Source of the DNA: a virus
DNA: 64,000 nucleotides
IMG/VR virus record: IMGVR_UViG_3300037245_003639
Direction: 5' to 3' (one strand)
In this document: piece by piece, positions 1 to 64,000 of the stretch
Layout: each line of letters opens with the position of its first letter
Numbering within the stretch: the stretch's first letter is position 1
Program-made: the position numbers and the translations under genes
Notes under the pieces: generated by a model
What the model was told of the DNA's origin: nothing
Databases searched by the model: none
The model's input: the letters and a program-made list of their open reading frames with translations, nothing else

Positions 1-434
1 AACTGTTTCATACTCATCACTGGTTTAGCCCCAAGCCCAACTCGATATGCACGCCAGCCTGTCTTTACCATCTCCTGAAATATTGAACGGGCATCATCAA
101 TAGATTCAGGAAGAATCGTTTCCCAAACAATGCGTTTTGTACGATACGTTGGCTGATCAGATTGCGTGCCAGATTGAGATGTGGTTCCAAGGTGATAAAC
201 AATTCGCCTTAAGATAGCACACCGAGGGTCTTTAGGATTACGGAGTATCGCTGTTAAATCGAAGAACTCACAACTTTTCCATTTACCGTTTAGAAGCCCA
301 TGGATTCCAACAGTGCGATATGCCGGATGCATAACTCCCCAGGCAAGAGCCTCAAAATTTGGATGAGTGATATCCGAAGCAATCTTTTGCCAATGTTCAA
401 TCGACTTTGGAGTCATTTGCCTTTTAGTCAACAT
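1..434 (-). CDS. hypothetical protein (partial, runs off window start)
   Basis: Minus-strand ORF starting with ATG near 434 and continuing past position 1; not in ORF track because truncated. Confidence 0.3.
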   Translation of the reverse strand, partial: MLTKRQMTPKSIEHWQKIASDITHPNFEALAWGVMHPAYRTVGIHGLLNGKWKSCEFFDLTAILRNPKDPRCAILRRIVYHLGTTSQSGTQSDQPTYRTKRIVWETILPESIDDARSIFQEMVKTGWRAYRVGLGAKPVMSMKQ

Positions 435-443
435 AATTCCAGT

Positions 444-899
444 TTACTGAATCGACCCATGTTGGGGGTTGCTTAGCAGGAACGAAATCCTTAGATAAAT
501 TCCCGCCCAAACAGTGGGAGCAACCATCAAACCTTTTTGAAATACCCAAGGACCAATATGGATAACAGGAACCCGATGGAGAATAAACGATGGATGCTTG
601 CCCTCTTTCCCATGGACATTGATGGCAAGAAAGAACGAGGCTATCTGATCACTGGAATGCGGCTGACTCGCCCCTTCGCTAAGATAGATGAGCTTCTCGG
701 CTCCAAAGCCCGTTTCCAGCAAAGCTCGTCCAGCAGTATCTTCCATGGCTTCATCTGCATTAGCCAAGGCAGATGGCAATTCCAATATGACATTACCGAC
801 TTTTTCTCGAACACGCTCAGCAATCAGGATTTGCATCTGTTCGTCTTTGCGTTTTACTTCATCTTTCACGACCGCTACGACAAGAGCCAGATGGGGCAT
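444..899 (-). CDS. hypothetical protein
   Basis: 151-aa ORF with protein-like charged composition; the antisense + ORFs look spurious. Confidence 0.4.
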   Translation of the reverse strand: MPHLALVVAVVKDEVKRKDEQMQILIAERVREKVGNVILELPSALANADEAMEDTAGRALLETGFGAEKLIYLSEGASQPHSSDQIASFFLAINVHGKEGKHPSFILHRVPVIHIGPWVFQKGLMVAPTVWAGIYLRISFLLSNPQHGSIQ

Positions 900-908
900 G
901 ACTTCTCC

Positions 909-1235
909 TTACAGTCCCAGTTTTTTCAACAGTTCAGGCTTAACCGAATCACGGCCACAATTGTCGATGCGACCCTGGATTATAGCCTTGTATTCAGCAC
1001 CGGCCTTTTGATGATACTCGATAGTCAAACCAGCGAGCAAATCATCCGACATCATCGAGAGATTGCCGAGATCTTGTTTCTTTTGGGATACCCTCATAAG
1101 AAGTGCTCTCATCTTTTCAACACTGACTTCGGAACTGAAAAGAGTTTCATCAGACCCGAGCAGAGTTTCAGCAACTCGAACCCCAAATTCAAATGCAAGA
1201 ACCCAGCTATCATGATCAGGCAGGCTGCTGGTCAT
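909..1235 (-). CDS. hypothetical protein
   Basis: 108-aa ORF in a co-directional minus-strand gene block. Confidence 0.35.
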   Translation of the reverse strand: MTSSLPDHDSWVLAFEFGVRVAETLLGSDETLFSSEVSVEKMRALLMRVSQKKQDLGNLSMMSDDLLAGLTIEYHQKAGAEYKAIIQGRIDNCGRDSVKPELLKKLGL

Positions 1236-1923
1236 CTCGTTCTTCCTTGTCTAGTTTGTTTAGGCCGCATATCAGATCATCCATAGTCAGACGCTCCTCA
1301 TCACCACTGAGTGCCTTGTCTACGTCAATGATGCGCATGGCTTTGAGATCGGCAGCCGTTTCATCCATTGATGCCAGCCAATCCTTGTGGGGATTGCCAC
1401 AATGACCATGAGCCGCATGAGCAATCATGTAGATCTGGTCGATGAGTTTCTTGGGATCATTATCGTCCTCTGCTAGATGAGATATCCCATCAATCAACAG
1501 CAGGGCCTTCTCCATCCTGCGTTCCTGGCTTTCATCTACTTTGGCCTGCCAGAACTCGGAAATCTTGTCTTTCACTTCATCAACAGTGGCTTCAAACTCC
1601 TCCATGCTGCTGTCAAAAGTTTGCTCGACAATCGCTTTGGCCTGCTCGTCTACGGCATTCTCGAAGGTAGTCCGCAAACGTTCCACCAGCTTGGAGAACT
1701 GAACAGTTCTGCCGTTGATGCTCAGGTCAACGGCGATCTTGAGGTCTGCATCGCCCGGTTTCCGCCCGCCTTCTGGAACGATCCATCCACGCTGATCCAG
1801 TCCAGAAGTCAACGCGAGGATCAGCCAGTACAACCAGTCACCTCTCTCGGCGGCGTCGTCATGCCTGAAGTTTTTCCCCAACTCGGTGATATTGATTGTT
1901 TCTGTTTTGGCGTCAGGTACCAT
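1216..1923 (-). CDS. hypothetical acidic protein
   Basis: 235-aa ORF immediately downstream of a tRNA. Confidence 0.5.
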   Translation of the reverse strand: MVPDAKTETINITELGKNFRHDDAAERGDWLYWLILALTSGLDQRGWIVPEGGRKPGDADLKIAVDLSINGRTVQFSKLVERLRTTFENAVDEQAKAIVEQTFDSSMEEFEATVDEVKDKISEFWQAKVDESQERRMEKALLLIDGISHLAEDDNDPKKLIDQIYMIAHAAHGHCGNPHKDWLASMDETAADLKAMRIIDVDKALSGDEERLTMDDLICGLNKLDKEERDDQQPA

Positions 1924-1939
1924 GATTGTTTCTCCCTAA

Positions 1940-2015
1940 TGGGTCCAGTAGGATTTGAACCTACGACCTTCAAGTTATGAGCTTGTTGCTCTGAGCCAGA
2001 CTGAGCTATGGACCC
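1940..2015 (-). tRNA. tRNA-Met(CAT)
   Basis: Reverse complement folds as a cloverleaf GGGTCCA...TGGACCC+A with GGTTCAAATCC T-loop and anticodon loop CTCATAA. Confidence 0.75.
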
Positions 2016-2269
2016 GTTTTCTTCTTTCGGTGCGGTGGAGCAGTCTTATTGTAAACAACTTCCAACCAACCCAACACTTTATCATTCACTAGCGGAACGG
2101 CAACTATCACCCAAAGTAACAGACAGGCGAGACCGCCACAAATCTGCAACACGGCGGTCGATTGCTCGGTGTCGAACAACCAACTGCTAGCGACCGGCGA
2201 CCATATTGGCGAGAGTACGTTCAAGACTCCAGTTATCAGAAGCAGAATTCCAAACCAACCGCCACGCAT
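2006..2269 (-). CDS. small membrane protein
   Basis: 87 aa with two hydrophobic helices; 3' end overlaps the tRNA by about 10 nt. Confidence 0.3.
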   Translation of the reverse strand: MRGGWFGILLLITGVLNVLSPIWSPVASSWLFDTEQSTAVLQICGGLACLLLWVIVAVPLVNDKVLGWLEVVYNKTAPPHRKKKTGP

Positions 2270-2272
2270 GCC

Positions 2273-2512
2273 TTATACCTCTATCTGAAATTCGCTTGGA
2301 TCATAGCATCCTATGGTTCCATCTTCATGTTGAACCTCATAGCAAAGGCCATGTGAATCGTGATGCATGATTACAGTGCCTTTTACTCCCCAGCGACGTT
2401 TGGGCAATGCATCTTCAGTCCAATCGTCAATCTCAGGATTAGCCTCAGTAGTGACAACTTTAGTTCCACGACTAATGGGTGGCCAACTCATTGTTCTTAT
2501 ACTCCTACCCAT
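2273..2512 (-). CDS. hypothetical protein
   Basis: 79-aa ORF. Confidence 0.3.
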   Translation of the reverse strand: MGRSIRTMSWPPISRGTKVVTTEANPEIDDWTEDALPKRRWGVKGTVIMHHDSHGLCYEVQHEDGTIGCYDPSEFQIEV

Positions 2513-2841
2513 TCGTGGTTAGCTAAGAACTCCCGTTCTGTTGGTGTAACTGAGCCCTTAGCAATCATTTTCTTAATTTGCTCAGCATTCTCATCCCACT
2601 GGGCTTTGCGATCCTTGACAATCTGTCGCGCGGCGGCCAGCAATTCTTGATAATGCTTTTTGTCCGCCTTTAACTCATCTCCACGAGCAAAAGCATCCGG
2701 CACCATGACTTCGTGCCTGCGGCAAAAAACGAAGAAATTGTGCATCTCACCGCTAGCAAACGACACCACAAGTTCAAGGTCTTTTTCGCGAGTCCAGATC
2801 ATACTGCTGTTCCTCCGCCAGTTTAGCTCCGTCTTGGCCAA
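2497..2841 (-). CDS. hypothetical protein
   Basis: 114-aa ORF. Confidence 0.4.
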   Translation of the reverse strand: MAKTELNWRRNSSMIWTREKDLELVVSFASGEMHNFFVFCRRHEVMVPDAFARGDELKADKKHYQELLAAARQIVKDRKAQWDENAEQIKKMIAKGSVTPTEREFLANHEWVGV

Positions 2842-3164
2842 CTCTTGGCAATCTCATCAACTGTTTCTTGTAGTTTGGACATGCAGTCATCGAGAACATC
2901 CGGATATTCACAAATGTCTACGCGGATGCCGTTGACCACATGAGTGCGAATCGTGTCCTCACGCATATCGCCACAAACGCAACATTCACCACGCATGTAG
3001 TCTCGTATCTTAGTCCCAGCCGTCCTGGGCTTTCGCTTGCTGTTGTCGCCATGTCGCTTCGTCTTGTTCTTGTCTTTTGTCATTCCATTCCTCTGCCAGT
3101 TTCTTAGTGATCCTTGCAACCGCAATAAAGTAACTCCGGCCACTGATGCCCTGCTTCGCCGCAA
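2823..3164 (-). CDS. hypothetical Cys-containing protein (start uncertain)
   Basis: 113-aa ORF overlapping 3010..3228; an internal start near 2996 would remove the overlap. Confidence 0.3.
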   Translation of the reverse strand: MRRSRASVAGVTLLRLQGSLRNWQRNGMTKDKNKTKRHGDNSKRKPRTAGTKIRDYMRGECCVCGDMREDTIRTHVVNGIRVDICEYPDVLDDCMSKLQETVDEIAKSWPRRS

Positions 3165-3228
3165 TGGCCCGAGCTTGTTTCCTGCATTTCTCTATCTCCG
3201 CTTGAGATAGATAGGGATACTTACTCAT
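3010..3228 (-). CDS. hypothetical protein
   Basis: 72-aa ORF in a different frame from its neighbour. Confidence 0.3.
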   Translation of the reverse strand: MSKYPYLSQAEIEKCRKQARAIAAKQGISGRSYFIAVARITKKLAEEWNDKRQEQDEATWRQQQAKAQDGWD

Positions 3229-3944
3229 CGATCACTCGCTGGCGGTTTCCTGAAACTCCACTCGTTGAAACCTTTAGATTCCGCCTTAAGTTTATCAGGA
3301 ATCACCGGCATTGGCTTCTGCGGAATAGCCAAATTCCCAACAAACATTGCGATCTCTTGGAACGCTGTATATGTGTCGAAAACCCTAAAAAAACCATACT
3401 TATTCAGCATGGAGTTCCATTCTATCACCCCAGTGTATCCACGGCCATGTTTATAAGCCACAAAAATGGGGCAGCGTTTTTCCATGAACATTTGTTCATA
3501 TTGAGTTTGCTGCTTAGCACATTCCCGAAAGAAATCCTCGTAATGCCGTCGAGTGCCACTACCCCACGGGAAGTGTAATCGACGCTGATATCGACCTTTC
3601 TCGTGGTAAGCCCTCAATTCTCGGGGTCGTAGATGTTGCTCCATAAAAGCATCGACTTCGGCCAAACTGAAACATTTGATGCTTAGTGTAGGTTTGGGGT
3701 CATGTTCAATCAACGGTGGGTACAATTCAATCAACGGGTAGATCTTACCGCAGAATCCGATAATATAAGCATCACCCTGATCGCCGTGACAGTTTGGAAA
3801 CGGCCATTCTTTTCGGTCGAGATGTTGTTCTTCTGGCTTGCGAACATAGACCACCGTGCGATCTTGGCCACACCCCATGATGCAGTCGTAATAGTCTTTC
3901 TGGTCCGCGATGATTCTCATGGTCCTGCCCTCATTTAACCTCAA
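3225..3944 (-). CDS. hypothetical protein
   Basis: 239-aa ORF. Confidence 0.5.
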   Translation of the reverse strand: MRLNEGRTMRIIADQKDYYDCIMGCGQDRTVVYVRKPEEQHLDRKEWPFPNCHGDQGDAYIIGFCGKIYPLIELYPPLIEHDPKPTLSIKCFSLAEVDAFMEQHLRPRELRAYHEKGRYQRRLHFPWGSGTRRHYEDFFRECAKQQTQYEQMFMEKRCPIFVAYKHGRGYTGVIEWNSMLNKYGFFRVFDTYTAFQEIAMFVGNLAIPQKPMPVIPDKLKAESKGFNEWSFRKPPASDR

Positions 3945-4266
3945 CCACCTTCGCGGTTTTTTCGCGGAGATTGAACTCGACCGTCAACAACTCTCCGTAT
4001 TCAATCCACTTCGACAAGTCCTCTTGCATGATCGTTGTCATCTCATTATCATCTATTTGGCTTCGCTCAAATCCCATATCTTCTACAGCGCGTCGAATGC
4101 AGTCAGGCGTCTTGAATGATACTCGAATGGTGTCAGGAATGTCAAGGTTAATCTCGTTGCCGTCGTCGTCCATGATAAGAACTTTCATTTTACTAACCAC
4201 CATAGTGCCAAACCAAGGTTTTCCAGACAAAGAACCCCAATTGCGATTATTGCCGCCTTCTTCCAT
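3931..4266 (-). CDS. hypothetical protein
   Basis: 111-aa ORF. Confidence 0.4.
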   Translation of the reverse strand: MEEGGNNRNWGSLSGKPWFGTMVVSKMKVLIMDDDGNEINLDIPDTIRVSFKTPDCIRRAVEDMGFERSQIDDNEMTTIMQEDLSKWIEYGELLTVEFNLREKTAKVVEVK

Positions 4267-4333
4267 CTTTCGCGGCAGTGAAAGAGTTCCCTATGTCTAC
4301 TATTGGGAACCAAAAGTTCTTCTTCATCGGGCA

Positions 4334-4576
4334 TCAAAAGACTCCCAGCCGTCCTGTTCGCATTTCGCCTGGTGTGAACTTCCTTATGCTGCATTCAAAG
4401 CAGCGTTGTTTTATTATCTCGCTCTCACCTCCCTGATAGCATTTGAAACATACCTTGCGACCACACCAAATGCATTTGAACAGACTGCCGTCTGGTGGAT
4501 ATCCGCATTTTTCGCATTTCTTTCGCCTCATCGTCATTCTCGGCTTATTTCGACACAGCAGAATATATGATTCCAC
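4334..4576 (-). CDS. zinc-ribbon protein
   Basis: 80 aa with several CxxC pairs. Confidence 0.4.
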   Translation of the reverse strand: MESYILLCRNKPRMTMRRKKCEKCGYPPDGSLFKCIWCGRKVCFKCYQGGESEIIKQRCFECSIRKFTPGEMRTGRLGVF

Positions 4577-4705
4577 CTATTGAGAGTGTTTTCTTCACGA
4601 GTATCATATCATCTTTGGCAAACATCTCGACCAGCCATACTTCAGCTTGCTCTCGCTGTTCATTGCTCACGCAATACATCGTGAATGTCAATATCTGCTT
4701 CTTCA

Positions 4706-4930
4706 TTAGTCAATGCAACTCCGAGCCAATTCGGCCCACCTTTGCCATTCAGACAAAGTAACTTGCTCTCTCTTTGGCTCGCTCTCTACATATGTCCCTT
4801 CGGGTTCGGGAAATATTCGCTCATAAAAGACGATGTGGCTGGTTACATCCAAAACTTTTCTTCGATCCAGATGCCATGTGCCACTCTCAGTGTTGTAACG
4901 TTCGTACACTTGACCGATTTCAGGTTTCAT
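4706..4930 (-). CDS. hypothetical protein
   Basis: Start trimmed to MKPEIGQ so the N-terminus does not run into the adjacent tRNA. Confidence 0.4.
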   Translation of the reverse strand: MKPEIGQVYERYNTESGTWHLDRRKVLDVTSHIVFYERIFPEPEGTYVESEPKREQVTLSEWQRWAELARSCID

Positions 4931-4932
4931 AA

Positions 4933-5006
4933 TGGGAGTGGTGGGATTCGAACCCACGAATCTTCGGCTTATGAGACCGCTGCCTTAACCACTTAGCTAC
5001 ACTCCC
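4933..5006 (-). tRNA. tRNA-Met(CAT)
   Basis: rc is GGGAGTGTAGCTAAGTGG...GGGTTCGAATCCCACCACTCCCA with anticodon loop CTCATAA. Confidence 0.7.
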
Positions 5007-5010
5007 AAAA

Positions 5011-5082
5011 TGGGCGAGGGAGGGATTCGAACCCTCACGAAGAGATTTTCAGCCTCTTGTGCTGCCATTACACCACCTGCCC
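5011..5082 (-). tRNA. tRNA-Phe(GAA)-like, irregular acceptor/T junction
   Basis: rc is GGGCAGGTGGTGTAATGGCAGCAC...CTGAAAA...GAGGGTTCGAATCCCTC; there is one extra nucleotide before the 3' acceptor strand. Confidence 0.5.
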
Positions 5083-5090
5083 TTTCAAAA

Positions 5091-5162
5091 TGGGACGACC
5101 GGGAGTTGAACCCGGAATGCACAGATTTTCAGTCTGCTGCCCTACCGTTAGGCCACCGTCCC
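5091..5162 (-). tRNA. tRNA-Phe(GAA)
   Basis: rc is GGGACGG...GCAGA CTGAAAA TCTGT...CCGGGTTCAACTCCCGGTCGTCCCA; clean cloverleaf. Confidence 0.7.
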
Positions 5163-5180
5163 CTTTTATTCAGTTTTCAA

Positions 5181-5254
5181 TGGGAGTAGAGGGAATCGAA
5201 CCCACGCGCTTTCGGGCAAGAACCGAATGCTCTACCTAGCTGAGCTATACTCTC
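5181..5254 (-). tRNA. tRNA-Lys(CTT), degenerate copy
   Basis: Anticodon stem TTCGG/CCGAA with loop TTCTTGC; one mismatch each in the acceptor and T stems. Confidence 0.5.
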
Positions 5255-5586
5255 GGAACAACCTTGCCTTCAGAACCTTCTCTAACCATGATGTTCTTGG
5301 GGGCTGCTTTAATTGGTTCTGGTGGCATGCCGTCCACCTGGGACTCGTCACTGTGAACCTGCAACCAGTCGTCGTTTTTGCCTTCCCGAAGTTCTGAACC
5401 AAATGATGACATTTCCTTCGGATCGCCTACTCTTAGGACCAAACAGTTCATCCCGTCCATTTTTGGAATCTCGACCACTGATACTCGGCCGATCTCGTGA
5501 AAATGTTCACCATCATGAATCACGACTGGCAAAATACCAAAAGATTCTGTTTTAGTCAAGCAATCTCGAAACTGTGTCGTATTCAT
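5245..5586 (-). CDS. hypothetical protein
   Basis: 113-aa ORF; 3' end abuts the tRNA. Confidence 0.4.
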   Translation of the reverse strand: MNTTQFRDCLTKTESFGILPVVIHDGEHFHEIGRVSVVEIPKMDGMNCLVLRVGDPKEMSSFGSELREGKNDDWLQVHSDESQVDGMPPEPIKAAPKNIMVREGSEGKVVPRV

Positions 5587-5627
5587 AGGAGTCGCCTTAT
5601 TCGTTTTTGCTGATTATTTTAGGCTAA

Positions 5628-5700
5628 TGAGGTCGCAGAGATTCGAACTCTGGTCCCGAGATTAAGAGTCTCGTGCATCTCCGACTATGCTTCGACCTCG
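5628..5700 (-). tRNA. tRNA-Lys(CTT)
   Basis: rc is GAGGTCGAAGCAT...CGAGA CTCTTAA TCTCG...CAGAGTTCGAATCTCTGCGACCTCA; all stems pair. Confidence 0.7.
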
Positions 5701-5730
5701 TTTGCTCTACCTAACTGAGCTACACTCCCA
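5701..5730 (-). pseudogene. tRNA 5' fragment (acceptor + D arm)
   Basis: rc GGGAGTGTAGCTCAGTTAGGTAGAGCA has no anticodon or T arm and resembles the 5' end of the tRNA-Met at 4933..5006. Confidence 0.45.
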
Positions 5731-5941
5731 AAACTTTTTCCAGACCAGCAACCATCTCTCTGTGGAATTCTAATCGATCTTCAACCTCTTTGCTGCTAAC
5801 CTCTGTTAGTTTAGTCTTGTTCTCCCATCCATGGGCAAGACCTCGCAAGTCCAGAAGAAAAGCACACCTGTCATTCTCTTCACTAATCGTGAAAAGGTCG
5901 ATTCCTTCTCCCAGGCAGCGAAATACCTTTAGTTTGCTCAT
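5720..5941 (-). CDS. hypothetical protein
   Basis: 73-aa ORF. Confidence 0.3.
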   Translation of the reverse strand: MSKLKVFRCLGEGIDLFTISEENDRCAFLLDLRGLAHGWENKTKLTEVSSKEVEDRLEFHREMVAGLEKVLGV

Positions 5942-6459
5942 GCAGGCATTCTTCCCAACAATTCAGCGAAGTTAGCCGAGGCACTCGATTCTGAATTAGC
6001 ATTCAAAGTCAAACGCCTTAGCGTGCTCTGTTTCACATTCGTCACCCTTAGACCGTTGCCGAGGAATAATTCAACCAGACGTTCTTTTTCTTCATAACGC
6101 CAATGCAACACAATGGCATAGTAACCATCGTCTGTCACCACTAAATCGCCGACTCGTATCATTTTTTTGGCATCGGCACTTATTCCGCGAGCCACGCTAA
6201 ACCATCTTTCTCTCATCTCTACCAACATCGCTATATTCAGCTCTACCGCGTTATCAGACACGACAGAATCTATACCGCAATGCGGACAAAGAGCCGTTGT
6301 TGGCTGCGGATCTTTTCTGCTCTTCCTGACGTATTGCTTTACATCCGTTGATGGAAAAATTCGTCCACAGTAAAAACATCCGCATTGTTCACTCTCGCCG
6401 ATCAGGGCCTTATTGTCTGACGAGATACTGTGAATCCGTTTTAGTTCTGTATCATTCAT
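5938..6459 (-). CDS. zinc-ribbon protein
   Basis: 173 aa with CGCFYCGR...CPHCG. Confidence 0.45.
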   Translation of the reverse strand: MNDTELKRIHSISSDNKALIGESEQCGCFYCGRIFPSTDVKQYVRKSRKDPQPTTALCPHCGIDSVVSDNAVELNIAMLVEMRERWFSVARGISADAKKMIRVGDLVVTDDGYYAIVLHWRYEEKERLVELFLGNGLRVTNVKQSTLRRLTLNANSESSASANFAELLGRMPA

Positions 6460-6467
6460 ATTTCACG

Positions 6468-6493
6468 TCAATCTGGGTGCGACAGGAATCGAA
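6468..6493 (-). repeat. tRNA 3' fragment, direct repeat of the 3' end of the tRNA at 6998..7068
   Basis: TGGGTGCGACAGGAATCGAACCCGCT versus TGGGTGCGACAAGAATCGAACTCGCT at 6998. Confidence 0.55.
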
Positions 6494-6983
6494 CCCGCTC
6501 TAATACCGAATCAACCGTCTGACTCAGTGAAGTATGGATCACAGAAGAACCAAATGGATGCTCAACGTAATCCTTTTTCCACAGAATATCCAGATAGTCG
6601 ATCCGGTAAGCATCGTCCGGTCTTCCGTATACTACCTTGCACCTTTCTCGGAGCCAGTAACCCAACTCAAAGTTGGTGGTCAATCCGATTAGCTCCCTGG
6701 TCCTCGGAACCCAAAACATAATACAGTCTGCAAGTTTGAGTCCAGCATATTCCCAAATCGGCAGATCAGTTCTGTCCTTATCGGATGCAGCACAGTCGGC
6801 GAACTCAGGCACGATTAAAGTACCTGCAAATCCTCGACTTCTGAATTTCTCGATTGCATCGAATCTCCAACTCGGCTGCAAATGCTGCTGGTTCCCACGA
6901 ACCGTTGGCCCTGCTAAAAAGACCACAGGGATATCGCTTCGTTCAAACTCTGACGACGGAGTTTCGTATCGAAAAACGTTCAT
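6468..6983 (-). CDS. nucleoside 2-deoxyribosyltransferase-like protein
   Basis: VVFLAGP...IVPEF motif pattern of the NDT/Rcl fold; the last 10 codons are encoded by a tRNA 3'-fragment-like sequence. Confidence 0.45.
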   Translation of the reverse strand: MNVFRYETPSSEFERSDIPVVFLAGPTVRGNQQHLQPSWRFDAIEKFRSRGFAGTLIVPEFADCAASDKDRTDLPIWEYAGLKLADCIMFWVPRTRELIGLTTNFELGYWLRERCKVVYGRPDDAYRIDYLDILWKKDYVEHPFGSSVIHTSLSQTVDSVLERVRFLSHPD

Positions 6984-6997
6984 ACGAAACTCATCAA

Positions 6998-7068
6998 TGG
7001 GTGCGACAAGAATCGAACTCGCTCAGAGAGATTAAAAGTCTCTTGTGCAGCCTTTACACCACGCACCC
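6998..7068 (-). tRNA. tRNA-Lys(TTT)
   Basis: rc is GGGTGCGTGGTGTAAAGGCTGCAC AGAGA CTTTTAA TCTCT...GAGTTCGATTCTTGTCGCACCCA. Confidence 0.65.
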
Positions 7069-7130
7069 TACATTCTGTAAGATGCGTCTGTTTATATCGT
7101 TGTCCAATCATTTCAACACCTCTTTCAAAA

Positions 7131-7203
7131 TAGGGACGGGGAGACTCGAACTCCCGACCAATCGGTTAAAAGCCGATTGCTCTACCAACTGAGCTACGTC
7201 CCT
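7131..7203 (-). tRNA. tRNA-Lys(TTT)
   Basis: rc is AGGGACGTAGCTCAGTTGGTAGAGC ATCGG CTTTTAA CCGAT...GGGAGTTCGAGTCTCCCCGTCCCTA. Confidence 0.7.
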
Positions 7204-7212
7204 AACGGTTCC

Positions 7213-7425
7213 TCAAAACTCATGAAACTCTTGTATTTCCGCTTCCATGGCCACATGGTCAAACTTCAACCATCTCGTTTTTCCCCATTGCACCCAAGCT
7301 AACCCGTCGCCAACTTCGGATTTCACCCAGATTTCGCAGCGTTTCTCTGTGAGATTTTCCAGCAAAGCCCGATGGCCGTTGCCCGCTCTGAATCGGTAAT
7401 CTTCAATTTCTCGTAGGAACATCAA
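7213..7425 (-). CDS. hypothetical protein
   Basis: 70-aa ORF. Confidence 0.3.
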   Translation of the reverse strand: MMFLREIEDYRFRAGNGHRALLENLTEKRCEIWVKSEVGDGLAWVQWGKTRWLKFDHVAMEAEIQEFHEF

Positions 7426-7616
7426 GTATAACTTCGATTCGCCGCATTATCTACGGCTGTCTTTACCGCTTGTTTCCATCCCTCCATAGAATACGGTTTA
7501 GGATGAACGAGCGTCGCCCAAATACGATCTACCAACTCGTCAGAAACAAATCGTCTAACAAGTTCCGCTTTGACCATCTCTCTGGTCCGGGCATCCATCA
7601 ATGCTTTCTTAGTCAT
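7422..7616 (-). CDS. hypothetical protein
   Basis: 64-aa ORF. Confidence 0.3.
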   Translation of the reverse strand: MTKKALMDARTREMVKAELVRRFVSDELVDRIWATLVHPKPYSMEGWKQAVKTAVDNAANRSYT

Positions 7617-7671
7617 ACTAACCTCAAATCATGGCTTATTTCTAACCTAAGCAGGGCTGCTTCCTATCTTT

Positions 7672-8019
7672 TCACTTCGGCTCTGCTCCATACATCCGAA
7701 AATATTTGAACTTCCGTGGCCACTCGTATCTCGGACAAAATGCTATCGCAACCTCTTCGTTGCCATAGTTCCCTTCACGTATGACAACATGATCTTCGAG
7801 TTTCTTGGCAGCCTCGAAATCCTTGTCGCTTACGGCGCAGACCACTTTGAAAAAAGGGCCTAAAATCCAGTCCAACATCCAATCCTTATGTTGGAACTTG
7901 CGAAAACAAGCAATCGATGCATGAGCCACGTTGACGATGGCCACCCCGAGCGGAATAGTTTCCCGCACCAGGATATACATCTTCAGTTTATCGTCTCTTA
8001 TCAACTTAGCCATATTCAC
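7672..8019 (-). CDS. pth2: peptidyl-tRNA hydrolase, PTH2 family
   Basis: KMYILVRETIPLGVAIVNVAHASIACF, KVVCAVSDKDFEAAKKL and EEVAIAFCP match the PTH2 core (compare human PTRH2 [26 protein letters not shown]). Confidence 0.6.
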   Translation of the reverse strand: MNMAKLIRDDKLKMYILVRETIPLGVAIVNVAHASIACFRKFQHKDWMLDWILGPFFKVVCAVSDKDFEAAKKLEDHVVIREGNYGNEEVAIAFCPRYEWPRKFKYFRMYGAEPK

Positions 8020-8294
8020 ACTCTACTCGATATGGCTCTCGCTGTCAACAAAAATAGCCCCCAAGCCAGATTGTGGCTTGAGGGCCTTCGCAGTTTCGAC
8101 TTATCTAAATACCGCGAGCGTTCCTCAAGCCAAGCTGTGCTTGGTAAAGCGTATAAAGCTTTGTTTCTTGAGACAACGCATCGATTCATTCCTCTTCCCG
8201 CCCATATAGAGCGGGCAACCTGCATTACTACAGGGGAGTTGTACCGCATTATACGTCGAATGTCAAGGAATTCCTCTGAAATTTCTGATAATCT

Positions 8295-9323
8295 TTAGTC
8301 CAAGGATTCCAGGAATTCCAGATGGTCGTCAATGGATTCGGGTTTTATCCACATATCGTAATCAGATTTATCCTTCATCCACGGTTCTTCATCTTTTACA
8401 CCATGAATGAGTTCCCGAATCTCGTCTGTGAAATCCAGCCGAATATATTTTTGAACAGGATCGTAAGAAACAACTCTGAGAACCACTCCTTCTTTAATGC
8501 TGTTGAAGAAGGTGCCGGTAAACATGTGAGGAACTTTCTCTGAAATTTGAGCAAAGAACGGCCCAGGGAAAAACTTGATCGGTTTTTTCACTTTGACAAG
8601 CGGGAATCGTTCCTTGTGGGCCATAGTCCACGTTAGCATGCGATTCTCTCGTTCTCGATGTTTCTTTTCAAAGTCCAAAGCGGCTTTCTTCCATTCTGTC
8701 TTGCTTTGATTGCCGGTCATACGAGTGTGATAAGCCCCCAAGATGAAACGCATACGCTTCTTGGACATGTTTTTGGCCTGTTCGACAGAGATGGTATCAG
8801 CGAAACGTTGATTGAAAACTTCGGTCATGTCATCCCATTTTTCCATGAACATCAAAGCGTTATCTCGTTCAAACCGAAACCAGTTGCTCTCTCGTTCTGT
8901 TTCCGCAAGTTCTTGCTCAATCCAACTTTCATCACGAGGGTCAAAGCCAATTTTCTGAATGAGACTTTCTAAGTTGTCTTGGGATTGTTGTGCCATTTCT
9001 TTCAGCCTTTTGTCTTTGATCTTAAGGGGGACTTCGTATCCCAATTCATGAGCGACTTCCAGAGCCTTTAATTGCACAGAAATCAAATCATATTGGAAAC
9101 GTTGTAGATTCTCAGGAGAACGAATATCATCAGGCAGAATCCAAAAGCATTCCAGTCCTGATAGTTCATTGTCTTGACATTCGAAGATAGGTATGTTTAC
9201 TATTGTTTCCCCTATTGGGGTTCGTTCGTATCTTAGGAATGTTGCTTTATCTTCTGTGAATCCTATCTCGCTATTGTAAACTATCAAAACTTCTTGTTTT
9301 GGTTCAAGTTTTCGTCTACTCAT
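8295..9323 (-). CDS. hypothetical protein
   Basis: 342-aa ORF, charged with coiled-coil-like segments. Confidence 0.5.
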   Translation of the reverse strand: MSRRKLEPKQEVLIVYNSEIGFTEDKATFLRYERTPIGETIVNIPIFECQDNELSGLECFWILPDDIRSPENLQRFQYDLISVQLKALEVAHELGYEVPLKIKDKRLKEMAQQSQDNLESLIQKIGFDPRDESWIEQELAETERESNWFRFERDNALMFMEKWDDMTEVFNQRFADTISVEQAKNMSKKRMRFILGAYHTRMTGNQSKTEWKKAALDFEKKHRERENRMLTWTMAHKERFPLVKVKKPIKFFPGPFFAQISEKVPHMFTGTFFNSIKEGVVLRVVSYDPVQKYIRLDFTDEIRELIHGVKDEEPWMKDKSDYDMWIKPESIDDHLEFLESLD

Positions 9324-9341
9324 TAAACATTATACCGCCGA

Positions 9342-9764
9342 TTACTCAATATCTTCTGTGACTAGCGCCAATTCTGCCATATATTCTTCGACAGCAGTGA
9401 TTAAATCTTCCAGAGAGTAAACGACTGGGACACCATGATATTCGCAATAACGTTCAATCTTTTCTTTACCTTTGACGGCTCCTTCTAAGCACATAACAAC
9501 TTGACCACCGCGACCCACGGCATCTCCAAATTCTAACAGTGTGGAATGTCCTTTCCATTCAGAATTCAAATAGAAAACGATAACAGCACATTTTTCTTGC
9601 ATAACTTGCAGTTGACGGGCAGTCTCGTTTGCTCGTTGGTCTTCGTCGAATTCATCGTATCCATCCACGATGGGATCAAAGACGGCGATGTCCTGTGAGA
9701 TTTCGTTTTTCAGTTTAGTGCGCCACGACATATCGGACAACCCACCAAGATATACGTCCCACAT
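9342..9764 (-). CDS. nucleoside 2-deoxyribosyltransferase-like protein
   Basis: N-terminal VYLGG...FDP plus a conserved acidic residue, as in the NDT/DNPH1 family. Confidence 0.4.
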   Translation of the reverse strand: MWDVYLGGLSDMSWRTKLKNEISQDIAVFDPIVDGYDEFDEDQRANETARQLQVMQEKCAVIVFYLNSEWKGHSTLLEFGDAVGRGGQVVMCLEGAVKGKEKIERYCEYHGVPVVYSLEDLITAVEEYMAELALVTEDIE

Positions 9765-9791
9765 CTCGTTCTCCTTTATAATGGATTTGAA

Positions 9792-9977
9792 TTAATTGTC
9801 CTTATCAGTTTTTGGTTTGTTTTTCCTTTGTTTCGGTTTTTTGATGAAGTGCGTACATAAAGGGCATCTTGCAGATAGGTGCTTCTCTGGTTCCAGTGCA
9901 TCATAATAATCACATAGCTGATCTGGAACCACTTCAAGCTGGCGCAATTCACAATACCCTTTGGTTGGCGACGGCAT
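9792..9977 (-). CDS. small zinc-ribbon protein
   Basis: 61 aa with CELRQ...CPLC. Confidence 0.25.
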   Translation of the reverse strand: MPSPTKGYCELRQLEVVPDQLCDYYDALEPEKHLSARCPLCTHFIKKPKQRKNKPKTDKDN

Positions 9978-10065
9978 TTACTCCTCCTTCCTCTATTCAA
10001 CCAACTGCCCGTGGCATCCTGCTCTGGATCGAGTCAAAATATTTCCGAGAAAAAAGAAAGGAATT

Positions 10066-10090
10066 GCTTGACATCTCTCGTATAATGGCA
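10066..10090 (+). promoter_or_regulatory. compact promoter-like motif GCTTGACATCTCTCGTATAATGG
   Basis: TTGACA and TATAAT hexamers only 7 nt apart; a near-identical 24-mer recurs at 21194. Confidence 0.45.
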
Positions 10091-10091
10091 T

Positions 10092-10293
10092 ATCTTTCTC
10101 GTGTCTCGTCGCGGTGGCGGGATACATGGAGAAGTAACGATGCTTTTGAATTCGTCCCACAACTCGTCAGCGGTTCACATCGCAGACAACGTGCGCATTA
10201 GCGTAGCCGCTAATTCCACGTAAGGTTGCAGGGCGAAATAAGGATTTTCGAGCCCTGCAACCCTAATCGGGAAGCAGGGCTTTTTTATTGGCA
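10092..10293 (+). ncRNA. putative small RNA or tRNA-array leader (paralog A)
   Basis: About 200 nt without an ORF between the promoter motif and the terminator AGCCCTGCAACC..GCAGGGCTTTTTT (10251..10287), with internal TTGCAGGGC/GCCCTGCAA hairpins. Confidence 0.35.
10251..10290 (+). terminator. intrinsic terminator
   Basis: GC-rich stem GCCCTGC..GCAGGGC followed by TTTTTTATT. Confidence 0.55.
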
Positions 10294-10319
10294 GATCGAT
10301 GTCGTAAAAGCTAAAATCA

Positions 10320-10391
10320 GGGCGCGTAGTTTAGAGGAAGAATGCTTCGTTTACACCGAAGAGGTCGCTGGTTCGAATCCAGCCGTGCCCA
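10320..10391 (+). tRNA. tRNA-Val(TAC)
   Basis: GGGCGCG...CTTCG TTTACAC CGAAG...GCTGGTTCGAATCCAGCCGTGCCCA. Confidence 0.7.
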
Positions 10392-10563
10392 GTATATAGC
10401 CTTATCTAGCACGGATGTAAAAGAATGTGGAATTACCTGAATAGACTATCTGACATTGATGAAGGGCAAGCCTGGAGATTGTTGTGTGTGTTGTCGTTTG
10501 TCACAGGGATGGTCGCATGTAACTCTCTGTGGTTATTAGTCCTTTGATCCTGGGTGGGTTTTA

Positions 10564-10625
10564 GGGTGCGTGGCTCAGCTCGTGCTTGGCCGAAAAGATC
10601 GTGGGTTCGAATCCCACCTCGCCCA
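10564..10625 (+). pseudogene. truncated tRNA-like element (about 62 nt)
   Basis: Acceptor GGGTGCG/CTCGCCC and T arm GTGGGTTCGAATCCCAC are present, but only about 30 nt lie between them, so the D and anticodon arms are incomplete. Confidence 0.4.
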
Positions 10626-10636
10626 TTAGTGAAACA

Positions 10637-10849
10637 ATGAAACGCAGAATTGAAGTCCGAAAGAAACCTGATGGCAGTGTGGATGAAGTCCTGCTTTACA
10701 TCGATGACGAGTGCGTAATGCACCTGGAGTACATGGACGACAATAAGATTTGGATTGGTCTGTATGACGGCAGAGACTATCCCACTCACGTAAGAATGGG
10801 AAGCGCCAAGCCAATCCAGACTGTGGTTGAAGACGGAAACGAAGAATGA
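10637..10849 (+). CDS. hypothetical protein
   Basis: Start trimmed to MKRRIEV downstream of the tRNA-like element. Confidence 0.4.
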   Translation: MKRRIEVRKKPDGSVDEVLLYIDDECVMHLEYMDDNKIWIGLYDGRDYPTHVRMGSAKPIQTVVEDGNEE

Positions 10850-11043
10850 AAATCGGTGATACAGTTTACGTCTTGGCAAAGGAAGACGGAACGATACTTG
10901 GCGACGGTGATGGGTTGGTGATGTCCGAAGTCGAGTTGATTGTTAAAAATGAGCTTGCTCTTAATGATAAATATTTAGGAGCCCTCAATCAATGTGATAT
11001 GTCAGAAGTCACAGTGGAGACAGTGATACTGACAAAAGTTTGA
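10846..11043 (+). CDS. hypothetical protein
   Basis: 65 aa, coupled to the upstream gene through an ATGA overlap. Confidence 0.35.
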   Translation: MKIGDTVYVLAKEDGTILGDGDGLVMSEVELIVKNELALNDKYLGALNQCDMSEVTVETVILTKV

Positions 11044-11049
11044 TCTAGA

Positions 11050-11121
11050 TCCGAGGTAGCACAACGGTAGTGCGTCGCACTGTTAATGCGATGGTTGCTG
11101 GTTCGAATCCAGCCCTCGGAG
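11050..11121 (+). tRNA. tRNA-Asn(GTT)
   Basis: TCCGAGGTAGCACAACGGTAGTGC TCGCA CTGTTAA TGCGA...GCTGGTTCGAATCCAGCCCTCGGAG. Confidence 0.7.
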
Positions 11122-11135
11122 TTTGAGAGTCGATC

Positions 11136-11209
11136 TCATCGGTAGCTCAGTTGGCCAGAGCACTTGGCTGTTAACCAGGGTGTCGCGGGTTCGAATCCCG
11201 TCCGGTGAG
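11136..11209 (+). tRNA. tRNA-Asn(GTT), second copy
   Basis: TCATCGGTAGCTCAGTTGGCCAGAGC CTTGG CTGTTAA CCAGG...GCGGGTTCGAATCCCGTCCGGTGAG. Confidence 0.6.
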
Positions 11210-11355
11210 CTTCACCCGAAAGGGTGCGAAGAGATCTTTGATAACTTAAAAGCGACGTTTTGTTTTGGCTGCGGCAGACCACAACCAGAAGGTATAATGG
11301 ACTGCCAATGCGAAAATGACGAATAACGGAAGCGACCACCTATCGCTTCCGCTAA

Positions 11356-11429
11356 GGGCGTTTGGCTCAGTTGGTTAGAGCGCATCCTTCACACGGATGA
11401 GATCACAGGTTCAAATCCTGTAACGCCCA
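11356..11429 (+). tRNA. tRNA-Val(CAC)
   Basis: GGGCGTTTGGCTCAGTTGGTTAGAGC CATCC TTCACAC GGATG...ACAGGTTCAAATCCTGTAACGCCCA. Confidence 0.75.
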
Positions 11430-11431
11430 TT

Positions 11432-11653
11432 ATGAGAGATGCAATTGTCGAAATTCTGAAATCAGGCACGGGTTGCGGAGTAGAATTCGCTGCAATGCTG
11501 TTTGTTCATCAACTGGAAGATGGGCGGTTTCGGGTTGGTTGCGAGGGAGATCACGATGAGTGGATCTTTCATAATGCAGAAATGGCCGCTATCTGCTTCT
11601 TGAATAAAAGAAGAGAGAAAGGGCTGGGATTTGATTTTGAAACGGGCGCGTAG
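11432..11653 (+). CDS. hypothetical protein
   Basis: 73-aa ORF between tRNAs. Confidence 0.35.
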   Translation: MRDAIVEILKSGTGCGVEFAAMLFVHQLEDGRFRVGCEGDHDEWIFHNAEMAAICFLNKRREKGLGFDFETGA

Positions 11654-11717
11654 CGCAGTTGGTTAGCGCACTTCGGTGACATCGAAGGGGTCGTGAGTTC
11701 AAGTCTCACCGTGCCCA
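11644..11717 (+). tRNA. tRNA-Val(GAC)
   Basis: GGGCGCGTAGCGCAGTTGGTTAGCGC CTTCG GTGACAT CGAAG...GTGAGTTCAAGTCTCACCGTGCCCA. Confidence 0.75.
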
Positions 11718-11929
11718 TTACGACATACCTTCACGCTAGTTGCTATGCAGCAAGCCGGAGGCAGCGGTCCTGGCGGGTGAACCTAACCTGTTACTCTACC
11801 GTCAGGTAAGATTACATCATGGAGTAAGGGACTGGTAACAGAGACGCCTTATTATCATGGTGCCGCTATGAAAGTCGTAACTTTTGCCGAGTGGTCTTAC
11901 CCTGAGCCCGACAGACTGCTTGGCAATTT

Positions 11930-12003
11930 GGGAGCGTAGCTCAGTTGGTTAGAGCAATTCGCTGATAACGAATAGGTCAGTGGTTCGACTCCACTCGTTC
12001 CCA
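11930..12003 (+). tRNA. tRNA-Ile(GAT)
   Basis: GGGAGCGTAGCTCAGTTGGTTAGAGC ATTCG CTGATAA CGAAT...AGTGGTTCGACTCCACTCGTTCCCA. Confidence 0.75.
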
Positions 12004-12173
12004 TTTTATCTGCATTTTCCTTGACAAAAGAACGATGACCAACCTGGCTTGGCAACGAGTATTTGAGGAAATGCGGAAATGCGTTCTTACTTGTTGTCGA
12101 TGTCACAGAGAAATTGAGTACAGGATAATTCCCGCAAAGAAAGTCACAGCCGTTTATCGCGAAAGGCAGATCG

Positions 12174-12479
12174 ATGAAACTGATGGTTGAATTAGAAGGA
12201 ACGGGATTTCCTCCTCCTTCGTCATTTGATGGACTTGAATTTGAACAGCGCAACATAAAAGAAAAACGAGATGGAAAACCAGATGGAGGGTTTTCGTTTG
12301 TCGGTTATGTCGTAATTTCTCTCGGGAGCGCTGCAAGCGGTGTAATAGGCAATTACATCTTTGCCTGGTTGAGAAGTCCAGGAGCAAAAGTGATGAGTCT
12401 CAAAATTGAAGGGGAGCGCATAAACCCTGATGATGTAGACGCCATAGCTGACGCAGTAAAAAAGAGACTCACACAGTAA
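12174..12479 (+). CDS. hypothetical protein
   Basis: 101 aa with a Gly-rich hydrophobic segment; sits between a complete tRNA-Ile and a tRNA 3' fragment. Confidence 0.4.
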   Translation: MKLMVELEGTGFPPPSSFDGLEFEQRNIKEKRDGKPDGGFSFVGYVVISLGSAASGVIGNYIFAWLRSPGAKVMSLKIEGERINPDDVDAIADAVKKRLTQ

Positions 12480-12486
12480 GGATGAA

Positions 12487-12514
12487 GTCGTTGGTTCGAC
12501 TCCAACCGTTCCCA
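12487..12514 (+). repeat. tRNA 3' fragment (T arm + acceptor), paralogous to the tRNA-Ile 3' end
   Basis: GTCGTTGGTTCGACTCCAACCGTTCCCA versus GTCAGTGGTTCGACTCCACTCGTTCCCA in tRNA-Ile, with compensatory changes in the T stem. Confidence 0.5.
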
Positions 12515-12621
12515 TTCGAGGTGAAAGATGTCTGGATGGTGGTATGTAGGAATCGCGCTGGTGGTAGTTGTAGCCCTGGTAGCTAAATGGCTATGGAACC
12601 AAATCATCAGCATCGATTAGA

Positions 12622-12693
12622 TGGCTCGTGGTCTACTGGTTACGACGCTTCCCTGATAAGGAAGAGAAGATGGTTCAATTCCATTCGAGCCAA
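12622..12693 (+). tRNA. tRNA-Ile(GAT)-like, second copy
   Basis: TGGCTCG...CTTCC CTGATAA GGAAG...GATGGTTCAATTCCATTCGAGCCAA, with a T1-A72 first pair. Confidence 0.5.
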
Positions 12694-12695
12694 TT

Positions 12696-12857
12696 TGACA
12701 GGTGGTCTAATACCGCAAGGACATGTGAGACATGCAAAAGCAGCTATCTTGGATAGGTGTCCCGTAAAATTCTAGATCTCGATACGGGTGAATCGCTCTT
12801 GCTGGGGAAAGATGGCATCTACCGGTGTCGATGTGGGTTCGAATCCCATCCTGTCAT
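12696..12857 (+). pseudogene. tRNA-like with about 80-nt internal insertion (disrupted or intron-bearing)
   Basis: 5' TGACAGGTGGTCTAATACC... and 3' ...GTGGGTTCGAATCCCATCCTGTCA halves pair as an acceptor stem but lie about 160 nt apart. Confidence 0.25.
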
Positions 12858-12860
12858 TTT

Positions 12861-12933
12861 GGGGCAGTAGCTCAGTTGGGAGAGCGCCGTCTTCGCAAGG
12901 CGGAGGTTGCGGGTTCGAATCCCGTCTGCTCCA
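12861..12933 (+). tRNA. tRNA-Ala(CGC)
   Basis: GGGGCAGTAGCTCAGTTGGGAGAGC CCGTC TTCGCAA GGCGG...GCGGGTTCGAATCCCGTCTGCTCCA, with the G3:U70 Ala identity pair. Confidence 0.75.
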
Positions 12934-12935
12934 TT

Positions 12936-13100
12936 GGGTCGGTGGCTTAATTGGTAGAGCGTGCCGTGCAGAAAGGCAAGTCGGTCATAGATGCCTAAGC
13001 CCAGGGTTAAAAGTGTATCTTAGGTGTACCCGACATGACTGGAGAACAGTCTTTAGGCAGACCTGTGGCAAGAGTATGGGTTCGAATCCCGTCCGATCCA
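12936..13100 (+). tRNA. tRNA-Ala-like with about 90-nt insertion (putative intron)
   Basis: Acceptor GGGTCGG/CCGATCC with G3:U70, D arm TGGCTTAATTGGTAGAGC and T arm ATGGGTTCGAATCCCGT are all present, but the anticodon region is interrupted by about 90 extra nt. Confidence 0.35.
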
Positions 13101-13104
13101 TTAG

Positions 13105-13311
13105 GTGAATGAAATGGTTGTATATTGCGATTGTCCGTGCCATAAACCAGGAGCGACAATACTTCACTTTGATGCCTGCTGTAGTCTTTGTCCAAAATGT
13201 GGCAAGGGTATTGTTCGTGGTTTCAAGGAACATTTTGGAACCTGCACGGGTGAGTTGCTTAACAAAGTGAAACGAAAGAGAAGGCAAAAACCAGAACCGC
13301 CTTGGGTATAA
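13105..13311 (+). CDS. Cys-rich small protein
   Basis: 68 aa with CDCPCH...CSLCPKCG. Confidence 0.4.
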   Translation: MNEMVVYCDCPCHKPGATILHFDACCSLCPKCGKGIVRGFKEHFGTCTGELLNKVKRKRRQKPEPPWV

Positions 13312-13315
13312 ATTT

Positions 13316-13388
<73 letters not shown>

Positions 13389-13390
13389 TT

Positions 13391-13672
13391 ATGAAAGAGA
13401 AAACCCTGACAGAAGTATGGACGGAATTAGACCACTGGATTTACATGCATCAAGATGGCGGCATAGTATATGACAATCACGCTCAGAATTCGTTTGAGCA
13501 AGCCGGTGGAGATTTCGATACGCTGATACTGGCTATTGAAGATCATATTGTGCAAGATGACGATGACAAGGAAGTTATAGATTGGCCGTCTGTCGAAACA
13601 ACGTATGAGCATATGGTTCAACAACCTGAGTGGACCGACAAGGATTGGAAATTCAATCCTGATTGGTTTTGA
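13391..13672 (+). CDS. hypothetical acidic protein
   Basis: Start trimmed to MKEKTLTEVW after the tRNA. Confidence 0.4.
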   Translation: MKEKTLTEVWTELDHWIYMHQDGGIVYDNHAQNSFEQAGGDFDTLILAIEDHIVQDDDDKEVIDWPSVETTYEHMVQQPEWTDKDWKFNPDWF

Positions 13673-13676
13673 GTTT

Positions 13677-13748
13677 GGGGCAGTAGCTCAATGGGAGAGC
13701 ATCGCGTTTGCAACGCGGAGGTTGAGGGTTCGAATCCCTTCTGCTCCA
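13677..13748 (+). tRNA. tRNA-Ala(TGC)
   Basis: GGGGCAGTAGCTCAATGGGAGAGC TCGCG TTTGCAA CGCGG...GAGGGTTCGAATCCCTTCTGCTCCA, with G3:U70. Confidence 0.75.
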
Positions 13749-13761
13749 TTAGGAGATTGAG

Positions 13762-13995
13762 ATGATTTTAGGACGCAATCCTAATCCTGGCCGCGTTTTA
13801 ATGGACATCGCTGATGATGCTGAATTGCGAGGTTTCCTTGATGCTGGGCGGATTCGACATGCTCAGCGAACGGGCAACTGGCCTGAGCATTTGAAACCTG
13901 GTCGGCTTATCATGCGGCTGCCAGAAGATGTTCGTAATATTCTAAAACAACTGCGGTCGAGTGACTTGACAAAGGCTCGGTATCCGTTACACTGA
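13762..13995 (+). CDS. hypothetical protein
   Basis: 77-aa ORF. Confidence 0.35.
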   Translation: MILGRNPNPGRVLMDIADDAELRGFLDAGRIRHAQRTGNWPEHLKPGRLIMRLPEDVRNILKQLRSSDLTKARYPLH

Positions 13996-14003
13996 AATAG
14001 ATT

Positions 14004-14094
14004 GGATAGGCTGGATTCCCATTGGTGCGGGACACTTGATTGCTAATCAAGGGATCGTTTCGGCGGTTTAAGAGTTCGAATCTCTTCCTATCCG
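14004..14094 (+). tRNA. tRNA-Ser(GCT)
   Basis: Class II tRNA: GGATAGG...CTTGA TTGCTAA TCAAG, long variable arm, AAGAGTTCGAATCTCTTCCTATCCG. Confidence 0.65.
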
Positions 14095-14096
14095 TT

Positions 14097-14702
14097 ATGG
14101 TGATAATCGAGGTCCATAGTGCTCAGTCGATATTGACGGCTTCGCCGCAAGTCCCGCACGTCATCATTTCGATATCAGACAAGCCCGAGAGTTTGCCTGA
14201 TATCCAACAGAATGAGCACTGCAAGGGACTGTTACAACTCTGCTTTCACGATGTAGACAAAGACTTTCGGAGATTCAAAACGATTTCCGATGAGCAGGCT
14301 CAGGAAGCAGTGGATTTCATTCAGTCTCATATCGGGATTGACCTAATCATCTGCCAATGCGATGCTGGGATCAGCCGTAGTTCTGGAATGGCGGCAGCGA
14401 TAGCCAAGGCATTCAACGGTGATGATGAGCAATTTTTCAGACGATACATGCCAAACACAGCAGTGTATCGAAAAGTATTGGTAAAGCTTCAGGAGATTAC
14501 AATGTCTGGGTGTAAGCACAATTGGATCGTTTACTCCACGGCGGTTGTAGATGCCACAATCCTTGTAGAATGCAGCAAATGCAAGGAACGTGGTGGAATC
14601 CTCCGAAAGGATTCTACCGAGCAGGATTGGAAAGATGCATTCACTGCACCTTCCGATCCGTATCCACTGAGGGAAGATCTTTATCCCTTTGTGCAAACTT
14701 AG
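14097..14702 (+). CDS. dual-specificity/tyrosine phosphatase-like protein with C-terminal zinc ribbon
   Basis: CX5R active-site signature CDAGISRS (HC-x-AG-xx-RS pattern); C-terminal CKHNW...CSKCKERGG. Confidence 0.45.
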   Translation: MVIIEVHSAQSILTASPQVPHVIISISDKPESLPDIQQNEHCKGLLQLCFHDVDKDFRRFKTISDEQAQEAVDFIQSHIGIDLIICQCDAGISRSSGMAAAIAKAFNGDDEQFFRRYMPNTAVYRKVLVKLQEITMSGCKHNWIVYSTAVVDATILVECSKCKERGGILRKDSTEQDWKDAFTAPSDPYPLREDLYPFVQT

Positions 14703-14791
14703 GATGGACTAGCCGACAGTTGGCGACGGCACCGGATTTGAAATTCGGCGAGGCTTCACCGCCCTTGTGGGTTCGACCCCCACTCCATCCG
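14702..14791 (+). tRNA. tRNA-Ser(TGA)
   Basis: GGATGGA...CCGGA TTTGAAA TTCGG, long variable arm, GTGGGTTCGACCCCCACTCCATCCG. Confidence 0.65.
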
Positions 14792-14825
14792 TTACAAAAG
14801 GCCGAAGCATTTGGATGGATTTGTT

Positions 14826-15269
14826 ATGATAAATGAACTACTAATCGCATTGGGCCGCATCGCAGAGCTTCCAGACAACTGTGGCGGAGGTTGCGGACAA
14901 GGTTGTTGTGGTTGCATCGGTAGAGCAATCGCAATTGCTCAAATTGAACTGGATAAACCCGATAGAGAAGTTGAAGCTCCACCTCAACCTGTTTGGAAAT
15001 GTCTAATTTGCGAACAGGTAGTTGAAGTAGAACATCCAGGTGATGACTCTAAAGCTTGCTGGCCCAACGTTGTTGGTGGTCATGTCGAAGTGACTTTTGG
15101 CTATGGTAGCATTTTTGACCAGTGTCAAAACAGCGGTCGGGAGACTTACCAAGGATGCATCTGTGATGAATGTGTCAAAAAGAAAGGTAAATTACTCAGG
15201 CGAGTCAGAGGACATCGTTCTGCTCGATGGGAAATTTTGCCAAATGATTTGGACGAATGCAGAGGATAG
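14826..15269 (+). CDS. Cys-rich hypothetical protein
   Basis: Start trimmed to MINELL; contains CGGGCGQGCCGC and further cysteines. Confidence 0.4.
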   Translation: MINELLIALGRIAELPDNCGGGCGQGCCGCIGRAIAIAQIELDKPDREVEAPPQPVWKCLICEQVVEVEHPGDDSKACWPNVVGGHVEVTFGYGSIFDQCQNSGRETYQGCICDECVKKKGKLLRRVRGHRSARWEILPNDLDECRG

Positions 15270-15352
15270 ACTGTCCTGATTGGTGCCAGGTGCCTGATTG
15301 GAAATCAGGTGGGGGCGCAAGCCTCCTGTCGGTTCGAATCCGACTCTATCCG
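15264..15352 (+). tRNA. tRNA-Ser(GGA)
   Basis: GGATAGA...CCTGA TTGGAAA TCAGG, long variable arm, TCGGTTCGAATCCGACTCTATCCG. Confidence 0.65.
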
Positions 15353-15367
15353 TTTGGGGAGAAAAAT

Positions 15368-15532
15368 ATGCATCATAAACGTAAGCGGGCTCGGAATTCG
15401 CGAGCCGGATGTAAGATGTGTAAATTTTGGAAAGTGAATGGATTTCGAACTGGAAGAACAGAAGGTGAAAAACATTCCGACCATGTGAGACGAAAAACAG
15501 CGAATCAAGAAGTCAAAAACGAAACGTCGTAA
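15368..15532 (+). CDS. small basic protein
   Basis: MHHKRKRARNSRAGCKMCKF..., Lys/Arg-rich. Confidence 0.3.
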   Translation: MHHKRKRARNSRAGCKMCKFWKVNGFRTGRTEGEKHSDHVRRKTANQEVKNETS

Positions 15533-15537
15533 TCCTT

Positions 15538-15624
15538 GGAGAGTAGGGGGCATTGGTGCCCAACGGGTCTCGAAAGCCCGCCCAGACCATTACGCGTCTG
15601 ACCGTTCGATTCGGTTACTCTCCG
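15538..15624 (+). tRNA. tRNA-Ser(CGA)
   Basis: GGAGAGT...CGGGT CTCGAAA GCCCG, long variable arm, CCGTTCGATTCGGTTACTCTCCG. Confidence 0.6.
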
Positions 15625-15661
15625 TTAACTAACATTTCTACTTGCATCTCCCATCAACATT

Positions 15662-16501
15662 TTGAATACTCTTTGTATGAAAGTCTGTCCAAATATTTTC
15701 GCGGAAGTGACCTATTCTAAGCAGTCGCTGATATCCAGGAAGTTCCCCCAGGATTTCGTTGGTCACATAATCAACGGGGAATGTACCGAAGTGATGGTTT
15801 CTATGCCGCCCGAGGCAGTGGATCTTGTGGTTACATCGCCTCCTTATTTTGTAAACAAGAGCTATGAAAACACTTGGACATTCGACCAATATTGTACTCT
15901 AATGCAACATGTTTTTGTTCAGTGTTTCATAATGCTCAAACCTGGCGGTTATCTCGTTATCAACTTCGGCGACTATTTCAACAAAGATAGGTTCTATGAT
16001 TGTGACGTGCCCAGCGTCTACCCCGCTACAATTAATTTCTTTGACTGGGGCCGGGATGCTGGGTTTGATTTGCAGGCTACTCGTATCTGGCGTAAACAGT
16101 TCTCACGAATGAGCATCCCATTCGTTTGCAATCATCATCCCCGTCCCGTCTTTGACTACGAACATATCTGGACCTTTCGCAAACCCGACGGGACTGGCAA
16201 AGAGTTTGTCAATGACCGCAAACTCTCTCAAAGAGGAGTCCTTGGAGATGGTTGGAGTTCTTCTGCTCAATTAGCCAACCATGAAGCAGCATTTCCGCTT
16301 GAATTGCCTTTGTGGGCAATCGATGTCTATTCAAAAGAGAAAGATGATATTGTTCTTGATCCCTTCTGTGGAATTGGGACCACTCTGATAGCTGCTTCTG
16401 AGAGAGGCAGAAAGTTTATCGGGATTGATATTAGTGAAGAACACTGTAAAGCGGCCTTTCGACGTATGAGATATTCTGATACGGGTTGGAAGAGGAAATG
16501 A
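15662..16501 (+). CDS. DNA N6-adenine/N4-cytosine methyltransferase (beta class)
   Basis: SPPY catalytic motif IV near the N-terminus and DPFCGIGTT AdoMet-binding motif I near the C-terminus, the permuted order typical of the N6_N4_Mtase family. Confidence 0.8.
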   Translation: MNTLCMKVCPNIFAEVTYSKQSLISRKFPQDFVGHIINGECTEVMVSMPPEAVDLVVTSPPYFVNKSYENTWTFDQYCTLMQHVFVQCFIMLKPGGYLVINFGDYFNKDRFYDCDVPSVYPATINFFDWGRDAGFDLQATRIWRKQFSRMSIPFVCNHHPRPVFDYEHIWTFRKPDGTGKEFVNDRKLSQRGVLGDGWSSSAQLANHEAAFPLELPLWAIDVYSKEKDDIVLDPFCGIGTTLIAASERGRKFIGIDISEEHCKAAFRRMRYSDTGWKRK

Positions 16502-16507
16502 AAAAAA

Positions 16508-16801
16508 GTGAAATCCAAAGACACTTGGACGTTGGTTTACTCGTTGGAGGAAGAAGAGTTTCCTACTTTTCAAGCAGCCGCAGAACGGATGGTGAAAAGG
16601 GTGGATATCGATATCCAAAAAGGTATGGCCTTGCAGATTTTAGAAACTGCCATCTGGATTGAGCCAATGGGAGGTGACATGCCGCCCATTATGTTTTATA
16701 CTGTCCGCGACATTGCAGGAGAGTGTGGATGGACAGATGAATGGTTATCCCGAGAGAAACCGGATGATAGAGCCCGACTTAGTTCATCTCCGGTTGAATA
16801 G
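16508..16801 (+). CDS. hypothetical protein
   Basis: 97-aa ORF. Confidence 0.4.
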   Translation: MKSKDTWTLVYSLEEEEFPTFQAAAERMVKRVDIDIQKGMALQILETAIWIEPMGGDMPPIMFYTVRDIAGECGWTDEWLSREKPDDRARLSSSPVE

Positions 16802-16994
16802 GGAGAGAGAGTGCCTGAAAATGGAAGACGAGATACGCTATCCATACCTGCGACTCACTTGAACCAGAGCAGTCTCGTGGAATGGTGCGAGAATACTATC
16901 AAAGTGCTTGAAAAAGATTGTGGGCTAGAGAACTACTGGATAGAAATAAAAGTTCATAAATTGAAAAATGCTTTCAGGATCCCGAGGAAGACTA

Positions 16995-17381
16995 ATGAAG
17001 AAACCGCAACTTGAACTTTACGCTATCCGTACCAAAGATGGTAAATGGTTTCACCGCAAAGGTTATGGAGGTATGGGGGAATCCTGGGCGGATGATTTCG
17101 AGAAAGCCCGCATCTACAACAAAATTGGGCCTGCCCGAGCCGTTGTAACTTGGTTCGCCAAGAGATGGCCTGAATATGGTGTGCCAAATCTCGTCAGACT
17201 GGTCATCAGCAAAGCAGAATTAGTGGACGAGACTGAACGAGTCGAGAAACGCAACAAAAAAGAAGCAGCGTGGAAAGCCAAGACAAACGAACGTTATGCC
17301 AAAAAAGAGCTACAAAGGGCTCAACTGGCAGTCGAACAAGCTAAAACTAAACTAAACGAACTATCCGAGACAAAAACATGA
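16995..17381 (+). CDS. hypothetical protein
   Basis: Start trimmed to MKKPQLELY; Lys-rich C-terminal helix. Confidence 0.45.
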   Translation: MKKPQLELYAIRTKDGKWFHRKGYGGMGESWADDFEKARIYNKIGPARAVVTWFAKRWPEYGVPNLVRLVISKAELVDETERVEKRNKKEAAWKAKTNERYAKKELQRAQLAVEQAKTKLNELSETKT

Positions 17382-17824
17382 AACCAAAATTCTGCGGACG
17401 CTGTGGCAACCCTTCATACACAGGAGAGCACGGAAATCGGTGTCCCGCCTGTCAGTTTGTGGCTCCTTTACAATTGACTATGGATACCACTGATAAGTTT
17501 CTGAGAATTGAACGCGATGAGCCCGTATCTTTTCAACTTCTCGGCGATCCGAAGCCAGTTCAATGTCATCATGGAGAACACTCATGGCTGGCCTACGAAA
17601 TGACAGTTCTACATGATAACAAAGAGAAAACATTACGTTTGTGCAAAATGGCAATGCAACAGTTGGTCTTACTAATCAAAACCGGTCATCCAACAAATGG
17701 GCGATATCAAATCGCTCGTTCTGGTTATGGATTACAGACTAGTTACGAGATTATCGCTCTCGATAAGATTCAAACTCCGTCACAACCGTCTATATGGTCA
17801 AAACTATTTGCTTGGATGCACTGA
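17378..17824 (+). CDS. zinc-ribbon protein
   Basis: CGRCGN...CPAC at the N-terminus. Confidence 0.45.
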   Translation: MKPKFCGRCGNPSYTGEHGNRCPACQFVAPLQLTMDTTDKFLRIERDEPVSFQLLGDPKPVQCHHGEHSWLAYEMTVLHDNKEKTLRLCKMAMQQLVLLIKTGHPTNGRYQIARSGYGLQTSYEIIALDKIQTPSQPSIWSKLFAWMH

Positions 17825-18627
17825 TGAAAATATCAATAGCACAGATCAACTGTAAAGCTGGAGACCTGCCAGCTAATCGAGAGAAGATCTTACAATACAT
17901 CATTGTCGCGGCGGACCAGGAAAGCGATCTAATTGTCTTCCCTGAAATGGCTGATACCGGTTATAGCATGAACGATGCGTCTCTTGCTGAAGACTGGCAC
18001 GATGGTCATACTTTCATGCAAGACCTTCGACTTGCGGCTGATCACCATAATATCGCAATCATCTGTGGCCTGGCCGAACGAGAGCAAAAACAACTTTACA
18101 ACAGCGTGCTGGCTATCGATAAAGATGGTCGCTTGCTACAGAAATACCGCAAGACTCATCTATTCTCTCTTGCTGGTGAAGACGAAGTCCTGACGGCTGG
18201 TGATGAGTTCATAGTGACCGCCATCAACCAGTATCAAGCCAAAGAACCGATTGTTAGGGTCGGTCTGATGATTTGTTACGATGTCCGCTTTCCAGAAATG
18301 TGTCGAAAGCTGGTTGCTGAGAAATTTGCTGACATTTTAGTTGTTGTTGCTGCTTTTCCTTTCCCAAGACTTGAACATTGGAAGACTCTCACAGCATGTA
18401 GAGCTATGGAAAATCAGGTCTTCGTAGTTGCTGCAAATAGAGTGGGAACCGACAAGGATTTAACCTTTTGCGGAAGTAGTAGTATAATCGACCCGTTTGG
18501 AACTCGAATTGTGGCGGCATCTGAAACTCACGAAATTTTGTTGACGCAGGAGATTGATTTGAATCGTATTCAGGAAGCTCGCGCCAACATGAACCTCCTC
18601 CAAGACCGCCGCACAGATCTCTACTAA
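17824..18627 (+). CDS. carbon-nitrogen hydrolase (nitrilase superfamily; omega-amidase-like)
   Basis: Catalytic Glu-Lys-Cys triad contexts FPEM, YRKTHLF and GLMICYD. Confidence 0.8.
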   Translation: MKISIAQINCKAGDLPANREKILQYIIVAADQESDLIVFPEMADTGYSMNDASLAEDWHDGHTFMQDLRLAADHHNIAIICGLAEREQKQLYNSVLAIDKDGRLLQKYRKTHLFSLAGEDEVLTAGDEFIVTAINQYQAKEPIVRVGLMICYDVRFPEMCRKLVAEKFADILVVVAAFPFPRLEHWKTLTACRAMENQVFVVAANRVGTDKDLTFCGSSSIIDPFGTRIVAASETHEILLTQEIDLNRIQEARANMNLLQDRRTDLY

Positions 18628-18637
18628 AGGAGAATAA

Positions 18638-19813
18638 ATGCGTCAGGTATATCAAGCCTTCAACAACATCGGTCTGTCCAAAATTGTTGAAGTCAGTGAA
18701 GCAGCTCGAAATATTGCACCCGTTTATGAAGAAAAAACTGGCAAACCATTCATTTATTTTCAGCGCGGCGAAGTCGGTTTTGATGTTCCAGCCTACATTC
18801 AACACGCTCTAACGTTAGCTCTGACCAAGGGCCTTACTCGCTACCCGAAATCAGGGGGCGAACCCTGGTTCAAAAGCGCGGTCGTTGAACATCTGAAAGA
18901 AGATGGAATCGAAGGACTAAAGAATGAGAATGTCCTCTGCACCTACGGAGGTCAAGAAGGACTGGAACTCATTTTCTCTCTGTTTCGCGGATGTAAGGTA
19001 GCGGGTTTCACTCCTTGCTGGTCTTGCATGCTCGATAACATCTGGCCCTACGCCGATTCGACATTCATTCCAGTTCCACTTGTGGACTATCAGATCGATT
19101 TTGACAAAGTAGAAGCAGCCATGAAGCAAGCTCCCCTCTTCTACTTCAATACGCCGCACAATCCCACTGGCACAGTCTTCACTCAAGAAGAAATCGAACA
19201 TATAGTTTCTCTCGCGGATAATTATGATGTCCTTCTGATTTCTGACGAAGCTTATAAAGACATCATCTTTGAGGGAGAACATTTCAGCCCACTACGTCTG
19301 AATAGCCCCAATGTTTTCTCGACATTCACTTTCTCAAAATCCTACTGCGCCACAGGGCTTAGAACCGGATATTCAGTTTGTCGTGATACCAGCGTCATTG
19401 AAAAACTTGTCAGGGGAGAATACACACAAACAGCAGGCGTTGCTACTCCCTTGCAATACGCTTTCACCGAGGCTTTGAGGCAAACCGACGCCAGAGAAGA
19501 ATGGCTAACCTTCTATATGAAGGAACTCAGAGCCCGCAAGCAAGCCTTAGAAGAAAGCCTCATGGGACTAAAAATGTCAGTACCGCAGGGAGCCTTCTAT
19601 TGCTTTATTGATTTCAATGATTACATCCCAGTCAATGTAGACCCCGACAAATACCTGATGGATTTACTAATCGAAAACGGCATTGCAGCAGTTCCTGGTT
19701 CTGCTTTTGGCAAGGGCTATGAAGGTTTCATTCGCTTGTCATTTTCTACGTTAGACGCTACACTTGTGGAAGAAGGCGCTAAAAGATTACGGAGCGTGGT
19801 AACAAAGAACTAA
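18638..19813 (+). CDS. PLP-dependent aminotransferase, class I/II
   Basis: NTPHNPTGTV, LISDEAY and SFSKSY (PLP lysine) motifs. Confidence 0.8.
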   Translation: MRQVYQAFNNIGLSKIVEVSEAARNIAPVYEEKTGKPFIYFQRGEVGFDVPAYIQHALTLALTKGLTRYPKSGGEPWFKSAVVEHLKEDGIEGLKNENVLCTYGGQEGLELIFSLFRGCKVAGFTPCWSCMLDNIWPYADSTFIPVPLVDYQIDFDKVEAAMKQAPLFYFNTPHNPTGTVFTQEEIEHIVSLADNYDVLLISDEAYKDIIFEGEHFSPLRLNSPNVFSTFTFSKSYCATGLRTGYSVCRDTSVIEKLVRGEYTQTAGVATPLQYAFTEALRQTDAREEWLTFYMKELRARKQALEESLMGLKMSVPQGAFYCFIDFNDYIPVNVDPDKYLMDLLIENGIAAVPGSAFGKGYEGFIRLSFSTLDATLVEEGAKRLRSVVTKN

Positions 19814-19881
19814 GAAGCAATTATGAATATGACACTACGATTGGATAACGAGCGTTTGTGGCATAAACGAAAGGAACAGTT

Positions 19882-20400
19882 ATGGTTGATACGGCAGTTA
19901 TGATGAATGCATCGTTTGACAAACGTATGAATATGATTCGTCAGCGACTTGACAATTTTCAGAATGCGGGGTTAACATGTAAAGATGTAGACGATGATCA
20001 TTACTTTACTAATAAGGAGACTAACAAAGAGTGCCGCATTCGTCATAGTTTTTTAGAAAGCTATTTTAAGGATATGGATGTCCCCTTAGCCTTGAGATAT
20101 TTTTTGATTGACTTGCTTAGATGGGTGCCAGAAATTTCACCCGAACAGATTATCAAAGAAGTGCAAAGTATTAGCGATGTCAAAGGTCTCCCGGGAACAT
20201 ATTGTCGCAATAATTGGCAATGTGATTGTGGTAGCACAGTGTTTGAAATAACTGGGTCCGGAGCAAGAAATTCGTCTGGACGACCAATGTGTAACGATTG
20301 GCGTGATTACGAGTTTTGCAGTACATGTGGCCAAGTATGGAGTGATCAGTTAGTTCGTTTACACAGGACGGAAGAAAACCCCTATTTATTCGGAGTATAA
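19882..20400 (+). CDS. Cys-rich hypothetical protein
   Basis: 172-aa ORF. Confidence 0.45.
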   Translation: MVDTAVMMNASFDKRMNMIRQRLDNFQNAGLTCKDVDDDHYFTNKETNKECRIRHSFLESYFKDMDVPLALRYFLIDLLRWVPEISPEQIIKEVQSISDVKGLPGTYCRNNWQCDCGSTVFEITGSGARNSSGRPMCNDWRDYEFCSTCGQVWSDQLVRLHRTEENPYLFGV

Positions 20401-20498
20401 TGAAATCGCTTCCTGGCGCAGTTTAACTTTCGCGTGAAAGATGGGGCTGCCTTGGGTGCTCAGACCTTTTGGTCTAAGGCATTTGTTAGGAGAATATC

Positions 20499-20783
20499 AT
20501 GTCTGATTTACGTATCATTAGGGGATATCCAAAAAATGGCTGGAGCCAAGGTGTTACTTGGGCTATTGTCGAACGAGATGATGGTCACTATGTAATATCT
20601 CATTGGGCAGCATTATGGAAAGGCGGAACTGACCAACATGGGTGCTTTGCCACTGATGTTGATGCTGAACAATGGATCAGAGATCATGTCAAGCGTAAAG
20701 AAGAGGAATGCCTACGCAAAGAGCAGGAGAAGGATTTGAAAGAAGCCAAGAGGCTGACAGAGAAATGGGAGAACATCAAATGA
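20499..20783 (+). CDS. hypothetical protein
   Basis: 94-aa ORF with a good RBS context. Confidence 0.45.
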   Translation: MSDLRIIRGYPKNGWSQGVTWAIVERDDGHYVISHWAALWKGGTDQHGCFATDVDAEQWIRDHVKRKEEECLRKEQEKDLKEAKRLTEKWENIK

Positions 20784-21184
20784 TCAAAAATTTCATCGGA
20801 CCAGACCCAGAAAAAGACCCCTCCGCTGCGCCAGTTGCCGCAGCAGGTGTAGACCTCAGTGAGGCTGACCAGTATCGAATTGACTATGCTTATCCCGATC
20901 CCGGAAAGTATGAGTCACTCAAATGCGGTATCTGTGAAACCGAGATGAATGTCCGACGCAACCTCCATGGTCCGACCAGCTATGGAGCCGCCATGGCGAA
21001 AAAAGGACGAGATCACGACGCCTTCCGCTGCCCGCACATCGACGAGGATTGGCATATCCAAGCGAAGGCCCTACGCCGAGCGGCCAGAGAGACCCCAAGC
21101 GCGACTTTGGCTGGCGTGTTCCTGCAAGAAATGGCCCAGATATGTCAGACACGAGAGGCCACGAAAAAAGTTTCAAAGTTTTAG
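20780..21184 (+). CDS. hypothetical protein with zinc-binding Cys/His
   Basis: Start set at MIKNF; contains LKCGICE...CPH. Confidence 0.4.
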   Translation: MIKNFIGPDPEKDPSAAPVAAAGVDLSEADQYRIDYAYPDPGKYESLKCGICETEMNVRRNLHGPTSYGAAMAKKGRDHDAFRCPHIDEDWHIQAKALRRAARETPSATLAGVFLQEMAQICQTREATKKVSKF

Positions 21185-21193
21185 CAGGAATCG

Positions 21194-21217
21194 CTTGACA
21201 TCTGTCGTATAATGTCG
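21194..21217 (+). promoter_or_regulatory. compact promoter-like motif GCTTGACATCTGTCGTATAATG (copy 2)
   Basis: Near-identical to the motif at 10066. Confidence 0.45.
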
Positions 21218-21420
21218 TATCCTTCTTGAAGCTCCATGGTGGAGCCAGAGGACAGCAACGTGATTTCTATGACCCATACAACCAGACAGCCGCAGCCAGG
21301 GACAGAGCGTCCTGGTACGCGGATGCCACGCGGACAAGAACCCCGCGAAAGGCGCTGAGTTGTAAGGGTAATAGCCAATAGGATTTACAAGCCCTGCAAC
21401 TCAGCGAGTTGTAGGGCTTT
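21218..21420 (+). ncRNA. putative small RNA or tRNA-array leader (paralog B)
   Basis: ORF-free, ending in GCCCTGCAACTCAGCGAGTTGTAGGGCTTTTTTATTG; same architecture as 10092..10293. Confidence 0.35.
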
Positions 21421-21425
21421 TTTAT

Positions 21426-21496
21426 TGCCTCATGGTGTAGTGGTCGCACGACGGTCTTTGAAGCCGTTGGTCTTGGTTCGATTCCAAGTGGGGCAG
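21426..21496 (+). tRNA. tRNA-Gln(TTG)
   Basis: TGCCTCATGGTGTAGTGGTCGCAC ACGGT CTTTGAA GCCGT...CTTGGTTCGATTCCAAGTGGGGCAG. Confidence 0.6.
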
Positions 21497-21550
21497 TTTC
21501 ACCCGAAAGGGTGATTTCAACCCGTGATAAAACGGGCTGAAACAGTGAAA

Positions 21551-21625
21551 CAGGGCGTAGCTCAACCTGGTAGAGCGCCTGGCCTGGGACCAGGAGGTTT
21601 GGAGGTTCGAATCCTCTCGCCCTGA
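21551..21625 (+). tRNA. tRNA-Pro(TGG)
   Basis: CAGGGCGTAGCTCAACCTGGTAGAGC CCTGG CCTGGGA CCAGG...GGAGGTTCGAATCCTCTCGCCCTGA, with the C1-G72 pair typical of bacterial Pro. Confidence 0.7.
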
Positions 21626-21807
21626 TTGCAAAACGTGACCGACAAAGCGGTGAGCTTCGGCAAAACTCCGTGGGAGTCATCTTCGGATGGCAACTGAAAA
21701 TTCGCCTTGAGCGACGGTCATATGGCTCATCAGAGCAACAAGTTAATAGGGCTGGCAAGATGCCAGACAAAAACGAGTGCAACCGCGCCCTCCCGAGGGC
21801 GCGTCAT

Positions 21808-21878
21808 GCTCCTGTAGTTTAGTGGCAGAACGCTAGATTCTCAGTCTAGTAGCCGGGGTTCGACTCCCCGTAGGAGCG
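21808..21878 (+). tRNA. tRNA-Glu(CTC)
   Basis: GCTCCTGTAGTTTAGTGGCAGAAC CTAGA TTCTCAG TCTAG...CGGGGTTCGACTCCCCGTAGGAGCG. Confidence 0.7.
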
Positions 21879-21881
21879 TAT

Positions 21882-21955
21882 GCTGGTGTAGCTTCAATTG
21901 GTAGAGCGCCTCTTTTGTAAGGAGGATGTTGCGGGTTCAAGTCCTGTCGCCAGCT
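21882..21955 (+). tRNA. tRNA-Thr(TGT)
   Basis: GCTGGTGTAGCTTCAATTGGTAGAGC CCTCT TTTGTAA GGAGG...GCGGGTTCAAGTCCTGTCGCCAGCT. Confidence 0.7.
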
Positions 21956-21961
21956 TTCTTT

Positions 21962-22032
21962 TGCCCTGTGGTGTAATGGTAGCACGGCTGACTCTGGATC
22001 AGCCAGTGGGAGTTCAAATCTTCCTGGGGCAG
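21962..22032 (+). tRNA. tRNA-Gln(CTG)
   Basis: TGCCCTGTGGTGTAATGGTAGCAC GCTGA CTCTGGA TCAGC...GGAGTTCAAATCTTCCTGGGGCAG. Confidence 0.6.
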
Positions 22033-22038
22033 TTTTAT

Positions 22039-22111
22039 GCATCTGTAGCTTAATTGGTAAAGCATTGCGTTGCCAACGCAAAGACTGTGGGTTCGAGACC
22101 CATCGGATGCT
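22039..22111 (+). tRNA. tRNA-Gly(GCC)
   Basis: GCATCTGTAGCTTAATTGGTAAAGC TTGCG TTGCCAA CGCAA...GTGGGTTCGAGACCCATCGGATGCT. Confidence 0.75.
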
Positions 22112-22225
22112 TAGGATACCTCGATGAGTAGGTTAACATACTCTTGGGGATGCAAGCGGCTCCTTCCAGGGGTAGGGTCGGAATTAACAGCCGTAGTAAA
22201 AGCCTACAATCTACCCCACTTTTCT

Positions 22226-22297
22226 GCGGACGTAACTCAATGGTAGAGTATCAGCTTCCCAAGCTGAAAGTTGCGAGTTCAAATCTCGTCGTCCGCT
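22226..22297 (+). tRNA. tRNA-Gly(CCC)
   Basis: GCGGACGTAACTCAATGGTAGAGT TCAGC TTCCCAA GCTGA...GCGAGTTCAAATCTCGTCGTCCGCT. Confidence 0.75.
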
Positions 22298-22301
22298 TTA
22301 T

Positions 22302-22372
22302 GCGTCCTTGGTGTAACGGTAGCATAAGACCCTTCCAAGGTTTTGGCACGAGTTCGAATCTCGTAGGACGCT
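22302..22372 (+). tRNA. tRNA-Gly(TCC)
   Basis: GCGTCCTTGGTGTAACGGTAGCAT AGACC CTTCCAA GGTTT...CGAGTTCGAATCTCGTAGGACGCT. Confidence 0.7.
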
Positions 22373-22437
22373 TAGAAATACCTTTGACCATTCTGTCGTG
22401 TGAAGCTATAATGTAGATCCATAGAAGGAGATTCATT

Positions 22438-22665
22438 ATGGCTAACTCTCTGGGCCGTGACTTGAAAAGGGGAGACAAAATTGTCTTCCAGAACGGGCAA
22501 ATAGGCATTTGTGGCGGTCAGTGCTTCGGTAGTTTTTCTTTCACGTCAGGAACGGCTCTTGACGTAACAATCAATGGACATTCAGTAAAAGCGAACGGTT
22601 ATGACATCGATGCCGAAGCGACCGTAAAGAAATTTGCAAAAGATAACGAGTGGGAAGATACTTGA
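22438..22665 (+). CDS. hypothetical small protein
   Basis: 75 aa with RBS AGGAGATTCATTATG and an upstream GCTATAATG -10-like box. Confidence 0.45.
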   Translation: MANSLGRDLKRGDKIVFQNGQIGICGGQCFGSFSFTSGTALDVTINGHSVKANGYDIDAEATVKKFAKDNEWEDT

Positions 22666-22666
22666 T

Positions 22667-22739
22667 GCTAGCGTAGCTTTAACGGTAGAGCGCTGCTTTC
22701 GTAAAGCAGATGTTGCAGGTTCGATTCCTGTCGCTAGCC
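22667..22739 (+). tRNA. tRNA-Thr(CGT)
   Basis: GCTAGCGTAGCTTTAACGGTAGAGC CTGCT TTCGTAA AGCAG...GCAGGTTCGATTCCTGTCGCTAGCC. Confidence 0.75.
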
Positions 22740-22741
22740 TT

Positions 22742-22812
22742 GTGGCCGTGGTGTAACGGTAGCATAACTGGTTGTGAGCCAGTGGGCGGCGGTTCAAATC
22801 CGCTCGGTCACC
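22742..22812 (+). tRNA. tRNA-His(GTG)
   Basis: GTGGCCGTGGTGTAACGGTAGCAT ACTGG TTGTGAG CCAGT...GGCGGTTCAAATCCGCTCGGTCACC with C73; no encoded G-1. Confidence 0.65.
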
Positions 22813-22816
22813 CCAA

Positions 22817-22890
22817 CTGGGCGTAGGAAAATCTGGTATTCCGCAGCGTTCGGGACGCTGAGACTGTGGGTTCAAATCCCACCGCCCAGA
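22817..22890 (+). tRNA. tRNA-Pro(CGG)
   Basis: CTGGGCGTAGGAAAATCTGGTATTCC CAGCG TTCGGGA CGCTG...GTGGGTTCAAATCCCACCGCCCAGA. Confidence 0.7.
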
Positions 22891-22899
22891 TTCACAAAA

Positions 22900-22974
22900 C
22901 GGAGCGTAGCGAAGCCTGGTTATCGCGCATGCTCGGGGAGCATGAGACCGGCGGTTCGAATCCGCCCGCTCCGA
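22900..22974 (+). tRNA. tRNA-Pro(GGG)
   Basis: CGGAGCGTAGCGAAGCCTGGTTATCGC CATGC TCGGGGA GCATG...GGCGGTTCGAATCCGCCCGCTCCGA. Confidence 0.7.
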
Positions 22975-23020
22975 TTCATTTGGTGGTTCTTCTGAGTATA
23001 ATGTTCCGAGGAGAATTACC
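22975..23020 (+). promoter_or_regulatory. duplicated promoter/RBS block TTCTGAGTATAATGTTCCGAGGAGAATTACC
   Basis: Recurs almost identically at 23655..23696 upstream of the paralogous gene. Confidence 0.5.
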
Positions 23021-23620
23021 ATGATTATCGATCTTACAAACGTTCAAGGGACCATTCCGGATGCGCTGGAAGTTTTACTAAAGGACATGCTGGATGGCAA
23101 TGTTGCTATCGACAACGGCACTAGACTTATCGCTTTCAATCCACAATACGCATCGTTGGATGAAAGCGTTGATGGGCTTACTTGCGAAATTTCCGACGAA
23201 ACCAAGTCCATACATGAAGATCCCGAGCTAAAAAGAATCCTAGATTTGAGGTCAGAGGCTAATCGGATTGAACGCAAAAGAAAAGAGCGTCTGGGCCTGT
23301 TGCCTAGAGACCCATCCGGCGTTGTGGAAAAAGTTGATAGCAGCTTGCCATGGGACAGTGATAACATCAAATCAGCCGAGAAATCATTCTGTACAACCCA
23401 AATGGAAGGATATTCTCGTAAGAAAAATGGCAAGTATTTTCTTACAGGTGCTAAAATTCACCGTAAAAAAGATTTCCGTGAGGAGTTCATTGAGATTGAA
23501 CGTGATGTTGTCAATCGACAATCTCGCACGACAAGGGAATGGTTAAGAAAAAACGCTGTCAAAATAACCAAGCGTTGTTTCCGTCGCTCGCAACCTGGTC
23601 TGAAAACAAACGTAAACTAA
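23021..23620 (+). CDS. hypothetical protein (paralog 1)
   Basis: 199 aa; N-terminus MIIDLTNVQG and a YSRKKNGKYFLTGAKIH block are shared with the gene at 23697. Confidence 0.55.
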   Translation: MIIDLTNVQGTIPDALEVLLKDMLDGNVAIDNGTRLIAFNPQYASLDESVDGLTCEISDETKSIHEDPELKRILDLRSEANRIERKRKERLGLLPRDPSGVVEKVDSSLPWDSDNIKSAEKSFCTTQMEGYSRKKNGKYFLTGAKIHRKKDFREEFIEIERDVVNRQSRTTREWLRKNAVKITKRCFRRSQPGLKTNVN

Positions 23621-23696
23621 TCCACCTCACGCTTCACGGGATGGCTCGATTCATTTGGTAGTTCTTCTGAGTATAATGTTCCAGAGGAGAATTACC

Positions 23697-24566
23697 ATGA
23701 TTATCAACATCGACGAAATCGACATCAAAAACGCTTCTGTAGTAGAGAATTTGAAAAGACTTTTTGTTCGCAACCCCACGAGCATTCCATACGATGCCGA
23801 CTTCTCATCTTTGACCGAAGATGATGAAGTAGAAAGTTTCACTTGTCATCTGTTGCCATGGGATATAAAAGCCACTGAGGCCAGTCAAGATATCAATATG
23901 ATTCGTCAAGGCCCTGAAACTTTGGCGTGGCATGAGGATAAGAATTGGCCTGATTTCAGTGCATTAGGCACAGAAGTCAGAAAACTGGGTCTTGCAGTGA
24001 GATCATCAGGTGCTATTTGGCTTGACCCTTGTACTGAAGTCCATATTGTGCCAGAAAATCGAAACGTTCTCATTGACAAGATAAACCCTGATTTGTCTTG
24101 GACAGAACATAGCCCTGCGTGGGAATACAACTTCTGGGAGGCGAGACCCACTGGACGCATCACAGATCGTGACGATTACGCTCGCAAGCAGAATGGCGAA
24201 TACCACCTTAAAGGTGCAAAAACTCACAATGGCGACTTTTTCTGGAGAACGCTTGAGCAAGATAAAGAATATTGCTCAGAGGTTGAAAACAGAATAGAGA
24301 ACACCCCAGCACTTGAGGCTAAGCGGGCTAAACGAAGGGGCTCGAACTTCAGATGTCTAACATCTGGCAAACGTCTTCTTGCGACGAATCTTTTGCAGAA
24401 ATGGATTGATAACAACGAGGCACGAATTGTCGAGGAAATCGAAACAATCGAGAAAAGACAGAAAGAACCAGTCCCGCAAGAGACGATACAAGACAAAGGG
24501 AAGGTAATAGCCGAGGCTAAGATAATGGCCGAAGCTTTGGACCGTATTCTGAACAAACCATGTTGA
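23697..24566 (+). CDS. hypothetical protein (paralog 2)
   Basis: Start MIINIDEIDI after the duplicated promoter/RBS; contains YARKQNGEYHLKGAKTH. Confidence 0.55.
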   Translation: MIINIDEIDIKNASVVENLKRLFVRNPTSIPYDADFSSLTEDDEVESFTCHLLPWDIKATEASQDINMIRQGPETLAWHEDKNWPDFSALGTEVRKLGLAVRSSGAIWLDPCTEVHIVPENRNVLIDKINPDLSWTEHSPAWEYNFWEARPTGRITDRDDYARKQNGEYHLKGAKTHNGDFFWRTLEQDKEYCSEVENRIENTPALEAKRAKRRGSNFRCLTSGKRLLATNLLQKWIDNNEARIVEEIETIEKRQKEPVPQETIQDKGKVIAEAKIMAEALDRILNKPC

Positions 24567-24601
24567 CTACGCAGTCAACATGGCTCTTTTAGTAAACAAT
24601 G

Positions 24602-24674
24602 GTAGCCGTAGCTTAATTGGTAAAGCACCTGACTGTGGCTCAGGGGAGTACGGGTTCAAGTCCCGCCGGTTACC
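24602..24674 (+). tRNA. tRNA-His(GTG)-like, second copy
   Basis: GTAGCCGTAGCTTAATTGGTAAAGC CCTGA CTGTGGC TCAGG...ACGGGTTCAAGTCCCGCCGGTTACC. Confidence 0.5.
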
Positions 24675-24682
24675 CTTTATTT

Positions 24683-33608: not shown

Positions 33609-33950
33609 ATGGGTATGGGTTTTAGGATATCGGGATGCAGTTGCAAACGTTTATCGGGCGTGACTAATGTAACTATAACTAATCCCAACCCCGCGAATTT
33701 CAGTATCCTGAAATTTGAAATGGTCGGCGAGTTTTTGATCTTGTTTGTGCGTTATCCTGATTGTACTAACTTTGAAGGTCGAAAGATTTTGGTATTTGAA
33801 GATATTTCAGCAGACGATCTATTTGATCAAAAGCGACTTGACCCTCATTTCTGTGAAGAATGCTTTTCACCAATTGCTCGATTCGTTCCTACTCAACACG
33901 GTTGGGATTTAGCGATGAAATTTTGCCAAAAATGTTGCAACCACGATTGA
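33609..33950 (+). CDS. Cys-rich hypothetical protein
   Basis: 113 aa with RBS GGAGATTTGTCATG. Confidence 0.45.
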   Translation: MGMGFRISGCSCKRLSGVTNVTITNPNPANFSILKFEMVGEFLILFVRYPDCTNFEGRKILVFEDISADDLFDQKRLDPHFCEECFSPIARFVPTQHGWDLAMKFCQKCCNHD

Positions 33951-34111
33951 TGTCGCGTATAATTGTGGTCAGCAATGGAGGATAATGAAATGACTGAGCG
34001 CCAAGCCCTTTAGACGTTGTTCAACGTCGCTTCGAACAATTTAACATCCCTTTAGTTATCGATCGAAATATCATCCCCGATGATGATTCTACGCTTTTTG
34101 TATGCAGCGGC

Positions 34112-34876
34112 ATGCAAAGAGTACGACATCGTTTTCGTCAACTCGACAAACAGAAACACGGCTCTTTGCAGTCTTGCATTAGAACTAACGATCTGGACTC
34201 TGTTGGTGACGGGATGCATCTCACCTATTTCGAGATGCTGGGAAACTTCTCTTTTGGCCGCAACGATTTCGAGGAATCTGTGGAACTCTGGGATTGCATT
34301 ATCCAAGATTTCTCTATACCTGTGACCTTTGTAACAGTTCATCCAGATCGTAATGATCACCGACAGATGTGGCTCCAACGGGGCTACAAAGTTGTTGATA
34401 GTGATGAGAACAAATGGTCCGATGGAGAAATTGGTGGAGAATGTTGCGAGATTTTCTCTGGTCCTCTGGAAGTTGGCAACCTTGTAAATCCTATGGGACA
34501 TTCCACAGATGTCGGTTTCGGCTGGGAACGAATGCTTCAAATCATTGAAAAGAAAGAGCGGGTTGATGAAACCAGTTTGTTTGACCAATCTTTGGACCCA
34601 ATGGTTCGTGATCATGTGCGAACTTTGCGCATTTTGCGGGAACATGACATTCAACCAGGATCAAAAGGACGTGAATATATATGTCGTCGTTTAGTGCGGC
34701 GTATATTAGACCACAATCCGCCGGGCTTTGATGATTGGATTCATCGAGAACGAGAACTACGAGATGATCGCATTCACAAAGGTCGCAAATCTTATAGAAA
34801 GTTTCGTCAGAAATCTTCCCAATGGTGGTGGGAAACTTTCGGAATTTTGCCCGAAGAGATGAAATTGTTGTTATAA
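34112..34876 (+). CDS. alanyl-tRNA synthetase catalytic-domain-only protein (AlaRS-like, no tRNA-binding or editing domains); true start is upstream and out of frame
   Basis: QSCIRTNDLDSVG...HLTYFEMLGNFSFG matches the AlaRS class II core (E. coli QRCVRAGGKHNDLENVG...HHTFFEMLGNFSFGDYF). TDVGFGWERMLQII and VRDHVRTLRILREHD...GREYICRRLVRRIL match VDTGMGLERIAAVL and IADHIRACAFLIADG...GYVLRRIIRRAV. AlaRS-like sequence continues upstream in the +1 frame back to an ATG at about 33990. Confidence 0.7.
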   Translation: MQRVRHRFRQLDKQKHGSLQSCIRTNDLDSVGDGMHLTYFEMLGNFSFGRNDFEESVELWDCIIQDFSIPVTFVTVHPDRNDHRQMWLQRGYKVVDSDENKWSDGEIGGECCEIFSGPLEVGNLVNPMGHSTDVGFGWERMLQIIEKKERVDETSLFDQSLDPMVRDHVRTLRILREHDIQPGSKGREYICRRLVRRILDHNPPGFDDWIHRERELRDDRIHKGRKSYRKFRQKSSQWWWETFGILPEEMKLLL

Positions 34877-34894
34877 TTGTAGAGGCGGCTGTAG

Positions 34895-34962
34895 ATGAGT
34901 GTGTAACAAGTAGGTTCGAATCCTGCCAGCCGTCCTTTTTCGAGAATTGATGATGGCGCTTA
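34895..34962 (+). terminator. tRNA-like minihelix/terminator downstream of the AlaRS-like gene
   Basis: GCGGCTG..GTAGGTTCGAATCCTGCCAGCCGTCC followed by TTTTT; has an acceptor-like stem and T arm but no anticodon arm. Confidence 0.4.
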
Positions 34963-35004
34963 TTCTGCTGACGATATTCTGCGTCATCGCATATATCTGG
35001 CACT

Positions 35005-35202
35005 GTGCAAGAAAGATCTACCCTCATGGATAAGCCCCCATATAAAACGCACCTGCGTAAACAAGGAACTAAGTATAAAACTCACTGTGGGGCCAATGGC
35101 AAAGTAAAGATGCTTGTTGACACCTTTATTGCATTGGCCAAATACGACGATTCGGCTCTCTGTAAACGCTGTCTGAAAAGATACTTCAAGGAATTGGTAT
35201 AG
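35005..35202 (+). CDS. hypothetical small basic protein
   Basis: 65-aa ORF. Confidence 0.3.
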   Translation: MQERSTLMDKPPYKTHLRKQGTKYKTHCGANGKVKMLVDTFIALAKYDDSALCKRCLKRYFKELV

Positions 35203-35203
35203 C

Positions 35204-35446
35204 GTGGGTTATTTCCCCAATGGCACTTCAGGATGTATGTATGAAGAGAAATGGTGCGAGAATTGTCTCCATGGTCAGGGGGAATTGGGCAACGATTGCG
35301 CTGTTTGGTTAATTCATCAGATGTTCAATTATGATGAATGTAATAACCAAGAAAGTCCTTTGCATATTTTGATTCCAAGAGACAAGGAAGGTTTCAGCAA
35401 GAAATGTGCAATGTTCCACAAAATTCAGAAGGATGCATATGGTTAA
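35204..35446 (+). CDS. Cys-rich hypothetical protein
   Basis: 80 aa with CENCLHG...CAVW. Confidence 0.4.
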   Translation: MGYFPNGTSGCMYEEKWCENCLHGQGELGNDCAVWLIHQMFNYDECNNQESPLHILIPRDKEGFSKKCAMFHKIQKDAYG

Positions 35447-35996
35447 GGTTTGTGGACCCCGCGACAAGAGAAGACCCGAGGCTATCAATACCACGTCCCG
35501 CTCCAAGAACTGGAGTCGAGGATTAAGTCCGTTCGTTTTAGGCCCTATTGAATGTTGCGCTGGCATTATGGCTCGTAACGTCGAGAACGCTTGGCAGTAT
35601 TCCAAAGTCTATAAATGCCATACCAAAGAAGATGGTTCCCCATCGTTGGATTACTTCAAATGGGCCAAAGCTGGTTGGCTTGATCCCATGGCTCATCGAT
35701 ATCCAATGGGTAAAGGTGTAATACCTGAATACTCTTATTGGAACGGCAAAAAGTTGACTTACGTTCAAGCTCGCAAAGAGATTTACGTTCCTTTGTATTC
35801 TAAGGCCGTCGCTGATACTCCCGCATTTGCCAAACTCAAAGATCTTTATGAAGAGCAGGAAGAACTTTGGCTTTGGGACTTCGATGGGTATGATCATCGC
35901 AAGTTGGGTATGGATTTAAATGAGGTTCTTGACTGCGCTGAGAAAAAAATGGGTCATGCTTTTGTTCTCGCGATGATGCTGGAAGGATATCTATAA
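35433..35996 (+). CDS. hypothetical protein
   Basis: Start taken at MHMVKV; otherwise well-formed ORF. Confidence 0.45.
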   Translation: MHMVKVCGPRDKRRPEAINTTSRSKNWSRGLSPFVLGPIECCAGIMARNVENAWQYSKVYKCHTKEDGSPSLDYFKWAKAGWLDPMAHRYPMGKGVIPEYSYWNGKKLTYVQARKEIYVPLYSKAVADTPAFAKLKDLYEEQEELWLWDFDGYDHRKLGMDLNEVLDCAEKKMGHAFVLAMMLEGYL

Positions 35997-36685
35997 TGCA
36001 ATATAACGCAGTTCTGTTTGATTACGGAGATACGCTATCCGGCGGGCATGGTTGGATAAACCAAATGATTCAACAACTTTATGAATCAGGATATCGTCTG
36101 GGCATCGTTAGTAATAGCAATCGCTATGGAGATGCTTATTGGCTCCGTTCTCATATAGCCAAAAAGTGGCCCGGGCATTTCGAGGTTGTTATTGGATCAG
36201 GTGGATTTTTGGGTCATCAATCAGAATCCGGGGTATATATGGGGGGTTCACTCGGATGTCATAAACCAGATATGCGGATCTATGAGCGAGCAATCCATTT
36301 CCTTAACATGCCTCCCGCGAGAATTATGTTTGTTGGGGATACCTTTAATGCCGATGTTGTCGGTCCCAATGAGGCGGGAATGACGGGGTTTCTAGGGAAA
36401 AGCGATTTCGACTACGCCCCTAATCTCTGGGATAAACTGGGTGACAAACCTTGTCAACGTCGTAATTTGCTAACCAGTTATTCTGTTGAATACGAGAACA
36501 ATCATTGGGTCATTATCACTCGGTTGGTACATCTTACAGAACCACTCCAGAAAGATGAGGAGGTTATTGCGGGTCTCCGGCCATGGCAAGTAAAAGTATG
36601 GAACGTAAAACACGACAAAAACGATATCCTTGATACAACTAGGAACCACAGGAAATTAATACGTATCCACGTCGAGTCAATTTAA
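35996..36685 (+). CDS. HAD-superfamily hydrolase
   Basis: Motif I LFDYGDTL, motif II GIVSNS, motif III lysine CHKPD and motif IV FVGDTFNADV. Confidence 0.7.
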   Translation: MQYNAVLFDYGDTLSGGHGWINQMIQQLYESGYRLGIVSNSNRYGDAYWLRSHIAKKWPGHFEVVIGSGGFLGHQSESGVYMGGSLGCHKPDMRIYERAIHFLNMPPARIMFVGDTFNADVVGPNEAGMTGFLGKSDFDYAPNLWDKLGDKPCQRRNLLTSYSVEYENNHWVIITRLVHLTEPLQKDEEVIAGLRPWQVKVWNVKHDKNDILDTTRNHRKLIRIHVESI

Positions 36686-36787
36686 GGACTGAAATTTTCT
36701 CAAAAGCCCTTGACACGGCAAGTTGTTTCTGCTACTCTCCGTCCAGATTCAGTTTCAGGATAAGACAACTAAACAGGAGATTCCCTG

Positions 36788-37528
36788 ATGGGCAGGTTGA
36801 ATCAAGTCATTGCTGTGTGTTTGCCGGCAAAAGCTCGCGCTATCAACACGTTAGAGCAGGCTCACAGAGGGTGGAAATCAGACCAAATCGCTGGCATGAG
36901 CCGTACATATGAGCCTTTGGATGATGAAGGCGAGCAACAGCCTTCTGAAACGAAGGTCATCCAGCTCAAAGTTGGTGCCATTCTCAAGAAGGTCGAAACC
37001 GATCTGGTTGCTTTATACGATATTGTTGCCACGCAAGATACGGGCAATACCAAGGCAAAGGCCAGCATTGAAATAGACGGGCGCGTTCTGTTGAAAGATG
37101 TCCCTGTCACCATGCTGCTTTTCTTGGAGAAGCAGATGGCGATCAATATCATTCCATTCCTGCGTAAGTTGCCTACACTGCCGGCAGACCGTGAATGGAA
37201 GTACGACGAGGGCCGAGACTGCTACGTTTCAGATTCTGTTAAGAGCAATAGGACACAGAAAATTCCACAGACGCATATTTTGCATCCGCCAACGACTGAA
37301 CATCCGGCCCAATGCCAGATGTACAACGTTGACAAACCTGTCGGCGTCTGGACAACAACGTATTTCTCTGGGGCTCTTCCTGCGTCAGAGAAAACAGAGA
37401 TGTTGGCCCGAGCTGAGAAACTTCAGGATGCTCTCAAAAAGGCCCGAGAGGAAGCCAACAGCATGGAAGTGCAGTCGGTCAAGCTGGGCCAGACCGTGTG
37501 GAATTTCGTCTTCAATCAAGGAGGCTAA
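36788..37528 (+). CDS. hypothetical protein
   Basis: 246 aa with an upstream TTGACA promoter-like box and RBS GGAGATTCCCTGATG. Confidence 0.5.
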   Translation: MGRLNQVIAVCLPAKARAINTLEQAHRGWKSDQIAGMSRTYEPLDDEGEQQPSETKVIQLKVGAILKKVETDLVALYDIVATQDTGNTKAKASIEIDGRVLLKDVPVTMLLFLEKQMAINIIPFLRKLPTLPADREWKYDEGRDCYVSDSVKSNRTQKIPQTHILHPPTTEHPAQCQMYNVDKPVGVWTTTYFSGALPASEKTEMLARAEKLQDALKKAREEANSMEVQSVKLGQTVWNFVFNQGG

Positions 37529-37584
37529 CGAGTTACTCAAAAGAGTGCAGTCTTAGTTTTAGACTTAGACTAAACAAACGCCAT

Positions 37585-37614
37585 AAGTGCAGGTTCGAGT
37601 CCTGCCCCGACCAT
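37585..37614 (+). repeat. tRNA 3' fragment (T arm + CCCGACCA)
   Basis: AGTGCAGGTTCGAGTCCTGCCCCGACCA with no upstream 5' half; the matching 5' acceptor GGTCGGG lies about 140 nt downstream. Confidence 0.45.
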
Positions 37615-37752
37615 TGCTCCAAGATGACAACTGATGAGTTGGCGCTCGTAAGAGCAGTTGCCATCGACTTTAGGGTCTGGGAAACGGGCCGACGTGAAAA
37701 CGATGGTTGTCAGTCCCAAGGCACAGCGAGGGCGAGAGCCCTCGCGACGGTC

Positions 37753-37800
37753 GGGTAGCCCAACAGGCAGAGGCACCGCCCTCATAAGGCGGCGGCGTTT
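37753..37800 (+). pseudogene. tRNA-Met(CAT) 5' half (acceptor + D arm + anticodon arm)
   Basis: GGTCGGGTAGCCCAACAGGCAGAGGC CCGCC CTCATAA GGCGG; no contiguous T arm, and the acceptor pairs with the upstream 3' fragment at 37608. Confidence 0.4.
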
Positions 37801-37920
37801 AAGCTGAGATTATCACTCTAATCTAACTGTGCTGGGTCGTTAGGTCAAGCGTCAGTCACAGAACCGCTGGTCGAGGGTTCAAATCCCTCCCCCTGCTTTA
37901 CTGCAATCGTTGTTTCTACT

Positions 37921-37945
37921 TTTGCGGGGGTAGCTCAGTGGCAGA
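37921..37945 (+). pseudogene. tRNA 5' fragment
   Basis: GGGGGTAGCTCAGTGGCAGAGCA has an acceptor and D arm but nothing further. Confidence 0.35.
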
Positions 37946-38020
37946 GCAAGCGTCATCAAGATGATGGCTGACTTAAACGGAGAATACTAACGACCGTGGG
38001 TCCGCCTCAGCACAAACAAT

Positions 38021-38056
38021 CCTGCCCGTGACATGGGTATGTCACGGGCAGCCTTT
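38021..38056 (+). terminator. strong intrinsic terminator
   Basis: Perfect 13-bp inverted repeat CTGCCCGTGACAT..ATGTCACGGGCAG followed by CCTTTTTTAAT. Confidence 0.75.
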
Positions 38057-38065
38057 TTTAATTCC

Positions 38066-38090
38066 CTTGACAAATTCTATAATCCTCGCT
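38066..38090 (+). promoter_or_regulatory. compact TTGACA-N5-TATAAT promoter-like motif
   Basis: CCTTGACAAATTCTATAATCC; third copy of the closely spaced hexamer architecture. Confidence 0.4.
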
Positions 38091-38116
38091 ATGGTGTGAA
38101 TAGATCGGAGGCTAGC

Positions 38117-38467
38117 ATGGAACAATCGAAACGTCGATCAGCGGCAATGCCTGAATCTTGGCGATCTCTTCTTTCAAGGAAATCTGATAGATTCTGGTCC
38201 AAAGTTGACAGGAGCGTTCTTGACGGGTGTTGGATTTGGACTGCCAGCCGACAATCAGGTGAATATGGGCAAATTGGCCGAACCATCGAGGGGCGATGCA
38301 TTATGATATTGGCTCATCGCATGGCTTATTTTTTGGTAAAGGGAGAAATCCCGGCAGCTCATGATGTTCGTCATACTTGTGGCGAGAGACTCTGTTGTAA
38401 TCCCGCTCATCTCTTTCTAAAGAAGGTTGAAGCCAATCCAAGAACTCCCCTAGCAGTAGCAGTATGA
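38117..38467 (+). CDS. HNH homing endonuclease
   Basis: GCWIWT...GEYGQIG...AHRMAYFLVKGEIP...VRHTCGERLCCNPAHL (HNH_3 pattern); start at MEQSKRR with RBS GGAGG. Confidence 0.7.
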   Translation: MEQSKRRSAAMPESWRSLLSRKSDRFWSKVDRSVLDGCWIWTASRQSGEYGQIGRTIEGRCIMILAHRMAYFLVKGEIPAAHDVRHTCGERLCCNPAHLFLKKVEANPRTPLAVAV

Positions 38468-38530
38468 GATATGCAATTGGCAAGGCCGTCGAGGGTTTTA
38501 CCCCCAACGACCTTTACCGTTTGATTGGAT

Positions 38531-39805
38531 CTAAGGCTGCGCAGGAATCGGCTCGCCGGTCCAGTACGTAGGATGCGGGCGATGCATTAGATTCTCAAGC
38601 CGCAGACCATTCATCCAAACCGAGTTGTGAACATCACCATATCCGACGATCATGCCCGATTGAATATTGGTGATATTAGCCACCTTCACGCCACGGGTTT
38701 TACCATCCAACCTGACAAAGTATTTGGAGGCATAAGCTTCGTCGTGAATGTTTTCGATAACGACATTGCTAGTCCCTCCATATATCACTTCGTTATCAGT
38801 CTCGTCGCCCAAGACGAATGATGCTCCACAACTCCCGTAAGTCTTCGCCGTGAAATAGATATCATGAATCCAGACCGAGTGTGTTCTTGAACCCAACTTG
38901 ATGATGTAACGATCATGGGGGTCTGCGCCGGTTGGCAGGGTATCACAAGCAAAATGGCAACTACCATCGATAACGCCACCTGCATTACTGATAGCTCCTC
39001 CCGCTCCTGGGGTAAAACCGCCAGCAACATCACCATGGGGTGACGTGATGCGGTGATTATTGTATGAGCTTGTGAAATATGCTCCACCTATTTTACCTTG
39101 GAACCGAAAGTTACATGTATCAGTAATACGATAAACTTCGCAACCAATATTAACAAAACATGCACCACCGTAAGGGCTATCGTCGCCGAAGCGCCCACGC
39201 ATATCGCAGCGGGTGACAATGTTGAGGTTGGCATTATCTGACGGGAATTCCCTAGCCCATAACAAACCGCAACCGGGCATCGTGTAATTGTTATCTAGGG
39301 CTAATAATAACCCATCAAGAGTGGATCTCTCCGTCCCTGTCATATCAACAATAGGAGCGGAGGCTAATTGGGCGGGAAATCGAATGACTGCGAGATAACC
39401 TAATTCAAATTTCAGTTCAATTCTCGATCCTTGACGAAAATTAAGCGTCTGGGGCCAGGTTACTTGACCTGGTGTTATAGGAACAAAAACTCTGCCACCA
39501 CTACCTGCAATTTTAGCCAAAACTTGGCTCTGTACCGACCAGAATTTAGGATACATCGGCTCCAGAATCCCATTTGGCAGTAATCCTTCCGGGCTGCGGA
39601 ACTGTTCAGCTTGGGCTCTGGCTTCATCAGAGGTAAAGGGTACTCCCTTCTTTTTGAGGACTTCCAAAAACTTTTGGACCTTGTCAACCGGTTGCTTATC
39701 AGCGGGTTTGACATTGATGGGTTCGATCTTTGTTTTTTGAGGAGAGTTTACTTGAGCGCAAGCAACCCCAACTAAACATAGACTTACTACTGCAATCCAT
39801 TTCAT
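38531..39805 (-). CDS. secreted beta-helix/pectin-lyase-fold protein
   Basis: Signal peptide MKWIAVVSLCLVGVACAQ; Gly/Asn-rich repeated turns; 424 aa. Confidence 0.5.
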   Translation of the reverse strand: MKWIAVVSLCLVGVACAQVNSPQKTKIEPINVKPADKQPVDKVQKFLEVLKKKGVPFTSDEARAQAEQFRSPEGLLPNGILEPMYPKFWSVQSQVLAKIAGSGGRVFVPITPGQVTWPQTLNFRQGSRIELKFELGYLAVIRFPAQLASAPIVDMTGTERSTLDGLLLALDNNYTMPGCGLLWAREFPSDNANLNIVTRCDMRGRFGDDSPYGGACFVNIGCEVYRITDTCNFRFQGKIGGAYFTSSYNNHRITSPHGDVAGGFTPGAGGAISNAGGVIDGSCHFACDTLPTGADPHDRYIIKLGSRTHSVWIHDIYFTAKTYGSCGASFVLGDETDNEVIYGGTSNVVIENIHDEAYASKYFVRLDGKTRGVKVANITNIQSGMIVGYGDVHNSVWMNGLRLENLMHRPHPTYWTGEPIPAQP

Positions 39806-39913
39806 TTGATTCTCTCCAAAACATAGAAAACACGACTCGCGGCCACTGTATCAACTTTTTCTCTCTGGTCAAGCGCTTTCTGGTGGAATCCCGGCGAACA
39901 GGTATAATGGGGA

Positions 39914-40135
39914 ATGCCGACTTATGAATATCAGTGTGATGCCTGTGATCATCATTTTGAAGAACTCCAGTTAATCACCGCTAAACCGTTCAAAAAATGC
40001 CCCGAATGTGGGAAACGCAAGCTTATTAGGCTAATCGGAACAGGCATTGGTGTGATATTCAAGGGCTCGGGATTCTACGCCACCGATTATGCTCAGCCAC
40101 GAAAAGAACCTCCCAAAAACCAAAACAAATCTTGA
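39914..40135 (+). CDS. FmdB-family zinc-ribbon regulatory protein
   Basis: MPTYEYQCDACDHHFE...CPECG, the canonical FmdB N-terminus. Confidence 0.65.
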   Translation: MPTYEYQCDACDHHFEELQLITAKPFKKCPECGKRKLIRLIGTGIGVIFKGSGFYATDYAQPRKEPPKNQNKS

Positions 40136-40166
40136 CAAATCCGTTTTCCTGTGTTAGTTTGTTTGA

Positions 40167-40772
40167 ATGAAACAGTACCCAACCATTGCGAGGACCATTG
40201 ATCGAGGGCTCCAGATATACGCCTTCGACAAAATCGATGGTTCAAACATTCGGGCTGAATGGTCTCGAAAGAACGGCTTCTATAAGTTTGGGAGTCGCAA
40301 TGTGCTCATGGACGTAGATCATGAGCTTGGAGAGGCTGTAAAGCTCATACAGAAGGGTTACGCATTTGCTCTGGGAGAGATCTTCCGCAAGCAACGCTGG
40401 GACAGAGCTATCTGTTTCTTTGAGTTCTCCGGACCCAATTCGTTTGCAGGACAGCATGTTGATGAGCCCCACAAAGTAGTGCTTATCGATGTAAATCCGC
40501 ATAAAAAAGGCATCGAGCCTCCACGGGATTTCATTCGGACGTTCGGCGACCTGGGTATTCCCACTTGTTTGCATGTCGGCAAAGCAACTGTTTCGTTTGA
40601 GCAGTCTGTTCGGGATGGGACTCTGTCGGGATTGGGTTCCGAAGGCGTGGTTTGCAAGGGAGTCCGTAAAGGACGGCATCTGACGATGTTTAAGATCAAG
40701 AGTGATGCATGGATTGCAAAACTCAAAGACTTCTGTGGCGATGATGAAAAGAAGTTCCAGAGGTTACTATGA
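40167..40772 (+). CDS. ATP-dependent RNA ligase-like nucleotidyltransferase
   Basis: Covalent nucleotidyltransferase motifs I KIDGSN, III FFEFSG, IV EGVVCKG and V MFKIKSD in a compact 201-aa protein. Confidence 0.6.
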   Translation: MKQYPTIARTIDRGLQIYAFDKIDGSNIRAEWSRKNGFYKFGSRNVLMDVDHELGEAVKLIQKGYAFALGEIFRKQRWDRAICFFEFSGPNSFAGQHVDEPHKVVLIDVNPHKKGIEPPRDFIRTFGDLGIPTCLHVGKATVSFEQSVRDGTLSGLGSEGVVCKGVRKGRHLTMFKIKSDAWIAKLKDFCGDDEKKFQRLL

Positions 40773-40969
40773 CCGATACTCAAATCAAACGCAAGGCCAG
40801 ACATCTCGCACAAAAGTATGCCCGCCTTGTAAATGAACAACATAAGCATTACGAAGATATCGAAATGCGGGGTGGCAATTCATTTGAGTATGGACGAAAG
40901 ACCGAAGAACAAATTCTCACAGAAGTGATCGAAGCTGCTTTAAAAAAAGCTTCCGAAAGTCAGGCATGA
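40769..40969 (+). CDS. hypothetical protein
   Basis: 66 aa, translationally coupled by an ATGA overlap. Confidence 0.4.
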   Translation: MTDTQIKRKARHLAQKYARLVNEQHKHYEDIEMRGGNSFEYGRKTEEQILTEVIEAALKKASESQA

Positions 40970-41805
40970 ATGTGAAATGGCTGGTTGAGCGTGATGTTTT
41001 CTCAGAAGATCTCGGCCCTCTGATTGCCGAAATTCAGCGGCAAGGCATGGAGGTTGAGCAAATCAAATACATCCCCTTCGAATCGGGTTCATATGATAAC
41101 TATGACCCCGGTGATTGTGTGATATGCTATGGTTCGCTCAATCTGGTCCGACAACTTCAGCGACAAAAACCTTGGATACCAGGTAGCTTTTGTACGTTGC
41201 CCAACTTCGAATGCAGCAAGTATTACGCTTACTTTGGTAAATATCTGCTTAATAGCGAATATCGCATGATGCCACTGGCCGAACTCAAACGTCGCAAAGA
41301 AGAGCTATTCCAGAGTTATAAAGTCGGCGGCTTATCCCCAGAGTGCGATGATCCTGAATTCTTTGTACGACCTAGCAGTGGTTTCAAAACCTTTACTGGC
41401 AAAGTCATCAAGGCCAGCACGTTCGACAGCGATTATGAATGGTTCGAAGAATTTGCTGACCCCGAGGCTTTAGTTGTTGCTGCCGGCCCACAAAGAGTAA
41501 TGAGCGAATGGCGGTTCGTTGTTTGTCAGCATAGAATCATCGCGGGTTCTCGATATCAACCATCACAGCCGGTTGGCGATAACGAGGAAGATGCGGCTGC
41601 TTGGAATTTAGCAGCTCATATTGCCAGGACACCTTGGCAGCCCGACCCTATGTGGATTCTGGATATCTGTAAGACATCCGGGGGTCTTTCTCTGCTTGAA
41701 ATCAACAGTTTCAGTTGTTCGGGTTTTTATGCCTGTGATGTAGAACCGATTGTCAGAGAGGCCACCCGCTTGGCTTTATGGGAATGGATGGAGATAAATG
41801 GCTGA
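40966..41805 (+). CDS. ATP-grasp domain protein
   Basis: C-terminal SLLEINSFSCSGFY resembles the ATP-grasp Mg-binding motif; fused to an N-terminal domain of unknown function. Confidence 0.45.
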   Translation: MNVKWLVERDVFSEDLGPLIAEIQRQGMEVEQIKYIPFESGSYDNYDPGDCVICYGSLNLVRQLQRQKPWIPGSFCTLPNFECSKYYAYFGKYLLNSEYRMMPLAELKRRKEELFQSYKVGGLSPECDDPEFFVRPSSGFKTFTGKVIKASTFDSDYEWFEEFADPEALVVAAGPQRVMSEWRFVVCQHRIIAGSRYQPSQPVGDNEEDAAAWNLAAHIARTPWQPDPMWILDICKTSGGLSLLEINSFSCSGFYACDVEPIVREATRLALWEWMEING

Positions 41806-41980
41806 TACCTACCGAGCAGACCTCGGCGTGAAGTGTGAAGACTGTAAAACCGATGACGCCATTTTCAAACATTGGGGACCGCTTGCTCCTCCCGGTAAGA
41901 TTATCCAATGTTGTGCGGGTTGTATGAAAAAAAGAGGAATCTACCTTGCGGAGCATGGACATGCACTGGAAAAATTTTGA
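41798..41980 (+). CDS. small zinc-binding protein
   Basis: 60 aa with CEDCK...CCAGC. Confidence 0.35.
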   Translation: MADTYRADLGVKCEDCKTDDAIFKHWGPLAPPGKIIQCCAGCMKKRGIYLAEHGHALEKF

Positions 41981-42521
41981 CTATCAAGAATGGCAAAAGG
42001 AAGACCGAGCTTTCAATCATCCGGAATTCGATGCGGCAATGAAGAAAGCCCTTGAAGCAGCAGCGGGTCTACCTGACATAATCAAAGATGTTGGCAAACT
42101 GACTCGTCCTCCCTGGAAACCAAACGCCTATTACAATAGAGATGGAGACCAACTCGAAGTCTGGCTATCAGATGAAGAGTCCTATGCACGTTGGATCTGC
42201 CCAGGCGTCACTGTTTATCTGTCAATGGAGACAGAGGAGGTTGTTGGAGTAACTGTTGAAGGCATCAAAAGAAAAGTTCAGCATCATACTCTTGAAATCA
42301 AGGAAGAAGCTTGGGAGGCCGATGAGCGTATAATAACCATAGATGGTGCTGCTGTGGGCAGAACTTTGAGCAAACAGGATGCCAAAATTGTTGAACAATG
42401 GTTACAGTCAGCAAAGAGCGAATTATGGACCTCAAAGTCGTTAGCGGGAACCTCTTCGAAGCCACCGAGCGATTCATCTGCCACCAATGCAACTCCGTCA
42501 CCAACCGAGGAGCCAATTTAG
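41946..42521 (+). CDS. hypothetical protein with low-complexity Ser/Thr/Pro C-terminus
   Basis: 191-aa ORF. Confidence 0.45.
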   Translation: MRSMDMHWKNFDYQEWQKEDRAFNHPEFDAAMKKALEAAAGLPDIIKDVGKLTRPPWKPNAYYNRDGDQLEVWLSDEESYARWICPGVTVYLSMETEEVVGVTVEGIKRKVQHHTLEIKEEAWEADERIITIDGAAVGRTLSKQDAKIVEQWLQSAKSELWTSKSLAGTSSKPPSDSSATNATPSPTEEPI

Positions 42522-42919
42522 CAAGAGCTATGTTTGCTCACTTCCCTTGGGCAGATATCTATTCATCACGTTCTAAACCACATACTCCATCTTCTGAGGA
42601 ACTCCCAGGTAATATAATCATTCGCGGTAACGGAGAGAATGAACGTCTTGTCGTCAATATGATGGGGCAGTATTACCCCGGCTCGCCACGTTACCCTGAT
42701 TCAAAACGGGATGGCGTCCAAGTCCGTCAAAAAGCCTTTGCAAATTGTCTTGACCAAATTGCTCAAATTCCTTACCTTGTCAGTGTAGCATTCCCGTGGC
42801 AGATCGGTTGCGGAGCAGCCGGAGGCGACTGGATCGTATACAGGCATTTGATACGGGAGTTTGCGGAGAAAGTCGATGTCCCCGTTCGCGTATACAAGCT
42901 TCCCAATGAGAGTTCGTAA
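42425..42919 (+). CDS. macro domain (ADP-ribose binding/processing) protein
   Basis: MDLKVVSGNLFEATERFICHQCNSVT..GANLARAMF resembles the macro-domain N-terminal strand and Gly-rich loop; N-terminus overlaps the upstream ORF in another frame. Confidence 0.5.
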   Translation: MDLKVVSGNLFEATERFICHQCNSVTNRGANLARAMFAHFPWADIYSSRSKPHTPSSEELPGNIIIRGNGENERLVVNMMGQYYPGSPRYPDSKRDGVQVRQKAFANCLDQIAQIPYLVSVAFPWQIGCGAAGGDWIVYRHLIREFAEKVDVPVRVYKLPNESS

Positions 42920-43338
42920 TGAATCGGAGCCCTGGGCTTGCGCATGTGGAGTTGTATGTTGATAATGTAAAGAAGACGACGAAAGGACGATTGCAGAGTT
43001 TCAGCGTAGTTGCTCGACGCCGATTGCCTTCCCATCGTAGACTCGGAAGCTTACATATTTGCGTCGAAGATTGCGGTAGAGCATATGTCGGTAACGTGGA
43101 AATAGTATCGACTTGGCGAGACAGAAAGCTCGGAAAGGCTTTGTATCGTCTCGCTATCTCCTATTACGGAGAACTTAACACCAGATTTGAAGAAGCATCG
43201 ACCCCTGCCCAGCGAGTTTGGCTGAGTTTGATAAACTCAGGTGAATATAAGTACGACTGGCAAGAAGGCACGTATTTGTGCATATGGCCCAAGGGACAAC
43301 GTAGGAGATCGAAATGTTCTGGGAACTCTTCATCGTAG
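42919..43338 (+). CDS. GNAT-like acetyltransferase (putative)
   Basis: VGNVEIVSTWRDRKLGKALY resembles the GNAT motif A R/Q-x-x-G-x-G/A. Confidence 0.35.
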   Translation: MNRSPGLAHVELYVDNVKKTTKGRLQSFSVVARRRLPSHRRLGSLHICVEDCGRAYVGNVEIVSTWRDRKLGKALYRLAISYYGELNTRFEEASTPAQRVWLSLINSGEYKYDWQEGTYLCIWPKGQRRRSKCSGNSSS

Positions 43339-43967
43339 GTAGTATCTGGTTCTGGTTTTTGTCCGCAATCTTAGGAAGTTTCTTCTTATATAACATCTTC
43401 CATGAGAAGACCCTCGGAGCAACGTCCTCCCTGATTATCTACGGGTTGGTCATCTGTTTCTTCGGCAATTTCAATGTCTTTAGTTGGGTTTGGGATAACC
43501 CCTGGGAATTGCTGAAATGGGGCGGTTCTTACGTTATCCTTGGCGTTTTATGGTCCATACTTCGTTGGTATCTGTTCAATACCAAAGTCAAATATGCTTT
43601 TAACGAAATCAAAACCGCTTTCAAAAAAGAGCATAACATAACAGGCGACGTTCCCAATGAACTAAGGGGGGAGTGGAGACGCTATCTCAATGGCCGTCAT
43701 GACGAATGGGACAGCGTTGCCCGCCATTACGAATGGACGGCTCCGGTTACTATTCGCTCTTTGGAAGATATCATTCCAGCACCAAGGAAGTACCGCCGCT
43801 CCATCATATGTTGGATGACGTTCTGGCCGCTATCAGTTATCTTCTTCCTGTTACATGACTTCATCACTGGGCTTTTCGAAAGATTGTACCAAGCTCTGTC
43901 GAACGTTTATGGCATGATCACGAAATCAGTTTTTGGCAAGATAACCGACGACTTGAAAGAAGTATGA
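43314..43967 (+). CDS. polytopic membrane protein
   Basis: At least 4 hydrophobic helices; Trp/Phe-rich. Confidence 0.5.
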   Translation: MFWELFIVGSIWFWFLSAILGSFFLYNIFHEKTLGATSSLIIYGLVICFFGNFNVFSWVWDNPWELLKWGGSYVILGVLWSILRWYLFNTKVKYAFNEIKTAFKKEHNITGDVPNELRGEWRRYLNGRHDEWDSVARHYEWTAPVTIRSLEDIIPAPRKYRRSIICWMTFWPLSVIFFLLHDFITGLFERLYQALSNVYGMITKSVFGKITDDLKEV

Positions 43968-44042
43968 ATTTCTTTGTATTTCTCTTGACAGGATTTTCAA
44001 TCACGTTACACTGCAACCAGTAATTTTGCTTGGAGAAACGAC

Positions 44043-44546
44043 ATGAAGATTTCTGGATACAAGTTACGAGAAGCCCTTCGTAATAAGCGAACATTACGTG
44101 ATGTCCTGGCTACTCGTTTCAACGAGACGCTTTTCCAGTTTGAAGCTGGCGCGAAGCCACAAGACGTGGCTAAGGGCTTTCAGGAAGCGGATCAAGCAGT
44201 TGCTATGTTGGAGGAAGCTCAGCAATTCTACAACCAACAAGTCAACGTCGAGGTTGAAGGCAAGACGATGACGTTGGTAAGGGCCATCAAGTTGGTTGGT
44301 GGCGCGGGCCGTCTGGAGAAGATGTGGCGAAGTGCAGCCACAGATACAGGCCGCGACCGCTACAGCAGCTATCGTGAAATGTCCCGGAAATCTGATGAAG
44401 AACATGCACGAAGAATGGTTTCTGTAGACGATGCAATCGAACTTGCTCAAAAGGCGGCTCGCTTTGCCAGCGCCTTGCGGAGTGCGATTGCAGAAGCTAA
44501 TGCTCGGAAAGTGGAACTGAACTTAAGTCCTGATCTGATCTCTTGA
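44043..44546 (+). CDS. hypothetical protein
   Basis: 167 aa, alpha-helical and charged. Confidence 0.5.
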   Translation: MKISGYKLREALRNKRTLRDVLATRFNETLFQFEAGAKPQDVAKGFQEADQAVAMLEEAQQFYNQQVNVEVEGKTMTLVRAIKLVGGAGRLEKMWRSAATDTGRDRYSSYREMSRKSDEEHARRMVSVDDAIELAQKAARFASALRSAIAEANARKVELNLSPDLIS

Positions 44547-44790
44547 GAGAGGATCGGGGCGAGGGCAGAGGAATGTAACATGTTACTGTCCGGACACGGA
44601 ATGGCAAGGAAAACGACATCCGAGGAATGCATCCTGGTAGCTCAAGCCGCTGATCCCATAGTTGGAAATGGGCGGTATAACAACCCAGACCCGGTAATGC
44701 GTCTAGCCAAGCTGTGAGCTATTCTTCTGCCCGCTTAAACAAGAGCCGTCCGAGGAAACTCGGGCGGCTCTCTGTAATTTCCTGGGGAGG

Positions 44791-45405
44791 TTAAACTGTT
44801 ATCGTTATATTCCCATTCGGGGCTTGATAAGGGTCAGAGTTCGTGACGGTAGCTCCAGCCGCAGTCGCAGCAATATTGGTTGTACCAACATAACCCGTAT
44901 CAGAATTAGTCACTGTTGATCCAGCCGCAGTTATCACTTCTGTTGCTTTCGCGTTGTTCGTGACGTTGATAGTAAAAGATCCCTGGGTGGCTGCGTTAAG
45001 CCAAGCATCATCACTTAGTTGCGTGATCGCATCAGGAGATTGATATCTTTTGTCTCGTGTTTTGAAGTCAACCCAAGGGGTCCACCATCCTGCGTCTCGC
45101 CTGCATCGTGCTTGAAAGTTAGTTCTGAATGGCAGAATAATGACTGCGCTTGAAACCGACCTTGAAATAACTTGTGGCCAAGCTGGCTCATTTGGACCAC
45201 CTGTCGGACCTGCTGTTTGAGTTGTTAGGGCTGTTGAGCGGCTTATCGTTACCGATCCATCCGCATAGGGAACCTGGTCTCTACGCCTAACCATATATTC
45301 AACATTTCCGGTTACGAACCCGGAGTTTATTGTTACCGCATCGCCTCTTGCTGTGCCGGCAGTATTTCTAGTGGGGTTGTCTCCAACAGTTACTGTAACA
45401 GCCAT
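44791..45405 (-). CDS. Thr/Ser/Asn-rich protein (possible structural or fibre-like)
   Basis: 204 aa, low hydrophobicity, repeated TVTNSD segments. Confidence 0.45.
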   Translation of the reverse strand: MAVTVTVGDNPTRNTAGTARGDAVTINSGFVTGNVEYMVRRRDQVPYADGSVTISRSTALTTQTAGPTGGPNEPAWPQVISRSVSSAVIILPFRTNFQARCRRDAGWWTPWVDFKTRDKRYQSPDAITQLSDDAWLNAATQGSFTINVTNNAKATEVITAAGSTVTNSDTGYVGTTNIAATAAGATVTNSDPYQAPNGNITITV

Positions 45406-45534
45406 GATTGCCTCCTAGCAAAGAACCACTCTTGATTTCCTCGCAAGTTTCTGGGATTCCTTCCGCAAAACTGAACAAAATACATTTATAGAATTCGATT
45501 TGACAACCGCGAAAACCTTTATTAGACTTAGAGT

Positions 45535-45738
45535 GTGATTGGTAAGGAGACCTGCGTGTTTTATTGTGACCTGTGCCGCATCAAACGTAACTGGCCCATC
45601 TCGGGATTTGAATCTCATGGTCCCTGTGAGATTTGTGGGAAAGTAGCGTTATGCTACGATCTCCCATCATCGATGTTACCTATTCCTCCCGTTTCTGATG
45701 ATCCTGAGTCAAAAAAGCAGGGTGGAACGAACGAATAA
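45535..45738 (+). CDS. small zinc-finger protein
   Basis: CVFYCDLC...GPCEICG. Confidence 0.35.
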   Translation: MIGKETCVFYCDLCRIKRNWPISGFESHGPCEICGKVALCYDLPSSMLPIPPVSDDPESKKQGGTNE

Positions 45739-45755
45739 GCCAAGAATAGATATCG

Positions 45756-46097
45756 TTGCATTTGAGTATGGAGACACACACTATGAGAATCCAAGAATGG
45801 ATGATCTATATTTGCGATGGTGGTCTTGCAGCAATTCATGGCGAATTCTATCCGATTACCGAATATTATTGCCCAGATCTAAAACTTGCAGTGAACTCGC
45901 AAACCTTCTTTCTTTCTGGGACTAACAGATATGAGACATCAAACGGGGACACAGAATTCAATCATCCTCAACCAGAACTAGTCAAAGAGATTGAAATCTC
46001 AAATGAATTAGCGAATTTAATGCGCATAATGAAAGACGGGGCTCGTGGGTATGATGTATTTAAGAAACAAATGTTTCCTGACAAGAGTGAGAGATAA
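45756..46097 (+). CDS. hypothetical protein
   Basis: 113-aa ORF. Confidence 0.4.
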   Translation: MHLSMETHTMRIQEWMIYICDGGLAAIHGEFYPITEYYCPDLKLAVNSQTFFLSGTNRYETSNGDTEFNHPQPELVKEIEISNELANLMRIMKDGARGYDVFKKQMFPDKSER

Positions 46098-46099
46098 AG

Positions 46100-46282
46100 A
46101 TGTTGGTGCTTTCAAGAAAAGTTGATGAAAAGATCATTATCGGTGATAATGAGATTTGTGTAACTGTCGTTGATATTCGCGGCGACAAGGTAAGACTTGG
46201 CATCGAGGCTTCGCCTAACATTCAGATTCATCGAGAAGAGATCTTCCGGGCCATTCAGAAACAAAAACCTGTTGGGATTTGA
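46100..46282 (+). CDS. csrA: carbon storage regulator CsrA
   Basis: MLVLSRKVDEKIIIGDNEICVTVVDIRGDKVRLGIEASPNIQIHREEIFRAIQ aligns along its full length with E. coli CsrA [48 protein letters not shown]. Confidence 0.85.
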   Translation: MLVLSRKVDEKIIIGDNEICVTVVDIRGDKVRLGIEASPNIQIHREEIFRAIQKQKPVGI

Positions 46283-46396
46283 AATGGCCAAGAAAAAAGA
46301 TATTCCTACCGCAGCACAATTGCGCATATATTCGATTTGGTATCCGCCCGCGTGGGCAAGTTCATTCGGCCGATGCTCGGCCACAGGAGACTCATC

Positions 46397-47386
46397 ATGA
46401 AAGATTACAGTAAGCGGAAAGGCTTCACGCTCATCGAGTTGCTGGTGGTGGTGGCTATCATAGCACTGCTCATCTCCATCTTGCTGCCATCGCTGGCTCG
46501 CGCAAAGGAGCAAGCCCGCATTGCCAAGTGCCTGGCCAACCAGCGCAACATCATGCAGTCCTCGGTCAGTTATGTTATGGACAACCAGAGCGCCGTCTTC
46601 GCGTTCCCTTGGAACGTGTATATCGAGGGCGAACAGCCGCGCCACGACCTTGCAACGGAGTTCATTTGGGGTGGCGGTGTTCCCGATCGCCGTCGAGGAG
46701 AATGGGATCCCACGTTTGGCGAAAATCCCGCCGGACCGGCAAGAACCGACACCTATTGGATCCGACCGATCCACCGACCCATGAACAAATACCTCGACGC
46801 GCAGGTCACCTGGGACCACCCCGAGCGCGTCAAACCCAACCAGATGCGGCACAAGATTCCGATGGATCTGCCTGATTACTTCAAATGTCCTTCAGATAAG
46901 TCGGCGGGCGTGCCGATGGCCGGAGCCACTGGTATCGCCTTCGATGCCGACACTCCATTTCTCACCTGGGAGTGGTGGGGCACGAGTTATCCAATCAACT
47001 GGTACTGGGCGTATTGTTTTTACCCGCCCGCACAACGCCTGATTGGGAGCGCTACTGGCGGACCCGAGGGCGTGCTCGACGGCTCGCGTCACAAGCAGCT
47101 TCTCAAGAGCAAGGAGGTCTCGGGTGCTGCCGAGTGGATCATGTTCTACGAGAACCAGATGAACTTCGCGATGGAGGGAGCCCGCCCGAGAGGAGCACCG
47201 GATGGCGAACCGCGAATCGTCACCGGCTGGCACCGGCAGGAGAACATGCACGCTGCCGCATTCTTCGACGGGCACGCCAAGTATGGCTACTTCGACACGA
47301 CCTACATTGACGGCCCCGCCTGGACTACCTGGCCCAGCCGCAACCAGTGGATGGGCACACCATCGGAACCGTACATCGACCAGTAA
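46397..47386 (+). CDS. type II secretion pseudopilin-like protein (prepilin N-terminal methylation domain + DUF1559)
   Basis: GFTLIELLVVVAIIALLISILLPSL prepilin signal; C-terminal AAFFDGHAKY (H-x9-DG-type DUF1559 motif); markedly higher GC (about 60%) than its surroundings. Confidence 0.7.
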   Translation: MKDYSKRKGFTLIELLVVVAIIALLISILLPSLARAKEQARIAKCLANQRNIMQSSVSYVMDNQSAVFAFPWNVYIEGEQPRHDLATEFIWGGGVPDRRRGEWDPTFGENPAGPARTDTYWIRPIHRPMNKYLDAQVTWDHPERVKPNQMRHKIPMDLPDYFKCPSDKSAGVPMAGATGIAFDADTPFLTWEWWGTSYPINWYWAYCFYPPAQRLIGSATGGPEGVLDGSRHKQLLKSKEVSGAAEWIMFYENQMNFAMEGARPRGAPDGEPRIVTGWHRQENMHAAAFFDGHAKYGYFDTTYIDGPAWTTWPSRNQWMGTPSEPYIDQ

Positions 47387-47399
47387 GTCAGTCCGGGCC

Positions 47400-48990
47400 A
47401 GATTGACAAGTAACAGATTTTGGGAGCGATTACGGAGACAATTTGCATTTCAACAAGCAAAAATTGCTTGTTTTCCTCGGGTTGGTTTATGCAAATTCCG
47501 AGAATATCGTTGATTTTCGTTTGACACGGCGGATTTCTGTGGTATACTACCTTTAGTGATAAACACTACAAAGTAAATAACGGGAAAGACTGGCTAGCTT
47601 CTTTCCCCTCCGGGAGCACCGGGACCGGCGAAAGCCCCCTGGTGCCCTTTTTTTTTGCGGGAGGGGTTTCGAGAGGAGAGCATCGGGTACCTATGGTTCC
47701 TGGTGCCCTCTTTTTTTGTTCGCCATAGGAGGGGGACTCAGAATCTGAGTATAATGTACTGGACGAATGATTCAGTCTCTATCTTCCAGCCGACCAGCAG
47801 TCTTTCCACCGCATGTGGGCATCATAGGGCTGTTAGTTCGTAGGGGAGCTGGCAGATAGGTAAGAGCGGGCAGCAGTTAGGCGACGGCTCTGCCCGCTCA
47901 CTATATATACGCGCTCCCCCAAAAATCAGTTCTGAGCATTCCTAAAGCCCGAATCGGAAAGGACTTGTAAAAAATCACGAAAACCGCCCAATCCGCTTGC
48001 AATGATTTCTGATTGTGGTATACTCCCCCTATCAAGTTGAGAGTAACAAACGGAACGAAACAAAACGATCTTTCAAAAGTAAATAGTGATGAATCCCAAC
48101 CGCAAGCCGACAGGCTTGTGGGGTTTCCAACAGCAGAAATGCTCAAGGGAACTACAGTCAGTCCGTGGGAAACCGACAGGAAACTGGAGACAGTGACCTG
48201 CGGGTACAAAAGCCCAAACTACTCAACGGGTTAGGTGCTGACAAAGCTGACAGCAATGTTAGTGGCGACAGTGACGATGAAGACGAAATTCCAGCAGCGA
48301 TAATATCAAGTTGGTTGGGAGTCTGATTCGGGAACTCACGGCGGGCTTCGGAATTAGGATGGCGTCGATATAAGACTGCCTAGACAAGCAATCGATCACG
48401 GTCGATTGTGGACGGGTTAGGATGAACAAGACGCTCACCTGAGTAGCAAAAAGCGGGAAACGATGCCTGCCGCGAGCGGGTACCAGCAAAAGTTGCACGG
48501 GTAGTCCTAGTTGTCTGCGGGATAGGGTTGATTGCCTTTTGTAGCAGACGATCAACACCCCCTCCTGAATAAGGAATAGGGGCTGTCGAGCCTCGGATAG
48601 CAGGTTGAGCCTAGCGGATATACAACTATTCGCTTAGAGACGACGGAGATGCTTTACTTCGATATCAAATTGAGCCAGGTCGGTATCCATCTGCCGCAAG
48701 TATCGGGACTACGGGCAACCCAAAAGGTAGCCACGAGAAACGAATATGAACGACGGAGGGACCGGAATGAGTCGCGCTTCAAGGTAAACTATTTAGCAGT
48801 GGTCACAGCAAAACTGTGAAGAGTGGAATGCCTCGGAGAGTGCTACTATAAAGGTGACAGGGATTCAGGTTGTTGCTCCGATACCTATCGGGACTTGATT
48901 AATCTCTTGACCCAGACGTGACGGAGTAAGAAACTTCCACTCGGCCCCGGCCCCAGTTGGTAACAACTGAGCCGGGGCTTTTTTTTTGCG
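47400..48990 (+). ncRNA. about 1.6-kb ORF-poor region with internal promoters and terminators; candidate structured non-coding RNA locus
   Basis: No ORF over 75 aa on + and only weak ones on -. Extended -10 boxes TGTGGTATACT at 47531 and 48003, GAGTATAATG at 47747. Intrinsic terminators near 47636..47660, 47702..47722 and 48943..48990 (GCCCCGGCCCC..GAGCCGGGGC + T9). Confidence 0.4.
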
Positions 48991-49013
48991 CGAGACAAAC
49001 CGTATAATAGCAA

Positions 49014-49877
49014 ATGCGTTATGCGTTCTTAACCAATGTGTTTCAGTGGGGACATAGAGGCGGGTCACAAAGTCGGGCTCGCAATATGGAGACCATGTTG
49101 AAGCGACATGCAACCTTCAGCTACAAAGTAGTTAAAAAAGATCACAGACAATTTCTTGATTCGCATCTTATAGATGTAGTTCATATACAATCGAACAATA
49201 AACTGGTCAACCTAGCCATGGACCGGAATATGACAATTATTGTCGGCCCGAACATGTGTTGGAAACAAGCTCCAAAAAAACTGCTTTCATACCCCCGTTT
49301 ACTAAGTGCGGTTATACAGCGCCCCGATCCATTACCCAAGAAACTCAAGCCAACATGGGAGGACCATATCAAATATTTCCCAGCTTTTGTAGACGAAAAA
49401 TTCTTCTGTCCTTCAGACTCTCAAAAAACAATTGATGTTTTGACCATAGGGAAATCGTTTTATTATGACCGCTATGAAACGAACTTAAAGAAAATACATA
49501 CACACATCAAAAAGATGGGATTGCGTCATAAATACTTGAAACGCTATTCTTTACGGGAATTCAGGGATGCTCTCAATCAATCCAGAATTCTATTGTTCCC
49601 CAGCCCGAAGGAAGCAGGTGCAACTCTTTGTCATGCTCTTCTGGAGTGCAGCATGATGAATATCCCGTTTATTGGGCTGAAAAGTGTTGTAATTGAGAGA
49701 GAAAACGAGTATCATCTTAGCAGGGGATTAGGAGCAAGCACGACAGATGAAATGGCAGAGTTTGCCAGAGACATGATTCAGAACTCTGGAGATTACTGTC
49801 CAAGAAAGTGGACGTTGGAACGATATTCAACAAAAGCAGCATACCAGCGTCTAACAGATATTTTGGATGAAACATGA
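49014..49877 (+). CDS. glycosyltransferase (GT-B, family 1/4-like)
   Basis: C-terminal ILLFPSPKEAGATLCHALLECSMMNIPFIG fits the GT1/GT4 E-x7-E-like nucleotide-sugar-binding region. Confidence 0.5.
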   Translation: MRYAFLTNVFQWGHRGGSQSRARNMETMLKRHATFSYKVVKKDHRQFLDSHLIDVVHIQSNNKLVNLAMDRNMTIIVGPNMCWKQAPKKLLSYPRLLSAVIQRPDPLPKKLKPTWEDHIKYFPAFVDEKFFCPSDSQKTIDVLTIGKSFYYDRYETNLKKIHTHIKKMGLRHKYLKRYSLREFRDALNQSRILLFPSPKEAGATLCHALLECSMMNIPFIGLKSVVIERENEYHLSRGLGASTTDEMAEFARDMIQNSGDYCPRKWTLERYSTKAAYQRLTDILDET

Positions 49878-50545
49878 TTGAGACATTTGTCGTTAATCTA
49901 TATAGAGAACCATATGACACCTATGTAGGACGTGCAGGCAAAGGGCAGTTAGGCTATTTTGGGAATCCTTTCACGGGGATGTCCCGCACCGAAAGTATTG
50001 CTCTATTCCGTAAGCATTTTTATGAACGGCTGAAATCAGATCCACTCTTCAACCGTAGAGTCCGTTCACTAAAAGGCAAGATCCTAGGTTGCTTTTGTAA
50101 ACCGAAAGCATGTCACGCAGATATTATCGTTGAATATCTCAATGGGCTTCCTGAAGAAAAGCCAATTCGATTAGCCGTGGTAGGGTCGCGCAGTTTCCGA
50201 GACTGCAAATTCATGAAGGAAATCCTTCAATGGTATGATGTCCAACAGATCATCAGCGGGGGAGCGCATGGGGCTGATCAGCACGCTGCCACTTATGCTA
50301 ACGAACATGGCATACCTTTGAAAGAACTCAAACCCGACTGGGGATATGGCAAATCCGCAGGTTTCCGTCGCAATGAACAGATAGTTGACGCCTGTGATGA
50401 AGTCGTAGCATTCTGGGATGGAAAATCGCGTGGAACAAAACATACCATCAATCTTGCGGAAGAGAAAGGCAAACCTGTATCGATTTATTGGCCGCAGCCG
50501 TCCGTTAAAACATCCATTCCTCATGACGCAATATCAATATTATAA
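49874..50545 (+). CDS. DUF4326-like N-terminal domain fused to DUF2493/SLOG (YspA/LOG-like) domain
   Basis: N-terminal YVGRAGKGQLGYFGNPF...GCFCKPKACHADII; C-terminal RLAVVGSRSF...IISGGAHGADQHAA...VVAFWDGKSRGTKHTI. Confidence 0.5.
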   Translation: MIETFVVNLYREPYDTYVGRAGKGQLGYFGNPFTGMSRTESIALFRKHFYERLKSDPLFNRRVRSLKGKILGCFCKPKACHADIIVEYLNGLPEEKPIRLAVVGSRSFRDCKFMKEILQWYDVQQIISGGAHGADQHAATYANEHGIPLKELKPDWGYGKSAGFRRNEQIVDACDEVVAFWDGKSRGTKHTINLAEEKGKPVSIYWPQPSVKTSIPHDAISIL

Positions 50546-50598
50546 GGAGCGGCTTGACATGACTTCTAAGTGTTTATATATGTCTATAGGAGACCGAT

Positions 50599-52044
50599 AT
50601 GGATTGGAATGATCCCGAGGCAGTAAAAGAATATAATCTGCGGTTCAAGCAGTGGCGTGATCATCGTGCAGAAACTATTGCCACCTTTCCTGAGAGCCCC
50701 AGAGATTTGGGTAGTCAGCATAAGTCAGATCTAAAAGATGATCAAACGGTCAAAGCTATCACTGTTTGCTTCAGTGATATCGAAGGCCGATTCCACATGT
50801 TGGACTATGACAAAGATTATATTCTCGCTTCAGACGATAATCTCACGTTTGATGGTTCCTCTATTAGGGGCTTCACGAACCAAAATGAAAGTGATCTGCG
50901 TCTCGCCTTGGATTGGAGCGCCTTCTATATCGCTCCTCCGTCAGTGTTCGGCCCTGGCAAAGTGATGGTTTTTAGTGAGATCCGAGATAAAGACGGGCAC
51001 CTTTATGACTGTGATATACGGGCACAACTGAAGTTATTTTTGAAGGAAGAGAGTCAACTCGGCAGATTCGTCAATGTTGCCGCTGAAATCGAGGGATTCC
51101 TGTTCGAAGGTCAAAATGCCGAAAAGATTTTCTATCAGAGTCCCGAATTCCACTGTGTAACTACCGGCGGTTATTTTAATACTCTGCCGTCATCCCAACT
51201 GCGTAGTTTCATCGACAAGGCAGCAGAAGCACAACGAGCCCTGGGGTTTGAGAACGAGAAGGATCACCCTGAAGTTGCTCCAGCGCAGTTTGAGTTGAAT
51301 TGGAAATACACTGAGGCTCTAATTGCTGCGGATCAGATTCAGCTTTATAAGATGGTTTGCCGAGTGGTGGCAGATCGCATGGGTTATACAGCATCGTTTC
51401 TTCCTAAACCCCTGGCGGGGGTAAACGGGAATGGCATGCATACCAATATTTCGTTCCACCAGACGGTGCTTAATAAACCAACGAAAAACCTAATGTACGA
51501 CAAGGCTACAAAAGATGGTATTTCTGAGTGGGCTCGGAAATTCGCGGACGGTATCCTGCGGAGAGCTAAAGATATATGTTTGGTTCTAAATCCCAGCGTC
51601 AATGCATACCGTCGCCTCGATCCGCATTACGAGGCTCCTAATGAGATTTTTGCTTCCGCAGTGGATAGGGGAGCGATGATACGTTTCCCACTGTGCAATG
51701 AGAAGTCTGCCCGAGTTGAGGTAAGATCCGTATCTCCTGATGCTAACCCTTATCTATTATTGTTGGTTCTTCTGAAGGCTGGTCTGCGAGGTCAACAGGA
51801 GGAACTAATACCAACGGACAGGCCCTGTGAGTTACTTCCTCAGAATATCCATGAGGCTATCTGTGGATTCAACGATAACATGTTCATTACCGAGGCATTG
51901 GGTCTCGATGCCAGAAGAAAATATGCTGACTGGAAAGAGGCATCTGCGGATCGTTGCCCAAAACTTCTGGGCAAGAATATAAAACCCGCGGAAATAATGT
52001 TCCACCATGAGGTTACTAACCAGCATTTGTGGCAGATGTTCTAA
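50599..52044 (+). CDS. glutamine synthetase family protein (GlnA-like / gamma-glutamyl ligase)
   Basis: KPLAGVNGNGMHTNISF (GS ATP-binding signature region) and SVNAYRRLDPHYEAPNEIF (GS NxYKRLxPGYEAP region). Confidence 0.75.
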   Translation: MDWNDPEAVKEYNLRFKQWRDHRAETIATFPESPRDLGSQHKSDLKDDQTVKAITVCFSDIEGRFHMLDYDKDYILASDDNLTFDGSSIRGFTNQNESDLRLALDWSAFYIAPPSVFGPGKVMVFSEIRDKDGHLYDCDIRAQLKLFLKEESQLGRFVNVAAEIEGFLFEGQNAEKIFYQSPEFHCVTTGGYFNTLPSSQLRSFIDKAAEAQRALGFENEKDHPEVAPAQFELNWKYTEALIAADQIQLYKMVCRVVADRMGYTASFLPKPLAGVNGNGMHTNISFHQTVLNKPTKNLMYDKATKDGISEWARKFADGILRRAKDICLVLNPSVNAYRRLDPHYEAPNEIFASAVDRGAMIRFPLCNEKSARVEVRSVSPDANPYLLLLVLLKAGLRGQQEELIPTDRPCELLPQNIHEAICGFNDNMFITEALGLDARRKYADWKEASADRCPKLLGKNIKPAEIMFHHEVTNQHLWQMF

Positions 52045-52067
52045 AGGAATAACCTGTCCAACAACGA

Positions 52068-52571
52068 ATGAAAGATATGCCTTCCGTAATAACAATTGGA
52101 ACTCCCGGTTCTCCAGATGCATTAGGTGGAGGAACTACTGCCGACGAGACGACGACGGTTCCCGTCATTCCGCCTCAGCAGGGAGAATCTGAGGCTGAAT
52201 CTCGATTGGCCTCTGATGAGAGTACAGGCATCAGTACGGGAAGACCACGATTTCAGGATGAAGATGAACTCAACCTTGTCACTCGACAGGCTATTCAAAT
52301 GGAAGCGGTCAGGCTAATTAGAGTGGAGCAGCAAGTTGTCAACCAAAGTGAGCCGCAGTCAGCCACATCATCGAATGAAGTTGTCGCCCAGGCAACTAAT
52401 AGAACTTATGTATCACAGCAACGCATAGACGATGCCGTGAGAGCATTACAGAAACTACAACGCTCTTGTAATCATATTTATGACAAAGTTTCACGGAGAT
52501 GTCTATACTGCACAAAACATAGAAATTCGCATGTTTATGATACGACCAGAATGATTTTGAATCAAAGTTGA
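52068..52571 (+). CDS. hypothetical protein with Thr/Ser-rich N-terminus
   Basis: 167-aa ORF. Confidence 0.4.
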   Translation: MKDMPSVITIGTPGSPDALGGGTTADETTTVPVIPPQQGESEAESRLASDESTGISTGRPRFQDEDELNLVTRQAIQMEAVRLIRVEQQVVNQSEPQSATSSNEVVAQATNRTYVSQQRIDDAVRALQKLQRSCNHIYDKVSRRCLYCTKHRNSHVYDTTRMILNQS

Positions 52572-53548
52572 AACACACTGGAGTTGATATGTTAGATGCA
52601 TTTGCCAAATATCTGGTAGACGAACGTCATCTGTCTTCAAAGACAGAACGTTTCTACCGAGTGGACGTTCAACACTTCAAACGTTTTCTTGACAACGATG
52701 TATTGCCAACCCGGCAAAATTCTCCCCAGACCAAAGATGTTTTGGATGTTACGAGAGATGATATTCAACTCTTTGCTGATTATCTGACGCGCGACTACAA
52801 ACCCCGCACAATCAATCGCAAGATTGCTGCGCTCGGTGCCTTCTACCGCTTTCTCATCAAGAAGGGTTTTCTGGAGAAATCTCCTATTCATCACGAAAAG
52901 AAACCGGGTGGAGGGTTGGATATCAGAAAACCCCGCGTTCCCAAGGAAGATCTGGTTCATATATCGGATGATAATATCAAGATGTTACTTGAATCCATAG
53001 ACCCAGATAGTAAACTGAGAAAGTTGCGAGACAAAGCCCTTTACAGTCTGATGGCCCTAGCTGGGTTAAAAGCTCCCGAACTACAGTCTATGACTTTGGG
53101 AGACGTGGATATCACTGACAAAACTGTCAAAATAATCCGTAGGAAAGAGTTAGTTTTTATTCCTGTGGACCATGAGTTACTTTCTGTAATCGAAACATAT
53201 TACTTCGCTCGTTTGGACAACAACGACAGCCTCACCGATTCTGACTTTTTGTTTATCAACAAACATGGCAAAAGTCTAAGTTGTCGCAGTATGCGCCGCA
53301 ATCTGGTAAGATACGCGCTGGAAGCAGGTATCCGAGTTAATCCCTCTCAGTTGCGTCATTCCTTTGCCATCAACGCAGTTCGCCAAGGGGTAGATTTGAC
53401 GGTATTGCAGCAACAGCTTGGACACCTTGCTAAGACAACAATGAAAGCTTACAAAATTCCACAGGATATGATTAATCTAGGAGACGCGGCCCCTATCGAG
53501 GAGGTCGAACCCATTGCGGAGGTGACGACTTGTGAGTACGTGGGATAA
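52568..53548 (+). CDS. int: tyrosine recombinase/integrase (XerC/D-like)
   Basis: N-terminal SAM-like core-binding domain (FYRVDVQHFKRFL); C-terminal LRHSFAINAVRQGVDL...LGHLAKTTMKAYKI (R-HxxR-Y catalytic pattern). Confidence 0.75.
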   Translation: MKHTGVDMLDAFAKYLVDERHLSSKTERFYRVDVQHFKRFLDNDVLPTRQNSPQTKDVLDVTRDDIQLFADYLTRDYKPRTINRKIAALGAFYRFLIKKGFLEKSPIHHEKKPGGGLDIRKPRVPKEDLVHISDDNIKMLLESIDPDSKLRKLRDKALYSLMALAGLKAPELQSMTLGDVDITDKTVKIIRRKELVFIPVDHELLSVIETYYFARLDNNDSLTDSDFLFINKHGKSLSCRSMRRNLVRYALEAGIRVNPSQLRHSFAINAVRQGVDLTVLQQQLGHLAKTTMKAYKIPQDMINLGDAAPIEEVEPIAEVTTCEYVG

Positions 53549-53786
53549 CTGGTATTGTCCGAAATGTGGCGCTCATAATCGGGTGGACTTAGGGAATCTG
53601 AATGACCAAACCGCGCCTGACATTGAAGCAGTCGAATGTTATAATTGCAAACATGTCGATTGGATAGACGAACATGCACAGGACTTCTGTCAAATCGAAA
53701 AGCCCGAGGAAGCTTGTTGCGAAGAAGGCCAGCCACCCTGTTCATATTGCGCTGGAACCGGTGTCCGACGTGAAACTAGAAAATGA
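53532..53786 (+). CDS. zinc-ribbon protein
   Basis: CPKCG...CYNCKH...CSYCAGTG. Confidence 0.4.
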   Translation: MSTWDNWYCPKCGAHNRVDLGNLNDQTAPDIEAVECYNCKHVDWIDEHAQDFCQIEKPEEACCEEGQPPCSYCAGTGVRRETRK

Positions 53787-54735
53787 ACTGCAATATCGTC
53801 TTTCATCTGCTGCTGATTTCCTAGAATCCTGCTGGGATGGCAAGCAATTCAGCCATGAGTTCACGCAAGAAGAGAAACCATCGAAAAAGTTCCATGTACT
53901 ACATCATTTACAAGCCATCTCAGTCCTGATATCGCTGGCTGAATTCCTCGGGAGGAATCGCTTGCGATCTATTGCAGATGAAGCTTTTGAACTAACGCTA
54001 TCATGGAAATTCAATAACGGGGACTCCAGCTTCATAGTTTATGATGACGAATCATTTTTAAGTTGGAATGCTCTCACTGCTATCATCCATCTGAAAAGAA
54101 AAGAAATCATCGAGGCCCGCAGTTTTGTGGGTTCTATCCTGGAATGCATCGGGGACGAGACTGTCTCTCCTGTCTATCCCCCCGATTTTGAAAAACCAGC
54201 ATCCTCATTAACAGAAGCCATGTTGGCTCTCATTTTGGTCTCCGCGAAAAACAAAGATGAGGCCCTAGAAGATGCCGCGGCCTATATAGCCGAGATTCTG
54301 CTCAAACAAGGCGTGTTGTACAATCACTACGAGGTATGGGCCTTCACGCTCATGCACAATATCGACCATGATCCCCGTTATCTCCAACGAGCCAGACGCC
54401 AAATCAAAGAATTCAAACAACCTGCTGTTCAAGCCATGACCAGTCTCTTTGCGGCTTGTGCTCAACAGGCATTCTTGGCCGCTTATCCGCACGATGAATG
54501 GTTGGGACAAGATAAAAAACATGCCAATCAGCTTCATATGAAAATTCTGAACCAACAAGTTGCCCTGCAAGTGGACAAAGATAAGTCCTTCAAGTGGCCC
54601 CCTGAATTCTATGGAGCTTTCATCCTGCGTAAGACCCGCCCCAATATCCGCCTGGATTATGTCCTGCAAAATGCCATGGCCATAATGCAATATATTTCGC
54701 ACTTGACAAACCAGAAAGCCCTTGCTATCATTTGA
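53770..54735 (+). CDS. hypothetical alpha-helical protein (start uncertain, possibly GTG)
   Basis: Long ORF in track (53674..54735) overlapping the upstream gene; no recognisable motifs. Confidence 0.4.
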   Translation: MKLENELQYRLSSAADFLESCWDGKQFSHEFTQEEKPSKKFHVLHHLQAISVLISLAEFLGRNRLRSIADEAFELTLSWKFNNGDSSFIVYDDESFLSWNALTAIIHLKRKEIIEARSFVGSILECIGDETVSPVYPPDFEKPASSLTEAMLALILVSAKNKDEALEDAAAYIAEILLKQGVLYNHYEVWAFTLMHNIDHDPRYLQRARRQIKEFKQPAVQAMTSLFAACAQQAFLAAYPHDEWLGQDKKHANQLHMKILNQQVALQVDKDKSFKWPPEFYGAFILRKTRPNIRLDYVLQNAMAIMQYISHLTNQKALAII

Positions 54736-54744
54736 GTTTAGGAG

Positions 54745-55836
54745 TTGAAGATGCAAGAAAGAGAATTCGCGGAGAAATACTGTATCTTTCGGTGCCGGTC
54801 TGGCTCCCATGCTTATGGTACGTCCTTGCCTACGTCCGACGTAGACACCCGGGGTGTATTTATCGCGCCCCCGTCCCATATCCTCAGTTGCGTTCATAAA
54901 ATTGAGCAGGCTGAGGACAAGGCGACCGATACCGTCATCTTCGAGCTGAAGAAATTCATGAACATGGCAGCCAACTGTAACCCGAATATCATCGAGTTGC
55001 TGTTTACTGACGAGCGAAATATACTGTTCATGCATGATACTTTCCGCCGAATCCGAGAGCATGCTCATCTATTCTTATCCAGAAAGGCGAAGCATACTTT
55101 CAGCGGATATGCTATGTCTCAGTTACAGCGTATCAAAGGACATAACAAGTGGATCAACAACCCGCAGCCCGAACAAACTCCGAGCATGGCGGATTTCTGT
55201 CGGTTCATTGGTACGAATGGAGCCGTTCGTCGTGATAATATGGCCATTCGCGCTTTGTCCAAGGTTTGTTTCTTGGCAAAGACTTTTGGTGCAACCCAAT
55301 TTAGGGTTTACCATTCGCCTGAGTTTTTCGCAGAAAAAGTTGGTTTCTTCAACGAAAACGAAACTCAGCCGAAATATGTCAATATTGATGATGAAACGTT
55401 AGCTCGCAGGGCAACGTATAAGGGTTTCTTGTGGATTAACATAGACGAGTTCAAAACTCTCTACAAAGAATGGAGCCAGTATTGGGAATGGAAAAACAAT
55501 CGCAATGAAGTTCGGGCTGAGTTAGAAGCACGGCATGGTTACGATACCAAACATGCTATGCATCTTGTTCGCCTAATGCGTATGGCACAGGAAATTCTTA
55601 CCGAAGGTAAGGTTATTGTTCGTCGTCCTGATGCTGCTGAGTTGCTTCGTATTCGTGCTGGTGAATTCGATTACGAATGGCTGCTCAACTGGGCTAAAGA
55701 AATGGATGAGAAACTCAACGAAGCCGACAAGAAGTCCGAACTTCAGTTTGCTGCTGATTATGAGGGAATTGATGCTCTCTACAGGGAAACAGTTCTTCAG
55801 TATTGGAGAGAACACAAACTCCTTAACTATGCATAA
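54745..55836 (+). CDS. nucleotidyltransferase-fold protein (Pol-beta superfamily)
   Basis: RCRSGSHAYGTSLPTSDVDTRGVFIAP matches the GS-x9-13-DxD Pol-beta-type NTase motif; RBS GGAGTTGAAGATG. Confidence 0.55.
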   Translation: MKMQEREFAEKYCIFRCRSGSHAYGTSLPTSDVDTRGVFIAPPSHILSCVHKIEQAEDKATDTVIFELKKFMNMAANCNPNIIELLFTDERNILFMHDTFRRIREHAHLFLSRKAKHTFSGYAMSQLQRIKGHNKWINNPQPEQTPSMADFCRFIGTNGAVRRDNMAIRALSKVCFLAKTFGATQFRVYHSPEFFAEKVGFFNENETQPKYVNIDDETLARRATYKGFLWINIDEFKTLYKEWSQYWEWKNNRNEVRAELEARHGYDTKHAMHLVRLMRMAQEILTEGKVIVRRPDAAELLRIRAGEFDYEWLLNWAKEMDEKLNEADKKSELQFAADYEGIDALYRETVLQYWREHKLLNYA

Positions 55837-56603
55837 ACTATAGGTGGTGGGTCCGCATCTATATCGGGGGTTGGTCCTGGTGCAGTCTCCCATCCTGTCA
55901 ACAAGCCAGCATCCCGGTTATCATAATCTTCCGGGACTGGTTTGTCTATATATAATCCTCGTGTATCCCAGAAATATTCGCTTCCGAGCAACGTCATCCC
56001 CCCTCCAATATAGGCTCGAAAAGCCTCTGCGAAGGTGGGATAACCGCTTTCTGTTTCCAGTTGGTCTTTGAACCATACCCTCCATATGTTCGGTATATTT
56101 GGAGTGGTGATATCTATTTCGGATGGAACATATAACGAGAAGAATTTGACATGCTTCAAACTGCGTTCATCCTCTATGATGTTCAAAACAATAGGAGTGA
56201 ACCCGGGAGTATCGATTTCTATAGCTCGACCGGCAAAATAAACAGTCAGAGTCTCTAAGTCAGTTCTGTTTGAAATAATAAGTTCTTTGGAAATTTGGAT
56301 ATCAAAGCGATTAGAATAAAGAACTTCACCACCAGAACCACCATCATCAGATGAAATCTCCATGTCCATTCGAATTCTCCTGTCACCCAAAGCAACTTCT
56401 TCTAGAGTGCGAGTGAGTTCGACATGATAACCAGAATTATCAGCGGCCAGAACTGAGAAGACGGTTTGACCTTGGTTCATCAAGAAAATGGATGCGATAA
56501 AATCTTGCGTATTAAGTTCGAAAGAATGAGAATCTACATCCGGAGTATAACTCAGGAGAGTTCTTCCTTTGCGGGGTTTACCAGCAGTCTCATTCACGGC
56601 CAT
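55827..56603 (-). CDS. hypothetical protein
   Basis: 258-aa minus-strand ORF between + genes. Confidence 0.4.
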   Translation of the reverse strand: MAVNETAGKPRKGRTLLSYTPDVDSHSFELNTQDFIASIFLMNQGQTVFSVLAADNSGYHVELTRTLEEVALGDRRIRMDMEISSDDGGSGGEVLYSNRFDIQISKELIISNRTDLETLTVYFAGRAIEIDTPGFTPIVLNIIEDERSLKHVKFFSLYVPSEIDITTPNIPNIWRVWFKDQLETESGYPTFAEAFRAYIGGGMTLLGSEYFWDTRGLYIDKPVPEDYDNRDAGLLTGWETAPGPTPDIDADPPPIVYA

Positions 56604-56696
56604 TTATGGCTCCTCACCGATAATTTCGTGGAAGAGGAGCTGATATCCTGCCTATTTACAGTTGACACGGGCTTTGGTTGCTGGTAAGATGCTTTC

Positions 56697-57395
56697 ATGT
56701 ATTGGTTTACAGCAGACACGCACTTTAATCATGCTAACGTCATCAAATACTGCCAGCGTCCGTTCGCGTCCGTAGATGAGATGAACCAAGCGCTAATTGA
56801 CAATATCAACGAACGGGTTCAGCCAGGAGATACGCTATATCATCTGGGCGACTTCTCTTTTGGGCGTCGAGACAGAAAGACCAATGATGCCGCTAAATAT
56901 CTGGAACGGATCAGATGCAAAAATGTCATGATTATTCCAGGTAACCATGACCCTCATCACGCTAATGGGTTACCTCGTAAAGAGTTTGCCCAATTATTTG
57001 CGGGCTGCTATCCCTTCTTTCGCCTGAAAGCAGAGTTGGCAGGTGTACGCGCTGAAATATTCATGTTCCACTATGCTTGCCGGGTTTGGATGAAATCGCA
57101 TCATGGAACATGGCATTTATACGGACATTCTCACGGTACTCTGGAAGATCTGCCAAACTCAATGTCGCTTGACATTGGGGTGGATTCCCATAATTATCGA
57201 CCATTGAATATTGCGGATATAGCTGCGTTGATGGCTAAGAAGACATTCACGCCAATCGACCATCACGGGGACCAGGGTGGTCTCGATTTGAAGGGAGCAT
57301 TGGCGAAGATTCGGGATTATGACCCCGACGATTCCGACCCGCTGTATCGCAATGCTGTGCGACAGTTCGCAAACGAAGGCATGGGCGAGGGATAA
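56697..57395 (+). CDS. calcineurin-like metallophosphoesterase
   Basis: FTADTHF, GDFSFG and IIPGNHD metal-binding motifs. Confidence 0.7.
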   Translation: MYWFTADTHFNHANVIKYCQRPFASVDEMNQALIDNINERVQPGDTLYHLGDFSFGRRDRKTNDAAKYLERIRCKNVMIIPGNHDPHHANGLPRKEFAQLFAGCYPFFRLKAELAGVRAEIFMFHYACRVWMKSHHGTWHLYGHSHGTLEDLPNSMSLDIGVDSHNYRPLNIADIAALMAKKTFTPIDHHGDQGGLDLKGALAKIRDYDPDDSDPLYRNAVRQFANEGMGEG

Positions 57396-58513
57396 TGCCC
57401 ACTGAACTAAACGTTGACAGGTTGAATCAGAAAGCCCTTGGGGCGCTAGTCGGAGTTGTGTCCGGTGATATCCACGGTCTGCCGGTTGAATGTCAGTCGC
57501 CGACCGCCATTCGCGATAAAGTGGGATACGTGGACGAACCGATTTCCTGCAAACATCATCCTTATAAAAGTGTAGCCCGACGAGCAAAGGGAACAAAATC
57601 GGATGACTCACAATTAACATTCGCCATGATGACATCGCTCACTCGGCAAGGTGGCTACAATCTCGATGATATCAAGAAGGCTCACGTTGAAGCCGCAGAT
57701 GGTGCTTACGGAACTCCTGTAGGATGGGGAGGCTCTACCAGAACTTCTATAGACAAAATGCGGGAAGGCAAGCGAGTTACTATGGCCCCCGAAGGGGCTG
57801 GCAATGGGCCTGTTATCAAGATAACGCCCTTAGCCATCTACTGTGTCTATCGTTGCCTGGAAACTCCGCATCGTCGTTTCACTAACAGCTTCAATCTTTC
57901 TCTATTGAAGAAGTGTAGAGAGGTCAGCCAACTTACTCATGGCGACCCAGCTTGTATCGTTGCTGCCTATTGTCAATGTAGAATGGTGATCCGAGCCCTG
58001 CAAGACGAGCTTCCTAAAGAATCTCGCTCAGTTGCAACTATGTTCATTGAGGATGCTCAATGGGCAGAAGCGCATATCGAGGCTAAAGACCTTCATTTGG
58101 CCCAAAGGATAGAAGATGTTTTGCGTTGGGAGATGGGATTCGCAGGTCCGAGTGTTATAGACGGCCCGATTCAGCGGCGAATGGCCGAGTTGAATCCTGG
58201 TCATTTACGCTCATTCGATATTGAAACTGGACGAATGTCGTCCATGATTTGTACAGAGCATAGTTCGTACATCTATAACTCTTATCCGTTGGTAGCATAT
58301 TGCACAGCAAAATATCTACCTTATAGGAATTTTCGTCATGCTCTATTAGAAACAGTCAACGCTGGAGCAGACGCTGATAGCAATGCCAGCATGGTGGGGG
58401 CCATTATGGGCGCTCATTTGGGCTTTGATGGAATTCCCGAAGAGATGGTCAAATGCACCAAAGATTGGTCAAAAGTGCTTGTCAGAATCAGACATTTTGT
58501 CCGGCATTTGTAG
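57395..58513 (+). CDS. ADP-ribosylglycohydrolase family protein
   Basis: N-terminal ALGALVGVVSGDIHGLPVE (ARH GxxxGxxxGDALG pattern); 372 aa. Confidence 0.7.
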   Translation: MPTELNVDRLNQKALGALVGVVSGDIHGLPVECQSPTAIRDKVGYVDEPISCKHHPYKSVARRAKGTKSDDSQLTFAMMTSLTRQGGYNLDDIKKAHVEAADGAYGTPVGWGGSTRTSIDKMREGKRVTMAPEGAGNGPVIKITPLAIYCVYRCLETPHRRFTNSFNLSLLKKCREVSQLTHGDPACIVAAYCQCRMVIRALQDELPKESRSVATMFIEDAQWAEAHIEAKDLHLAQRIEDVLRWEMGFAGPSVIDGPIQRRMAELNPGHLRSFDIETGRMSSMICTEHSSYIYNSYPLVAYCTAKYLPYRNFRHALLETVNAGADADSNASMVGAIMGAHLGFDGIPEEMVKCTKDWSKVLVRIRHFVRHL

Positions 58514-58649
58514 GAAAACAGAATGTCATGGTTCCTTTTTTTTGTGGTCCTATTTCTATTAGTGTTCTCTGGCTGTCCAAAAAAACTCCTTGACCTACCA
58601 GCCAACAATTGGAAAGCTTCCTTCATGAGGCAAGCTAAACCCCCTTGCT

Positions 58650-59285
58650 ATGGAGGAAGAAATGGCAGATCTACAGCGACATTCGGATGAAGGCTGGATT
58701 AAAGAAGGGATGATTCTTTATTATGAAACCCCTGATCTGCAAACAGCCAAAGTCACTTCGGGACATCGAGTTGGTCAGACTTTGGAGTTGCCTAAAAAAA
58801 CAGATGTAGAGTTCCGAACAGAAATCCTGATCAAAGTCCGGGTAAAAAGCCGCAGTTTCTATTGCAAAGCTCTTGTCCTTGGAATAAAAGAGAACACTTT
58901 TACAGTCCAATTACCACACACTGGCTGGAAGAGTTTGCCTCGCAAACGCTTCTTCCGTATCAAACTCTCACGGTGGGGCCGTTTCAATGAGAATACTGCC
59001 AACATCAAAGACATATCTGTGGCAGGAGCAGCTATTGAAGTCACTGATCCAAACGGACTCACAGAGGGCATGCAATACAAATTCCAAACCGGTAGATTCA
59101 CCACTTCTGCCAGGATCAACGAAATCACAGGAAATAGGGTCAGAGTTCAATTCCCAATCAGAGACAATCTGAGTATGGACTTGAATTGCATCGTTCGAGA
59201 CTGTTATCGACAAGAAAAGGAACAAGGGATCGGGGAAATAAGGAATAGGAAAACTGAACCTTTTAGTCGAATAGCGAGTGCATGA
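58650..59285 (+). CDS. PilZ domain protein (c-di-GMP receptor-like)
   Basis: RKRFFRIKL (RxxxR) followed by IKDISVAGAAIEV (D-x-S-x-x-G), the two halves of the PilZ c-di-GMP-binding signature; an N-terminal YcgR-like domain is possible. Confidence 0.55.
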   Translation: MEEEMADLQRHSDEGWIKEGMILYYETPDLQTAKVTSGHRVGQTLELPKKTDVEFRTEILIKVRVKSRSFYCKALVLGIKENTFTVQLPHTGWKSLPRKRFFRIKLSRWGRFNENTANIKDISVAGAAIEVTDPNGLTEGMQYKFQTGRFTTSARINEITGNRVRVQFPIRDNLSMDLNCIVRDCYRQEKEQGIGEIRNRKTEPFSRIASA

Positions 59286-59749
59286 AGAATGCTCTATTCT
59301 GTGTCTTAATTTGTCTCACAATGTTCCTTGTGGGCTGTATAGCTTACAAGGACATTGTGCTTCGCCCCGCCTTCGACCATCGTTTTTCGCCTGACGATTT
59401 TGGTTATCAGTTTTCATACGTGCCACTGATAACCGTTACATTTCCAGACCACAGTTTATGCATTCCGCCTATTGTTGTTGTTTCGAACATTTACACGGTT
59501 TTTCAGACCCAATGGGACTATAATATAGAACTACAGATTCAAAGAGTCGATGAGCCTAAACTGTTTATCTACTCGTCCGAGGACGAAGTGGCTCCTTATA
59601 TGGGCGGTCTTCGAGTATTCCAACAGGCTCCAGAACCCAAAGAGCTATGGACGGTTTATGGTGAACATGGAAAAATGGTGCGAGAAGACCAAGAAAAATA
59701 CGAGGAGAAGCTTATCGGCTGGATGAATAGTATTTTACATGCGGATTAA
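59282..59749 (+). CDS. lipoprotein
   Basis: Signal peptide with lipobox LVGC. Confidence 0.5.
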   Translation: MKNALFCVLICLTMFLVGCIAYKDIVLRPAFDHRFSPDDFGYQFSYVPLITVTFPDHSLCIPPIVVVSNIYTVFQTQWDYNIELQIQRVDEPKLFIYSSEDEVAPYMGGLRVFQQAPEPKELWTVYGEHGKMVREDQEKYEEKLIGWMNSILHAD

Positions 59750-59764
59750 TCCGAGGAGACTCTC

Positions 59765-60394
59765 ATGGATAAACAGGATGCTAAGAGAATAGGCAATCAG
59801 CATAGCCCGCTGTTAGCTCAGCTTATCAAAGCTGCTGAAGGTGTAAAATCAAAGGAAGTTACACCATTCAAAGATACCATCATCAAGATTGCGTCAGACA
59901 CCCCACCATCACTCAAGGAAACCCTGGCAAAAATCGCGGTAGACACTGAGAAACGTACCAGATTTATGAAACAAGCTCAGTTTGATACTCCCCCCACTGC
60001 GGAACCTGACTTTGACGGCATGGCCGCTGGCGGAAGCCCGGAGCTGGGAGATACTCCAATGGGAGATACTCCAATGGAAGAATATCCAGATGAAGAACCT
60101 GGTGGCGATATGGAGGAGGCCAAGCAGCATCTCGCCGATGCTCTGGTTTCTCTTTGTGGAGGCGTGGATGAAGCGATGGAATGTCTCCAATCCAGTGGAG
60201 ACATTGGAGATGAACTGGAGATGGGTGAAGAACTTGGCGACGATATGGTTCCATCAGAGTTGCTCGGTGGAGAGCCAGAGCAAGAACCGGAACCAGCGCC
60301 AGCAGATATGATGAAACCCATGGTGCAAGAGCCAATGACACAAGAGCCATCACTTATGGGTCAGAATCCAATCAAACAAACTCCGCTCATGTAA
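59765..60394 (+). CDS. acidic hypothetical protein
   Basis: 209 aa, Asp/Glu/Pro-rich, with repeated DTPMG. Confidence 0.5.
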   Translation: MDKQDAKRIGNQHSPLLAQLIKAAEGVKSKEVTPFKDTIIKIASDTPPSLKETLAKIAVDTEKRTRFMKQAQFDTPPTAEPDFDGMAAGGSPELGDTPMGDTPMEEYPDEEPGGDMEEAKQHLADALVSLCGGVDEAMECLQSSGDIGDELEMGEELGDDMVPSELLGGEPEQEPEPAPADMMKPMVQEPMTQEPSLMGQNPIKQTPLM

Positions 60395-60465
60395 AGTCTC
60401 TTTGTAAAAGAACAAGCCCAGTGCAACTATTGCGCTGGGCTTTTCATTTAAGAGTATAATGTAAC

Positions 60466-61410
60466 ATGGGTACCGAAAACGAACATACTGAGCTTTTCGT
60501 CAAAGGAACTATCATCGGGCATCTCATTGGAGATGCATTAGGATATCCTTACGAAAATGCAGAGAACGTTCTCCAATATCAGATTGAAATGGTCAATGGT
60601 CGTCACGGAGAACTTGATGGTTCCTGGTCAATGCCTGGAGCTTTTGCTTTAGCCACAATGGCCAGCGTCAATGAGTATAACGGTCTCGATCTTGATGATG
60701 TAATGGAAAAGTTCAATGATGTCTACATTGCTGGTTATCTCACTCCCAATCAGGAATGTAAAGATCTCGGACCAACTACGACTGAAGCGATCAAAAACTA
60801 TACCAATGGAATGCCAGTAGATCGTTGCGGGGTCCGAACAGAAACAATGGATAACGATTGTCTGGCACGTATTCTGCCAGTTGGTCTATATTTTGCGTCG
60901 AGTCCAATCGACGAACTCATAGATAACGCTCATATGGTATGTCGCTTGACCCATGCTAATGCTCATTGTGAAGTCACATGTGCAGCGTATTGCATGGTAA
61001 TTCGCAATCTGCTGTTACAGCGGCCTGAGAAGGCTCTCGAATTACTCGATGATTACTATCGAACCAAAAAAATGAATGAACACATACAGGCTTTAGGTAA
61101 CTTTAATGAGTATAGAGATGTAAGAAATCCGACTGGGATCAAACACGTATTCGACAGTTTTTGGAGTGCGTGGAGTTGCCACGCTCGCAACGAACATGAT
61201 TTCGCATGTTGCGTTACAGACGCAGTATATTTAGGGAATGACACGAACACAACTGCTGCTATTGCAGGAGCAATCTCAGCGCTATCGAACGGGCTGAACG
61301 ATATCCCTTATAAGTGGTTACAAGTGCTTAGAATCAACAACGAAGTAATGGAGATTACCCAAACGTTTGTGAATTCGGTGATAGAGAGAAACCTGCAAAC
61401 AGTAGAATGA
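60466..61410 (+). CDS. ADP-ribosylglycohydrolase family protein (second copy)
   Basis: GTIIGHLIGDALGYPYE ARH signature; 314 aa; GAGTATAATG promoter box upstream. Confidence 0.7.
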   Translation: MGTENEHTELFVKGTIIGHLIGDALGYPYENAENVLQYQIEMVNGRHGELDGSWSMPGAFALATMASVNEYNGLDLDDVMEKFNDVYIAGYLTPNQECKDLGPTTTEAIKNYTNGMPVDRCGVRTETMDNDCLARILPVGLYFASSPIDELIDNAHMVCRLTHANAHCEVTCAAYCMVIRNLLLQRPEKALELLDDYYRTKKMNEHIQALGNFNEYRDVRNPTGIKHVFDSFWSAWSCHARNEHDFACCVTDAVYLGNDTNTTAAIAGAISALSNGLNDIPYKWLQVLRINNEVMEITQTFVNSVIERNLQTVE

Positions 61411-61530
61411 GTCACCTCCCTCTTCGACTCCTTTTCATTTCATCCACGGGCCTCTACAGGAGTCGAACTTTTGTGCAGGAAACTCAGCAACTTTGTAGAA
61501 CGAGTATAATGAGACTCAAGGAGGTTTGCG

Positions 61531-61740
61531 GTGAAAGGTATCGTCAAATGGTTCAGTAGAGACAAAGCCTACGGATTCATCGTCCCAGATGACGATGAAA
61601 ACAAAAAAGACATATTTGTCCACGCAAATGACATTCAGGATGAAGGCCACACACTGATTGATGGACAGCATGTGGAATTTGAAGTTGAGACTGGCTCAAA
61701 AGGCCGCAAAGCCAGTAGTGTAAAAGTTGTCCCTAATTAA
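61531..61740 (+). CDS. cspA: cold-shock protein (CspA family)
   Basis: GIVKWFSRDKAYGFI (RNP1-like) and VFVHANDI (RNP2-like); 69 aa; GTG start with RBS AAGGAGG. Confidence 0.8.
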   Translation: MKGIVKWFSRDKAYGFIVPDDDENKKDIFVHANDIQDEGHTLIDGQHVEFEVETGSKGRKASSVKVVPN

Positions 61741-61753
61741 GAGAGAAAGAAAC

Positions 61754-61969
61754 ATGATTCGAGTAAGAGTGGATGGAGATGGAGATAGAGATATAAGCAT
61801 TGCACTCCGCAAGTTGAAAAAGCTTATCGAAAAAGACGGCTTGATGAAGGAAATCAAGAAGCACGAATACTACGAAAAACCGTCTGAAAAACGGCGACGG
61901 GCAGCAGTACGTCGCCTGAAAATGATTCGTAAAGCTCAGGAAGAAGCCCGAGAAAAACAAGGTTTCTAA
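61754..61969 (+). CDS. rpsU: ribosomal protein bS21 homolog
   Basis: IRVRVDGDGDRDISIALRKLKKLIEKDGLMKEIKKHEYYEKPSEKRRRAAVRRLKMIRK parallels bacterial S21 ([56 protein letters not shown]). Confidence 0.65.
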   Translation: MIRVRVDGDGDRDISIALRKLKKLIEKDGLMKEIKKHEYYEKPSEKRRRAAVRRLKMIRKAQEEAREKQGF

Positions 61970-62289
61970 CCTGTATCATCATTGCTACACGATATTTATC
62001 ATATCGTGGGATTTTCCCCGAAGCAAAAATTTGACACGTTGTATGATCCTTGATAGGCTTTCCGTATGCCTTCATGTTTCATACGGCGAGATAGCAGAAG
62101 AGAAACATTCGGTTAGTCTTGGTGACGATTAGAATGTTCATCCGAAGTATCTCAGAGGAGACAAGAATGACGTGGTTTTTCAGTTGGTTTTCTGAAACTT
62201 TTGTGAGTTGGCTGCTTGGCTTTTGGGCTGACGGCCTTGGAACTGTCTGGACGGGTTTGTTTACCTAAACTCATCCAAGGAAAGGAAAT

Positions 62290-62727
62290 TTGATGGTTAG
62301 AACATCAACATCACTATTACTGGTAGCCGCACTTCTACTCTGTACGGGTTGCGTCAGCGGCGGAAAATGGTTTGAGGGATTCGACAGCCAAGGATGGGAT
62401 GTCAAGAAAACCTACGCCAAGACGAAATTTGGTCCTGAATGCCGAGAGAATGCCGACGGTGATAGCAGCACCCGTTGGACCGCTCAAATGGGTCTTTGGA
62501 CCGAAATGGACAACAGTCACAAAGTCGGCGTCACTTACCGTCGTCGCGATGTTGACGGCGGTGGTGGAGGCCATGATAATGCCTTCTGGCTGGAATGGGA
62601 GATTCCCATTTGGAAGGCACCCGAGAGATCGGCCACAGCCCAGATACGCATGGAAGAGCGACTGGCCTTGCTGGAAGCTGATCGAGACGGCAACAATGCA
62701 AATGCTCGTCTTAAGGCAAGTCCGTAA
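62290..62727 (+). CDS. lipoprotein
   Basis: Signal peptide with lipobox LLLCTGC; Gly-rich. Confidence 0.5.
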   Translation: MMVRTSTSLLLVAALLLCTGCVSGGKWFEGFDSQGWDVKKTYAKTKFGPECRENADGDSSTRWTAQMGLWTEMDNSHKVGVTYRRRDVDGGGGGHDNAFWLEWEIPIWKAPERSATAQIRMEERLALLEADRDGNNANARLKASP

Positions 62728-62763
62728 CAACGCGAAAGCCGAAGGGGCCGAAAGGCCCCTTCT

Positions 62764-64000: not shown

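Follow-up and report, generated by a model that had tools for sequence, protein, structure and literature searches.

Partial tRNA copies bracket small inserts in the tRNA cluster of a very large phage-like genome

The window analyzed here, a 64,000-nt stretch of viral DNA (IMG/VR record IMGVR_UViG_3300037245_003639), contains the tRNA cluster, 44 genes in size, of a very large phage-like genome. The window belongs to a 403-kb contig, and the same strain is present in the samples SRR11832402 and JGI 3300043172. The cluster is sorted by amino acid, and neighbors with the same anticodon are common (Lys ×4, Phe ×2, Asn ×2, Ile ×2, Ala ×3; ARAGORN). At two places within it, a complete tRNA gene is followed on the same strand by inserted DNA and then by a 3′ portion of a tRNA of that type. 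We refer to these arrangements as the Lys and Ile brackets. The Lys bracket and its right flank comprise the following features:

6998..7068, minus strand: complete tRNA-Lys(TTT) of type B, left edge of the bracket (ARAGORN; Rfam, 56 bits)
6468..6983, minus strand: nucleoside 2-deoxyribosyltransferase-like (NDT) ORF of 171 aa, the cargo of the bracket (Pfam PF15891)
6474..6500, minus strand: 27-nt 3′ fragment of a type-B tRNA-Lys(TTT), consisting of T arm, acceptor 3′ strand, and discriminator
5938..6459, minus strand: Zn-finger-like ORF of 173 aa (ORF173), right flank of the fragment (phrog_30788)

The tRNA-Lys and the NDT-like gene had both been named in an initial annotation made from the sequence alone, and both were recovered by profile searches. 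The ORF at 6468-6983 matches PF15891 with E=1.7e-7 and 32 bits, above the curated cut-off of 30, and has 585 homologues at 60 to 79% identity; PF15891 is present in 120 of 120 homologues among the matches listed. By these similarities it can be placed among the nucleoside 2-deoxyribosyltransferase-like proteins, with a function that is predicted only. The gene is conserved and widespread, and it occurs mainly outside tRNA clusters. The C-terminal tails of the homologues are not conserved, and homology of the window gene to its relatives stops at 6492-6501, exactly at the boundary of the tRNA fragment.

This fragment (GAGCGGGTTCGATTCCTGTCGCACCCA) is identical to positions 6998-7024 at 25 of 27 sites, a match that did not arise in any of 100 shuffles, and its two mismatches are the two sides of a single T-stem pair (A-T to G-C). 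It begins at the variable-loop/T-stem boundary; upstream of this point, no similarity to the 5′ two thirds of the tRNA was detected (shuffle p=0.54). The fragment is translated as ERVRFLSHP, after which come D and the stop codon, and it forms the end of the NDT-like ORF. A coding near-copy of the tRNA 3′ end had been reported at 6468-6493; our alignment retains the copy and its coding role and shifts it by 6 to 7 nt. Motif scans and PHROG searches revealed no trace of a nuclease gene in the Lys bracket. We also considered a retro-element primer-binding site. The complement of the fragment pairs with the tRNA 3′ end, but the discriminator is then followed by GAT, not CCA, and no reverse transcriptase was found near the fragment.

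The Ile bracket lies on the opposite strand:

11929..12004, plus strand: complete tRNA-Ile(GAT) of type A, left edge of the bracket (ARAGORN; Rfam, 73 bits)
12020..12190, plus strand: remnant of an HNH homing-endonuclease gene, C-terminal third only (PHROG HNH families)
12174..12479, plus strand: 101-aa ORF (ORF101) between the HNH remnant and the fragment (open reading frame)
12476..12514, plus strand: 39-nt 3′ fragment of a tRNA-Ile(GAT) allele, from anticodon loop to discriminator

The initial annotation had described the same layout on this strand, with a tRNA-Ile, a 101-aa ORF, and a T-arm plus acceptor fragment at 12487-12514 that it took for a compensatory-mutated copy. We find all of these elements, and the homology reaches further upstream, to 12476. 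The fragment agrees with tRNA-Ile at 30 of 39 positions. Four differences in the T stem amount to two compensatory pairs (AGTGG/CCACT vs GTTGG/CCAAC), and the 13 nt located 5′ of this stem match at 9 positions in the register set by the T arm. Similarity ends at the TAA of the old anticodon loop (T36-A37-A38), which is the present stop codon of ORF101; upstream of 12476, no similarity to the 5′ two thirds of the tRNA was found (shuffle p=0.70). ORF101 has no Pfam or PHROG match and no homologue but itself among 5.8 billion proteins. It is a real open frame but an ORFan, and its coding status is uncertain. The segment at 12020-12190 matches phrog_3106 (E=3e-6) and phrog_2255, covering profile positions 198-237 of 252 only, and it resembles an HNH gene in the related contig L043 (tblastx, E=1e-11); these matches identify it as HNH. 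It lacks the HH(V/R)DP motif and represents the only CxxCH motif in a phage-type context within the window. No intact or other nuclease gene was detected in the tRNA cluster of the window by motif scans and PHROG searches.

Outside the called tRNA genes, the window has 11 good T-arm hairpins, against approximately 1.8 expected. Apparent fragments at 10601, 12833, 13076, 14070, 25564, and 34910 turned out to be full-length, unusual tRNA-like genes; the acceptor stems of such odd full-length genes are paired at 7/7 positions. Clear 3′ fragments number three, namely, the Lys and Ile pieces and a copy at 25671-25704, and each adjoins, on the downstream side, the tRNA that it resembles among the 44 candidates. 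A comparison of tRNA ends with the window, proposed in the initial annotation, gave the Lys and Ile pieces their top score, in each case, with the nearest upstream tRNA. The cluster also contains relics of several other sorts, among them 5′ stubs, a tRNA-like gene shortened internally, and a partial copy without cargo:

5702..5730, minus strand: 29-nt 5′ fragment (acceptor 5′ strand plus D arm) of a type-A tRNA (blastn-short, E=8e-5)
25671..25704, plus strand: partial 3′ copy (variable region plus T arm) of tRNA-Thr(GGT) (direct sequence reading)

The 5′ stub is matched by the 5′ halves of the tRNA-Lys(CTT) at 5181 and of tRNA-Ile, and it abuts a complete tRNA-Lys(CTT) at 5628-5699, making it a mirror-image type of stub. 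The tRNA-Thr copy lies 5 nt behind its tRNA with no ORF between, and its T stem is longer by one compensating pair.

Judged by their sequences, the Lys and Ile fragments are genuine, local copies of tRNA parts, sharply delimited and associated with inserted DNA, and not chance resemblances. Both have sharp 5′ ends, and the shuffle tests, which detect no 5′ similarity, exclude evenly decayed full-length pseudogenes. All three altered T-stem pairs in the two fragments are compensatory, which indicates that the fragments derive from once-functional, diverged alleles and not from a recent copy made in place. Several other explanations were considered and rejected. The upstream tRNA is complete and not a 5′ half, as an intron-containing tRNA would require, and Rfam found no group I or II introns in the window or in the related contigs L003, L045, and L053. 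Neither fragment shows an intrinsic terminator or promoter signal above shuffle expectation. As for a tRNA-like structure or minihelix formed by a fragment on its own, the Lys acceptor strand finds a 7/7 partner only in the upstream tRNA, and the two GGGAGCG partners that the Ile acceptor strand has inside ORF101 yield no cloverleaf. An integron gene cassette would have an imperfect inverted-repeat attC-like site and an adjacent integrase, neither of which was seen; compared with attC sites, the fragments are tRNA derived and differ between cassettes.

Direct evidence of insertion comes from two sister contigs, L045 and L053, which are collinear at 88 to 96% nucleotide identity. In L053, a tRNA-Lys(TTT) is intact at 3715-3789. 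In L045, a block composed of tRNA-Lys(TTT)-B and a 160-aa HNH ORF occupies the place of the spacer and of that gene's first 34 nt, and homology between the contigs restarts exactly at its anticodon loop. The complete upstream tRNA in L045 is a different gene that arrived with the block, not a rebuilt target. L053 also carries a tRNA-Lys(TTT) that is split in the anticodon loop by 1,252 bp that contain tRNA-Met, an HNH ORF, and ORF156; when joined in silico, the halves give a 73-nt tRNA-Lys that ARAGORN calls. The Ile fragment of the window starts in the anticodon loop at the same place as this split. Between L045 and L053, cassettes are thus present or absent within conserved flanks in two separate events, both of which concern these relatives and not the inserts of the window. 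Insertion into tRNA genes occurs in this lineage, and insertion of a whole block is seen directly in these two contigs.

Other relatives bear on the Lys bracket. In L043, a full tRNA-Lys with the allele of the window fragment (27/27 identical) lies behind the same small upstream ORF (85% nucleotide identity). In L042, the same full tRNA-Lys is followed by a different ORF and then by a degenerate fragment, which has lost the T loop and starts at about the same tRNA position as that of the window. The complete tRNA-Lys of the window, which has orthologues in L042, L043, and L045, looks chimeric: its first 44 nt are nearest to L043 (2 differences, versus 5 to L042) and its last 27 nt equal L042 (0 differences, versus 2 to L043), although these difference counts are not significant. 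L047 has a full tRNA-Lys(TTT) directly before a 49%-identical homologue of ORF173; the last 25 nt of this tRNA match the fragment at 23 positions, and there is no NDT gene upstream of it.

The NDT gene is found in other settings as well. In L003, the order is tRNA-Ile, HNH, ORF, near-full-length pseudo-tRNA-Ile, NDT, and short Ile stub. The pseudo-tRNA has a perfect 3′ third and a degraded remainder, with borderline similarity along its 5′ part (p=0.07); the short stub retains the T loop only partly and has CAACCGTTCCCATTC in common with the Ile fragment of the window. In L033, the NDT gene lies between two complete, unlike tRNA-Asp genes; none of the relatives examined has the order tRNA, NDT, and full tRNA of the same type. 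L032 and L033 have 3′ fragments upstream of their best-matching tRNA, and 5′ stubs and mirror layouts also occur. The comparison with related genomes that the initial annotation had suggested thus yielded different cargo and the intact fragment allele. No close relative in which the site of either window insert is empty came to light, the flanks in L043 and L047 differing on the right or the left. Wider searches returned little. Megablast of positions 5000-14000 against GenBank phages gave only two 40-nt matches. In IMG/VR, protein-pattern scans for the NDT gene and for ORF101 brought up no usable relatives, and neither did DNA scans with either end of tRNA-Lys-B or with the 3′ end of tRNA-Ile. 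With the Ile 3′ end as query, a genome-collection scan found tRNA-Val genes of Eubacteriales and, in a Kofleriaceae MAG, a high-GC tRNA array that is unrelated to this one, and nothing else.

Intact HNH ORFs fill the equivalent brackets in L003, L045, and L053; the Ile bracket of the window has the C-terminal remnant, and the Lys bracket has none. PHROG HNH endonuclease matches were obtained for L045:2454-2936 (5e-27), L003:724-1347 (1.6e-24), a partial ORF in L043 (1.3e-13), and the window remnant (3e-6). The initial annotation had suggested looking for a recombinase or HNH partner. The HNH gene is there, as a remnant behind tRNA-Ile and intact in relatives; a recombinase beside the inserts is not.

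We lean slightly toward the view that the fragments are what survives, on the 3′ side, of resident tRNA genes broken by DNA copied in from the tRNA cluster of a related phage. Recombination driven by a nuclease or a break is the likeliest route, ahead of integrase-mediated integration that rebuilds the tRNA, since no integrase or att-like cassette ends were found and 5′ stubs also occur. A break in a resident tRNA gene, possibly made by a nuclease, would be repaired by recombination that copies in a foreign block. The mobile unit would be a complete tRNA gene plus at least one ORF, the clearest cases including an HNH homing-endonuclease gene. Such a block would bring its own working tRNA, leaving the resident gene as a stub downstream of the cargo.

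At the Ile locus, by analogy with the relatives, a block of type-A tRNA-Ile and HNH, perhaps with ORF101, would have entered the anticodon loop of a resident tRNA-Ile, and the N-terminal two thirds of the HNH gene would have disappeared afterwards; the comparison suggests this direction and sequence of events. For the Lys locus our reconstruction is weaker. A resident type-B tRNA-Lys(TTT), of the allele seen in L043, may have stood before ORF173 and recombined with an incoming type-B allele carrying the NDT-like gene, with the left crossover inside or upstream of the tRNA. The right joint would have been illegitimate, at the variable-loop/T-stem boundary, and would have pushed the old T arm and acceptor strand behind the NDT gene, where they became its last nine codons. 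The Lys event may have followed the same route as the HNH-linked cases; it bears no trace of a nuclease and is the less certain of the two. More tentatively still, an HNH family in very large phages might target the anticodon-loop region of tRNA genes while travelling with a complete, differently sequenced, and hence probably uncuttable tRNA; repeated homing would turn over the array and move passengers such as the NDT-like gene between brackets. If so, the tRNA array would be a gene-capture platform that operates without an integrase, and the stubs would be a readable record of past insertions. Some observations run against the block model: the tRNA cluster of the window has no intact nuclease gene and the Lys bracket no nuclease gene of any kind, a close relative with an empty site did not turn up, the Lys breakpoint differs from the anticodon-loop breakpoints of the HNH-linked cases, and given the stub order in L032 and L033 and the cargo-free copy at 25671-25704, not every stub fits.

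The initial annotation had explained the layout as an integration scar, formed when a cassette enters the 3′ end of a tRNA gene and regenerates it. L045 and L053 bear out insertion into tRNA genes; regeneration by 3′-end integration, which implies site-specific, integrase-type recombination, finds neither a recombinase in or beside the inserts nor att-like ends. On this account, single-gene cassettes would integrate into the 3′ part of the tRNA, with the rebuilt tRNA as attL and the displaced original 3′ end as attR. The layout and polarity fit, with a complete tRNA, an insert, and a same-strand 3′ fragment (Lys, 25/27; Ile, 30/39), and the fragment allele equals the intact tRNA of L043. The Lys copies share identical blocks of 9 and 11 nt and the Ile copies blocks of 13 and 9 nt; these could be cores, but they fall on the most conserved tRNA positions anyway (T loop, shared acceptor strand). 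The breakpoints lie at classical tRNA sublocations (anticodon loop, T arm), yet they vary among the anticodon loop, the variable-loop/T-stem boundary, and the T loop. A tyrosine recombinase is present at 52568-53548, but it is the only one found, and approximately 40 and 46 kb separate it from the Ile and Lys inserts, respectively. Further, NDT sits in the Lys bracket of the window and the Ile bracket of L003 with no common noncoding flank that could serve as an att site. No conserved cassette ends accompany this gene, its flanks being unrelated in the window, L003, L004, L005, L044, L045, and L046. The 5′ stubs, the split tRNAs that keep both halves, and the unrebuilt target in L045 also count against integration, and we regard it as very improbable.

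The main rival to the block model is truncation of a redundant tRNA copy. In a cluster growing by local duplication, with birth and death of tandem copies, a complete second tRNA-Lys(TTT)-B and a complete second tRNA-Ile would have stood downstream of the ORFs; each would have lost its 5′ part through a deletion that clipped the upstream ORF, the ORFs being mere neighbors. In favor of this process are the sorted cluster, rich in same-anticodon neighbors and in many kinds of relics, the near-full-length pseudo-tRNA-Ile of L003, the NDT gene between two complete tRNA-Asp genes in L033, the complete tRNA of L047 at the position of the window Lys fragment, and the mostly extra-cluster distribution of NDT. 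However, the difference between L045 and L053 would take two independent deletions where one replacement suffices, and the split tRNA-Lys flanking a tRNA and HNH block in L053 is left unexplained. Nor does truncation predict that the window and L042 have one tRNA breakpoint but different cargo, that the full tRNA-Lys looks chimeric, or that HNH genes lie in exactly these brackets. We consider it possible but rather unlikely. A further idea is that the fragments were kept as RNA or DNA signals, with the T-arm hairpin acting in mRNA 3′ processing or stability on long transcripts that combine tRNAs and mRNAs, or the fragments acting as a decoy or recognition site for a tRNA-gene nuclease. Compensatory changes keep the T stems paired, the pseudo-tRNA-Ile of L003 is perfect only in its 3′ third, and no promoters or terminators separate the ORFs from the tRNAs, which suggests cotranscription. 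Yet descent from different functional alleles accounts for these compensatory changes, because the full tRNA of L043 has the fragment's version. In addition, the T loop is gone in the L042 copy and partial in the L003 stub, no 5′ partner strand exists except that of the upstream tRNA, making a tRNA-like fold impossible, and no T-run follows the hairpins. Retention as a signal seems to us the most doubtful of all these readings.

Insertion of tRNA-bearing blocks has parallels in known systems. Tyrosine-integrase elements, such as P4-type islands and prophages, leave a complete tRNA, an insert, and a same-strand repeat of the tRNA 3′ part, and their att scars have breakpoints in the anticodon loop or T arm. 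The brackets of the window share this anatomy; unlike those scars, they have no integrase and no conserved cassette ends, they hold only one or two genes, their breakpoints vary, 5′ stubs occur too, and the host is itself a phage-like genome. In T4-like Aeromonas phages, the nrdA and DNA polymerase genes are split. Free-standing homing-endonuclease genes can split the genes into which they insert, and HEG islands lie at exchange boundaries (PMC10448857); as in those systems, a nuclease gene inside another gene leaves pieces, and nuclease genes border mosaic segments between related phages. The broken genes here, in contrast, are tRNAs, which are useless in pieces and whose function is covered by the block-borne tRNA or by other copies in the cluster.

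A close parallel is SegB of T4, which recognizes GGTTCRANTCC, a motif of the tRNA T arm, and cuts tRNA genes (PMC2330249), driving rearrangements of tRNA and segB with truncated nuclease copies (PMC13096335). There, and on the block model here as well, a nuclease gene lies between tRNA genes, repair copies the nuclease with flanking tRNA genes, and rearranged units consist of a tRNA and a truncated nuclease gene (PMC2330249, PMC13096335). In contrast to SegB, the nucleases here are HNH and not GIY-YIG enzymes, with putative activity and target; the joints lie inside resident tRNA genes, in the anticodon loop, leaving 5′ and 3′ stubs or split tRNAs; and blocks can carry nonnuclease cargo, such as the NDT-like gene. 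The parts consulted of the work on tRNA array units of phages, plasmids, and bacteria describe their gene content and spread (PMC5966550, PMC6409571, PMC8421152), and the window, likewise part of a mobile genome, resembles such units in its dense array of dozens of tRNA genes, among which small ORFs are scattered. The present finding concerns the partial tRNA copies at the junctions with ORFs.

Very large phages characteristically carry large tRNA arrays, which current studies link to escape from tRNA-cutting host defenses; the gain, loss, and shuffling of array genes have so far been poorly described. If stubs mark insertion joints, they would offer a simple annotation marker for recombination boundaries and recently gained cargo, and they would explain odd C-terminal tails on embedded genes. 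The HNH enzymes described here have as predicted targets the tRNA-Lys(TTT) and tRNA-Ile(GAT) genes near the anticodon loop; such targeting, if confirmed, would carry the SegB precedent beyond T-even phages, both to a nuclease family unrelated to SegB and to uncultivated large phages.

The window contains two partial copies of tRNA 3' ends, each located downstream of a complete tRNA and at or just behind the end of a short ORF. On the minus strand, tRNA-Lys(TTT) (6998-7068) is followed, after a 14-nt gap, by a 171-aa ORF (6468-6983) that resembles nucleoside 2-deoxyribosyltransferases (NDT), matches Pfam PF15891 above the cut-off, and has 585 homologues. The initial annotation reported a near-copy of the tRNA 3' end in the last codons of this gene. 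Such a copy is present, with 25/27 identity to the upstream tRNA, but its position had to be corrected by 6 to 7 nt, to 6474-6500(-). It comprises the T arm, the acceptor 3' strand, and the discriminator, and it encodes nine codons of the NDT-like ORF, with one more sense codon before the stop; the two mismatches are both sides of a single T-stem pair. On the plus strand, a 101-aa ORF stands behind tRNA-Ile(GAT) (11929-12004), and a copy of the tRNA's own 3' part comes after it. Here, the T-arm and acceptor copy previously described at 12487-12514 was confirmed, its four T-stem differences forming two compensatory pairs, and the similarity reaches upstream to 12476, the TAA of the old anticodon loop, where it ends.

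In a shuffle test, the sequence upstream of either fragment does not resemble the remaining 5' two thirds of the tRNA (p=0.54 for Lys and 0.70 for Ile); both are therefore sharp truncations, and evenly decayed pseudogenes are ruled out. Among 44 candidates, the Lys and Ile fragments each score best against their own upstream tRNA. Every clear 3' fragment is the immediate downstream neighbour of the tRNA it resembles, which excludes chance and suggests that the fragments arose locally.

The surrounding array has 44 tRNA genes called by ARAGORN between 1.9 and 27.6 kb, 43 of them confirmed by Rfam, with small ORFs interspersed. For many isoacceptors in 1940-27594, two neighbouring genes represent two structural types (A: GTAGCTCAGTTGG...; B: GTGGTGTAA.GG...), as with Lys(TTT), Lys(CTT), Phe, Asn, Ile, Glu(TTC), and His. 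The array resembles two sets of tRNAs that have been interleaved.

Direct evidence of insertion into tRNA genes is provided by L045 and L053, two related contigs from one sample that are collinear, with 88-96% nucleotide identity. L053 carries an intact tRNA-Lys(TTT) at 3715-3789; at the same site in L045, a 610-bp segment, made up of a type-B tRNA-Lys(TTT) and an HNH endonuclease ORF of 160 aa, stands in place of the spacer and the resident tRNA's first 34 nt. The two contigs become homologous again exactly at the anticodon loop, whose TAA is the stop codon of the HNH gene. Since a fragment cannot revert to a full tRNA, L053 represents the older state at this site. At a second site, L053 has a tRNA-Lys(TTT) split in the anticodon loop by 1,252 bp containing a tRNA-Met and two ORFs, one for an HNH protein and one of 156 aa; when the halves are joined in silico, ARAGORN calls the product as a 73-nt tRNA-Lys. 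No introns were detected by Rfam at these loci. PHROG profiles identified HNH proteins in L045 and in two other related contigs, L003 and L043, and showed that the 49-aa ORF directly behind the window tRNA-Ile is a C-terminal HNH remnant devoid of the catalytic histidine motif. With a tRNA, a dead nuclease gene, an extra ORF, and a 3' stub starting within the anticodon loop, the Ile locus therefore has the anatomy of the events in the sister genomes.

T4 SegB, a free-standing homing endonuclease in a tRNA cluster, cleaves tRNA genes, recognizing a conserved T-arm motif (PMC2330249). It drives rearrangements in which a tRNA accompanies a truncated nuclease gene (PMC13096335), and exchange boundaries between phages often carry nuclease genes (PMC10448857). 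We propose that breaks in tRNA genes, which for the Ile-type cases at least would be the work of HNH enzymes, are repaired from a co-infecting relative. One end would pair by homology in or beside a tRNA; at the other, the junction would form at the break with no homology involved. Repair would thereby copy in a block of tRNA and ORFs, and the rest of the resident tRNA would stay as a stub.

The Lys/NDT locus fits this block-insertion layout, with support from L042, L043, and L047, but is less secure because no trace of a nuclease is present there and the breakpoint differs. L042 and L043 were the two informative contigs from one metagenome DNA scan with the tRNA-Lys 3' end. In L043, a complete type-B tRNA-Lys(TTT) lies behind the same small upstream ORF as in the window (85% nucleotide identity), and its last 27 nt are identical to the window fragment (27/27); thus, the G-C allele of the fragment exists as a working tRNA. 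L042 has a type-B tRNA with the A-T allele of the window, followed by a different ORF, homologous to window ORF 4706-4930 behind tRNA-Met. The same tRNA 3' end recurs in degenerate form as the last codons of this ORF, starting at about the same tRNA position as the window fragment. In L047, a complete tRNA-Lys(TTT), whose last 25 nt match the fragment at 23/25, directly precedes a homologue of the 173-aa ORF that the fragment precedes in the window. In its first 44 nt, the complete window tRNA-Lys is most similar to L043 (2 differences, against 5 for L042), and in its last 27 nt to L042 (0, against 2 for L043). A crossover inside the tRNA would produce this pattern, but counts this low do not reach significance.

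The NDT gene did not arrive recently with ends of its own. Homologues of it share 60-79% identity, and their C-terminal tails vary freely beyond a conserved helix; the tRNA-encoded tail is therefore tolerated rather than conserved. In most relatives the gene lies away from tRNAs, and in L004 it occupies a region syntenic with the window from which the Lys tRNAs are absent. The closest homologue (79%, L003) has a pseudo-tRNA-Ile on one side and a short 3' stub of tRNA-Ile on the other, and a tRNA-Ile(TAT) and a 5' tRNA stub bracket the gene in L045 and L053. These copies have unrelated non-coding flanks, so no att-like sequence travels with the gene. In L044, another related contig, two HNH-like genes flank the NDT gene, and about 2.7 kb upstream of it is an IS605 OrfB/TnpB-like gene with a Cas12f-like TNB domain (145-1314), suggesting that several kinds of mobile nuclease gather in this region.

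The initial annotation took the fragments for scars of single-gene cassettes integrated into tRNA 3' ends, with regeneration of the tRNA. This was partly right, in that gene insertion at tRNA genes left the fragments as scars; the enzymology it implies is probably wrong. The events look like nuclease- or break-driven recombination bringing its own tRNA. Neither a recombinase in or near the inserts nor conserved cassette ends were found, breakpoints vary, 5' stubs exist, and the upstream tRNA in L045 is a different gene, not a rebuilt target, all of which make classical integrase integration unlikely. Truncation of a redundant tandem tRNA copy is a weaker but plausible explanation, favored by an array clearly built from local duplicates and by the various tRNA relics in it. 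That the fragments act as a functional RNA signal is unlikely: the hairpin is lost in relatives, has no partner strand, and lacks terminator features.

The window sequence is also present on a 403-kb contig, and two further assemblies are 99.8-100% identical to it. IMG/VR viral contigs with homologues of the NDT-like gene measure 200-490 kb. The source is therefore taken to be a phage-like genome of very large size, although no structural phage genes occur inside the 64-kb window. The window's cargo is unusual for such a genome:

9342-9764, minus strand, second NDT-like paralogue
30573-33203, minus strand, major-vault-protein-like protein (shoulder and repeat domains)
50599-52044, plus strand, glutamine synthetase
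52568-53548, plus strand, XerC/D-like tyrosine recombinase
57395-58513 and 60466-61410, plus strand, two ADP-ribosylglycohydrolases

A T-arm scan outside the called tRNAs recovered 11 good hairpins (about 1.8 expected). Genuine stubs are few, namely, the Lys and Ile fragments and the following:

5702-5730, minus strand, 29-nt 5' stub abutting tRNA-Lys(CTT)
25671-25704, partial copy without cargo behind tRNA-Thr(GGT), from the T-arm scan

Most remaining hairpins belong to full-length, unusual tRNA-like genes with perfect acceptor stems. A tRNA-Ala-like gene (12936-13101, plus strand), uncalled by ARAGORN, has D and T arms, a perfect 7-bp acceptor stem including G3:U70, and about 91 extra nt, unique in the window, between the anticodon and T arms, with a GGCAAG direct repeat at both bounds. 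Directly before tRNA-Ala(CGC), an element at 12697-12857(+) combines a 7/7 acceptor stem (TGACAGG/CCTGTCA) and a T arm with an internal segment of about 100 nt. The span 37753-37974(+) holds a tRNA-like gene (Rfam tRNA, 26.6 bits) whose anticodon arm carries CAU and whose T arm is preceded by a 75-nt insertion. A Y-RNA-like (YrlA) match overlaps this gene, scoring 34.6 bits and thus falling short of the family threshold of 69; the window also encodes an RlaP-family RNA-repair protein (54745-55836). A 71-nt tRNA-like gene at 25518-25588(+), also uncalled by ARAGORN, has a perfect acceptor stem and an abnormal anticodon loop with CTA, and in the related contig L052 a CTA-anticodon tRNA (3920-3996) lies directly upstream of the homologue of the 173-aa ORF; both may be amber suppressor tRNAs. 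ARAGORN also missed a probable tRNA-Ser(GCT) at 14005-14094(+), which has a 7/7 acceptor stem and scores 21.7 bits with Rfam. The tRNA-like gene at 10553-10625(+) is short, at 73 nt, and defective in its middle part (26.6 bits). Outside the tRNA cluster, an element of about 48 nt (34886-34933, plus strand) joins an acceptor-like stem (GCGGCTG/CAGCCGT) to a canonical T arm, without D or anticodon arm.

Follow-up and report, generated by a model that had tools for sequence, protein, structure and literature searches.

The window analysed here, a stretch of 64,000 nucleotides of viral DNA, belongs to a huge phage whose genome measures at least 403 kb. Proteins on a 403,172-bp JGI contig match its PTH2-like protein and its ligase with 100% identity, and its MVP-like protein matches uncultured phages of 462-735 kb; no capsid or terminase genes (phage hallmark genes) lie within the window itself. 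The host of the phage is probably a Planctomycete. An island of 44 tRNA genes covering 15 amino acids (1940..27594; ARAGORN) was identified, 43 of which reach the Rfam tRNA gathering score with the full model, while ARAGORN found no genes for Leu, Asp, Cys, Trp or Tyr tRNAs in the window, and no Rfam families other than tRNA were found there. Three tRNA-Ala genes on the plus strand (span 12860..13749), CGC (12860-12934), GGC (13315-13389) and TGC (13676-13749), all carry G3:U70 and A73.

Inside the tRNA island, the minus strand encodes a PTH2-fold protein of 115 aa (7672..8019). The match to PF01981 scores 23.6 bits against a cut-off of 23 and covers only profile positions 1-60 of 115, the N-terminal half; the family profile (A2) matches Pth2/Bit1 PDB sequences (E 5e-6 to 8e-3), and the AF2 model (pLDDT 91.6) retrieves in Foldseek top matches that are all Pth2/Bit1, with TM scores of 0.62-0.70. 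The PTH2 assignment holds on these grounds, at fold level only. Since the PTH2-like family lacks the GKGK Lys loop that characterised Pth2 enzymes have, the peptidyl-tRNA hydrolase activity attributed to it earlier is uncertain. ORFs are present at every coordinate given in the preliminary description, which left the minus strand of this ORF unmentioned and gave no coordinates for its AlaRS piece.

A compact RNA-ligase-type nucleotidyltransferase of 201 aa (40167..40772, plus strand), consisting of the adenylyltransferase domain only, matches PHROG 548 'RNA ligase' (E 7.9e-9). The proposed RNA ligase identity draws on this match, on its nucleotidyltransferase motifs and on its homologs, 18 of 24 of which match PF09414 RNA_ligase, and not on a PF09414 match of the window's copy, for which that search returned none. 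The family shares with T4 Rnl2 and PF09414 ligases the covalent nucleotidyltransferase motifs I, III, IV and V, all invariant (K22-x-D24-G25, E86, E159-G160, K176-x-K178), but is only about 200 aa long, without a C-terminal or OB accessory domain and without a conserved Pnkp or RlaP neighbour; no sequence-level match was found among solved structures. Homologs in the phage collection occur in very large phages only (XacN1, Lak phages and uncultured phages of 485-642 kb), and the genes beside the ligase differ in every relative examined. In the window it is followed on the plus strand by a 66-aa ORF (40769-40969) and an R2K ATP-grasp protein (40966-41805), with a 4-base overlap between each of them and the stop of the gene before; R2K also lies within a few kb of the mini-AlaRS gene in four related loci. 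A role of the ligase in tRNA splicing, raised earlier, finds no substrate here, because the tRNA lengths are normal and 43 tRNAs match the full Rfam model. The window additionally encodes RlaP, an RNA-ligase-associated Pol-beta nucleotidyltransferase (54745..55836, plus strand; PF10127, 81 bits), which the first list of genes did not contain.

Three small proteins are encoded further along the plus strand. CsrA (60 aa; 46100..46282) is confirmed by PF02599 (78.1 bits) and by two NCBIfam equivalogs, NF002469 (76.7 against 73) and TIGR00202 (73.1 against 70.1); it is annotated in 84 phage records and is also common in small temperate phages without translation genes. The protein described as CspA (69 aa; 61531..61740), which has a GTG start and the Shine-Dalgarno (SD) sequence AAGGAGG, belongs to the cold-shock-domain (CSD) family (PF00313, 78.4 bits) but scores below the NCBIfam CspA/CspE cut-offs. 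As described, a bS21 homolog (71 aa; 61754..61969; ATG start) lies directly downstream, beginning 14 bases past the stop of the CSD gene, and is matched by PF01165 (50 bits), TIGR00030 (47.3 against 28.95) and PHROG 21469. No close relative of it was found in the phage collections searched. Small basic S21 homologs are known from other large phages, and the role suggested for them is to give phage mRNAs an advantage at initiation (Mizuno et al. 2019, PMC6375957; Chen et al. 2022, PMC9723584); unlike those, the copy in the window sits directly behind a CSD gene.

Five of the six assignments in the preliminary description thus hold at family or superfamily level, and PTH2 at fold level. These separately placed genes for translation and RNA belong to an accessory repertoire of huge and jumbo phages that is already known, since tRNAs, synthetases, S21, PTH2, Rnl-type ligases and RlaP have been described there and CsrA is annotated in many phages. 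The window shares with those phages many tRNAs, synthetases and bS21, an archaeo-eukaryotic PTH2 instead of Pth1, Rnl-type ligases with RlaP, R2K ATP-grasp and the scattered placement of the genes, while it differs in lineage and probable host (Planctomycetota), and the main texts of both reports make no mention of CsrA or of a CSD-S21 gene pair (Al-Shayeb et al. 2020, PMC7162821; Iyer et al. 2021, PMC7824862).

The six genes had been presented as an extended translation-takeover module. As a reading of function, in which S21, CsrA and CspA would act on initiation and the other genes would maintain the tRNA pool, this is plausible and corresponds to the published takeover model of huge phages (PMC7162821; PMC7824862). 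That the genes constitute a coordinated module, with S21, CsrA and CspA re-programming host initiation while PTH2, the ligase and AlaRS keep the tRNA pool, appears doubtful. All the families are present beside 44 tRNA genes, the same model, in which tRNAs, aminoacyl-tRNA synthetases and bS21 are read as redirecting host translation, was proposed for huge phages (PMC7162821), PTH2 and ligase-RlaP were proposed for rescue after tRNA cleavage (PMC7824862), and six related loci have a CSD gene no more than about 1.5 kb downstream of the mini-AlaRS gene. However, the six genes lie scattered across 54 kb of both strands, and 'module' can therefore denote gene content, not a physical unit or operon; only CspA and S21 are adjacent, and beyond that pair neither physical linkage nor a conserved syntenic block was found, with S21 and CsrA missing from the flanks of 156 related loci and the ligase neighbours variable as noted above. 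The PTH2-like protein without its Lys loop, the CSD protein below CspA-specific cut-offs and the frequency of CsrA in small temperate phages having no translation genes also count against it.

The AlaRS-like gene is organised differently. The mechanical ORF call is 34112-34876, and this ORF scores 67.9 bits with Pfam tRNA-synt_2c (cut-off 30.3), but conserved coding sequence extends upstream to about 33998. The AlaRS core was correctly recognised earlier, whereas 'fragment' does not apply, the protein being a full-length member of a family of about 290 aa with more than 500 homologs (most 254-320 aa among the matches listed) in huge phages and Planctomycetota MAG contigs. The 38 N-terminal codons before the first Met are conserved with synonymous changes in independent assemblies and are modelled as a helix (pLDDT 80-84). 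Between the TGA at 33995-33997 and position 34112, the AlaRS frame contains no ATG, GTG or TTG.

Upstream, a conserved Shine-Dalgarno GGAGGA (33977..33982, plus strand; GGAGGATAA), followed by a TAA in the AlaRS frame, precedes a leader ORF, MTERQAL* (33990..34013, plus strand), which is in frame +1 with respect to the AlaRS-like ORF and consists of seven codons and a stop (ATG ACT GAG CGC CAA GCC CTT TAG). Within it, the heptamer C_CAA_GCC (34001..34007, plus strand), of the form X_XYZ_GCN, is where a -1 slip is predicted, the Ala codon occupying the A site; the AlaRS-like ORF would then run in the -1 frame from the first codon after the slip (AGC) to its stop (34004..34876, plus strand). Of 83 loci, 47 have such a leader with SD and ATG in the +1 frame. 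Nucleotides 12 and 13 are identical in 40 of 41 leaders, compared with 0-20 of 41 for other adjacent pairs (kinship not weighted), and all four homodinucleotides occur at this position. Of 56 distinct leaders, 55 have X_XYZ followed by an in-frame Ala codon, compared with a rate of 28% among control Ala codons (kinship not weighted), and so do all four loci fetched afterwards; re-pairing at two or more of three positions is possible in 51 of the 55. Furthermore, none of 49 leaders has a stop in the AlaRS frame from nt 9 onward, although 6-7 would be expected to have one, and the third frame carries stops in 24 of them.

The reading we favour, with a confidence slightly above even, is that of a phage with separately placed translation genes whose start-less mini-AlaRS is reached by a -1 slip at an Ala codon. 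Translation would begin at the ATG behind the SD, in the +1 frame, and five codons (MTERQ) would be decoded; once the sixth, an Ala codon, occupies the A site, the peptidyl-tRNA would slip back one base on X_XYZ, here C_CAA, and the AlaRS frame would be read, giving the predicted N-terminus MTERQ-SPLDVVQRRF..., while non-slipping ribosomes would terminate one codon past the Ala codon. The slippery site is weak, as about half of the leaders re-pair by the first base only or with a G:U pair, no conserved stimulator of the slip was found, and downstream structure is not conserved. The real SD of the leader, about 20 nt upstream, is too far for stimulation by analogy with dnaX. A conserved G9-C10, by which the E-site codon is always C-N-X, is left unexplained by the slip model.

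Termination-reinitiation, whereby the ribosome released at the leader stop would restart in the AlaRS frame, at a codon that overlaps or adjoins that stop, with no frameshift, is considered unlikely for this gene, although such coupling also exists in the family, since canonical starts overlap the leader stop in several members (L068, L076, L077, L099 and L087, the last a classic ATGA). Most leader stops sit exactly where plain-ATG members begin (MLDVV, MDLI, MGVV), 8 of 8 TGA-type leaders overlap an NTG codon (ATG, GTG, TTG or CTG), and plain-ATG members do without the 'A-x-S' extension, which is thus dispensable. On the other hand, 30 of 47 leaders have no ATG, GTG or TTG within 15 nt of the stop, and TAG-type leaders overlap TTA, GTA, CTA or ATA, followed by GAC, GAT or GAA. 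In four loci (L009, L074, L091 and L162) the leader does not end until 15-20 codons downstream, within the conserved region of the N-terminal helix, and the X_XYZ_GCN rule is kept; two of them, L074 and L162, offer no canonical start codon in the AlaRS frame, and reinitiation leaves the rule itself unexplained. A pseudogene in decay, or translation starting solely at the internal Met (34112), is very improbable: gene callers do begin the closest relatives at this Met (P0001, P0009, P0024, P0029), but no SD precedes it, independent assemblies keep the 38 upstream codons with synonymous differences, and the same arrangement is retained in dozens of diverged lineages.

Judging by sequence, the mini-AlaRS family would activate alanine, since R62, D171 and G173 line up with the motif-2 Arg and with the Asp/Gly in the 'SVDTGMGLER' motif of AlaRS, and the enzyme presumably charges tRNA. 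It is possible, though we regard it as improbable, that alanine is activated without charging tRNA-Ala and passed to another acceptor (a carrier protein, a small molecule or a nucleic-acid modification), like free-standing synthetase-core paralogs. The alignment covers AlaRS residues ~14-361 only, and E. coli AlaRS fragments of about that length make the adenylate and leave tRNA uncharged. The GGKH loop, which contains Lys73, a reported contact with the tRNA 3' end, is absent; Ser occupies the acceptor-stem-reading Asn position here, a position that varies across the family; and the score with the NCBIfam alaS equivalog is far below its cut-off (70.9 against 457). Conversely, the same phage carries three G3:U70 tRNA-Ala genes, a C-terminal (E/D)TFGI(L)PEE resembles by eye the AlaRS 'DTYGFP' motif with the U70-reading Asp, an Ala-codon sensor in the leader is most sensible if the product is Ala-tRNA, and the mini-AlaRS of Tupanvirus charges tRNA-Ala even though the conserved Asn/Asp are missing (PMC10036535). 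[quoted passage not shown]

The slip and its dependence on Ala-tRNA, which we infer from the leaders, have a counterpart in prfB. There, +1 frameshift autoregulation operates at CUU_U with an SD-like stimulator 3 nt upstream. As in RF2 and antizyme (PMC5009743), a short zero-frame ORF follows a normal start, the functional protein lies in another frame without its own start, a stop stands close behind, and the shift would compete with A-site decoding by the product or depend on the product. In contrast to RF2, the predicted shift is -1 rather than +1, it would take place with a sense (Ala) codon instead of a stop in the A site, X_XYZ stands in place of CUU_U as the slip site, and the leader lacks that stimulator. 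According to a review, hungry-codon frameshifting that gives a functional trans-frame product has no known natural example (PMC5009743). Because the slip would compete with decoding of the Ala codon, mini-AlaRS output should rise when Ala-tRNA(Ala) is scarce, and the leader heptamer may act as a built-in sensor of charged tRNA-Ala, following an RF2-like autoregulatory logic.

The element of interest in the window is the gene product first described as an AlaRS catalytic fragment, which is a very small, conserved AlaRS-type enzyme. The catalytic-core assignment was borne out: the mechanical open reading frame (ORF) at 34112-34876 (+), hereafter mini-AlaRS, scores 67.9 with PF01411 against a cut-off of 30.3, a profile of its family matches AlaRS sequences in the PDB at an E-value of 9e-27 over AlaRS residues of about 14-361 (the aminoacylation domain), and a Foldseek search with its model returns AlaRS catalytic fragments with a probability of 1.0. 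The term "fragment" did not hold, as the protein is a complete member of a conserved family; the extended translation retrieved more than 500 proteins, and among the matches listed most are 254-320 amino acids long and 52-83% identical. Invariant across the family, R62, D171, and G173 correspond in the alignment to the motif-2 Arg and to the Asp and Gly of "DTGMGLER", which belong to the alanine/ATP pocket. At about 292 residues, mini-AlaRS lacks a complete tRNA-recognition domain, an editing domain, and C-Ala, has lost the four-residue GGKH loop, and scores 70.9 with the alaS equivalog TIGR00344 against 457.

From its sequence, mini-AlaRS is probably an alanine-activating enzyme that charges tRNA-Ala, while an acceptor other than tRNA-Ala is a possible substrate. 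The position of the Asn that reads the acceptor stem is Ser in the window copy and varies across the family; the three tRNA-Ala genes of the window all carry G3:U70 and A73. A function in tRNA-dependent DNA hypermodification (Mom; PMC13219725) was discarded, AlaRS being only a reagent there. The smallest AlaRS described, the mini-AlaRS of Tupanvirus, has 461 residues (PMC10036535), and the core of about 290 amino acids found here is about 170 residues shorter, which bears on the minimum size of an alanine-specific tRNA-charging enzyme and on the reading of G3:U70.

Across 185,579 species-representative genomes, the family was found in only 11 MAG contigs. It is not strictly confined to phages, because at one locus (L162) mini-AlaRS adjoins a compact RNA ligase among genes resembling Planctomycete chromosomal genes. 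The pair there (L162:1501-3080; the arrangement also occurs in L074) consists of mini-AlaRS and, immediately after it, a 214-amino-acid PF09414 ligase, and the 65-kb contig also has PSCyt1/PSCyt2/PSD1 and GntR genes, which suggests that a Planctomycete carries the pair on its chromosome or as a remnant of a prophage. Two further contigs that carry mini-AlaRS, L083 (Ga0315336_1000031, 859,269 bp) and L154 (CAWAYY010000025.1, 802,945 bp), exceed the largest reported phage genome of 735 kb; they may be bacterial chromosomes or very large phages. At L005, a 155-amino-acid RF-1-domain protein (PF00472; 9404-9871) lies directly upstream of the mini-AlaRS leader.

The beginning of the gene is unusual. 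After a TGA at 33995-33997, the mini-AlaRS frame of the window has no ATG, GTG, or TTG before Met39 at 34112, and the 38 codons preceding Met39 are conserved with synonymous changes and are modelled as an N-terminal helix. A strong Shine-Dalgarno (SD) sequence, GGAGGA (33977-33982), is followed at 33990 by the ATG of a leader, a 7-codon ORF (MTERQAL, stop TAG, 33990-34013) in the +1 frame relative to mini-AlaRS. Four relatives assembled independently share this layout, as do 47 of 83 distinct family loci; members of a more distant clade begin with a plain ATG and lack the leader. Conserved within the leader are the invariant ATG, G-C at nucleotides 9-10 (counted from the ATG), and an in-frame Ala codon at nucleotides 16-18, which occurs in all four synonymous forms. 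From nucleotide 9 onward, the mini-AlaRS frame is free of stops in all 49 distinct leaders, of which 6-7 would be expected to contain one; the third frame is interrupted by stops in 24 of the 49. An exact DNA-pattern scan of viral contigs for window-type leaders gave three chance matches only. The device is specific to the mini-AlaRS family, since a neighbouring mini class-II synthetase gene (PF00587 tRNA-synt_2b, about 247 amino acids; L005:11510-12253 and L003:13217-end) starts ordinarily with a plain ATG and has no leader.

Structured regulatory RNA was not detected in the leaders: RNAfold gave a mean z of -0.28 with no conserved structure, and RNAalifold gave two invariant pairs only, with no covariation. 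A T-box or riboswitch was rejected, because the Rfam scan of the window finds nothing but tRNAs, as was a CsrA-binding GGA hairpin (GCGGGACGC), which is present in one subclade only.

The alignment of leaders suggests that mini-AlaRS is expressed by way of a conserved -1 recoding site at the Ala codon. Leader nucleotides 12 and 13 are identical in 40 of 41 distinct leaders, compared with 0-20 of 41 for other adjacent pairs, counts that ignore kinship, and all four homodinucleotides occur there. Every leader has the in-frame Ala codon, and X_XYZ precedes it in 55 of 56 (again ignoring kinship), whereas only 28% of Ala codons inside gene bodies, taken as a control, are so preceded. With the resulting heptamer, X_XYZ_GCN (C_CAA_GCC in the window), the tRNA on XYZ could form at least two of three pairs with XXY in 51 of 55 leaders, G:U pairs included. 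The rule extends to leaders in other registers (MRRLA, MLEA, MRDA), and four later loci from other sources, one of them near-identical to L074, all obey it and have no canonical start. It is also kept at four loci (L009, L074, L091, L162) whose leader stop lies 15-20 codons downstream, which rules out a stop-dependent switch there.

Other routes into the mini-AlaRS frame were weighed against slippage at the heptamer. A frame switch at the leader stop, by a shifty stop or a +2 shift, finds no re-pairing potential in the last sense codons, as judged by eye, and the heptamer stays in place where the stop shifts. A switch at nucleotide 9, in which Ala-tRNA would decode an overlapping GCN of the -1 frame, had come from the conserved G9-C10 and the stop-free -1 frame and was superseded by the heptamer rule. 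Reinitiation at the leader stop was also considered and would accord with the ATGA overlap at L087 and with the overlap of all TGA-type leaders with an NTG codon, but 30 of 47 leaders lack a canonical start near the stop, and the codons overlapped by TAG-type leaders are TTA, GTA, CTA, or ATA. A report of reinitiation at non-canonical codons (PMC4648390) deals with eukaryotic ribosomes and was set aside. As for the -1 slip at X_XYZ_GCN itself, the slippery site is weak, and the leaders have no SD-like sequence 10-14 nt upstream and no conserved downstream structure as a stimulator, only the initiation SD about 20 nt upstream. The conservation of G9-C10 is left unexplained by the frameshift model. 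The leader codon before the slip codon always has C first and usually G before it, with information contents of 1.0 and 1.7 bits, and G9-C10 and the Ala codon together form GC-N5-GC (33998-34007 in the window), without covariation.

According to the proposed mechanism, the ribosome would initiate at the SD-led ATG, read five codons, and hold the peptidyl-tRNA (Gln on CAA in the window) in the P site with the Ala codon in the A site. On arrival of Ala-tRNA(Ala), the Ala codon would be decoded and termination would follow; the leader stop lies 0-3 codons past the Ala codon in 48 of 55 leaders. In its absence, the peptidyl-tRNA would slip one base back, from CAA to CCA, the A site would then present Z-G-C (AGC in the window), and the AlaRS-like protein would be made. 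The logic of such a leader sensor would be the same as that of RF2 autoregulation and of leftward frameshifting at hungry codons, which has been studied experimentally. In their review, Atkins et al. 2016 (PMC5009743) state that a short zero-frame ORF suffices for sensor-type frameshifting and that no natural hungry-codon frameshifting with a functional product is known.

The remaining genes named in the preliminary description belong, as a list, to an already known huge-phage repertoire. Al-Shayeb et al. 2020 (PMC7162821) described huge phages that encode S21 and as many as 67 tRNAs and 15 synthetases, and proposed that they intercept host translation, while Iyer et al. 2021 (PMC7824862) reported that jumbo phages carry PTH2 "rather than Pth1", that their Rnl-type ligases work with RlaP, the RNA-ligase-associated Pol-beta nucleotidyltransferase, and that they encode HAD phosphatases and R2K ATP-grasp enzymes. 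Among deposited phages, 84 have a CsrA homolog, in many cases under the annotation carbon storage regulator, and the compact ligase is restricted in the phage collection to phages of very large size (XacN1, the Lak phages, and uncultured ones of 485-642 kb). The list thus offers one more example for the published picture of huge phages carrying parts of the translation apparatus. An ORF is present at all coordinates stated in the preliminary description, which gave none for the AlaRS piece. The observation was confirmed, and its interpretation was partly supported.

The product of 7672-8019 (-), proposed as an archaeo-eukaryotic PTH2, retains that identity at the level of fold. PF01981 matches at 23.6 bits against a cut-off of 23 and over profile positions 1-60 of 115 only, the NCBIfam Pth2 equivalogs give 25.3 against 126 and 18.5 against 82, and about half of 32 homologs carry PF01981. 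With a family profile, every archaeal Pth2 and human Bit1 structure is recovered, and the AF2 model (pLDDT 91.6) has Pth2/Bit1 entries as its top nine Foldseek matches in the PDB (TM 0.62-0.70, probability 1.0), so that the PTH2 alpha/beta fold is confirmed at the level of the predicted model. The GKGK loop is missing from the family, with a 2-residue deletion and the remaining position variable. The catalytic Lys of Pth2 sits in this loop (Lys18 in S. solfataricus Pth2). Invariant in the family are H33, K58, E82, P96, and R97. Two paralogous nucleoside 2-deoxyribosyltransferase-like proteins (PF15891), at 6468-6983 (-) and 9342-9764 (-), flank the gene in the tRNA island.

For the compact KxDG RNA ligase (40167-40772), the family assignment rests on relatives and motifs. 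The window copy has no match to PF09414 even at E<=1, 18 of 24 homologs match it (best E-value 1.4e-9), and PHROG 548 "RNA ligase" is matched at 7.9e-9 over profile positions 29-237 of 341. Motifs I (KxDG), III, IV (EG), and V (KxK) are in place, with K22, D24, G25, E86, E159, G160, K176, and K178 invariant in 24 sequences. The 201-residue protein has no accessory C-terminal or OB domain of the kind seen in Rnl2 and Rnl5, and nearly all homologs among the matches listed have 198-211 residues. The suggested role in tRNA splicing was not upheld, because the tRNAs of the window are uninterrupted. Downstream of the ligase gene come a 66-amino-acid ORF and an R2K ATP-grasp gene, each overlapping the preceding stop; a conserved operon was rejected, as other genes surround the ligase in Xanthomonas phage XacN1 and on two further huge contigs (L158, L159), and XacN1 ORF364 is not an R2K homolog. 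Two genes absent from the preliminary list, for an RlaP nucleotidyltransferase (54745-55836) and a HAD phosphatase (35996-36685), add to the RNA-repair theme.

Full-length CsrA (46100-46282) was corroborated by PF02599 (78.1 bits, positions 1-52 of 53) and by both NCBIfam equivalogs (NF002469, 76.7 against 73; TIGR00202, 73.1 against 70.1). The product of 61531-61740, called CspA, has a cold-shock domain (CSD; PF00313, 78.4 against 27, positions 1-65 of 66) and falls below the CspA/CspE subfamily cut-offs (NF007679, 70.8 against 130; NF049933, 71.6 against 120); by these profile scores it is a CSD protein and not specifically CspA. The S21 homolog directly downstream (61754-61969) proved as described, with PF01165 at 50 against 27, TIGR00030 at 47.3 against 28.95, and a start 14 bases past the CSD stop; IMG/VR and deposited phages gave no relatives beyond weak matches. 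The genes do not form a module in the physical sense, since they lie at about 7.7, 34, 40, 46, and 61.5 kb, on both strands and with many unrelated genes between, and only the CSD and S21 genes are adjacent. Nor was a conserved block seen around mini-AlaRS in relatives: the flanks of 156 related mini-AlaRS loci hold the ligase three times, R2K four times, and a CSD gene six times, and S21, CsrA, and the PTH2-like gene not at all. The CSD gene lies within about 1.5 kb downstream of mini-AlaRS in one subclade (L012, L016, L113, L119, L121, L126), 46-48% identical to the window CSD, a recurrent link that differs from the CSD-S21 pair of the window.

The window, with a G+C content of 46.7%, is most likely part of a huge phage genome, because a 403,172-bp JGI contig encodes proteins 100% identical to two of those in the window and the deposited-phage relatives of its major-vault-protein (MVP)-like protein (41-43% identity) are confined to uncultured phages of 462-735 kb; the window itself has neither a capsid nor a terminase gene. 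The 876-residue MVP-like protein (30573-33203, -) has MVP shoulder and repeat domains (PF11978, PF17795), and its gene is also kept beside mini-AlaRS in L003. The window contains 44 tRNA genes (1940-27594) for 15 amino acids, 43 of which reach the Rfam threshold, and the Rfam scan found no other family. Directly after the CsrA gene, 46337-47386 (+) encodes a prepilin-type protein (KGFTLIELLVVVAIIALL...) with an N-terminal methylation motif, which we take by eye to be DUF1559-like, a type associated with Planctomycetota; the gene is possibly host-derived and a clue to the host. Together with the binning of 10 of the 11 cellular-genome loci of mini-AlaRS as Planctomycetota, it points to a Planctomycete host.

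Several other genes accompany these. A carbon-nitrogen hydrolase, a class I/II aminotransferase, and a glutamine synthetase, encoded at 17794-19813 and 50599-52044 (+), could feed amino-acid supply during infection. A confirmed ADP-ribosylglycohydrolase (60466-61410, +), a second ORF similar by eye only (57395-58513, +), and a protein with DUF4326 and YAcAr SLOG domains (49874-50545, +) suggest counter-defence by ADP-ribose or nucleotide signalling. At 52568-53548 (+), the genome, which spans at least 403 kb, encodes a tyrosine recombinase (Phage_integrase, with SAM-like N-terminal domains) that may serve for integration or for dimer resolution.

The fullest reading of mini-AlaRS, which we hold tentatively and judge somewhat doubtful, is that it may represent the first natural hungry-codon frameshift sensor, in which a -1 slip at X_XYZ_GCN would gate an alanine-activating, probably tRNA-Ala-charging enzyme through an RF2-like circuit, across dozens of diverged huge-phage and Planctomycete lineages and around the smallest AlaRS-type catalyst known. 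Should the frameshift be real, it would explain the systematic truncation or omission of mini-AlaRS by gene callers, and it would provide a synthetase-like gene whose regulation relies on a change of frame at a sense codon of its own amino acid, in a form that is sequence-defined and easily testable.

Follow-up and report, generated by a model that had tools for sequence, protein, structure and literature searches.

The window analyzed here is the whole stretch of 64,000 nt from the IMG/VR virus record IMGVR_UViG_3300037245_003639. Its tRNA arrays A and B are each preceded by a cassette, and the paralogous cassettes each combine a promoter, a Shine-Dalgarno site, an ORF of 18–32 codons, and an intrinsic terminator. 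The features of cassette A and its array are as follows:

10068–10096, plus strand: promoter A, with TTGACA at 10068–10073, TATAAT in the spacer at 10081–10086, and a −10-like TATCTT at 10091–10096 (17-nt spacing)
10101–10125, plus strand: 5′ stem-loop of leader A in the minimum-free-energy fold, upstream of the Shine-Dalgarno site
10128–10131, plus strand: Shine-Dalgarno site A, GGAG, 8 nt ahead of the leader ATG
10140–10223, plus strand: leader ORF A, MLLNSSHNSSAVHIADNVRISVAANST and stop; 18/26 cognate codons, 11/11 anticodon species
10150–10165, plus strand: region 1 of A, codons 4–9, ATTCGTCCCACAACTC, candidate partner of region 2 (P = 0.25)
10223–10235, plus strand: region 2 of A, AGGTTGCAGGGCG, predicted antiterminator 5′ arm, from the last base of TAA (z = −5.1)
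10252–10286, plus strand: intrinsic terminator A, with region 3 GCCCTGCAACC, region 4 GCAGGGC, and then a T6 tract; the hairpin proper occupies 10252–10280
10320–15625, plus strand: tRNA array A, 13 tRNAs (Val, Asn x2, Val x2, Ile x2, Ala x3, Ser x3), with small ORFs interspersed

The corresponding features of cassette B and its array are:

21195–21223, plus strand: promoter B, with TTGACA at 21195–21200, TATAAT in the spacer at 21208–21213, and a −10-like TATCCT at 21218–21223
21247–21252, plus strand: Shine-Dalgarno site B, AGAGGA, upstream of the GTG start of leader B
21260–21358, plus strand: leader ORF B, (M)ISMTHTTRQPQPGTERPGTRMPRGQEPRERR and stop; 29/31 cognate codons, 21/21 anticodon species
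21271–21292, plus strand: region 1 of B, codons 4–11, beginning GACCCATACAACC, predicted to pair with region 2 (P = 0.027)
21352–21370, plus strand: region 2 of B, GCGCTGAGTTGTAAGGGTA, predicted antiterminator 5′ arm, with the TGA stop inside it (z = −6.9)
21389–21424, plus strand: intrinsic terminator B, a 14-bp stem (hairpin 21389–21419) and a T-tract, then tRNA-Gln
21425–27594, plus strand: tRNA array B, 23 tRNAs (Gln, Pro, Glu, Thr, Gly, His, Arg, Met)

An earlier note on this DNA had described two paralogous cassettes ahead of the tRNA arrays, a recurring motif with TTGACA and TATAAT 7 nt apart, and a common terminator family closing both units, and each of these observations holds. The cassettes align at both ends, ahead of the arrays at 10320–15625 and 21425–27594; the promoter boxes share AGGAAT.GCTTGACATCT.TCGTATAATG.C.TATC.TTCT, and the tails, with their hairpins at 10252–10280 and 21389–21419, share AGGATTT.C.AGCCCTGCAAC...GCAGGGCTTTTTTATTG. 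The box GCTTGACATCT[C/G]TCGTATAATG is located at 10066–10087 and 21193–21214 and has 3 matches against a chance expectation of 0.02, and TTGACA-N4-8-TATAAT has 4 matches against 0.04 expected. The middles of the cassettes have diverged, and their alignment, which the note had suggested as a check, found no meaningful nucleotide similarity, because different codon sets are encoded there and not because the cassettes are unrelated. Other details in the note need revision. The interval of about 200 nt, described as ORF-free, contains a Shine-Dalgarno site and a short ORF in each cassette (10140–10223 and 21260–21358), and the first tRNA, placed 25–30 nt after the terminator, begins 33 nt after it in cassette A and 0–1 nt after it in cassette B. 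In the latter, tRNA-Gln directly follows the T-tract, and there is no space for a further promoter. The copy reported at 38066 in front of an HNH endonuclease is a real site (38067) with an HNH_3 gene downstream; it is not a cassette, because it has neither a leader nor a terminator, and the true third paralogue is cassette C on the minus strand (8266–8047).

The spacing of the two hexamers had been regarded as incompatible with sigma-70; however, a second hexamer, TATCTT or TATCCT, lies exactly 17 nt past TTGACA. The resulting candidate sigma-70 promoters, TTGACA-17-TATCTT (A) and TTGACA-17-TATCCT (B), each agree with the consensus at 10/12 positions, and the layout of promoter A is repeated in 16 cassettes of relatives. 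The second hexamer is probably the working −10 element, because two relatives lack a Shine-Dalgarno site and have their leader ATG exactly 7 nt past this hexamer, which is a leaderless-mRNA layout. The conserved TATAAT in the spacer may possibly be an operator or a second, overlapping −10. A TTGGCA-18-TAAAAT sequence between terminator A and tRNA-Val was rejected as a working promoter, since transcription would begin within the tRNA.

The short ORFs are rich in codons read by the tRNAs that lie downstream. The 13 tRNAs of array A read 18/26 codons of leader A (binomial P = 9e-6), the codons without an array tRNA being those for Leu, Asp, Arg, and Thr, and the tRNAs of array B read 29/31 codons of leader B (binomial P = 1.5e-10). 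The match is frame-specific, with 5–14 cognate codons in the other reading frames, and none of 200,000 in-frame windows from long ORFs equalled the values of leaders A and B. When all combinations of Shine-Dalgarno site, ORF, and terminator ahead of tRNAs in the 64-kb window were scanned blind, leaders A (P = 8.6e-6) and B (P = 1.5e-10) alone emerged, and no such leader was found by blind scans of the first 50 kb of Xanthomonas phage XacN1, which holds 28 tRNAs, or of other unrelated tRNA-bearing loci. Upstream of the Shine-Dalgarno site, hairpins of differing sequence occupy the place of the leader A stem-loop in most relatives, as judged by eye; the stem-loop may contribute to transcript stability or polymerase pausing.

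Cassette C shares this organization on the opposite strand and comprises, with its downstream genes, the following features:

8238–8266, minus strand: promoter C, with TTGACA at 8266–8261, TATAAT at 8253–8248, and the second hexamer TACAAC at 8243–8238
8125–8181, minus strand: leader ORF C, MRCLKKQSFIRFTKHSLA and stop, with Lys AAG/AAA, Phe TTT, and Ile ATA codons
8116–8133, minus strand: region 2 of C, TTGGCTTGAGGAACGCTC, which overlaps the TGA stop and is predicted to pair with the terminator segment CCTCAAGCC (P = 0.01)
8047–8086, minus strand: intrinsic terminator C, a 13-bp stem (hairpin 8086–8056), then ATTTTTGTT
8020–8048, minus strand: second promoter-like site, TTGACA-17-TAGAGT, just past terminator C
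7672–8013, minus strand: PTH2-like peptidyl-tRNA hydrolase gene (E = 6e-5; 23.6 bits against a cut-off of 23)
1940–7204, minus strand: tRNA array C (Lys-TTT x2, Lys-CTT x2, Phe x2, Met/CAT x2), with ORFs interspersed

The first gene downstream of cassette C is the PTH2-like gene, and the second promoter and about 900 nt of coding sequence separate the cassette from its first tRNA. Within the window, 5/17 codons of leader C are cognate, a match that is weak alone (P about 0.05); its Lys/Phe/Ile-ATA pattern recurs in 8 genomes.

Through homologues of a neighbouring 342-aa gene, 23 cassettes were collected for comparison from 12 genomes of related huge phages. On inspection of the sequence upstream, 21 of the 23 have a Shine-Dalgarno site, about 8 nt ahead of the leader start, and the other two look leaderless. 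Across the set, the leaders sample 168/176 anticodon species of their own arrays. Random re-pairing of leaders and arrays gives 53% sampled, with a maximum of 78%, and 0/50,000 permutations reached the observed value; synonymous-codon randomization gives 144 +/- 4.3 species sampled against the 168 observed. For the type B cassettes (n = 5), the true pairing tops all 120 permutations. For the type A cassettes (n = 10), the observed value exceeded every permutation (P < 2e-5). Amino acids with an array tRNA each make up 10.6% of leader residues against 3.2% for each other amino acid (P = 3e-26). The related genomes are non-independent, and the P values therefore overstate the number of independent events.

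Leader codon content tracks the gain and loss of tRNAs in the array. In genome L025, an Ala tRNA is located in array B, and Ala codons occur in leader B and not in leader A. In L024, L026, L027, and L028, array A has gained Pro/Gln/Thr/Glu/Gly tRNAs, and the matching codons are present in leader A. Additionally, L030 carries the leader MFFVSFTTSQSQSSEQPSEPTQIV ahead of Pro, Gln, Ser, Ser, Glu, and Thr tRNAs, and L104, a genome held out until the end, has Arg-CCT, Arg-TCT, and Gly tRNAs and a leader with AGG, AGA, and GGN codons. Beyond these relatives, the GenBank phage collection yielded nothing to megablast of 9900–12000 or to tblastn of the 342-aa gene, nor did IMG/VR to a protein-based search, and promoter-motif scans of IMG/VR gave 20 and 75 loci, none with a cassette of this kind.

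A terminator hairpin followed by a T-tract is present in 19/19 cassettes analyzed (−10 to −24 kcal/mol). In each of these, the predicted duplex between region 2 and the 5′ arm of the terminator (region 3) is stronger than in shuffled controls. The stop codon adjoins or falls within the segment that pairs with region 3, at −20 to +5 nt from stop codon to region 2 start in the 19 cassettes. Aligned tails of 11 type A/B cassettes show 90.8% pairing in the 2:3 helix and 90.9% in the 3:4 helix, against 29–51% in slid controls; both partners have changed at 4 pairs of the former helix and 3 of the latter. In L028, a four-way compensatory change runs through regions 1–4, with AUGAC/GUCGU/GCGAC/GUCGU in place of ACAAC/GUUGU/GCAAC/GUUGU. 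The 1:2 helix is significant in 13/23 cassettes, with P = 0.25, 0.027, and < 0.003 for A, B, and C of the window, respectively. The conserved ACAAC motif and the L028 covariation also favour this helix.

Masking by a ribosome footprint leaves the antiterminator intact at 241/302 cognate-codon positions, and masking at the stop codon or the last few codons abolishes it. As a model of the switch, equilibrium folding works for cassettes A and C. For cassette B, the 14-bp terminator always wins in full-length equilibrium folds; thus, its switch would have to be kinetic, and the transcript was therefore folded only up to region 3. With folding up to region 3, the untranslated state is not reproducible, and automatic terminator detection failed for cassette L103_A.

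Taken together, the sequence comparisons indicate that each cassette is most likely a ribosome-mediated (leader-peptide) transcription attenuator positioned before a phage tRNA array, and we infer that the leader is translated and that read-through is regulated. A leader RNA of roughly 200 nt would start at the sigma-70-type promoter. On the model of the attenuators of trp, his, leu, thr, and ilv, a ribosome that reads all sampled codons fast would reach the stop codon and cover region 2; the terminator (regions 3:4) would then form, and transcription would halt ahead of the tRNAs. Scarcity of any sampled aminoacyl-tRNA would stall the ribosome upstream and leave region 2 free to pair with region 3, so that no terminator forms and the polymerase enters the array. 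A cut by RNase P at the first tRNA would free the leader. Because the leader codons match the downstream tRNAs one by one, the array is probably expressed only while ribosomes are slow to read those codons, and the outcome would be a negative feedback that maintains the supply of exactly the tRNAs encoded by the array. Array B also has internal promoter-like sites at 22384 and 24788, each before small ORFs, so that its distal tRNAs may be partly independent of the attenuator. Both sites were considered as further attenuators and rejected, the ORFs downstream being ordinary small ORFs.

A leader that senses decoding could instead act through another output: it might trigger Rho-dependent termination, govern how the transcript is processed or how stable it is, or work in reverse, with fast translation leading to read-through. 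The direction of regulation is inferred only by analogy, and the persistence of the terminator in the equilibrium folds of cassette B would suit such a scheme. Furthermore, cognate codons also lie about 1–5 codons from the stop codon, where footprint masking predicts that a stalled ribosome would cover region 2 and favour termination. However, the 19 cassettes analyzed have a canonical GC-rich hairpin and T-tract, the compensatory changes fall in the mutually exclusive 2:3 helix, and the geometry of the stop codon and region 2 is that of classical attenuators. The point at which the ribosome stops is 23–44 nt ahead of the hairpin, and direct blocking of the hairpin is therefore impossible. Another output thus appears unlikely.

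Less probable still is a constitutive promoter with a leaky terminator, in which the leader encodes a small functional peptide or undergoes non-sensing translation and the codon match reflects general codon/tRNA co-adaptation. The prevailing view is that phage tRNAs suit the codon usage of the phage. Some enrichment is accordingly to be expected in any phage ORF, and cognate codons already make up 27% (array A) and 38% (array B) in background ORFs; yet the leaders reach 69% and 94%, far above this background. General co-adaptation is also at odds with the specificity of the match, since leader A does not match array B, nor leader B array A, the swapped pairs having only 4/26 and 2/31 cognate codons. 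The peptide sequence drifts within a retained codon set, as in the substitutions N->I, V->A, I->V, and A->S that separate the L023 leader from that of the window. The mirroring of tRNA gain and loss in leader content and the consistent position of the stop codon on the antiterminator arm likewise argue against a leaky terminator.

Similarly improbable is the reading of the cassettes as non-coding small-RNA genes or mere processed 5′ leaders whose transcript is the product and whose ORFs are incidental: they do have their own promoter, a strong terminator, and many hairpins, and the terminated leader RNA would be a discrete species of roughly 190 nt for which a second role is conceivable, but the middle nucleotide sequence is not conserved between paralogues, what is kept across cassettes is the reading frame, the Shine-Dalgarno spacing, and the codon set, the codon match is confined to one frame, and no Rfam family matched. 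The earlier note had proposed small-RNA genes or leaders of the tRNA polycistrons; the units are indeed leaders dedicated to the arrays, and the part concerning non-coding small RNAs does not stand, since a codon-matched, apparently translated leader ORF seems to be the functional part. The Rfam search that it had recommended passed only tRNAs at the gathering score, with no match to a leader or small-RNA family. Permissive Rfam scans of the leaders of all three cassettes gave only tRNAs and noise, the best leader match being Trp_leader with a score of 12.4 bits (cut-off 41; E = 8.5), and the T-box model had no match in the leaders even at E <= 10.

Leader-peptide attenuators are familiar from enterobacteria, in which they include trpL (Trp_leader, RF00513), hisL, leuL, thrL, ilvL/ivbL, and pheL. 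Like the phage cassettes, these run from a promoter through a short ORF, served by a Shine-Dalgarno site and rich in regulatory codons, to an intrinsic terminator whose 5′ arm is also used by an antiterminator; the stop codon lies at or beside region 2, and region 1 lies upstream. The thr and ilv leaders sense several amino acids at once, as the phage leaders would. However, the phage cassettes are phage-encoded, would regulate tRNA genes rather than biosynthetic enzymes, and have no sequence or covariance-model similarity to the enterobacterial leaders. Whereas a classical enterobacterial leader has a run of one codon, a phage leader covers at least 8 amino acids and as many as 21 anticodon species, each once or a few times and spread along the ORF. 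A functional parallel is E. coli pheST with its pheM leader, in which a component of the translation apparatus, an aminoacyl-tRNA synthetase, is under leader-peptide attenuation and responds to the decoding of cognate codons; this is a host gene, and a single amino acid is sensed. T-box riboswitches similarly report tRNA charging through a leader RNA with a terminator/antiterminator switch, but they bind uncharged tRNA directly via a specifier codon and need no translation, whereas the phage cassettes employ a Shine-Dalgarno site and an ORF. The L-array (trn operon) of Anabaena sp. PCC 7120, a long, inducible tRNA array, is comparable in being horizontally mobile, in staying silent by default, and in being switched on under impaired translation; it differs in that the paper on it (PMC8421152) describes neither a leader peptide nor an attenuator.

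No leader peptide or attenuator ahead of a tRNA array or a phage tRNA gene is reported in the literature searched, which lies mostly outside subscription journals. For the E. coli tRNA-Phe genes pheU and pheV, leader-like features may be discussed in older work. To our knowledge, the regulation of phage tRNA genes is largely unknown, and the reason for carrying tRNAs is debated. If the attenuator reading is correct, the cassettes would provide direct genomic evidence of a specific purpose, with phage tRNAs supplied on demand to sustain translation and not constitutively, and would extend leader-peptide attenuation to a new regulated class, the tRNAs themselves. They would also represent a new attenuator design in which many codons are sampled about once each. 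A 200-nt cassette joined to a reporter should answer depletion of any of up to 21 tRNA species. The cassettes might be used as natural multi-codon sensors of tRNA availability, and as a search rule that predicts the tRNAs of one transcription unit in uncultivated phage genomes. Further cassette types, serving Leu, Asp, Cys, Tyr, and Trp arrays, are predicted to lie elsewhere in this genome of roughly 400 kb.

More broadly, and with less confidence than the attenuator itself, we consider it reasonably likely that a tRNA homeostat operates in this clade of huge phages, whose contigs reach 568 kb. In this scheme, a codon-sampler leader would gate each array, checking for every isoacceptor in turn that the codons served by the array can still be decoded in the infected cell, and would open the array only when one becomes limiting. 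If so, phage tRNA supply would be coupled directly to decoding demand, and the homeostat could both sense and counter the loss of host tRNAs during host shut-off, starvation, or attack by tRNA-cleaving defence nucleases.

Each of the three tRNA arrays in the window (44 tRNA genes according to ARAGORN, 43 according to Rfam) lies behind one of three paralogous cassettes, A, B, and C, composed of a promoter, a leader ORF, and an intrinsic terminator. Judged from the sequence, they are built like a classical leader-peptide attenuator. The intervals of cassettes A and B had been taken as ORF-free by the earlier note, which is incorrect, as each carries a short ORF, starting at 10140 (ATG) and 21260 (GTG), respectively.

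Features of the window
10068-10286, plus strand: cassette A; leader ORF A (GGAG, 8 nt, then the ATG at 10140), product MLLNSSHNSSAVHIADNVRISVAANST*
10320-15625, plus strand: array A, with Val, Asn, Ile, Ala, and Ser tRNAs
21195-21424, plus strand: cassette B; leader ORF B (AGAGGA upstream of the GTG at 21260), product (M)ISMTHTTRQPQPGTERPGTRMPRGQEPRERR*
21425-27594, plus strand: array B, with Gln, Pro, Glu, Thr, Gly, His, Arg, and Met tRNAs
8266-8047, minus strand: cassette C; leader ORF C, laid out as A and B, product MRCLKKQSFIRFTKHSLA*
7204-1940, minus strand: array C, with Lys/Phe/Met tRNAs
8295-9323, minus strand: 342-aa ORF between cassettes A and C
38067-38467: TTGACA-N5-TATAAT with TATGGT 17 nt after TTGACA, followed by an HNH_3 endonuclease gene (38129-38467)

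The leaders are composed largely of codons read by the tRNAs of their own arrays, assigned as cognate by standard wobble rules. Leader A has 18 cognate codons out of 26 and touches all 11 anticodon species of array A, while leader B has 29 out of 31 and touches all 21 of array B; some non-cognate codons are included. When leaders and arrays are swapped, the counts fall to 4/26 and 2/31, respectively, and in background ORFs of the window the cognate share is 27% for array A and 38% for array B. The count of either leader was not attained in any of 200,000 in-frame windows drawn at random, and the other two frames of the leaders yield 5-14 cognate codons. Furthermore, when the whole window was scanned blind for all combinations of a Shine-Dalgarno site, an ORF, and a terminator ahead of tRNAs, leader ORFs A and B alone were returned (binomial P = 8.6e-6 and 1.5e-10). 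Leader C carries Lys, Phe, and Ile-ATA codons before its Lys/Phe/Met array and is weak when taken alone (5/17 codons cognate, P ~0.05).

Neither the GenBank phage collection nor IMG/VR yielded a match to the window; its genes, including a major-vault-protein-like ORF, a glutamine synthetase, and an aminotransferase, indicate a huge phage as its source. The 876-aa ORF at 30573-33203 (minus strand) matches the shoulder and repeat domains of Major Vault Protein (E = 1e-24), which are unusual in phage. The 342-aa ORF has 57 homologues (39-100% identity, on contigs of up to 568 kb), around which 11 related loci were retrieved, the last three being reserved as held-out tests. Separately, a near-identical copy of the window's phage, L021, reaches 1.7 kb past the window start, a stretch with no additional tRNAs. 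Most of the 11 loci bear cassettes of these three types before tRNA arrays, the content of which varies by genome.

Leader and array content in related loci
L023: array A additionally has His-GTG and Ser-GCT, accounting for the CAC and AGC codons seemingly non-cognate in window leader A
L025: Ala tRNA is absent from array A and one is in array B; leader A has no Ala codons and leader B has five
L024, L026, L027, L028: array A has acquired Pro/Gln/Thr/Glu/Gly tRNAs; matching codons are present in leader A
L104 (held out): Arg-CCT, Arg-TCT, and Gly-GCC tRNAs; AGG, AGA, and GGN codons in the leader
L030 (43% identity, low GC): array of Pro, Gln, Ser, Ser, Glu, and Thr; leader MFFVSFTTSQSQSSEQPSEPTQIV

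Across 23 cassettes from 12 related genomes, the leaders sample 168 of the 176 anticodon species of their own arrays (per-cassette mean 94%), compared with 53% (maximum 78%) upon random re-pairing of leaders and arrays in 50,000 permutations, although these genomes are not statistically independent. With the same restriction, no permutation attained the observed value for type A alone (n = 10, P < 2e-5), and for type B alone (n = 5) the true pairing ranks best among all 120 permutations; type C gives no within-type signal because its arrays are all alike. The peptide substitutions between the window and L023 (N->I, V->A, I->V, A->S) all remain within the array's amino-acid set. When the peptides are fixed and synonymous codons redrawn, 144 +/- 4.3 species are sampled versus the 168 observed; thus, codon choice, beyond amino-acid choice, fits the isoacceptors present.

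Downstream of the leaders, each of the 19 cassettes analysed carries a GC-rich hairpin with a T-tract behind it (the terminator stem, regions 3:4), and a region 2 complementary in sequence to the 5' arm of the terminator. Region 2 starts at -20 to +5 nt, counted from the stop codon's first base. The antiterminator pairing of regions 2 and 3 (2:3) involves TAA-GGTTGCAGGGC with GCCCTGCAACC in cassette A, GCGCTGAGTTGTAAGGG with CCCTGCAACTCAGCG in B, and GGCTTGAGG with CCTCAAGCC in C, and it beats shuffled controls in 19/19 cassettes tested. In an alignment of 11 type A/B tails, pairing reaches 90.8% in the 2:3 helix and 90.9% in the 3:4 helix, which have 4 and 3 pairs, respectively, with changes on either side of the pair at once; slid controls give 29-51%. 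Type C builds the same arrangement from unrelated sequences (CTTGAGG/CCTCAAG or CTTGGGT/ACCCAAG), and in L028 a four-way compensatory change spans regions 1, 2, 3, and 4. Region 1, within the early leader ORF, mostly spans codons 4-10 and, in types A and B, includes a conserved ACAAC; its pairing with region 2 is significant in 13/23 cassettes and not in window cassette A alone. When a 30-nt ribosome footprint is masked in predicted folds of cassette A, stalling at codons 2-14 lets the antiterminator displace the terminator, which is restored with the ribosome at the stop codon. For transcripts extending only up to region 3, the antiterminator is predicted to be kept at 241/302 cognate-codon positions and to disappear at the stop codon or within the final 1-5 codons.

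The recurrent motif reported upstream of the two main arrays is borne out: GCTTGACATCT[C/G]TCGTATAATG occurs at 10066 and 21193 and, with 3 mismatches, at 8266-8248 on the minus strand (3 observed versus 0.02 by chance), and TTGACA-N4-8-TATAAT occurs four times versus 0.04 expected. The close hexamer spacing was considered incompatible with a sigma70 17-bp spacer, but a consensus scan reported TATCTT (A) and TATCCT (B) exactly 17 nt after TTGACA. In relatives, this second hexamer is TATACT, TATAGT, TATATT, TATCAT, and similar. In cassettes A of L029 and L103, TATAGT is followed after exactly 7 nt by the leader ATG, with no Shine-Dalgarno site; the predicted start layout is that of a leaderless mRNA, which argues that the second hexamer is the working -10. 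A conserved TATAAT lies within the spacer. The third compact copy before an HNH endonuclease is present at 38067, as is the HNH_3 gene, but it has neither leader nor terminator and shares only promoter hexamers with the cassettes. In an unrelated AT-rich phage group (IMG/VR loci L051, L059, L078, L090, and L101; e.g., L051 at 6337), GCTTGACATATATAGTATAATGTCGTATCAT precedes an ordinary protein gene and has the double -10 layout of cassette B, with agreement extending past the bases demanded by the search pattern; the layout may represent a more widespread class of promoter.

Cassettes A and B align well at both ends, where they have a promoter box and a tail, AGGATTT.C.AGCCCTGCAAC...GCAGGGCTTTTTTATTG, in common, but their middles do not align. 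The AGGATTT box (10244-10250 and 21380-21386; also in L023) is conserved in the region 2-3 loop of type A/B cassettes and resembles a Shine-Dalgarno site. The first tRNA, previously placed 25-30 nt after the terminator, follows the T-tract by 33 nt in A and directly adjoins it in B. A promoter-like TTGGCA-18-TAAAAT between terminator A and tRNA-Val (10288-10317) is probably a chance match, as its start would fall inside tRNA-Val. Cassette C has a second promoter-like site behind it. Array B holds strong internal promoter-like sites at 22384-22412 and 24788-24816, preceding small ORFs with good Shine-Dalgarno sites; the arrays are thus mosaics of tRNAs and small genes.

Translation-related genes cluster near the arrays in the window, L025, L027, L029, L103, L024, L028, and L105. 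A PTH2-like peptidyl-tRNA hydrolase gene lies at 7672-8013 (minus strand) of the window; array-adjacent genes in the clade include this hydrolase, RF-1/PCRF, ribosome recycling factor, aminoacyl-tRNA synthetase fragments, CsrA, peptide deformylase, and an L12-like ORF. In L027, a TnpB/Cas12f-like ORF (OrfB_IS605, Cas12f1-like_TNB; 7735-9033) sits between cassette A and the 342-aa gene. In L025 (8246-8140, minus strand), a tRNA-like 5' half, GGGGCGTGTGGCTCAGTTGGT, directly behind the cassette A terminator is followed by an HNH-like coding sequence, KEIDKCEVLCKNCHAKLHYKG, and then tRNA-Val, and may be a tRNA gene split by an intron or by the insertion of a homing endonuclease. Three odd tRNA calls were encountered in relatives (L028 5042-5111, L105 7791-7874, L103 1876-1946): one with a 2-nt anticodon, and the A34 tRNAs Ser-AGA and Thr-AGT.

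The Rfam search suggested earlier found no family matching the cassettes, and the literature searched contains no description of such control of tRNA genes; the inducible tRNA array of Anabaena sp. PCC 7120 is reported to be controlled by promoter repeats (PMC8421152), unlike the attenuator proposed here. By analogy, slow decoding of leader codons would lead to read-through into the tRNA array. In contrast to the classical leader-peptide attenuator, tRNA genes would be the controlled genes, and many codons are sampled, about once each. Since blind scans of phage XacN1 (its first 50 kb) and of other unrelated tRNA-bearing loci revealed nothing comparable, this codon-sampling leader design may be specific to the clade.

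What the first reader, a model, noticed from the sequence alone, without database searches (positions are those of the whole stretch)
12696..13100. Two tRNA genes interrupted by 80-90-nt insertions inside the Ala/Ile array
At 12936..13100 all tRNA-Ala hallmarks are present: acceptor GGGTCGG/CCGATCC with G3:U70, D arm and T arm. About 90 nt intervene in the anticodon region, too short for a typical group I intron and suggestive of a small intron, an inserted mini-element or a split gene. The neighbouring 12696..12857 element likewise has pairing acceptor halves TGACAGG/CCTGTCA separated by about 160 nt. Intron-bearing tRNAs in phage tRNA arrays are rare and would need a splicing activity; the RNA ligase at 40167..40772 is a candidate partner.
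Basis: seen in the sequence. Interest (0 to 1): 0.55.

Follow-up and report, generated by a model that had tools for sequence, protein, structure and literature searches.

The report
tRNA-shaped RNAs in phage tRNA array
One of the two "interrupted tRNAs" belongs to a conserved, uncatalogued family of about 160-nt alanine-tRNA-shaped RNAs in giant-phage tRNA arrays, in which a fixed structured module replaces the anticodon loop, so it is probably a non-decoding tRNA mimic rather than a gene awaiting splicing; the other is a lineage-specific expansion of an odd tRNA-like gene.

Summary
Both elements exist at the stated coordinates.

**Y (12936-13100).** The Rfam tRNA model matches it end to end (43.4 bits), with 101 nt replacing the tip of the anticodon arm. 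Its frame is closest to tRNA-Ala (G3:U70, A73).

I found four divergent homologues of 155-163 nt in other phage-like tRNA arrays. The "insert" is the most conserved part:
- Invariant motifs CAGAAA, AU-G and CUUUAGGNAGA(N)CCUG.
- Helices P2, H1 and H2 that covary.
- 99% of cells paired, 25 of 45 pairs with compensatory changes, 0 of 500 shuffles as good.

No consistent excision restores a 7-nt anticodon loop. No group I or ribozyme family matches. No splicing enzymes were found in the window.

Best reading: a new family of non-decoding, probably alanine-accepting tRNA mimics, comparable in kind to the tmRNA tRNA-like domain or T4 RNAC. Function is unknown.

**X (12696-12857).** It has a perfect acceptor stem and T arm, but no tRNA covariance-model match. 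Its only orthologue (70 nt) lacks the roughly 90-nt insert. This is a lineage-specific expansion, possibly a rearrangement scar.

The proposed RNA ligase partner has only a weak PHROG match. The family is absent from Rfam 15, GenBank phages, IMG/VR and GTDB representatives.

The parts
12936..13100 (+). Y: complete 165-nt tRNA-shaped RNA gene, including discriminator A13100. It lies 2 nt after tRNA-Ala(CGC) and 4 nt before the next ORF.
   Evidence: Rfam tRNA CM 43.4 bits over the whole element. Family CM R1 97.3 bits. Homologues.
12936..12942 (+). Y acceptor stem 5' strand GGGUCGG. It pairs with 13093-13099 (CCGAUCC) and contains G3:U70.
   Evidence: Sequence. 7 pairs, 4 of them with compensatory changes across 5 homologues.
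12945..12960 (+). Y D arm: GCUU / AAUUGGUA / GAGC, with G18 G19.
   Evidence: All 4 pairs show changes on both sides across the homologues. The D arm is absent in L012.
12962..12965 (+). Y stem S 5' strand (UGCC), equivalent to the anticodon stem. It pairs with 13067-13070 (GGCA).
   Evidence: 5 of 5 pairs covary. The Rfam CM pairs the same bases.
12969..12975 (+). Motif M1, CAGAAAG. CAGAAA is invariant in all 5 homologues.
12980..13034 (+). Helix P2 (GUCGG 12980-84 with CCGAC 13030-34) enclosing hairpin H1 (12993-13025).
   Evidence: P2: 5 of 6 pairs have changes on both sides and 100% of cells are paired. H1: 3 of 7 pairs covary. RNAalifold recovers both helices.
13035..13051 (+). Invariant AU followed by hairpin H2 (GACUG-GAGAA-CAGUC) with an invariant closing G-C pair.
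   Evidence: 3 of 5 pairs covary and 100% of cells are paired. Recovered by RNAalifold.
13051..13065 (+). Motif M2, CUUUAGGCAGACCUG. The family consensus is CUUUAGGNAGA(N)CCUG. It occurs only once in the window.
   Evidence: Its pairing is unresolved: either CAG/CUG plus AAA/UUU with an 8-nt bulge, or a local hairpin UAGG-NAGA-CCUG.
13076..13092 (+). Y T arm: AUGGG-UUCGAAU-CCCGU.
12696..12857 (+). X: 162-nt tRNA-like element. It has acceptor UGACAGG/CCUGUCA (12696-12702 / 12850-12856), discriminator U12857 and T arm 12833-12849.
   Evidence: Sequence. A fold with the acceptor and T arm enforced equals the MFE of -50.5 kcal/mol. There is no Rfam tRNA match.
12705..12722 (+). X D-like arm 1 (GUCU-AAUACCGCAA-GGAC). 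It is colinear with the D arm of orthologue L010:171-240.
   Evidence: Manual comparison of the sequences, which I prefer here. The MAFFT alignment instead aligned the orthologue's D region with D-like arm 2.
12723..12796 (+). X lineage-specific insert of about 74-90 nt. It holds hairpins CUAUC-UUG-GAUAG (12744-56) and CCCGUA...UACGGG (12761-88). It is absent from the orthologue.
   Evidence: There is no significant similarity to the Y module or to anything in the phage collection.
12797..12829 (+). X D-like arm 2 (UCUU-GCUGGGGA-AAGA, 12797-12812) and a short hairpin GGCAUC-UACC-GGUGUC (12814-29). The hairpin takes the place of an anticodon arm and has only a 4-nt loop.
   Evidence: The orthologue has GCCGU-AGGCC-ACGGU at the same place.

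Best explanation
Y is not a split or intron-bearing tRNA gene. It is one member of a conserved family of about 155-165-nt tRNA-shaped non-coding RNAs embedded in the tRNA arrays of large phages.

Architecture (shown):
- A tRNA-Ala-derived frame: 7-bp acceptor stem, usually a D arm, a 4-5-bp anticodon-equivalent stem, a 4-5-nt variable region and a canonical T arm.
- The stem does not end in an anticodon loop. It opens into a roughly 95-nt module with invariant motifs CAGAAA, AU-G and CUUUAGGNAGA(N)CCUG.
- The motifs surround a junction with two covarying helices: P2, which encloses hairpin H1, and H2.

How it most likely works (inferred):
1. It is transcribed with the array and released like its neighbours by RNase P and 3' processing. 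It sits 2-7 nt from flanking tRNAs, and it follows the local convention of encoding CCA in the one array that does so.
2. It folds into an L-shape through D-loop and T-loop contacts.
3. It is charged with alanine. G3:U70 plus A73 occur in 4 of 5 members, and AlaRS does not read the anticodon (established knowledge).
4. Having no anticodon loop, it cannot decode. The conserved module instead docks the charged mimic to a partner such as the ribosome or a protein, or makes it a decoy.

The precise function is unknown.

X is a different thing. It is a non-canonical tRNA-like gene with a short hairpin in place of an anticodon arm. In this phage lineage it carries a roughly 90-nt expansion with a second D-like arm. 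Its only orthologue is 70 nt and lacks the expansion. The expansion is most likely a product of the duplication and insertion turnover that homing endonucleases cause in these arrays. It is of uncertain function.
For: Tool results:
- The Rfam tRNA CM matches the whole of Y (43.4 bits), with 101 nt replacing the anticodon-arm tip. The same holds for homologue L010:1714-1874 (44.2 bits).
- There are four divergent homologues: L010 (found via a 74%-identical neighbouring protein), and L012, L013 and L014 (metagenome pattern scan). All lie inside tRNA arrays next to Val, Ile, Phe or Ala tRNAs. There is one copy per contig.
- Lengths are 155-165 nt, and the spacing between the two motifs is 73-78 nt.
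- Covariation: 45 pairs in 9 helices, 99.0% of cells paired against 77% in shuffles, 25 pairs with changes on both sides, 0/500 shuffles as good, and slid controls at 32-53% paired.
- RNAalifold recovers the acceptor, D, S, P2, H1, H2 and T helices.
- After the five members (80-97 bits), the best hits of family CM R1 are the five tRNA-Ala genes held (39-44 bits). The ends of Y are 79% and 90% identical to the adjacent tRNA-Ala(CGC).
- No Rfam intron, ribozyme or tmRNA family matches.
- Brute-force deletion never yields a canonical tRNA. The only recurrent call is 'CAG with G33'.

From the sequence directly:
- The offset of CAGAAA from the stem is 0-3 nt.
- The same window encodes an AlaRS-like catalytic-core ORF at 34112-34876 (Pfam 67.9 bits; PDB AlaRS E=4e-16).

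For X:
- Orthologue L010:171-240 is a 70-nt element scoring 38 bits with the tRNA CM.
- The acceptor, D, hairpin and T stems differ between the two by compensatory changes.
- HNH genes flanked by partial tRNA duplicates occur at 12035-12515 and in L001 and L010.
Against: - There are no expression, processing or charging data. Every functional step is inferred.
- There are only five distinct sequences.
- The alignment was made by hand around the proposed helices, so the pair counts lean towards it. MAFFT alone misaligns the variable parts.
- The invariant motifs cannot be assigned a pairing.
- One member (L010) has A3:U70 and G73, so alanine identity is not universal. L012 lacks a D stem.
- For Y itself the family structure (-39.2 kcal/mol) is less stable than an idiosyncratic MFE fold (-53.9 kcal/mol). 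The fold is not unusually stable against shuffles (z = -1.6).
- A protein-dependent or novel self-splicing mechanism cannot be excluded by sequence analysis.
- For X there is a single orthologue and no CM support.
Confidence: 0.55

Rival explanations
1. Y, and perhaps X, is a genuine tRNA gene with an ancient, vertically inherited small intron at the anticodon loop. The conserved module is removed, either by a new small ribozyme activity of its own or by phage or host proteins, and the exons are joined by an RNA ligase to give a decoding tRNA-Ala.
For: - The module sits exactly where tRNA introns sit, and the tRNA CM accepts the flanks.
- Strong sequence conservation of an internal module is what a catalytic intron would show.
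- Megaphage tRNAs with 'enigmatic introns' have been reported (10.1101/356790).
- An RNA-ligase-like ORF exists at 40167-40772 (PHROG E=8e-9).
- NGC triplets precede AGAAAG in three of the G3:U70 members.
Against: - No consistent splice register exists. The exons contribute only 0-3 loop nucleotides, and the offset to the invariant motif varies.
- No excision gives U33 and R37. The only recurrent anticodon call is CAG with G33.
- At about 95 nt the module is far below group I size, and no intron or self-cleaving ribozyme family scores even at E<=10.
- There is no bulge-helix-bulge geometry.
- No EndA or RtcB was found among about 40 ORFs.
- The window already has Ala tRNAs with CGC, GGC and UGC anticodons.
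Confidence: 0.2
2. The elements are non-functional scars: tRNA genes broken by homing-endonuclease-driven insertion, duplication and deletion. The two matching halves simply derive from one former tRNA.
For: - These arrays contain such scars. One is tRNA-Ile, then an HNH remnant and an ORF, then a duplicated Ile 3' fragment, across 11929-12515.
- Others are tRNA-Ala, an HNH gene and an Ala 3' fragment in L001, and a degenerate Ala copy, an HNH gene and an intact Ala in L010.
- The insert of X is absent from its orthologue, and X contains two D-like arms.
- X gets no tRNA CM match.
Against: - For Y this is excluded in practice. Five homologues at about 70% identity or less keep length, motifs and every helix through compensatory changes.
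- For X the shared frame (acceptor, T arm, hairpin) also keeps pairing through compensatory changes against L010:171-240, so at least the frame is under selection.
- The tight 2-3-nt packing between neighbouring tRNAs is retained.
Confidence: 0.1
3. Y is a cis-acting processing or stability element of the polycistronic tRNA transcript, for example a nuclease entry site or a protective structure. It is tRNA-shaped only so that RNase P can cut next to it, and it has no trans function.
For: - It is always inside arrays and a few nucleotides from the flanking tRNAs.
- T4 RNAC and RNAD are likewise array-embedded, and their roles remain unknown (PMC3014915).
Against: - Retention of the Ala identity set (G3:U70 and A73 in 4 of 5), an encoded CCA in L012, and the G18G19 and T-loop tertiary partners is not needed for a mere processing signal.
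- Fifteen or more invariant nucleotides in unpaired positions suggest a specific binding partner.
Confidence: 0.1

Closest known systems
tRNA-like domain of tmRNA (SsrA)
   Same: - It is derived from or shaped like tRNA-Ala, with a G3:U70 acceptor, A73 and a canonical T arm.
- It has no anticodon.
- The helix that replaces the anticodon stem leads into a larger functional domain.
- It is charged without anticodon reading.
- tmRNAs occur in huge phages (PMC7162821).
   Different: - The family is only 155-165 nt, against about 260-400 nt.
- There is no tag reading frame with a conserved stop, and there are no pseudoknots.
- A normal D stem is present in 4 of 5 members.
- Neither ARAGORN nor the Rfam tmRNA models detect it.
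- No SmpB gene was found in the window.
- One member lacks G3:U70.
Phage T4 stable RNA species 1 (RNAC)
   Same: - It is a roughly 140-nt stable RNA encoded inside a phage tRNA cluster.
- It has a canonical T arm (CCGGG-UUCGAAU-CCCGG), paired termini and large extra hairpins.
- Its function is still unknown (PMC3014915, PMC9697503).
   Different: - There is no sequence homology. Model R1 scores it at 23 bits, through tRNA-like parts only.
- It has none of the family motifs, no G3:U70 frame and a different internal architecture.
'Enigmatic introns' in megaphage tRNAs (Lak phages, Devoto et al., 10.1101/356790)
   Same: Oversized tRNA genes in very large phage genomes that bacterial tRNA finders miss. 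The inserts are highly conserved and no splicing mechanism is known.
   Different: - Those were reported in Phe, Gly, Thr and Tyr tRNAs with an assignable anticodon, and some inserts look like a nested tRNA.
- Here the insert is one conserved module in an Ala-type frame and leaves no usable anticodon loop.
Bacterial tRNA genes with group I introns (tRNA-Leu UAA, tRNA-Ile CAU of Azoarcus and others)
   Same: An insertion at the anticodon loop of a bacterial-type tRNA that is conserved over long evolutionary distances.
   Different: - Group I introns are about 200 nt or longer, with a P3-P9 core that the Rfam group I intron model should detect. No such match was found.
- They have a fixed splice register with U at position -1 and a terminal G. 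Neither is seen here.
YrlA, the bacterial Y RNA-like tRNA mimic
   Same: A non-decoding RNA with a tRNA-like module that also occurs in phages. The window has a separate sub-threshold YrlA-like hit at 37852-37974.
   Different: The YrlA model touches X and Y only across junctions of adjacent T and D arms (11-29 bits against a gathering score of 69). There is no Ro-binding helix, and the order of elements is different.

Membership tests
Canonical tRNA (Rfam RF00005) | Covariance-model score above the gathering threshold across acceptor, D and T arms | tested here: met
   Y scores 43.4 bits against a threshold of 29, over model positions 1-71, through a 101-nt local insertion. X has no RF00005 match.
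Canonical tRNA (Rfam RF00005) | A 7-nt anticodon loop with U33 and purine 37 on a 5-bp stem | tested here: not met
   In Y the stem opens into a roughly 95-nt module. The only local hairpin gives UGCAGAA with G33 and a G.A closing pair. No deletion restores a canonical loop. X has a 4-nt hairpin loop.
tRNA-Ala identity | G3:U70 wobble pair plus discriminator A73 | tested here: met
   Y, L012, L013 and L014 have both. L010 has A3:U70 and G73. X has A3-U70 and U73. Actual charging was not tested.
Group I intron in tRNA | Group I catalytic core detectable by covariance model, at a length of about 200 nt or more | tested here: not met
   No intron family scores at E<=10 on 12400-13400, or on Y or X alone. 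The inserts are about 92-101 nt and 74-90 nt.
Archaeal/eukaryal protein-spliced tRNA intron | Bulge-helix-bulge motif at the exon-intron junctions, or a fixed 37/38 position | tested here: not met
   The junction geometry is a stem, a 0-3-nt linker and then the invariant motif. There are no 3-nt bulges spaced by 4 bp and the register is variable.
Archaeal/eukaryal protein-spliced tRNA intron | Splicing endonuclease and RtcB- or Trl1-type ligase encoded or available | tested here: inconclusive
   None was found among about 40 window ORFs. One Rnl-like PHROG hit was found at 40167-40772. Only 64 kb of a roughly 403-kb genome was seen.
tmRNA | Detection by ARAGORN or Rfam tmRNA models, and a tag ORF with a resume codon and an in-frame stop | tested here: not met
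   There is no tmRNA call. The reading frames from the conserved motifs end at inconsistent places in the five members (inspection of the sequences).
tmRNA | An alanine-type tRNA-like domain without an anticodon | tested here: met
Small self-cleaving ribozymes (hammerhead, twister, twister-sister, pistol, hatchet, HDV-like) | A match to the family covariance model | tested here: not met
   No such hit at E<=10 with lax filters on Y alone or on the 1-kb region. The junction strands do not fit the hammerhead core by inspection.
T4 RNAC-type array-embedded stable RNA | Encoded within a phage tRNA cluster, with paired termini and a canonical T arm, and larger than a tRNA | tested here: met
   This is resemblance in kind only, because sequence homology is not met (23 bits).
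New Y-type family (this work) | Motifs CAGAAA ... AU-G ... CUUUAGGNAGA(N)CCUG inside a tRNA frame, with covarying helices P2, H1 and H2 | tested here: met
   Y scores 97.3 bits with R1 (by construction). The motifs are exact. X does not match; only its T arm does, at 16 bits.

The most novel reading that the evidence does not exclude
The Y family is a new class of alanine-charged, anticodon-less tRNA mimic used by giant phages to act on the translation apparatus. It could be a minimal, tag-less analogue of tmRNA that enters ribosomal A sites. It could instead be a dedicated alanine donor or AlaRS decoy working with the phage's own truncated AlaRS-like protein (34112-34876). In either case the invariant module would be the docking element.
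Probability: 0.2. Interest if true: 0.85.

Novelty: new variant of a known kind. Interest (0 to 1): 0.68.

Why it matters
Huge phages carry near-complete tRNA sets, aminoacyl-tRNA synthetases and tmRNAs, and are thought to take over host translation. Oversized "tRNAs with enigmatic introns" have been noted in them but never explained.

This work shows that at least one such element is a structured RNA family with strong covariation, an alanine-tRNA frame and no anticodon. That turns an annotation oddity into a defined and testable object, with a covariance model, invariant motifs, and predictions for processing and charging.

If the RNA is alanylated and non-decoding, it would be only the second natural class after tmRNA to exploit AlaRS's independence from the anticodon. 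If it is instead spliced, it would define a new, very small bacterial-type tRNA intron. Either outcome is of interest to RNA and phage biologists.

There is also a practical consequence. Standard tRNA finders miss or mislabel these genes: ARAGORN calls Y Leu-CAG and X Pro-GGG. That could mislead inferences about phage codon usage or recoding.

Tried and rejected
1. **Canonical intron models.** ARAGORN -i gave X as 'Pro(ggg)' with a poor stem and Y as 'Leu(cag)' with G33. Brute-force excision of every 40-120-nt segment gave no canonical tRNA. Rejected.
2. **Group I intron, ribozyme or tmRNA.** No Rfam match.
3. **Mini-tmRNA with a tag ORF.** The frames from CAG, GCA or AUG end at inconsistent positions. 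Rejected as a tagging RNA.
4. **Hammerhead-like three-way junction, K-turn at the invariant motifs, and resemblance of AGGAAGAC / ACAGAA to RNase P CR-I / CR-V.** All considered by inspection only. The cores do not fit and no RNase P model hit falls on Y. Not pursued.
5. **Homologues in GenBank phages.** None found.
6. **Homologues in IMG/VR.** None found. Six DNA patterns were scanned; only the last matched, and its two hits are coding-sequence chance matches.
7. **Homologues in GTDB genomes.** 23 pattern hits, all chance matches without a T arm.
8. **Synteny through neighbouring proteins.** The 342-aa and 220-aa ORFs gave no relatives in IMG/VR. Relatives of the PTP-like protein either stop short of X and Y (L001, L002) or lie in non-tRNA contexts. 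The 68-aa ORF has no homologue. The 93-aa ORF finally led to L010.
9. **Homology between the X insert and the Y module.** The local alignment score is reached by 262 of 2000 shuffles. Rejected.
10. **MAFFT alignments of the family (A1, A2).** They misregister the variable parts and were replaced by an anchored hand alignment (A3).
11. **AlaRS-like gene in the other loci.** None found by tblastn, but the loci are short.
Full report
**Setting.** The window is a tRNA-rich stretch of a very large phage-like genome.
- ARAGORN finds 44 tRNAs and Rfam finds 43.
- The identical 93-aa protein lies on a 403-kb JGI contig. Two short JGI contigs are 100% identical to the window.
- X (12696-12857) and Y (12936-13100) lie on the + strand in an unbroken string: tRNA-Ile(GAU), 2 nt, X, 3 nt, tRNA-Ala(CGC), 2 nt, Y, 4 nt, ORF.
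- Neither is called by default ARAGORN or by Rfam with its standard filters.

**Checking the observation: Y.**
- Searched alone, the Rfam tRNA model matches 12936-13100 end to end at 43.4 bits (E=1.7e-8). It pairs UGCC with GGCA as the anticodon stem and skips 101 nt in place of 9 model positions.
- The ends of Y are 79% and 90% identical to those of the adjacent tRNA-Ala(CGC).

**Checking the observation: X.**
- X has 7/7 Watson-Crick terminal pairing and a perfect T arm. A fold with these enforced equals the MFE.
- The tRNA model does not match it. ARAGORN's intron model, 'Pro(ggg)', has a 3-of-5 anticodon stem.
- Terminal 7-bp pairings as such are common by chance in these arrays, so comparative evidence was needed.

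**Is it an ordinary intron?** No.
- No intron, ribozyme or tmRNA family scores even at E<=10.
- I excised every possible 40-120-nt segment and re-ran ARAGORN. For Y this gives only 'CAG with G33'. For X it gives only abnormal 6- or 8-nt loops.

**Finding relatives.**
- The inserts have no BLAST relatives in 50,697 GenBank phage records. Exact patterns were absent from IMG/VR.
- Synteny through neighbouring proteins mostly failed.
- A 74%-identical homologue of the 93-aa ORF downstream of Y led to contig L010, which is about 73% identical in DNA. There tRNA-Ala(CGC) is again followed, 3 nt later, by a 161-nt element (1714-1874).
- The acceptor stem of that element (GGAAACG/CGUUUCC) differs from Y at four pairs, all compensatory. 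Three blocks are conserved: AAUUGGUAGA, CAGAAAG and CUUUAGGNAGA(N)CCUG.
- A degenerate pattern built on the last block plus the T loop found three further, much more divergent members in JGI and ENA metagenome contigs: L012:497-651, L013:951-1113 and L014:9434-9593.
- All three sit inside dense tRNA arrays with homing-endonuclease genes, next to Val, Ile or Phe tRNAs.
- The same motifs in GTDB genomes (23 hits) and IMG/VR (2 hits) are chance matches in coding DNA without a T arm.
- The other members also have no relatives in GenBank phages.

**Anatomy of the family.**
- The five sequences are 155-165 nt. The two motifs are 73-78 nt apart.
- An anchored hand alignment (A3) gives this order of elements:
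  - acceptor stem (7 bp);
  - D arm (absent in L012);
  - stem S (4-5 bp, equivalent to the anticodon stem);
  - a 0-3-nt linker, then invariant CAGAAA;
  - J1 (consensus G-CYGANA);
  - helix P2 (5-6 bp) enclosing hairpin H1 (loop GUCAUAA or GUCGCUA in three members);
  - invariant AU;
  - hairpin H2 with an invariant G-C closing pair;
  - invariant UUUAGGNAGA(N)CCUG;
  - the return strand of S, a 3-5-nt variable region, the T arm and the acceptor 3' strand.
- On this structure 99.0% of 199 cells are standard pairs, against 77% in column shuffles. 25 of 45 pairs have changes on both sides, and 0 of 500 shuffles reach any of the five measures. Sliding the partners by 1-3 columns drops pairing to 32-53%.
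- RNAalifold on the same alignment recovers the acceptor, D, S, P2, H1, H2 and T helices.
- The pairing of the invariant motifs cannot be decided. I proposed CAG/CUG plus AAA/UUU with an 8-nt bulge AGGAAGAC. RNAalifold prefers a local hairpin UAGG-NAGA-CCUG.
- Caveats:
  - The alignment is fitted by hand, and MAFFT alone misaligns the variable loops.
  - There are only five sequences.
  - For Y itself an idiosyncratic fold is more stable than the family fold.

**What the frame is.**
- A covariance model of the family (R1) scores the five members at 80-97 bits and finds one copy per contig.
- The next best hits in 146 kb of window and loci are exactly the five tRNA-Ala genes held (39-44 bits). 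All other tRNAs fall below them.
- Four of five members carry G3:U70 and A73. L012, whose neighbouring tRNAs encode CCA, also encodes CCA.
- L010 has A3:U70 and G73, so alanine identity is frequent but not universal.

**Why I do not think it is spliced.**
- The exons would contribute only 0-3 nucleotides to an anticodon loop.
- The invariant motif starts 0, 1, 2, 2 or 3 nt after the stem in the five members. No single splice rule produces a 7-nt loop with U33 and R37.
- The module of about 95 nt is the best conserved part of the gene. It is not a tolerated passenger.
- There is no bulge-helix-bulge geometry.
- No splicing endonuclease, RtcB or SmpB appears among about 40 window ORFs.
- The window already has Ala tRNAs for CGC, GGC and UGC.
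- The 'RNA ligase' at 40167-40772 has only a PHROG match (E=8e-9). It has no Pfam or NCBIfam match.
- A new kind of small intron cannot be excluded from sequence alone. I give it 0.2.

**Most likely mechanism.**
- Shown: a conserved tRNA-Ala-shaped RNA with a structured module in place of the anticodon loop, embedded in tRNA arrays.
- Inferred:
  - It is released by the tRNA processing enzymes.
  - It is alanylated, because AlaRS recognises the acceptor stem and not the anticodon (established knowledge, and the same logic that allows tmRNA to be charged).
  - It is unable to decode.
  - The module is a docking or decoy surface.
- The window also encodes a 254-aa AlaRS-like catalytic-core protein at 34112-34876 (Pfam tRNA-synt_2c 67.9 bits; best PDB hits are AlaRS, E=4e-16). 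That is a suggestive possible partner, but no link is demonstrated.

**X.**
- L010 carries, at the head of its Ala cluster, a 70-nt element (171-240). The Rfam tRNA model scores it at 38 bits.
- Its acceptor (UGGCAGA/UCUGUCA), D loop (AAUAUGGCA), short hairpin (GCCGU-AGGCC-ACGGU), GAC spacer and T arm are colinear with X. They differ from X by compensatory changes.
- X has in addition about 74-90 nt (12723-12796) and a second D-like arm (12797-12812).
- The insert shows no significant similarity to the Y module or to anything else.
- These arrays are full of homing-endonuclease genes flanked by partial tRNA duplicates. I therefore read the insert of X as a lineage-specific expansion or rearrangement inside a non-canonical, probably non-decoding tRNA-like gene.

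**Comparison with what is known.**
- In kind, the Y family resembles three things: the tRNA-like domain of tmRNA, T4 RNAC (a tRNA-cluster RNA with a T arm and unknown function) and the 'enigmatic introns' of Lak megaphage tRNAs.
- It is not a member of any of them. It has no tag ORF and no tmRNA model hit, no homology to RNAC, and no usable anticodon.
- It is absent from Rfam 15.

**Verdict.**
- The intron interpretation is largely not supported for Y and undecided for X.
- The finding uncovers a new, well-supported RNA family of unknown function.
- Interest is 0.68.

Noticed in passing
window 34112-34876 (+): A 254-aa ORF related to the catalytic core of alanyl-tRNA synthetase. Pfam tRNA-synt_2c scores 67.9 bits, TIGR00344 scores 70.9 bits (far below the equivalog cut-off), and the best PDB hits are AlaRS at E=4e-16. 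It is much shorter than any known active AlaRS fragment. It is a possible partner of the Ala-type RNA Y, but no link is shown.
   Followed up: partly
L012:1467-1674 (-): A roughly 208-nt element in a related phage tRNA array matches bacterial RNase P RNA class A over the whole model (38 bits, E=1.4e-10, below the gathering score). P1-P4, CR-I (GAGGAA..) and CR-V (GACAGAAUCCUGG) are present and the specificity domain is missing. It may be a phage-encoded minimal RNase P RNA. It lies directly upstream of a tRNA-Ile.
   Followed up: partly
window 11929-12515: A complete tRNA-Ile(GAU) is followed by an HNH-like remnant ORF (12035-12190), a 101-aa ORF (12174-12479) and then a duplicated tRNA-Ile 3' fragment (T arm plus acceptor, 12480-12515). 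This is the footprint of a mobile insertion. The same pattern (tRNA, HNH gene, 3' fragment) occurs in L001:3607-4330 and L010:905-1710.
   Followed up: partly
window 14004-14095 (+): A probable tRNA-Ser(GCU) that default ARAGORN and Rfam miss. The 94.5%-identical relative L001:136-224 is called tRNA-Ser(gct).
   Followed up: partly
window 25516-25589 (+): A tRNA-like gene with a 6-nt anticodon loop AGCUAA. ARAGORN calls it 'tRNA-?(ct)' only at a lowered threshold. It could present CUA, which would make it amber-suppressor-like. Not examined further.
   Followed up: no
window 10551-10626 (+): A tRNA-like element with an 8-bp acceptor stem, a tiny D arm and a 6-bp anticodon stem. ARAGORN calls it 'Thr(cgt)' at a lowered threshold, and family model R1 scores it at 26 bits. 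It recalls the allo-tRNA-type non-canonical cloverleaves described in PMC5389517.
   Followed up: no
window 37852-37974 (+); T-loop motifs at 37593 and 37877: A sub-threshold full-length match to YrlA, the Y RNA-like tRNA mimic (34.6 bits against a gathering score of 69, E=9e-4). No Ro60/TROVE gene was recognised nearby; ORF 38531-39805 has no family hit.
   Followed up: no
window 30573-33203 (-): An 876-aa ORF with major vault protein domains (MVP_shoulder E=1.2e-24; Vault_3 E=7.5e-8). This is unusual for a phage.
   Followed up: no
It has no Pfam or NCBIfam hit. At 201 aa it is shorter than the 341-position profile.
   Followed up: partly
L014:5217-5412 (-), L013:6319-6458 (-), L013:3646-3758 (-): Other oversized tRNA-like elements (195, 140 and 113 nt) occur in the related arrays. 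The first contains a nested tRNA-like unit, as described for Lak megaphage 'introns'. Interrupted or expanded tRNA-like genes seem common in these arrays.
   Followed up: no
window 50599-52044 and 52568-53548 (+): A glutamine synthetase (Gln-synt_C E=3e-71) and a tyrosine integrase/recombinase (Phage_integrase E=1e-23) are encoded downstream. Also present are a carbon-nitrogen hydrolase (17794-18627) and a class I/II aminotransferase (18638-19813).
   Followed up: no
window 1-28000 (tRNA array as a whole): Many isoacceptors occur as two dissimilar copies: Phe-GAA, Lys-CUU, Lys-UUU, Asn-GUU, Ile-GAU, His-GUG and Glu-UUC, each twice. No Leu, Tyr, Trp, Cys or Asp tRNA lies in the window.
   Followed up: no
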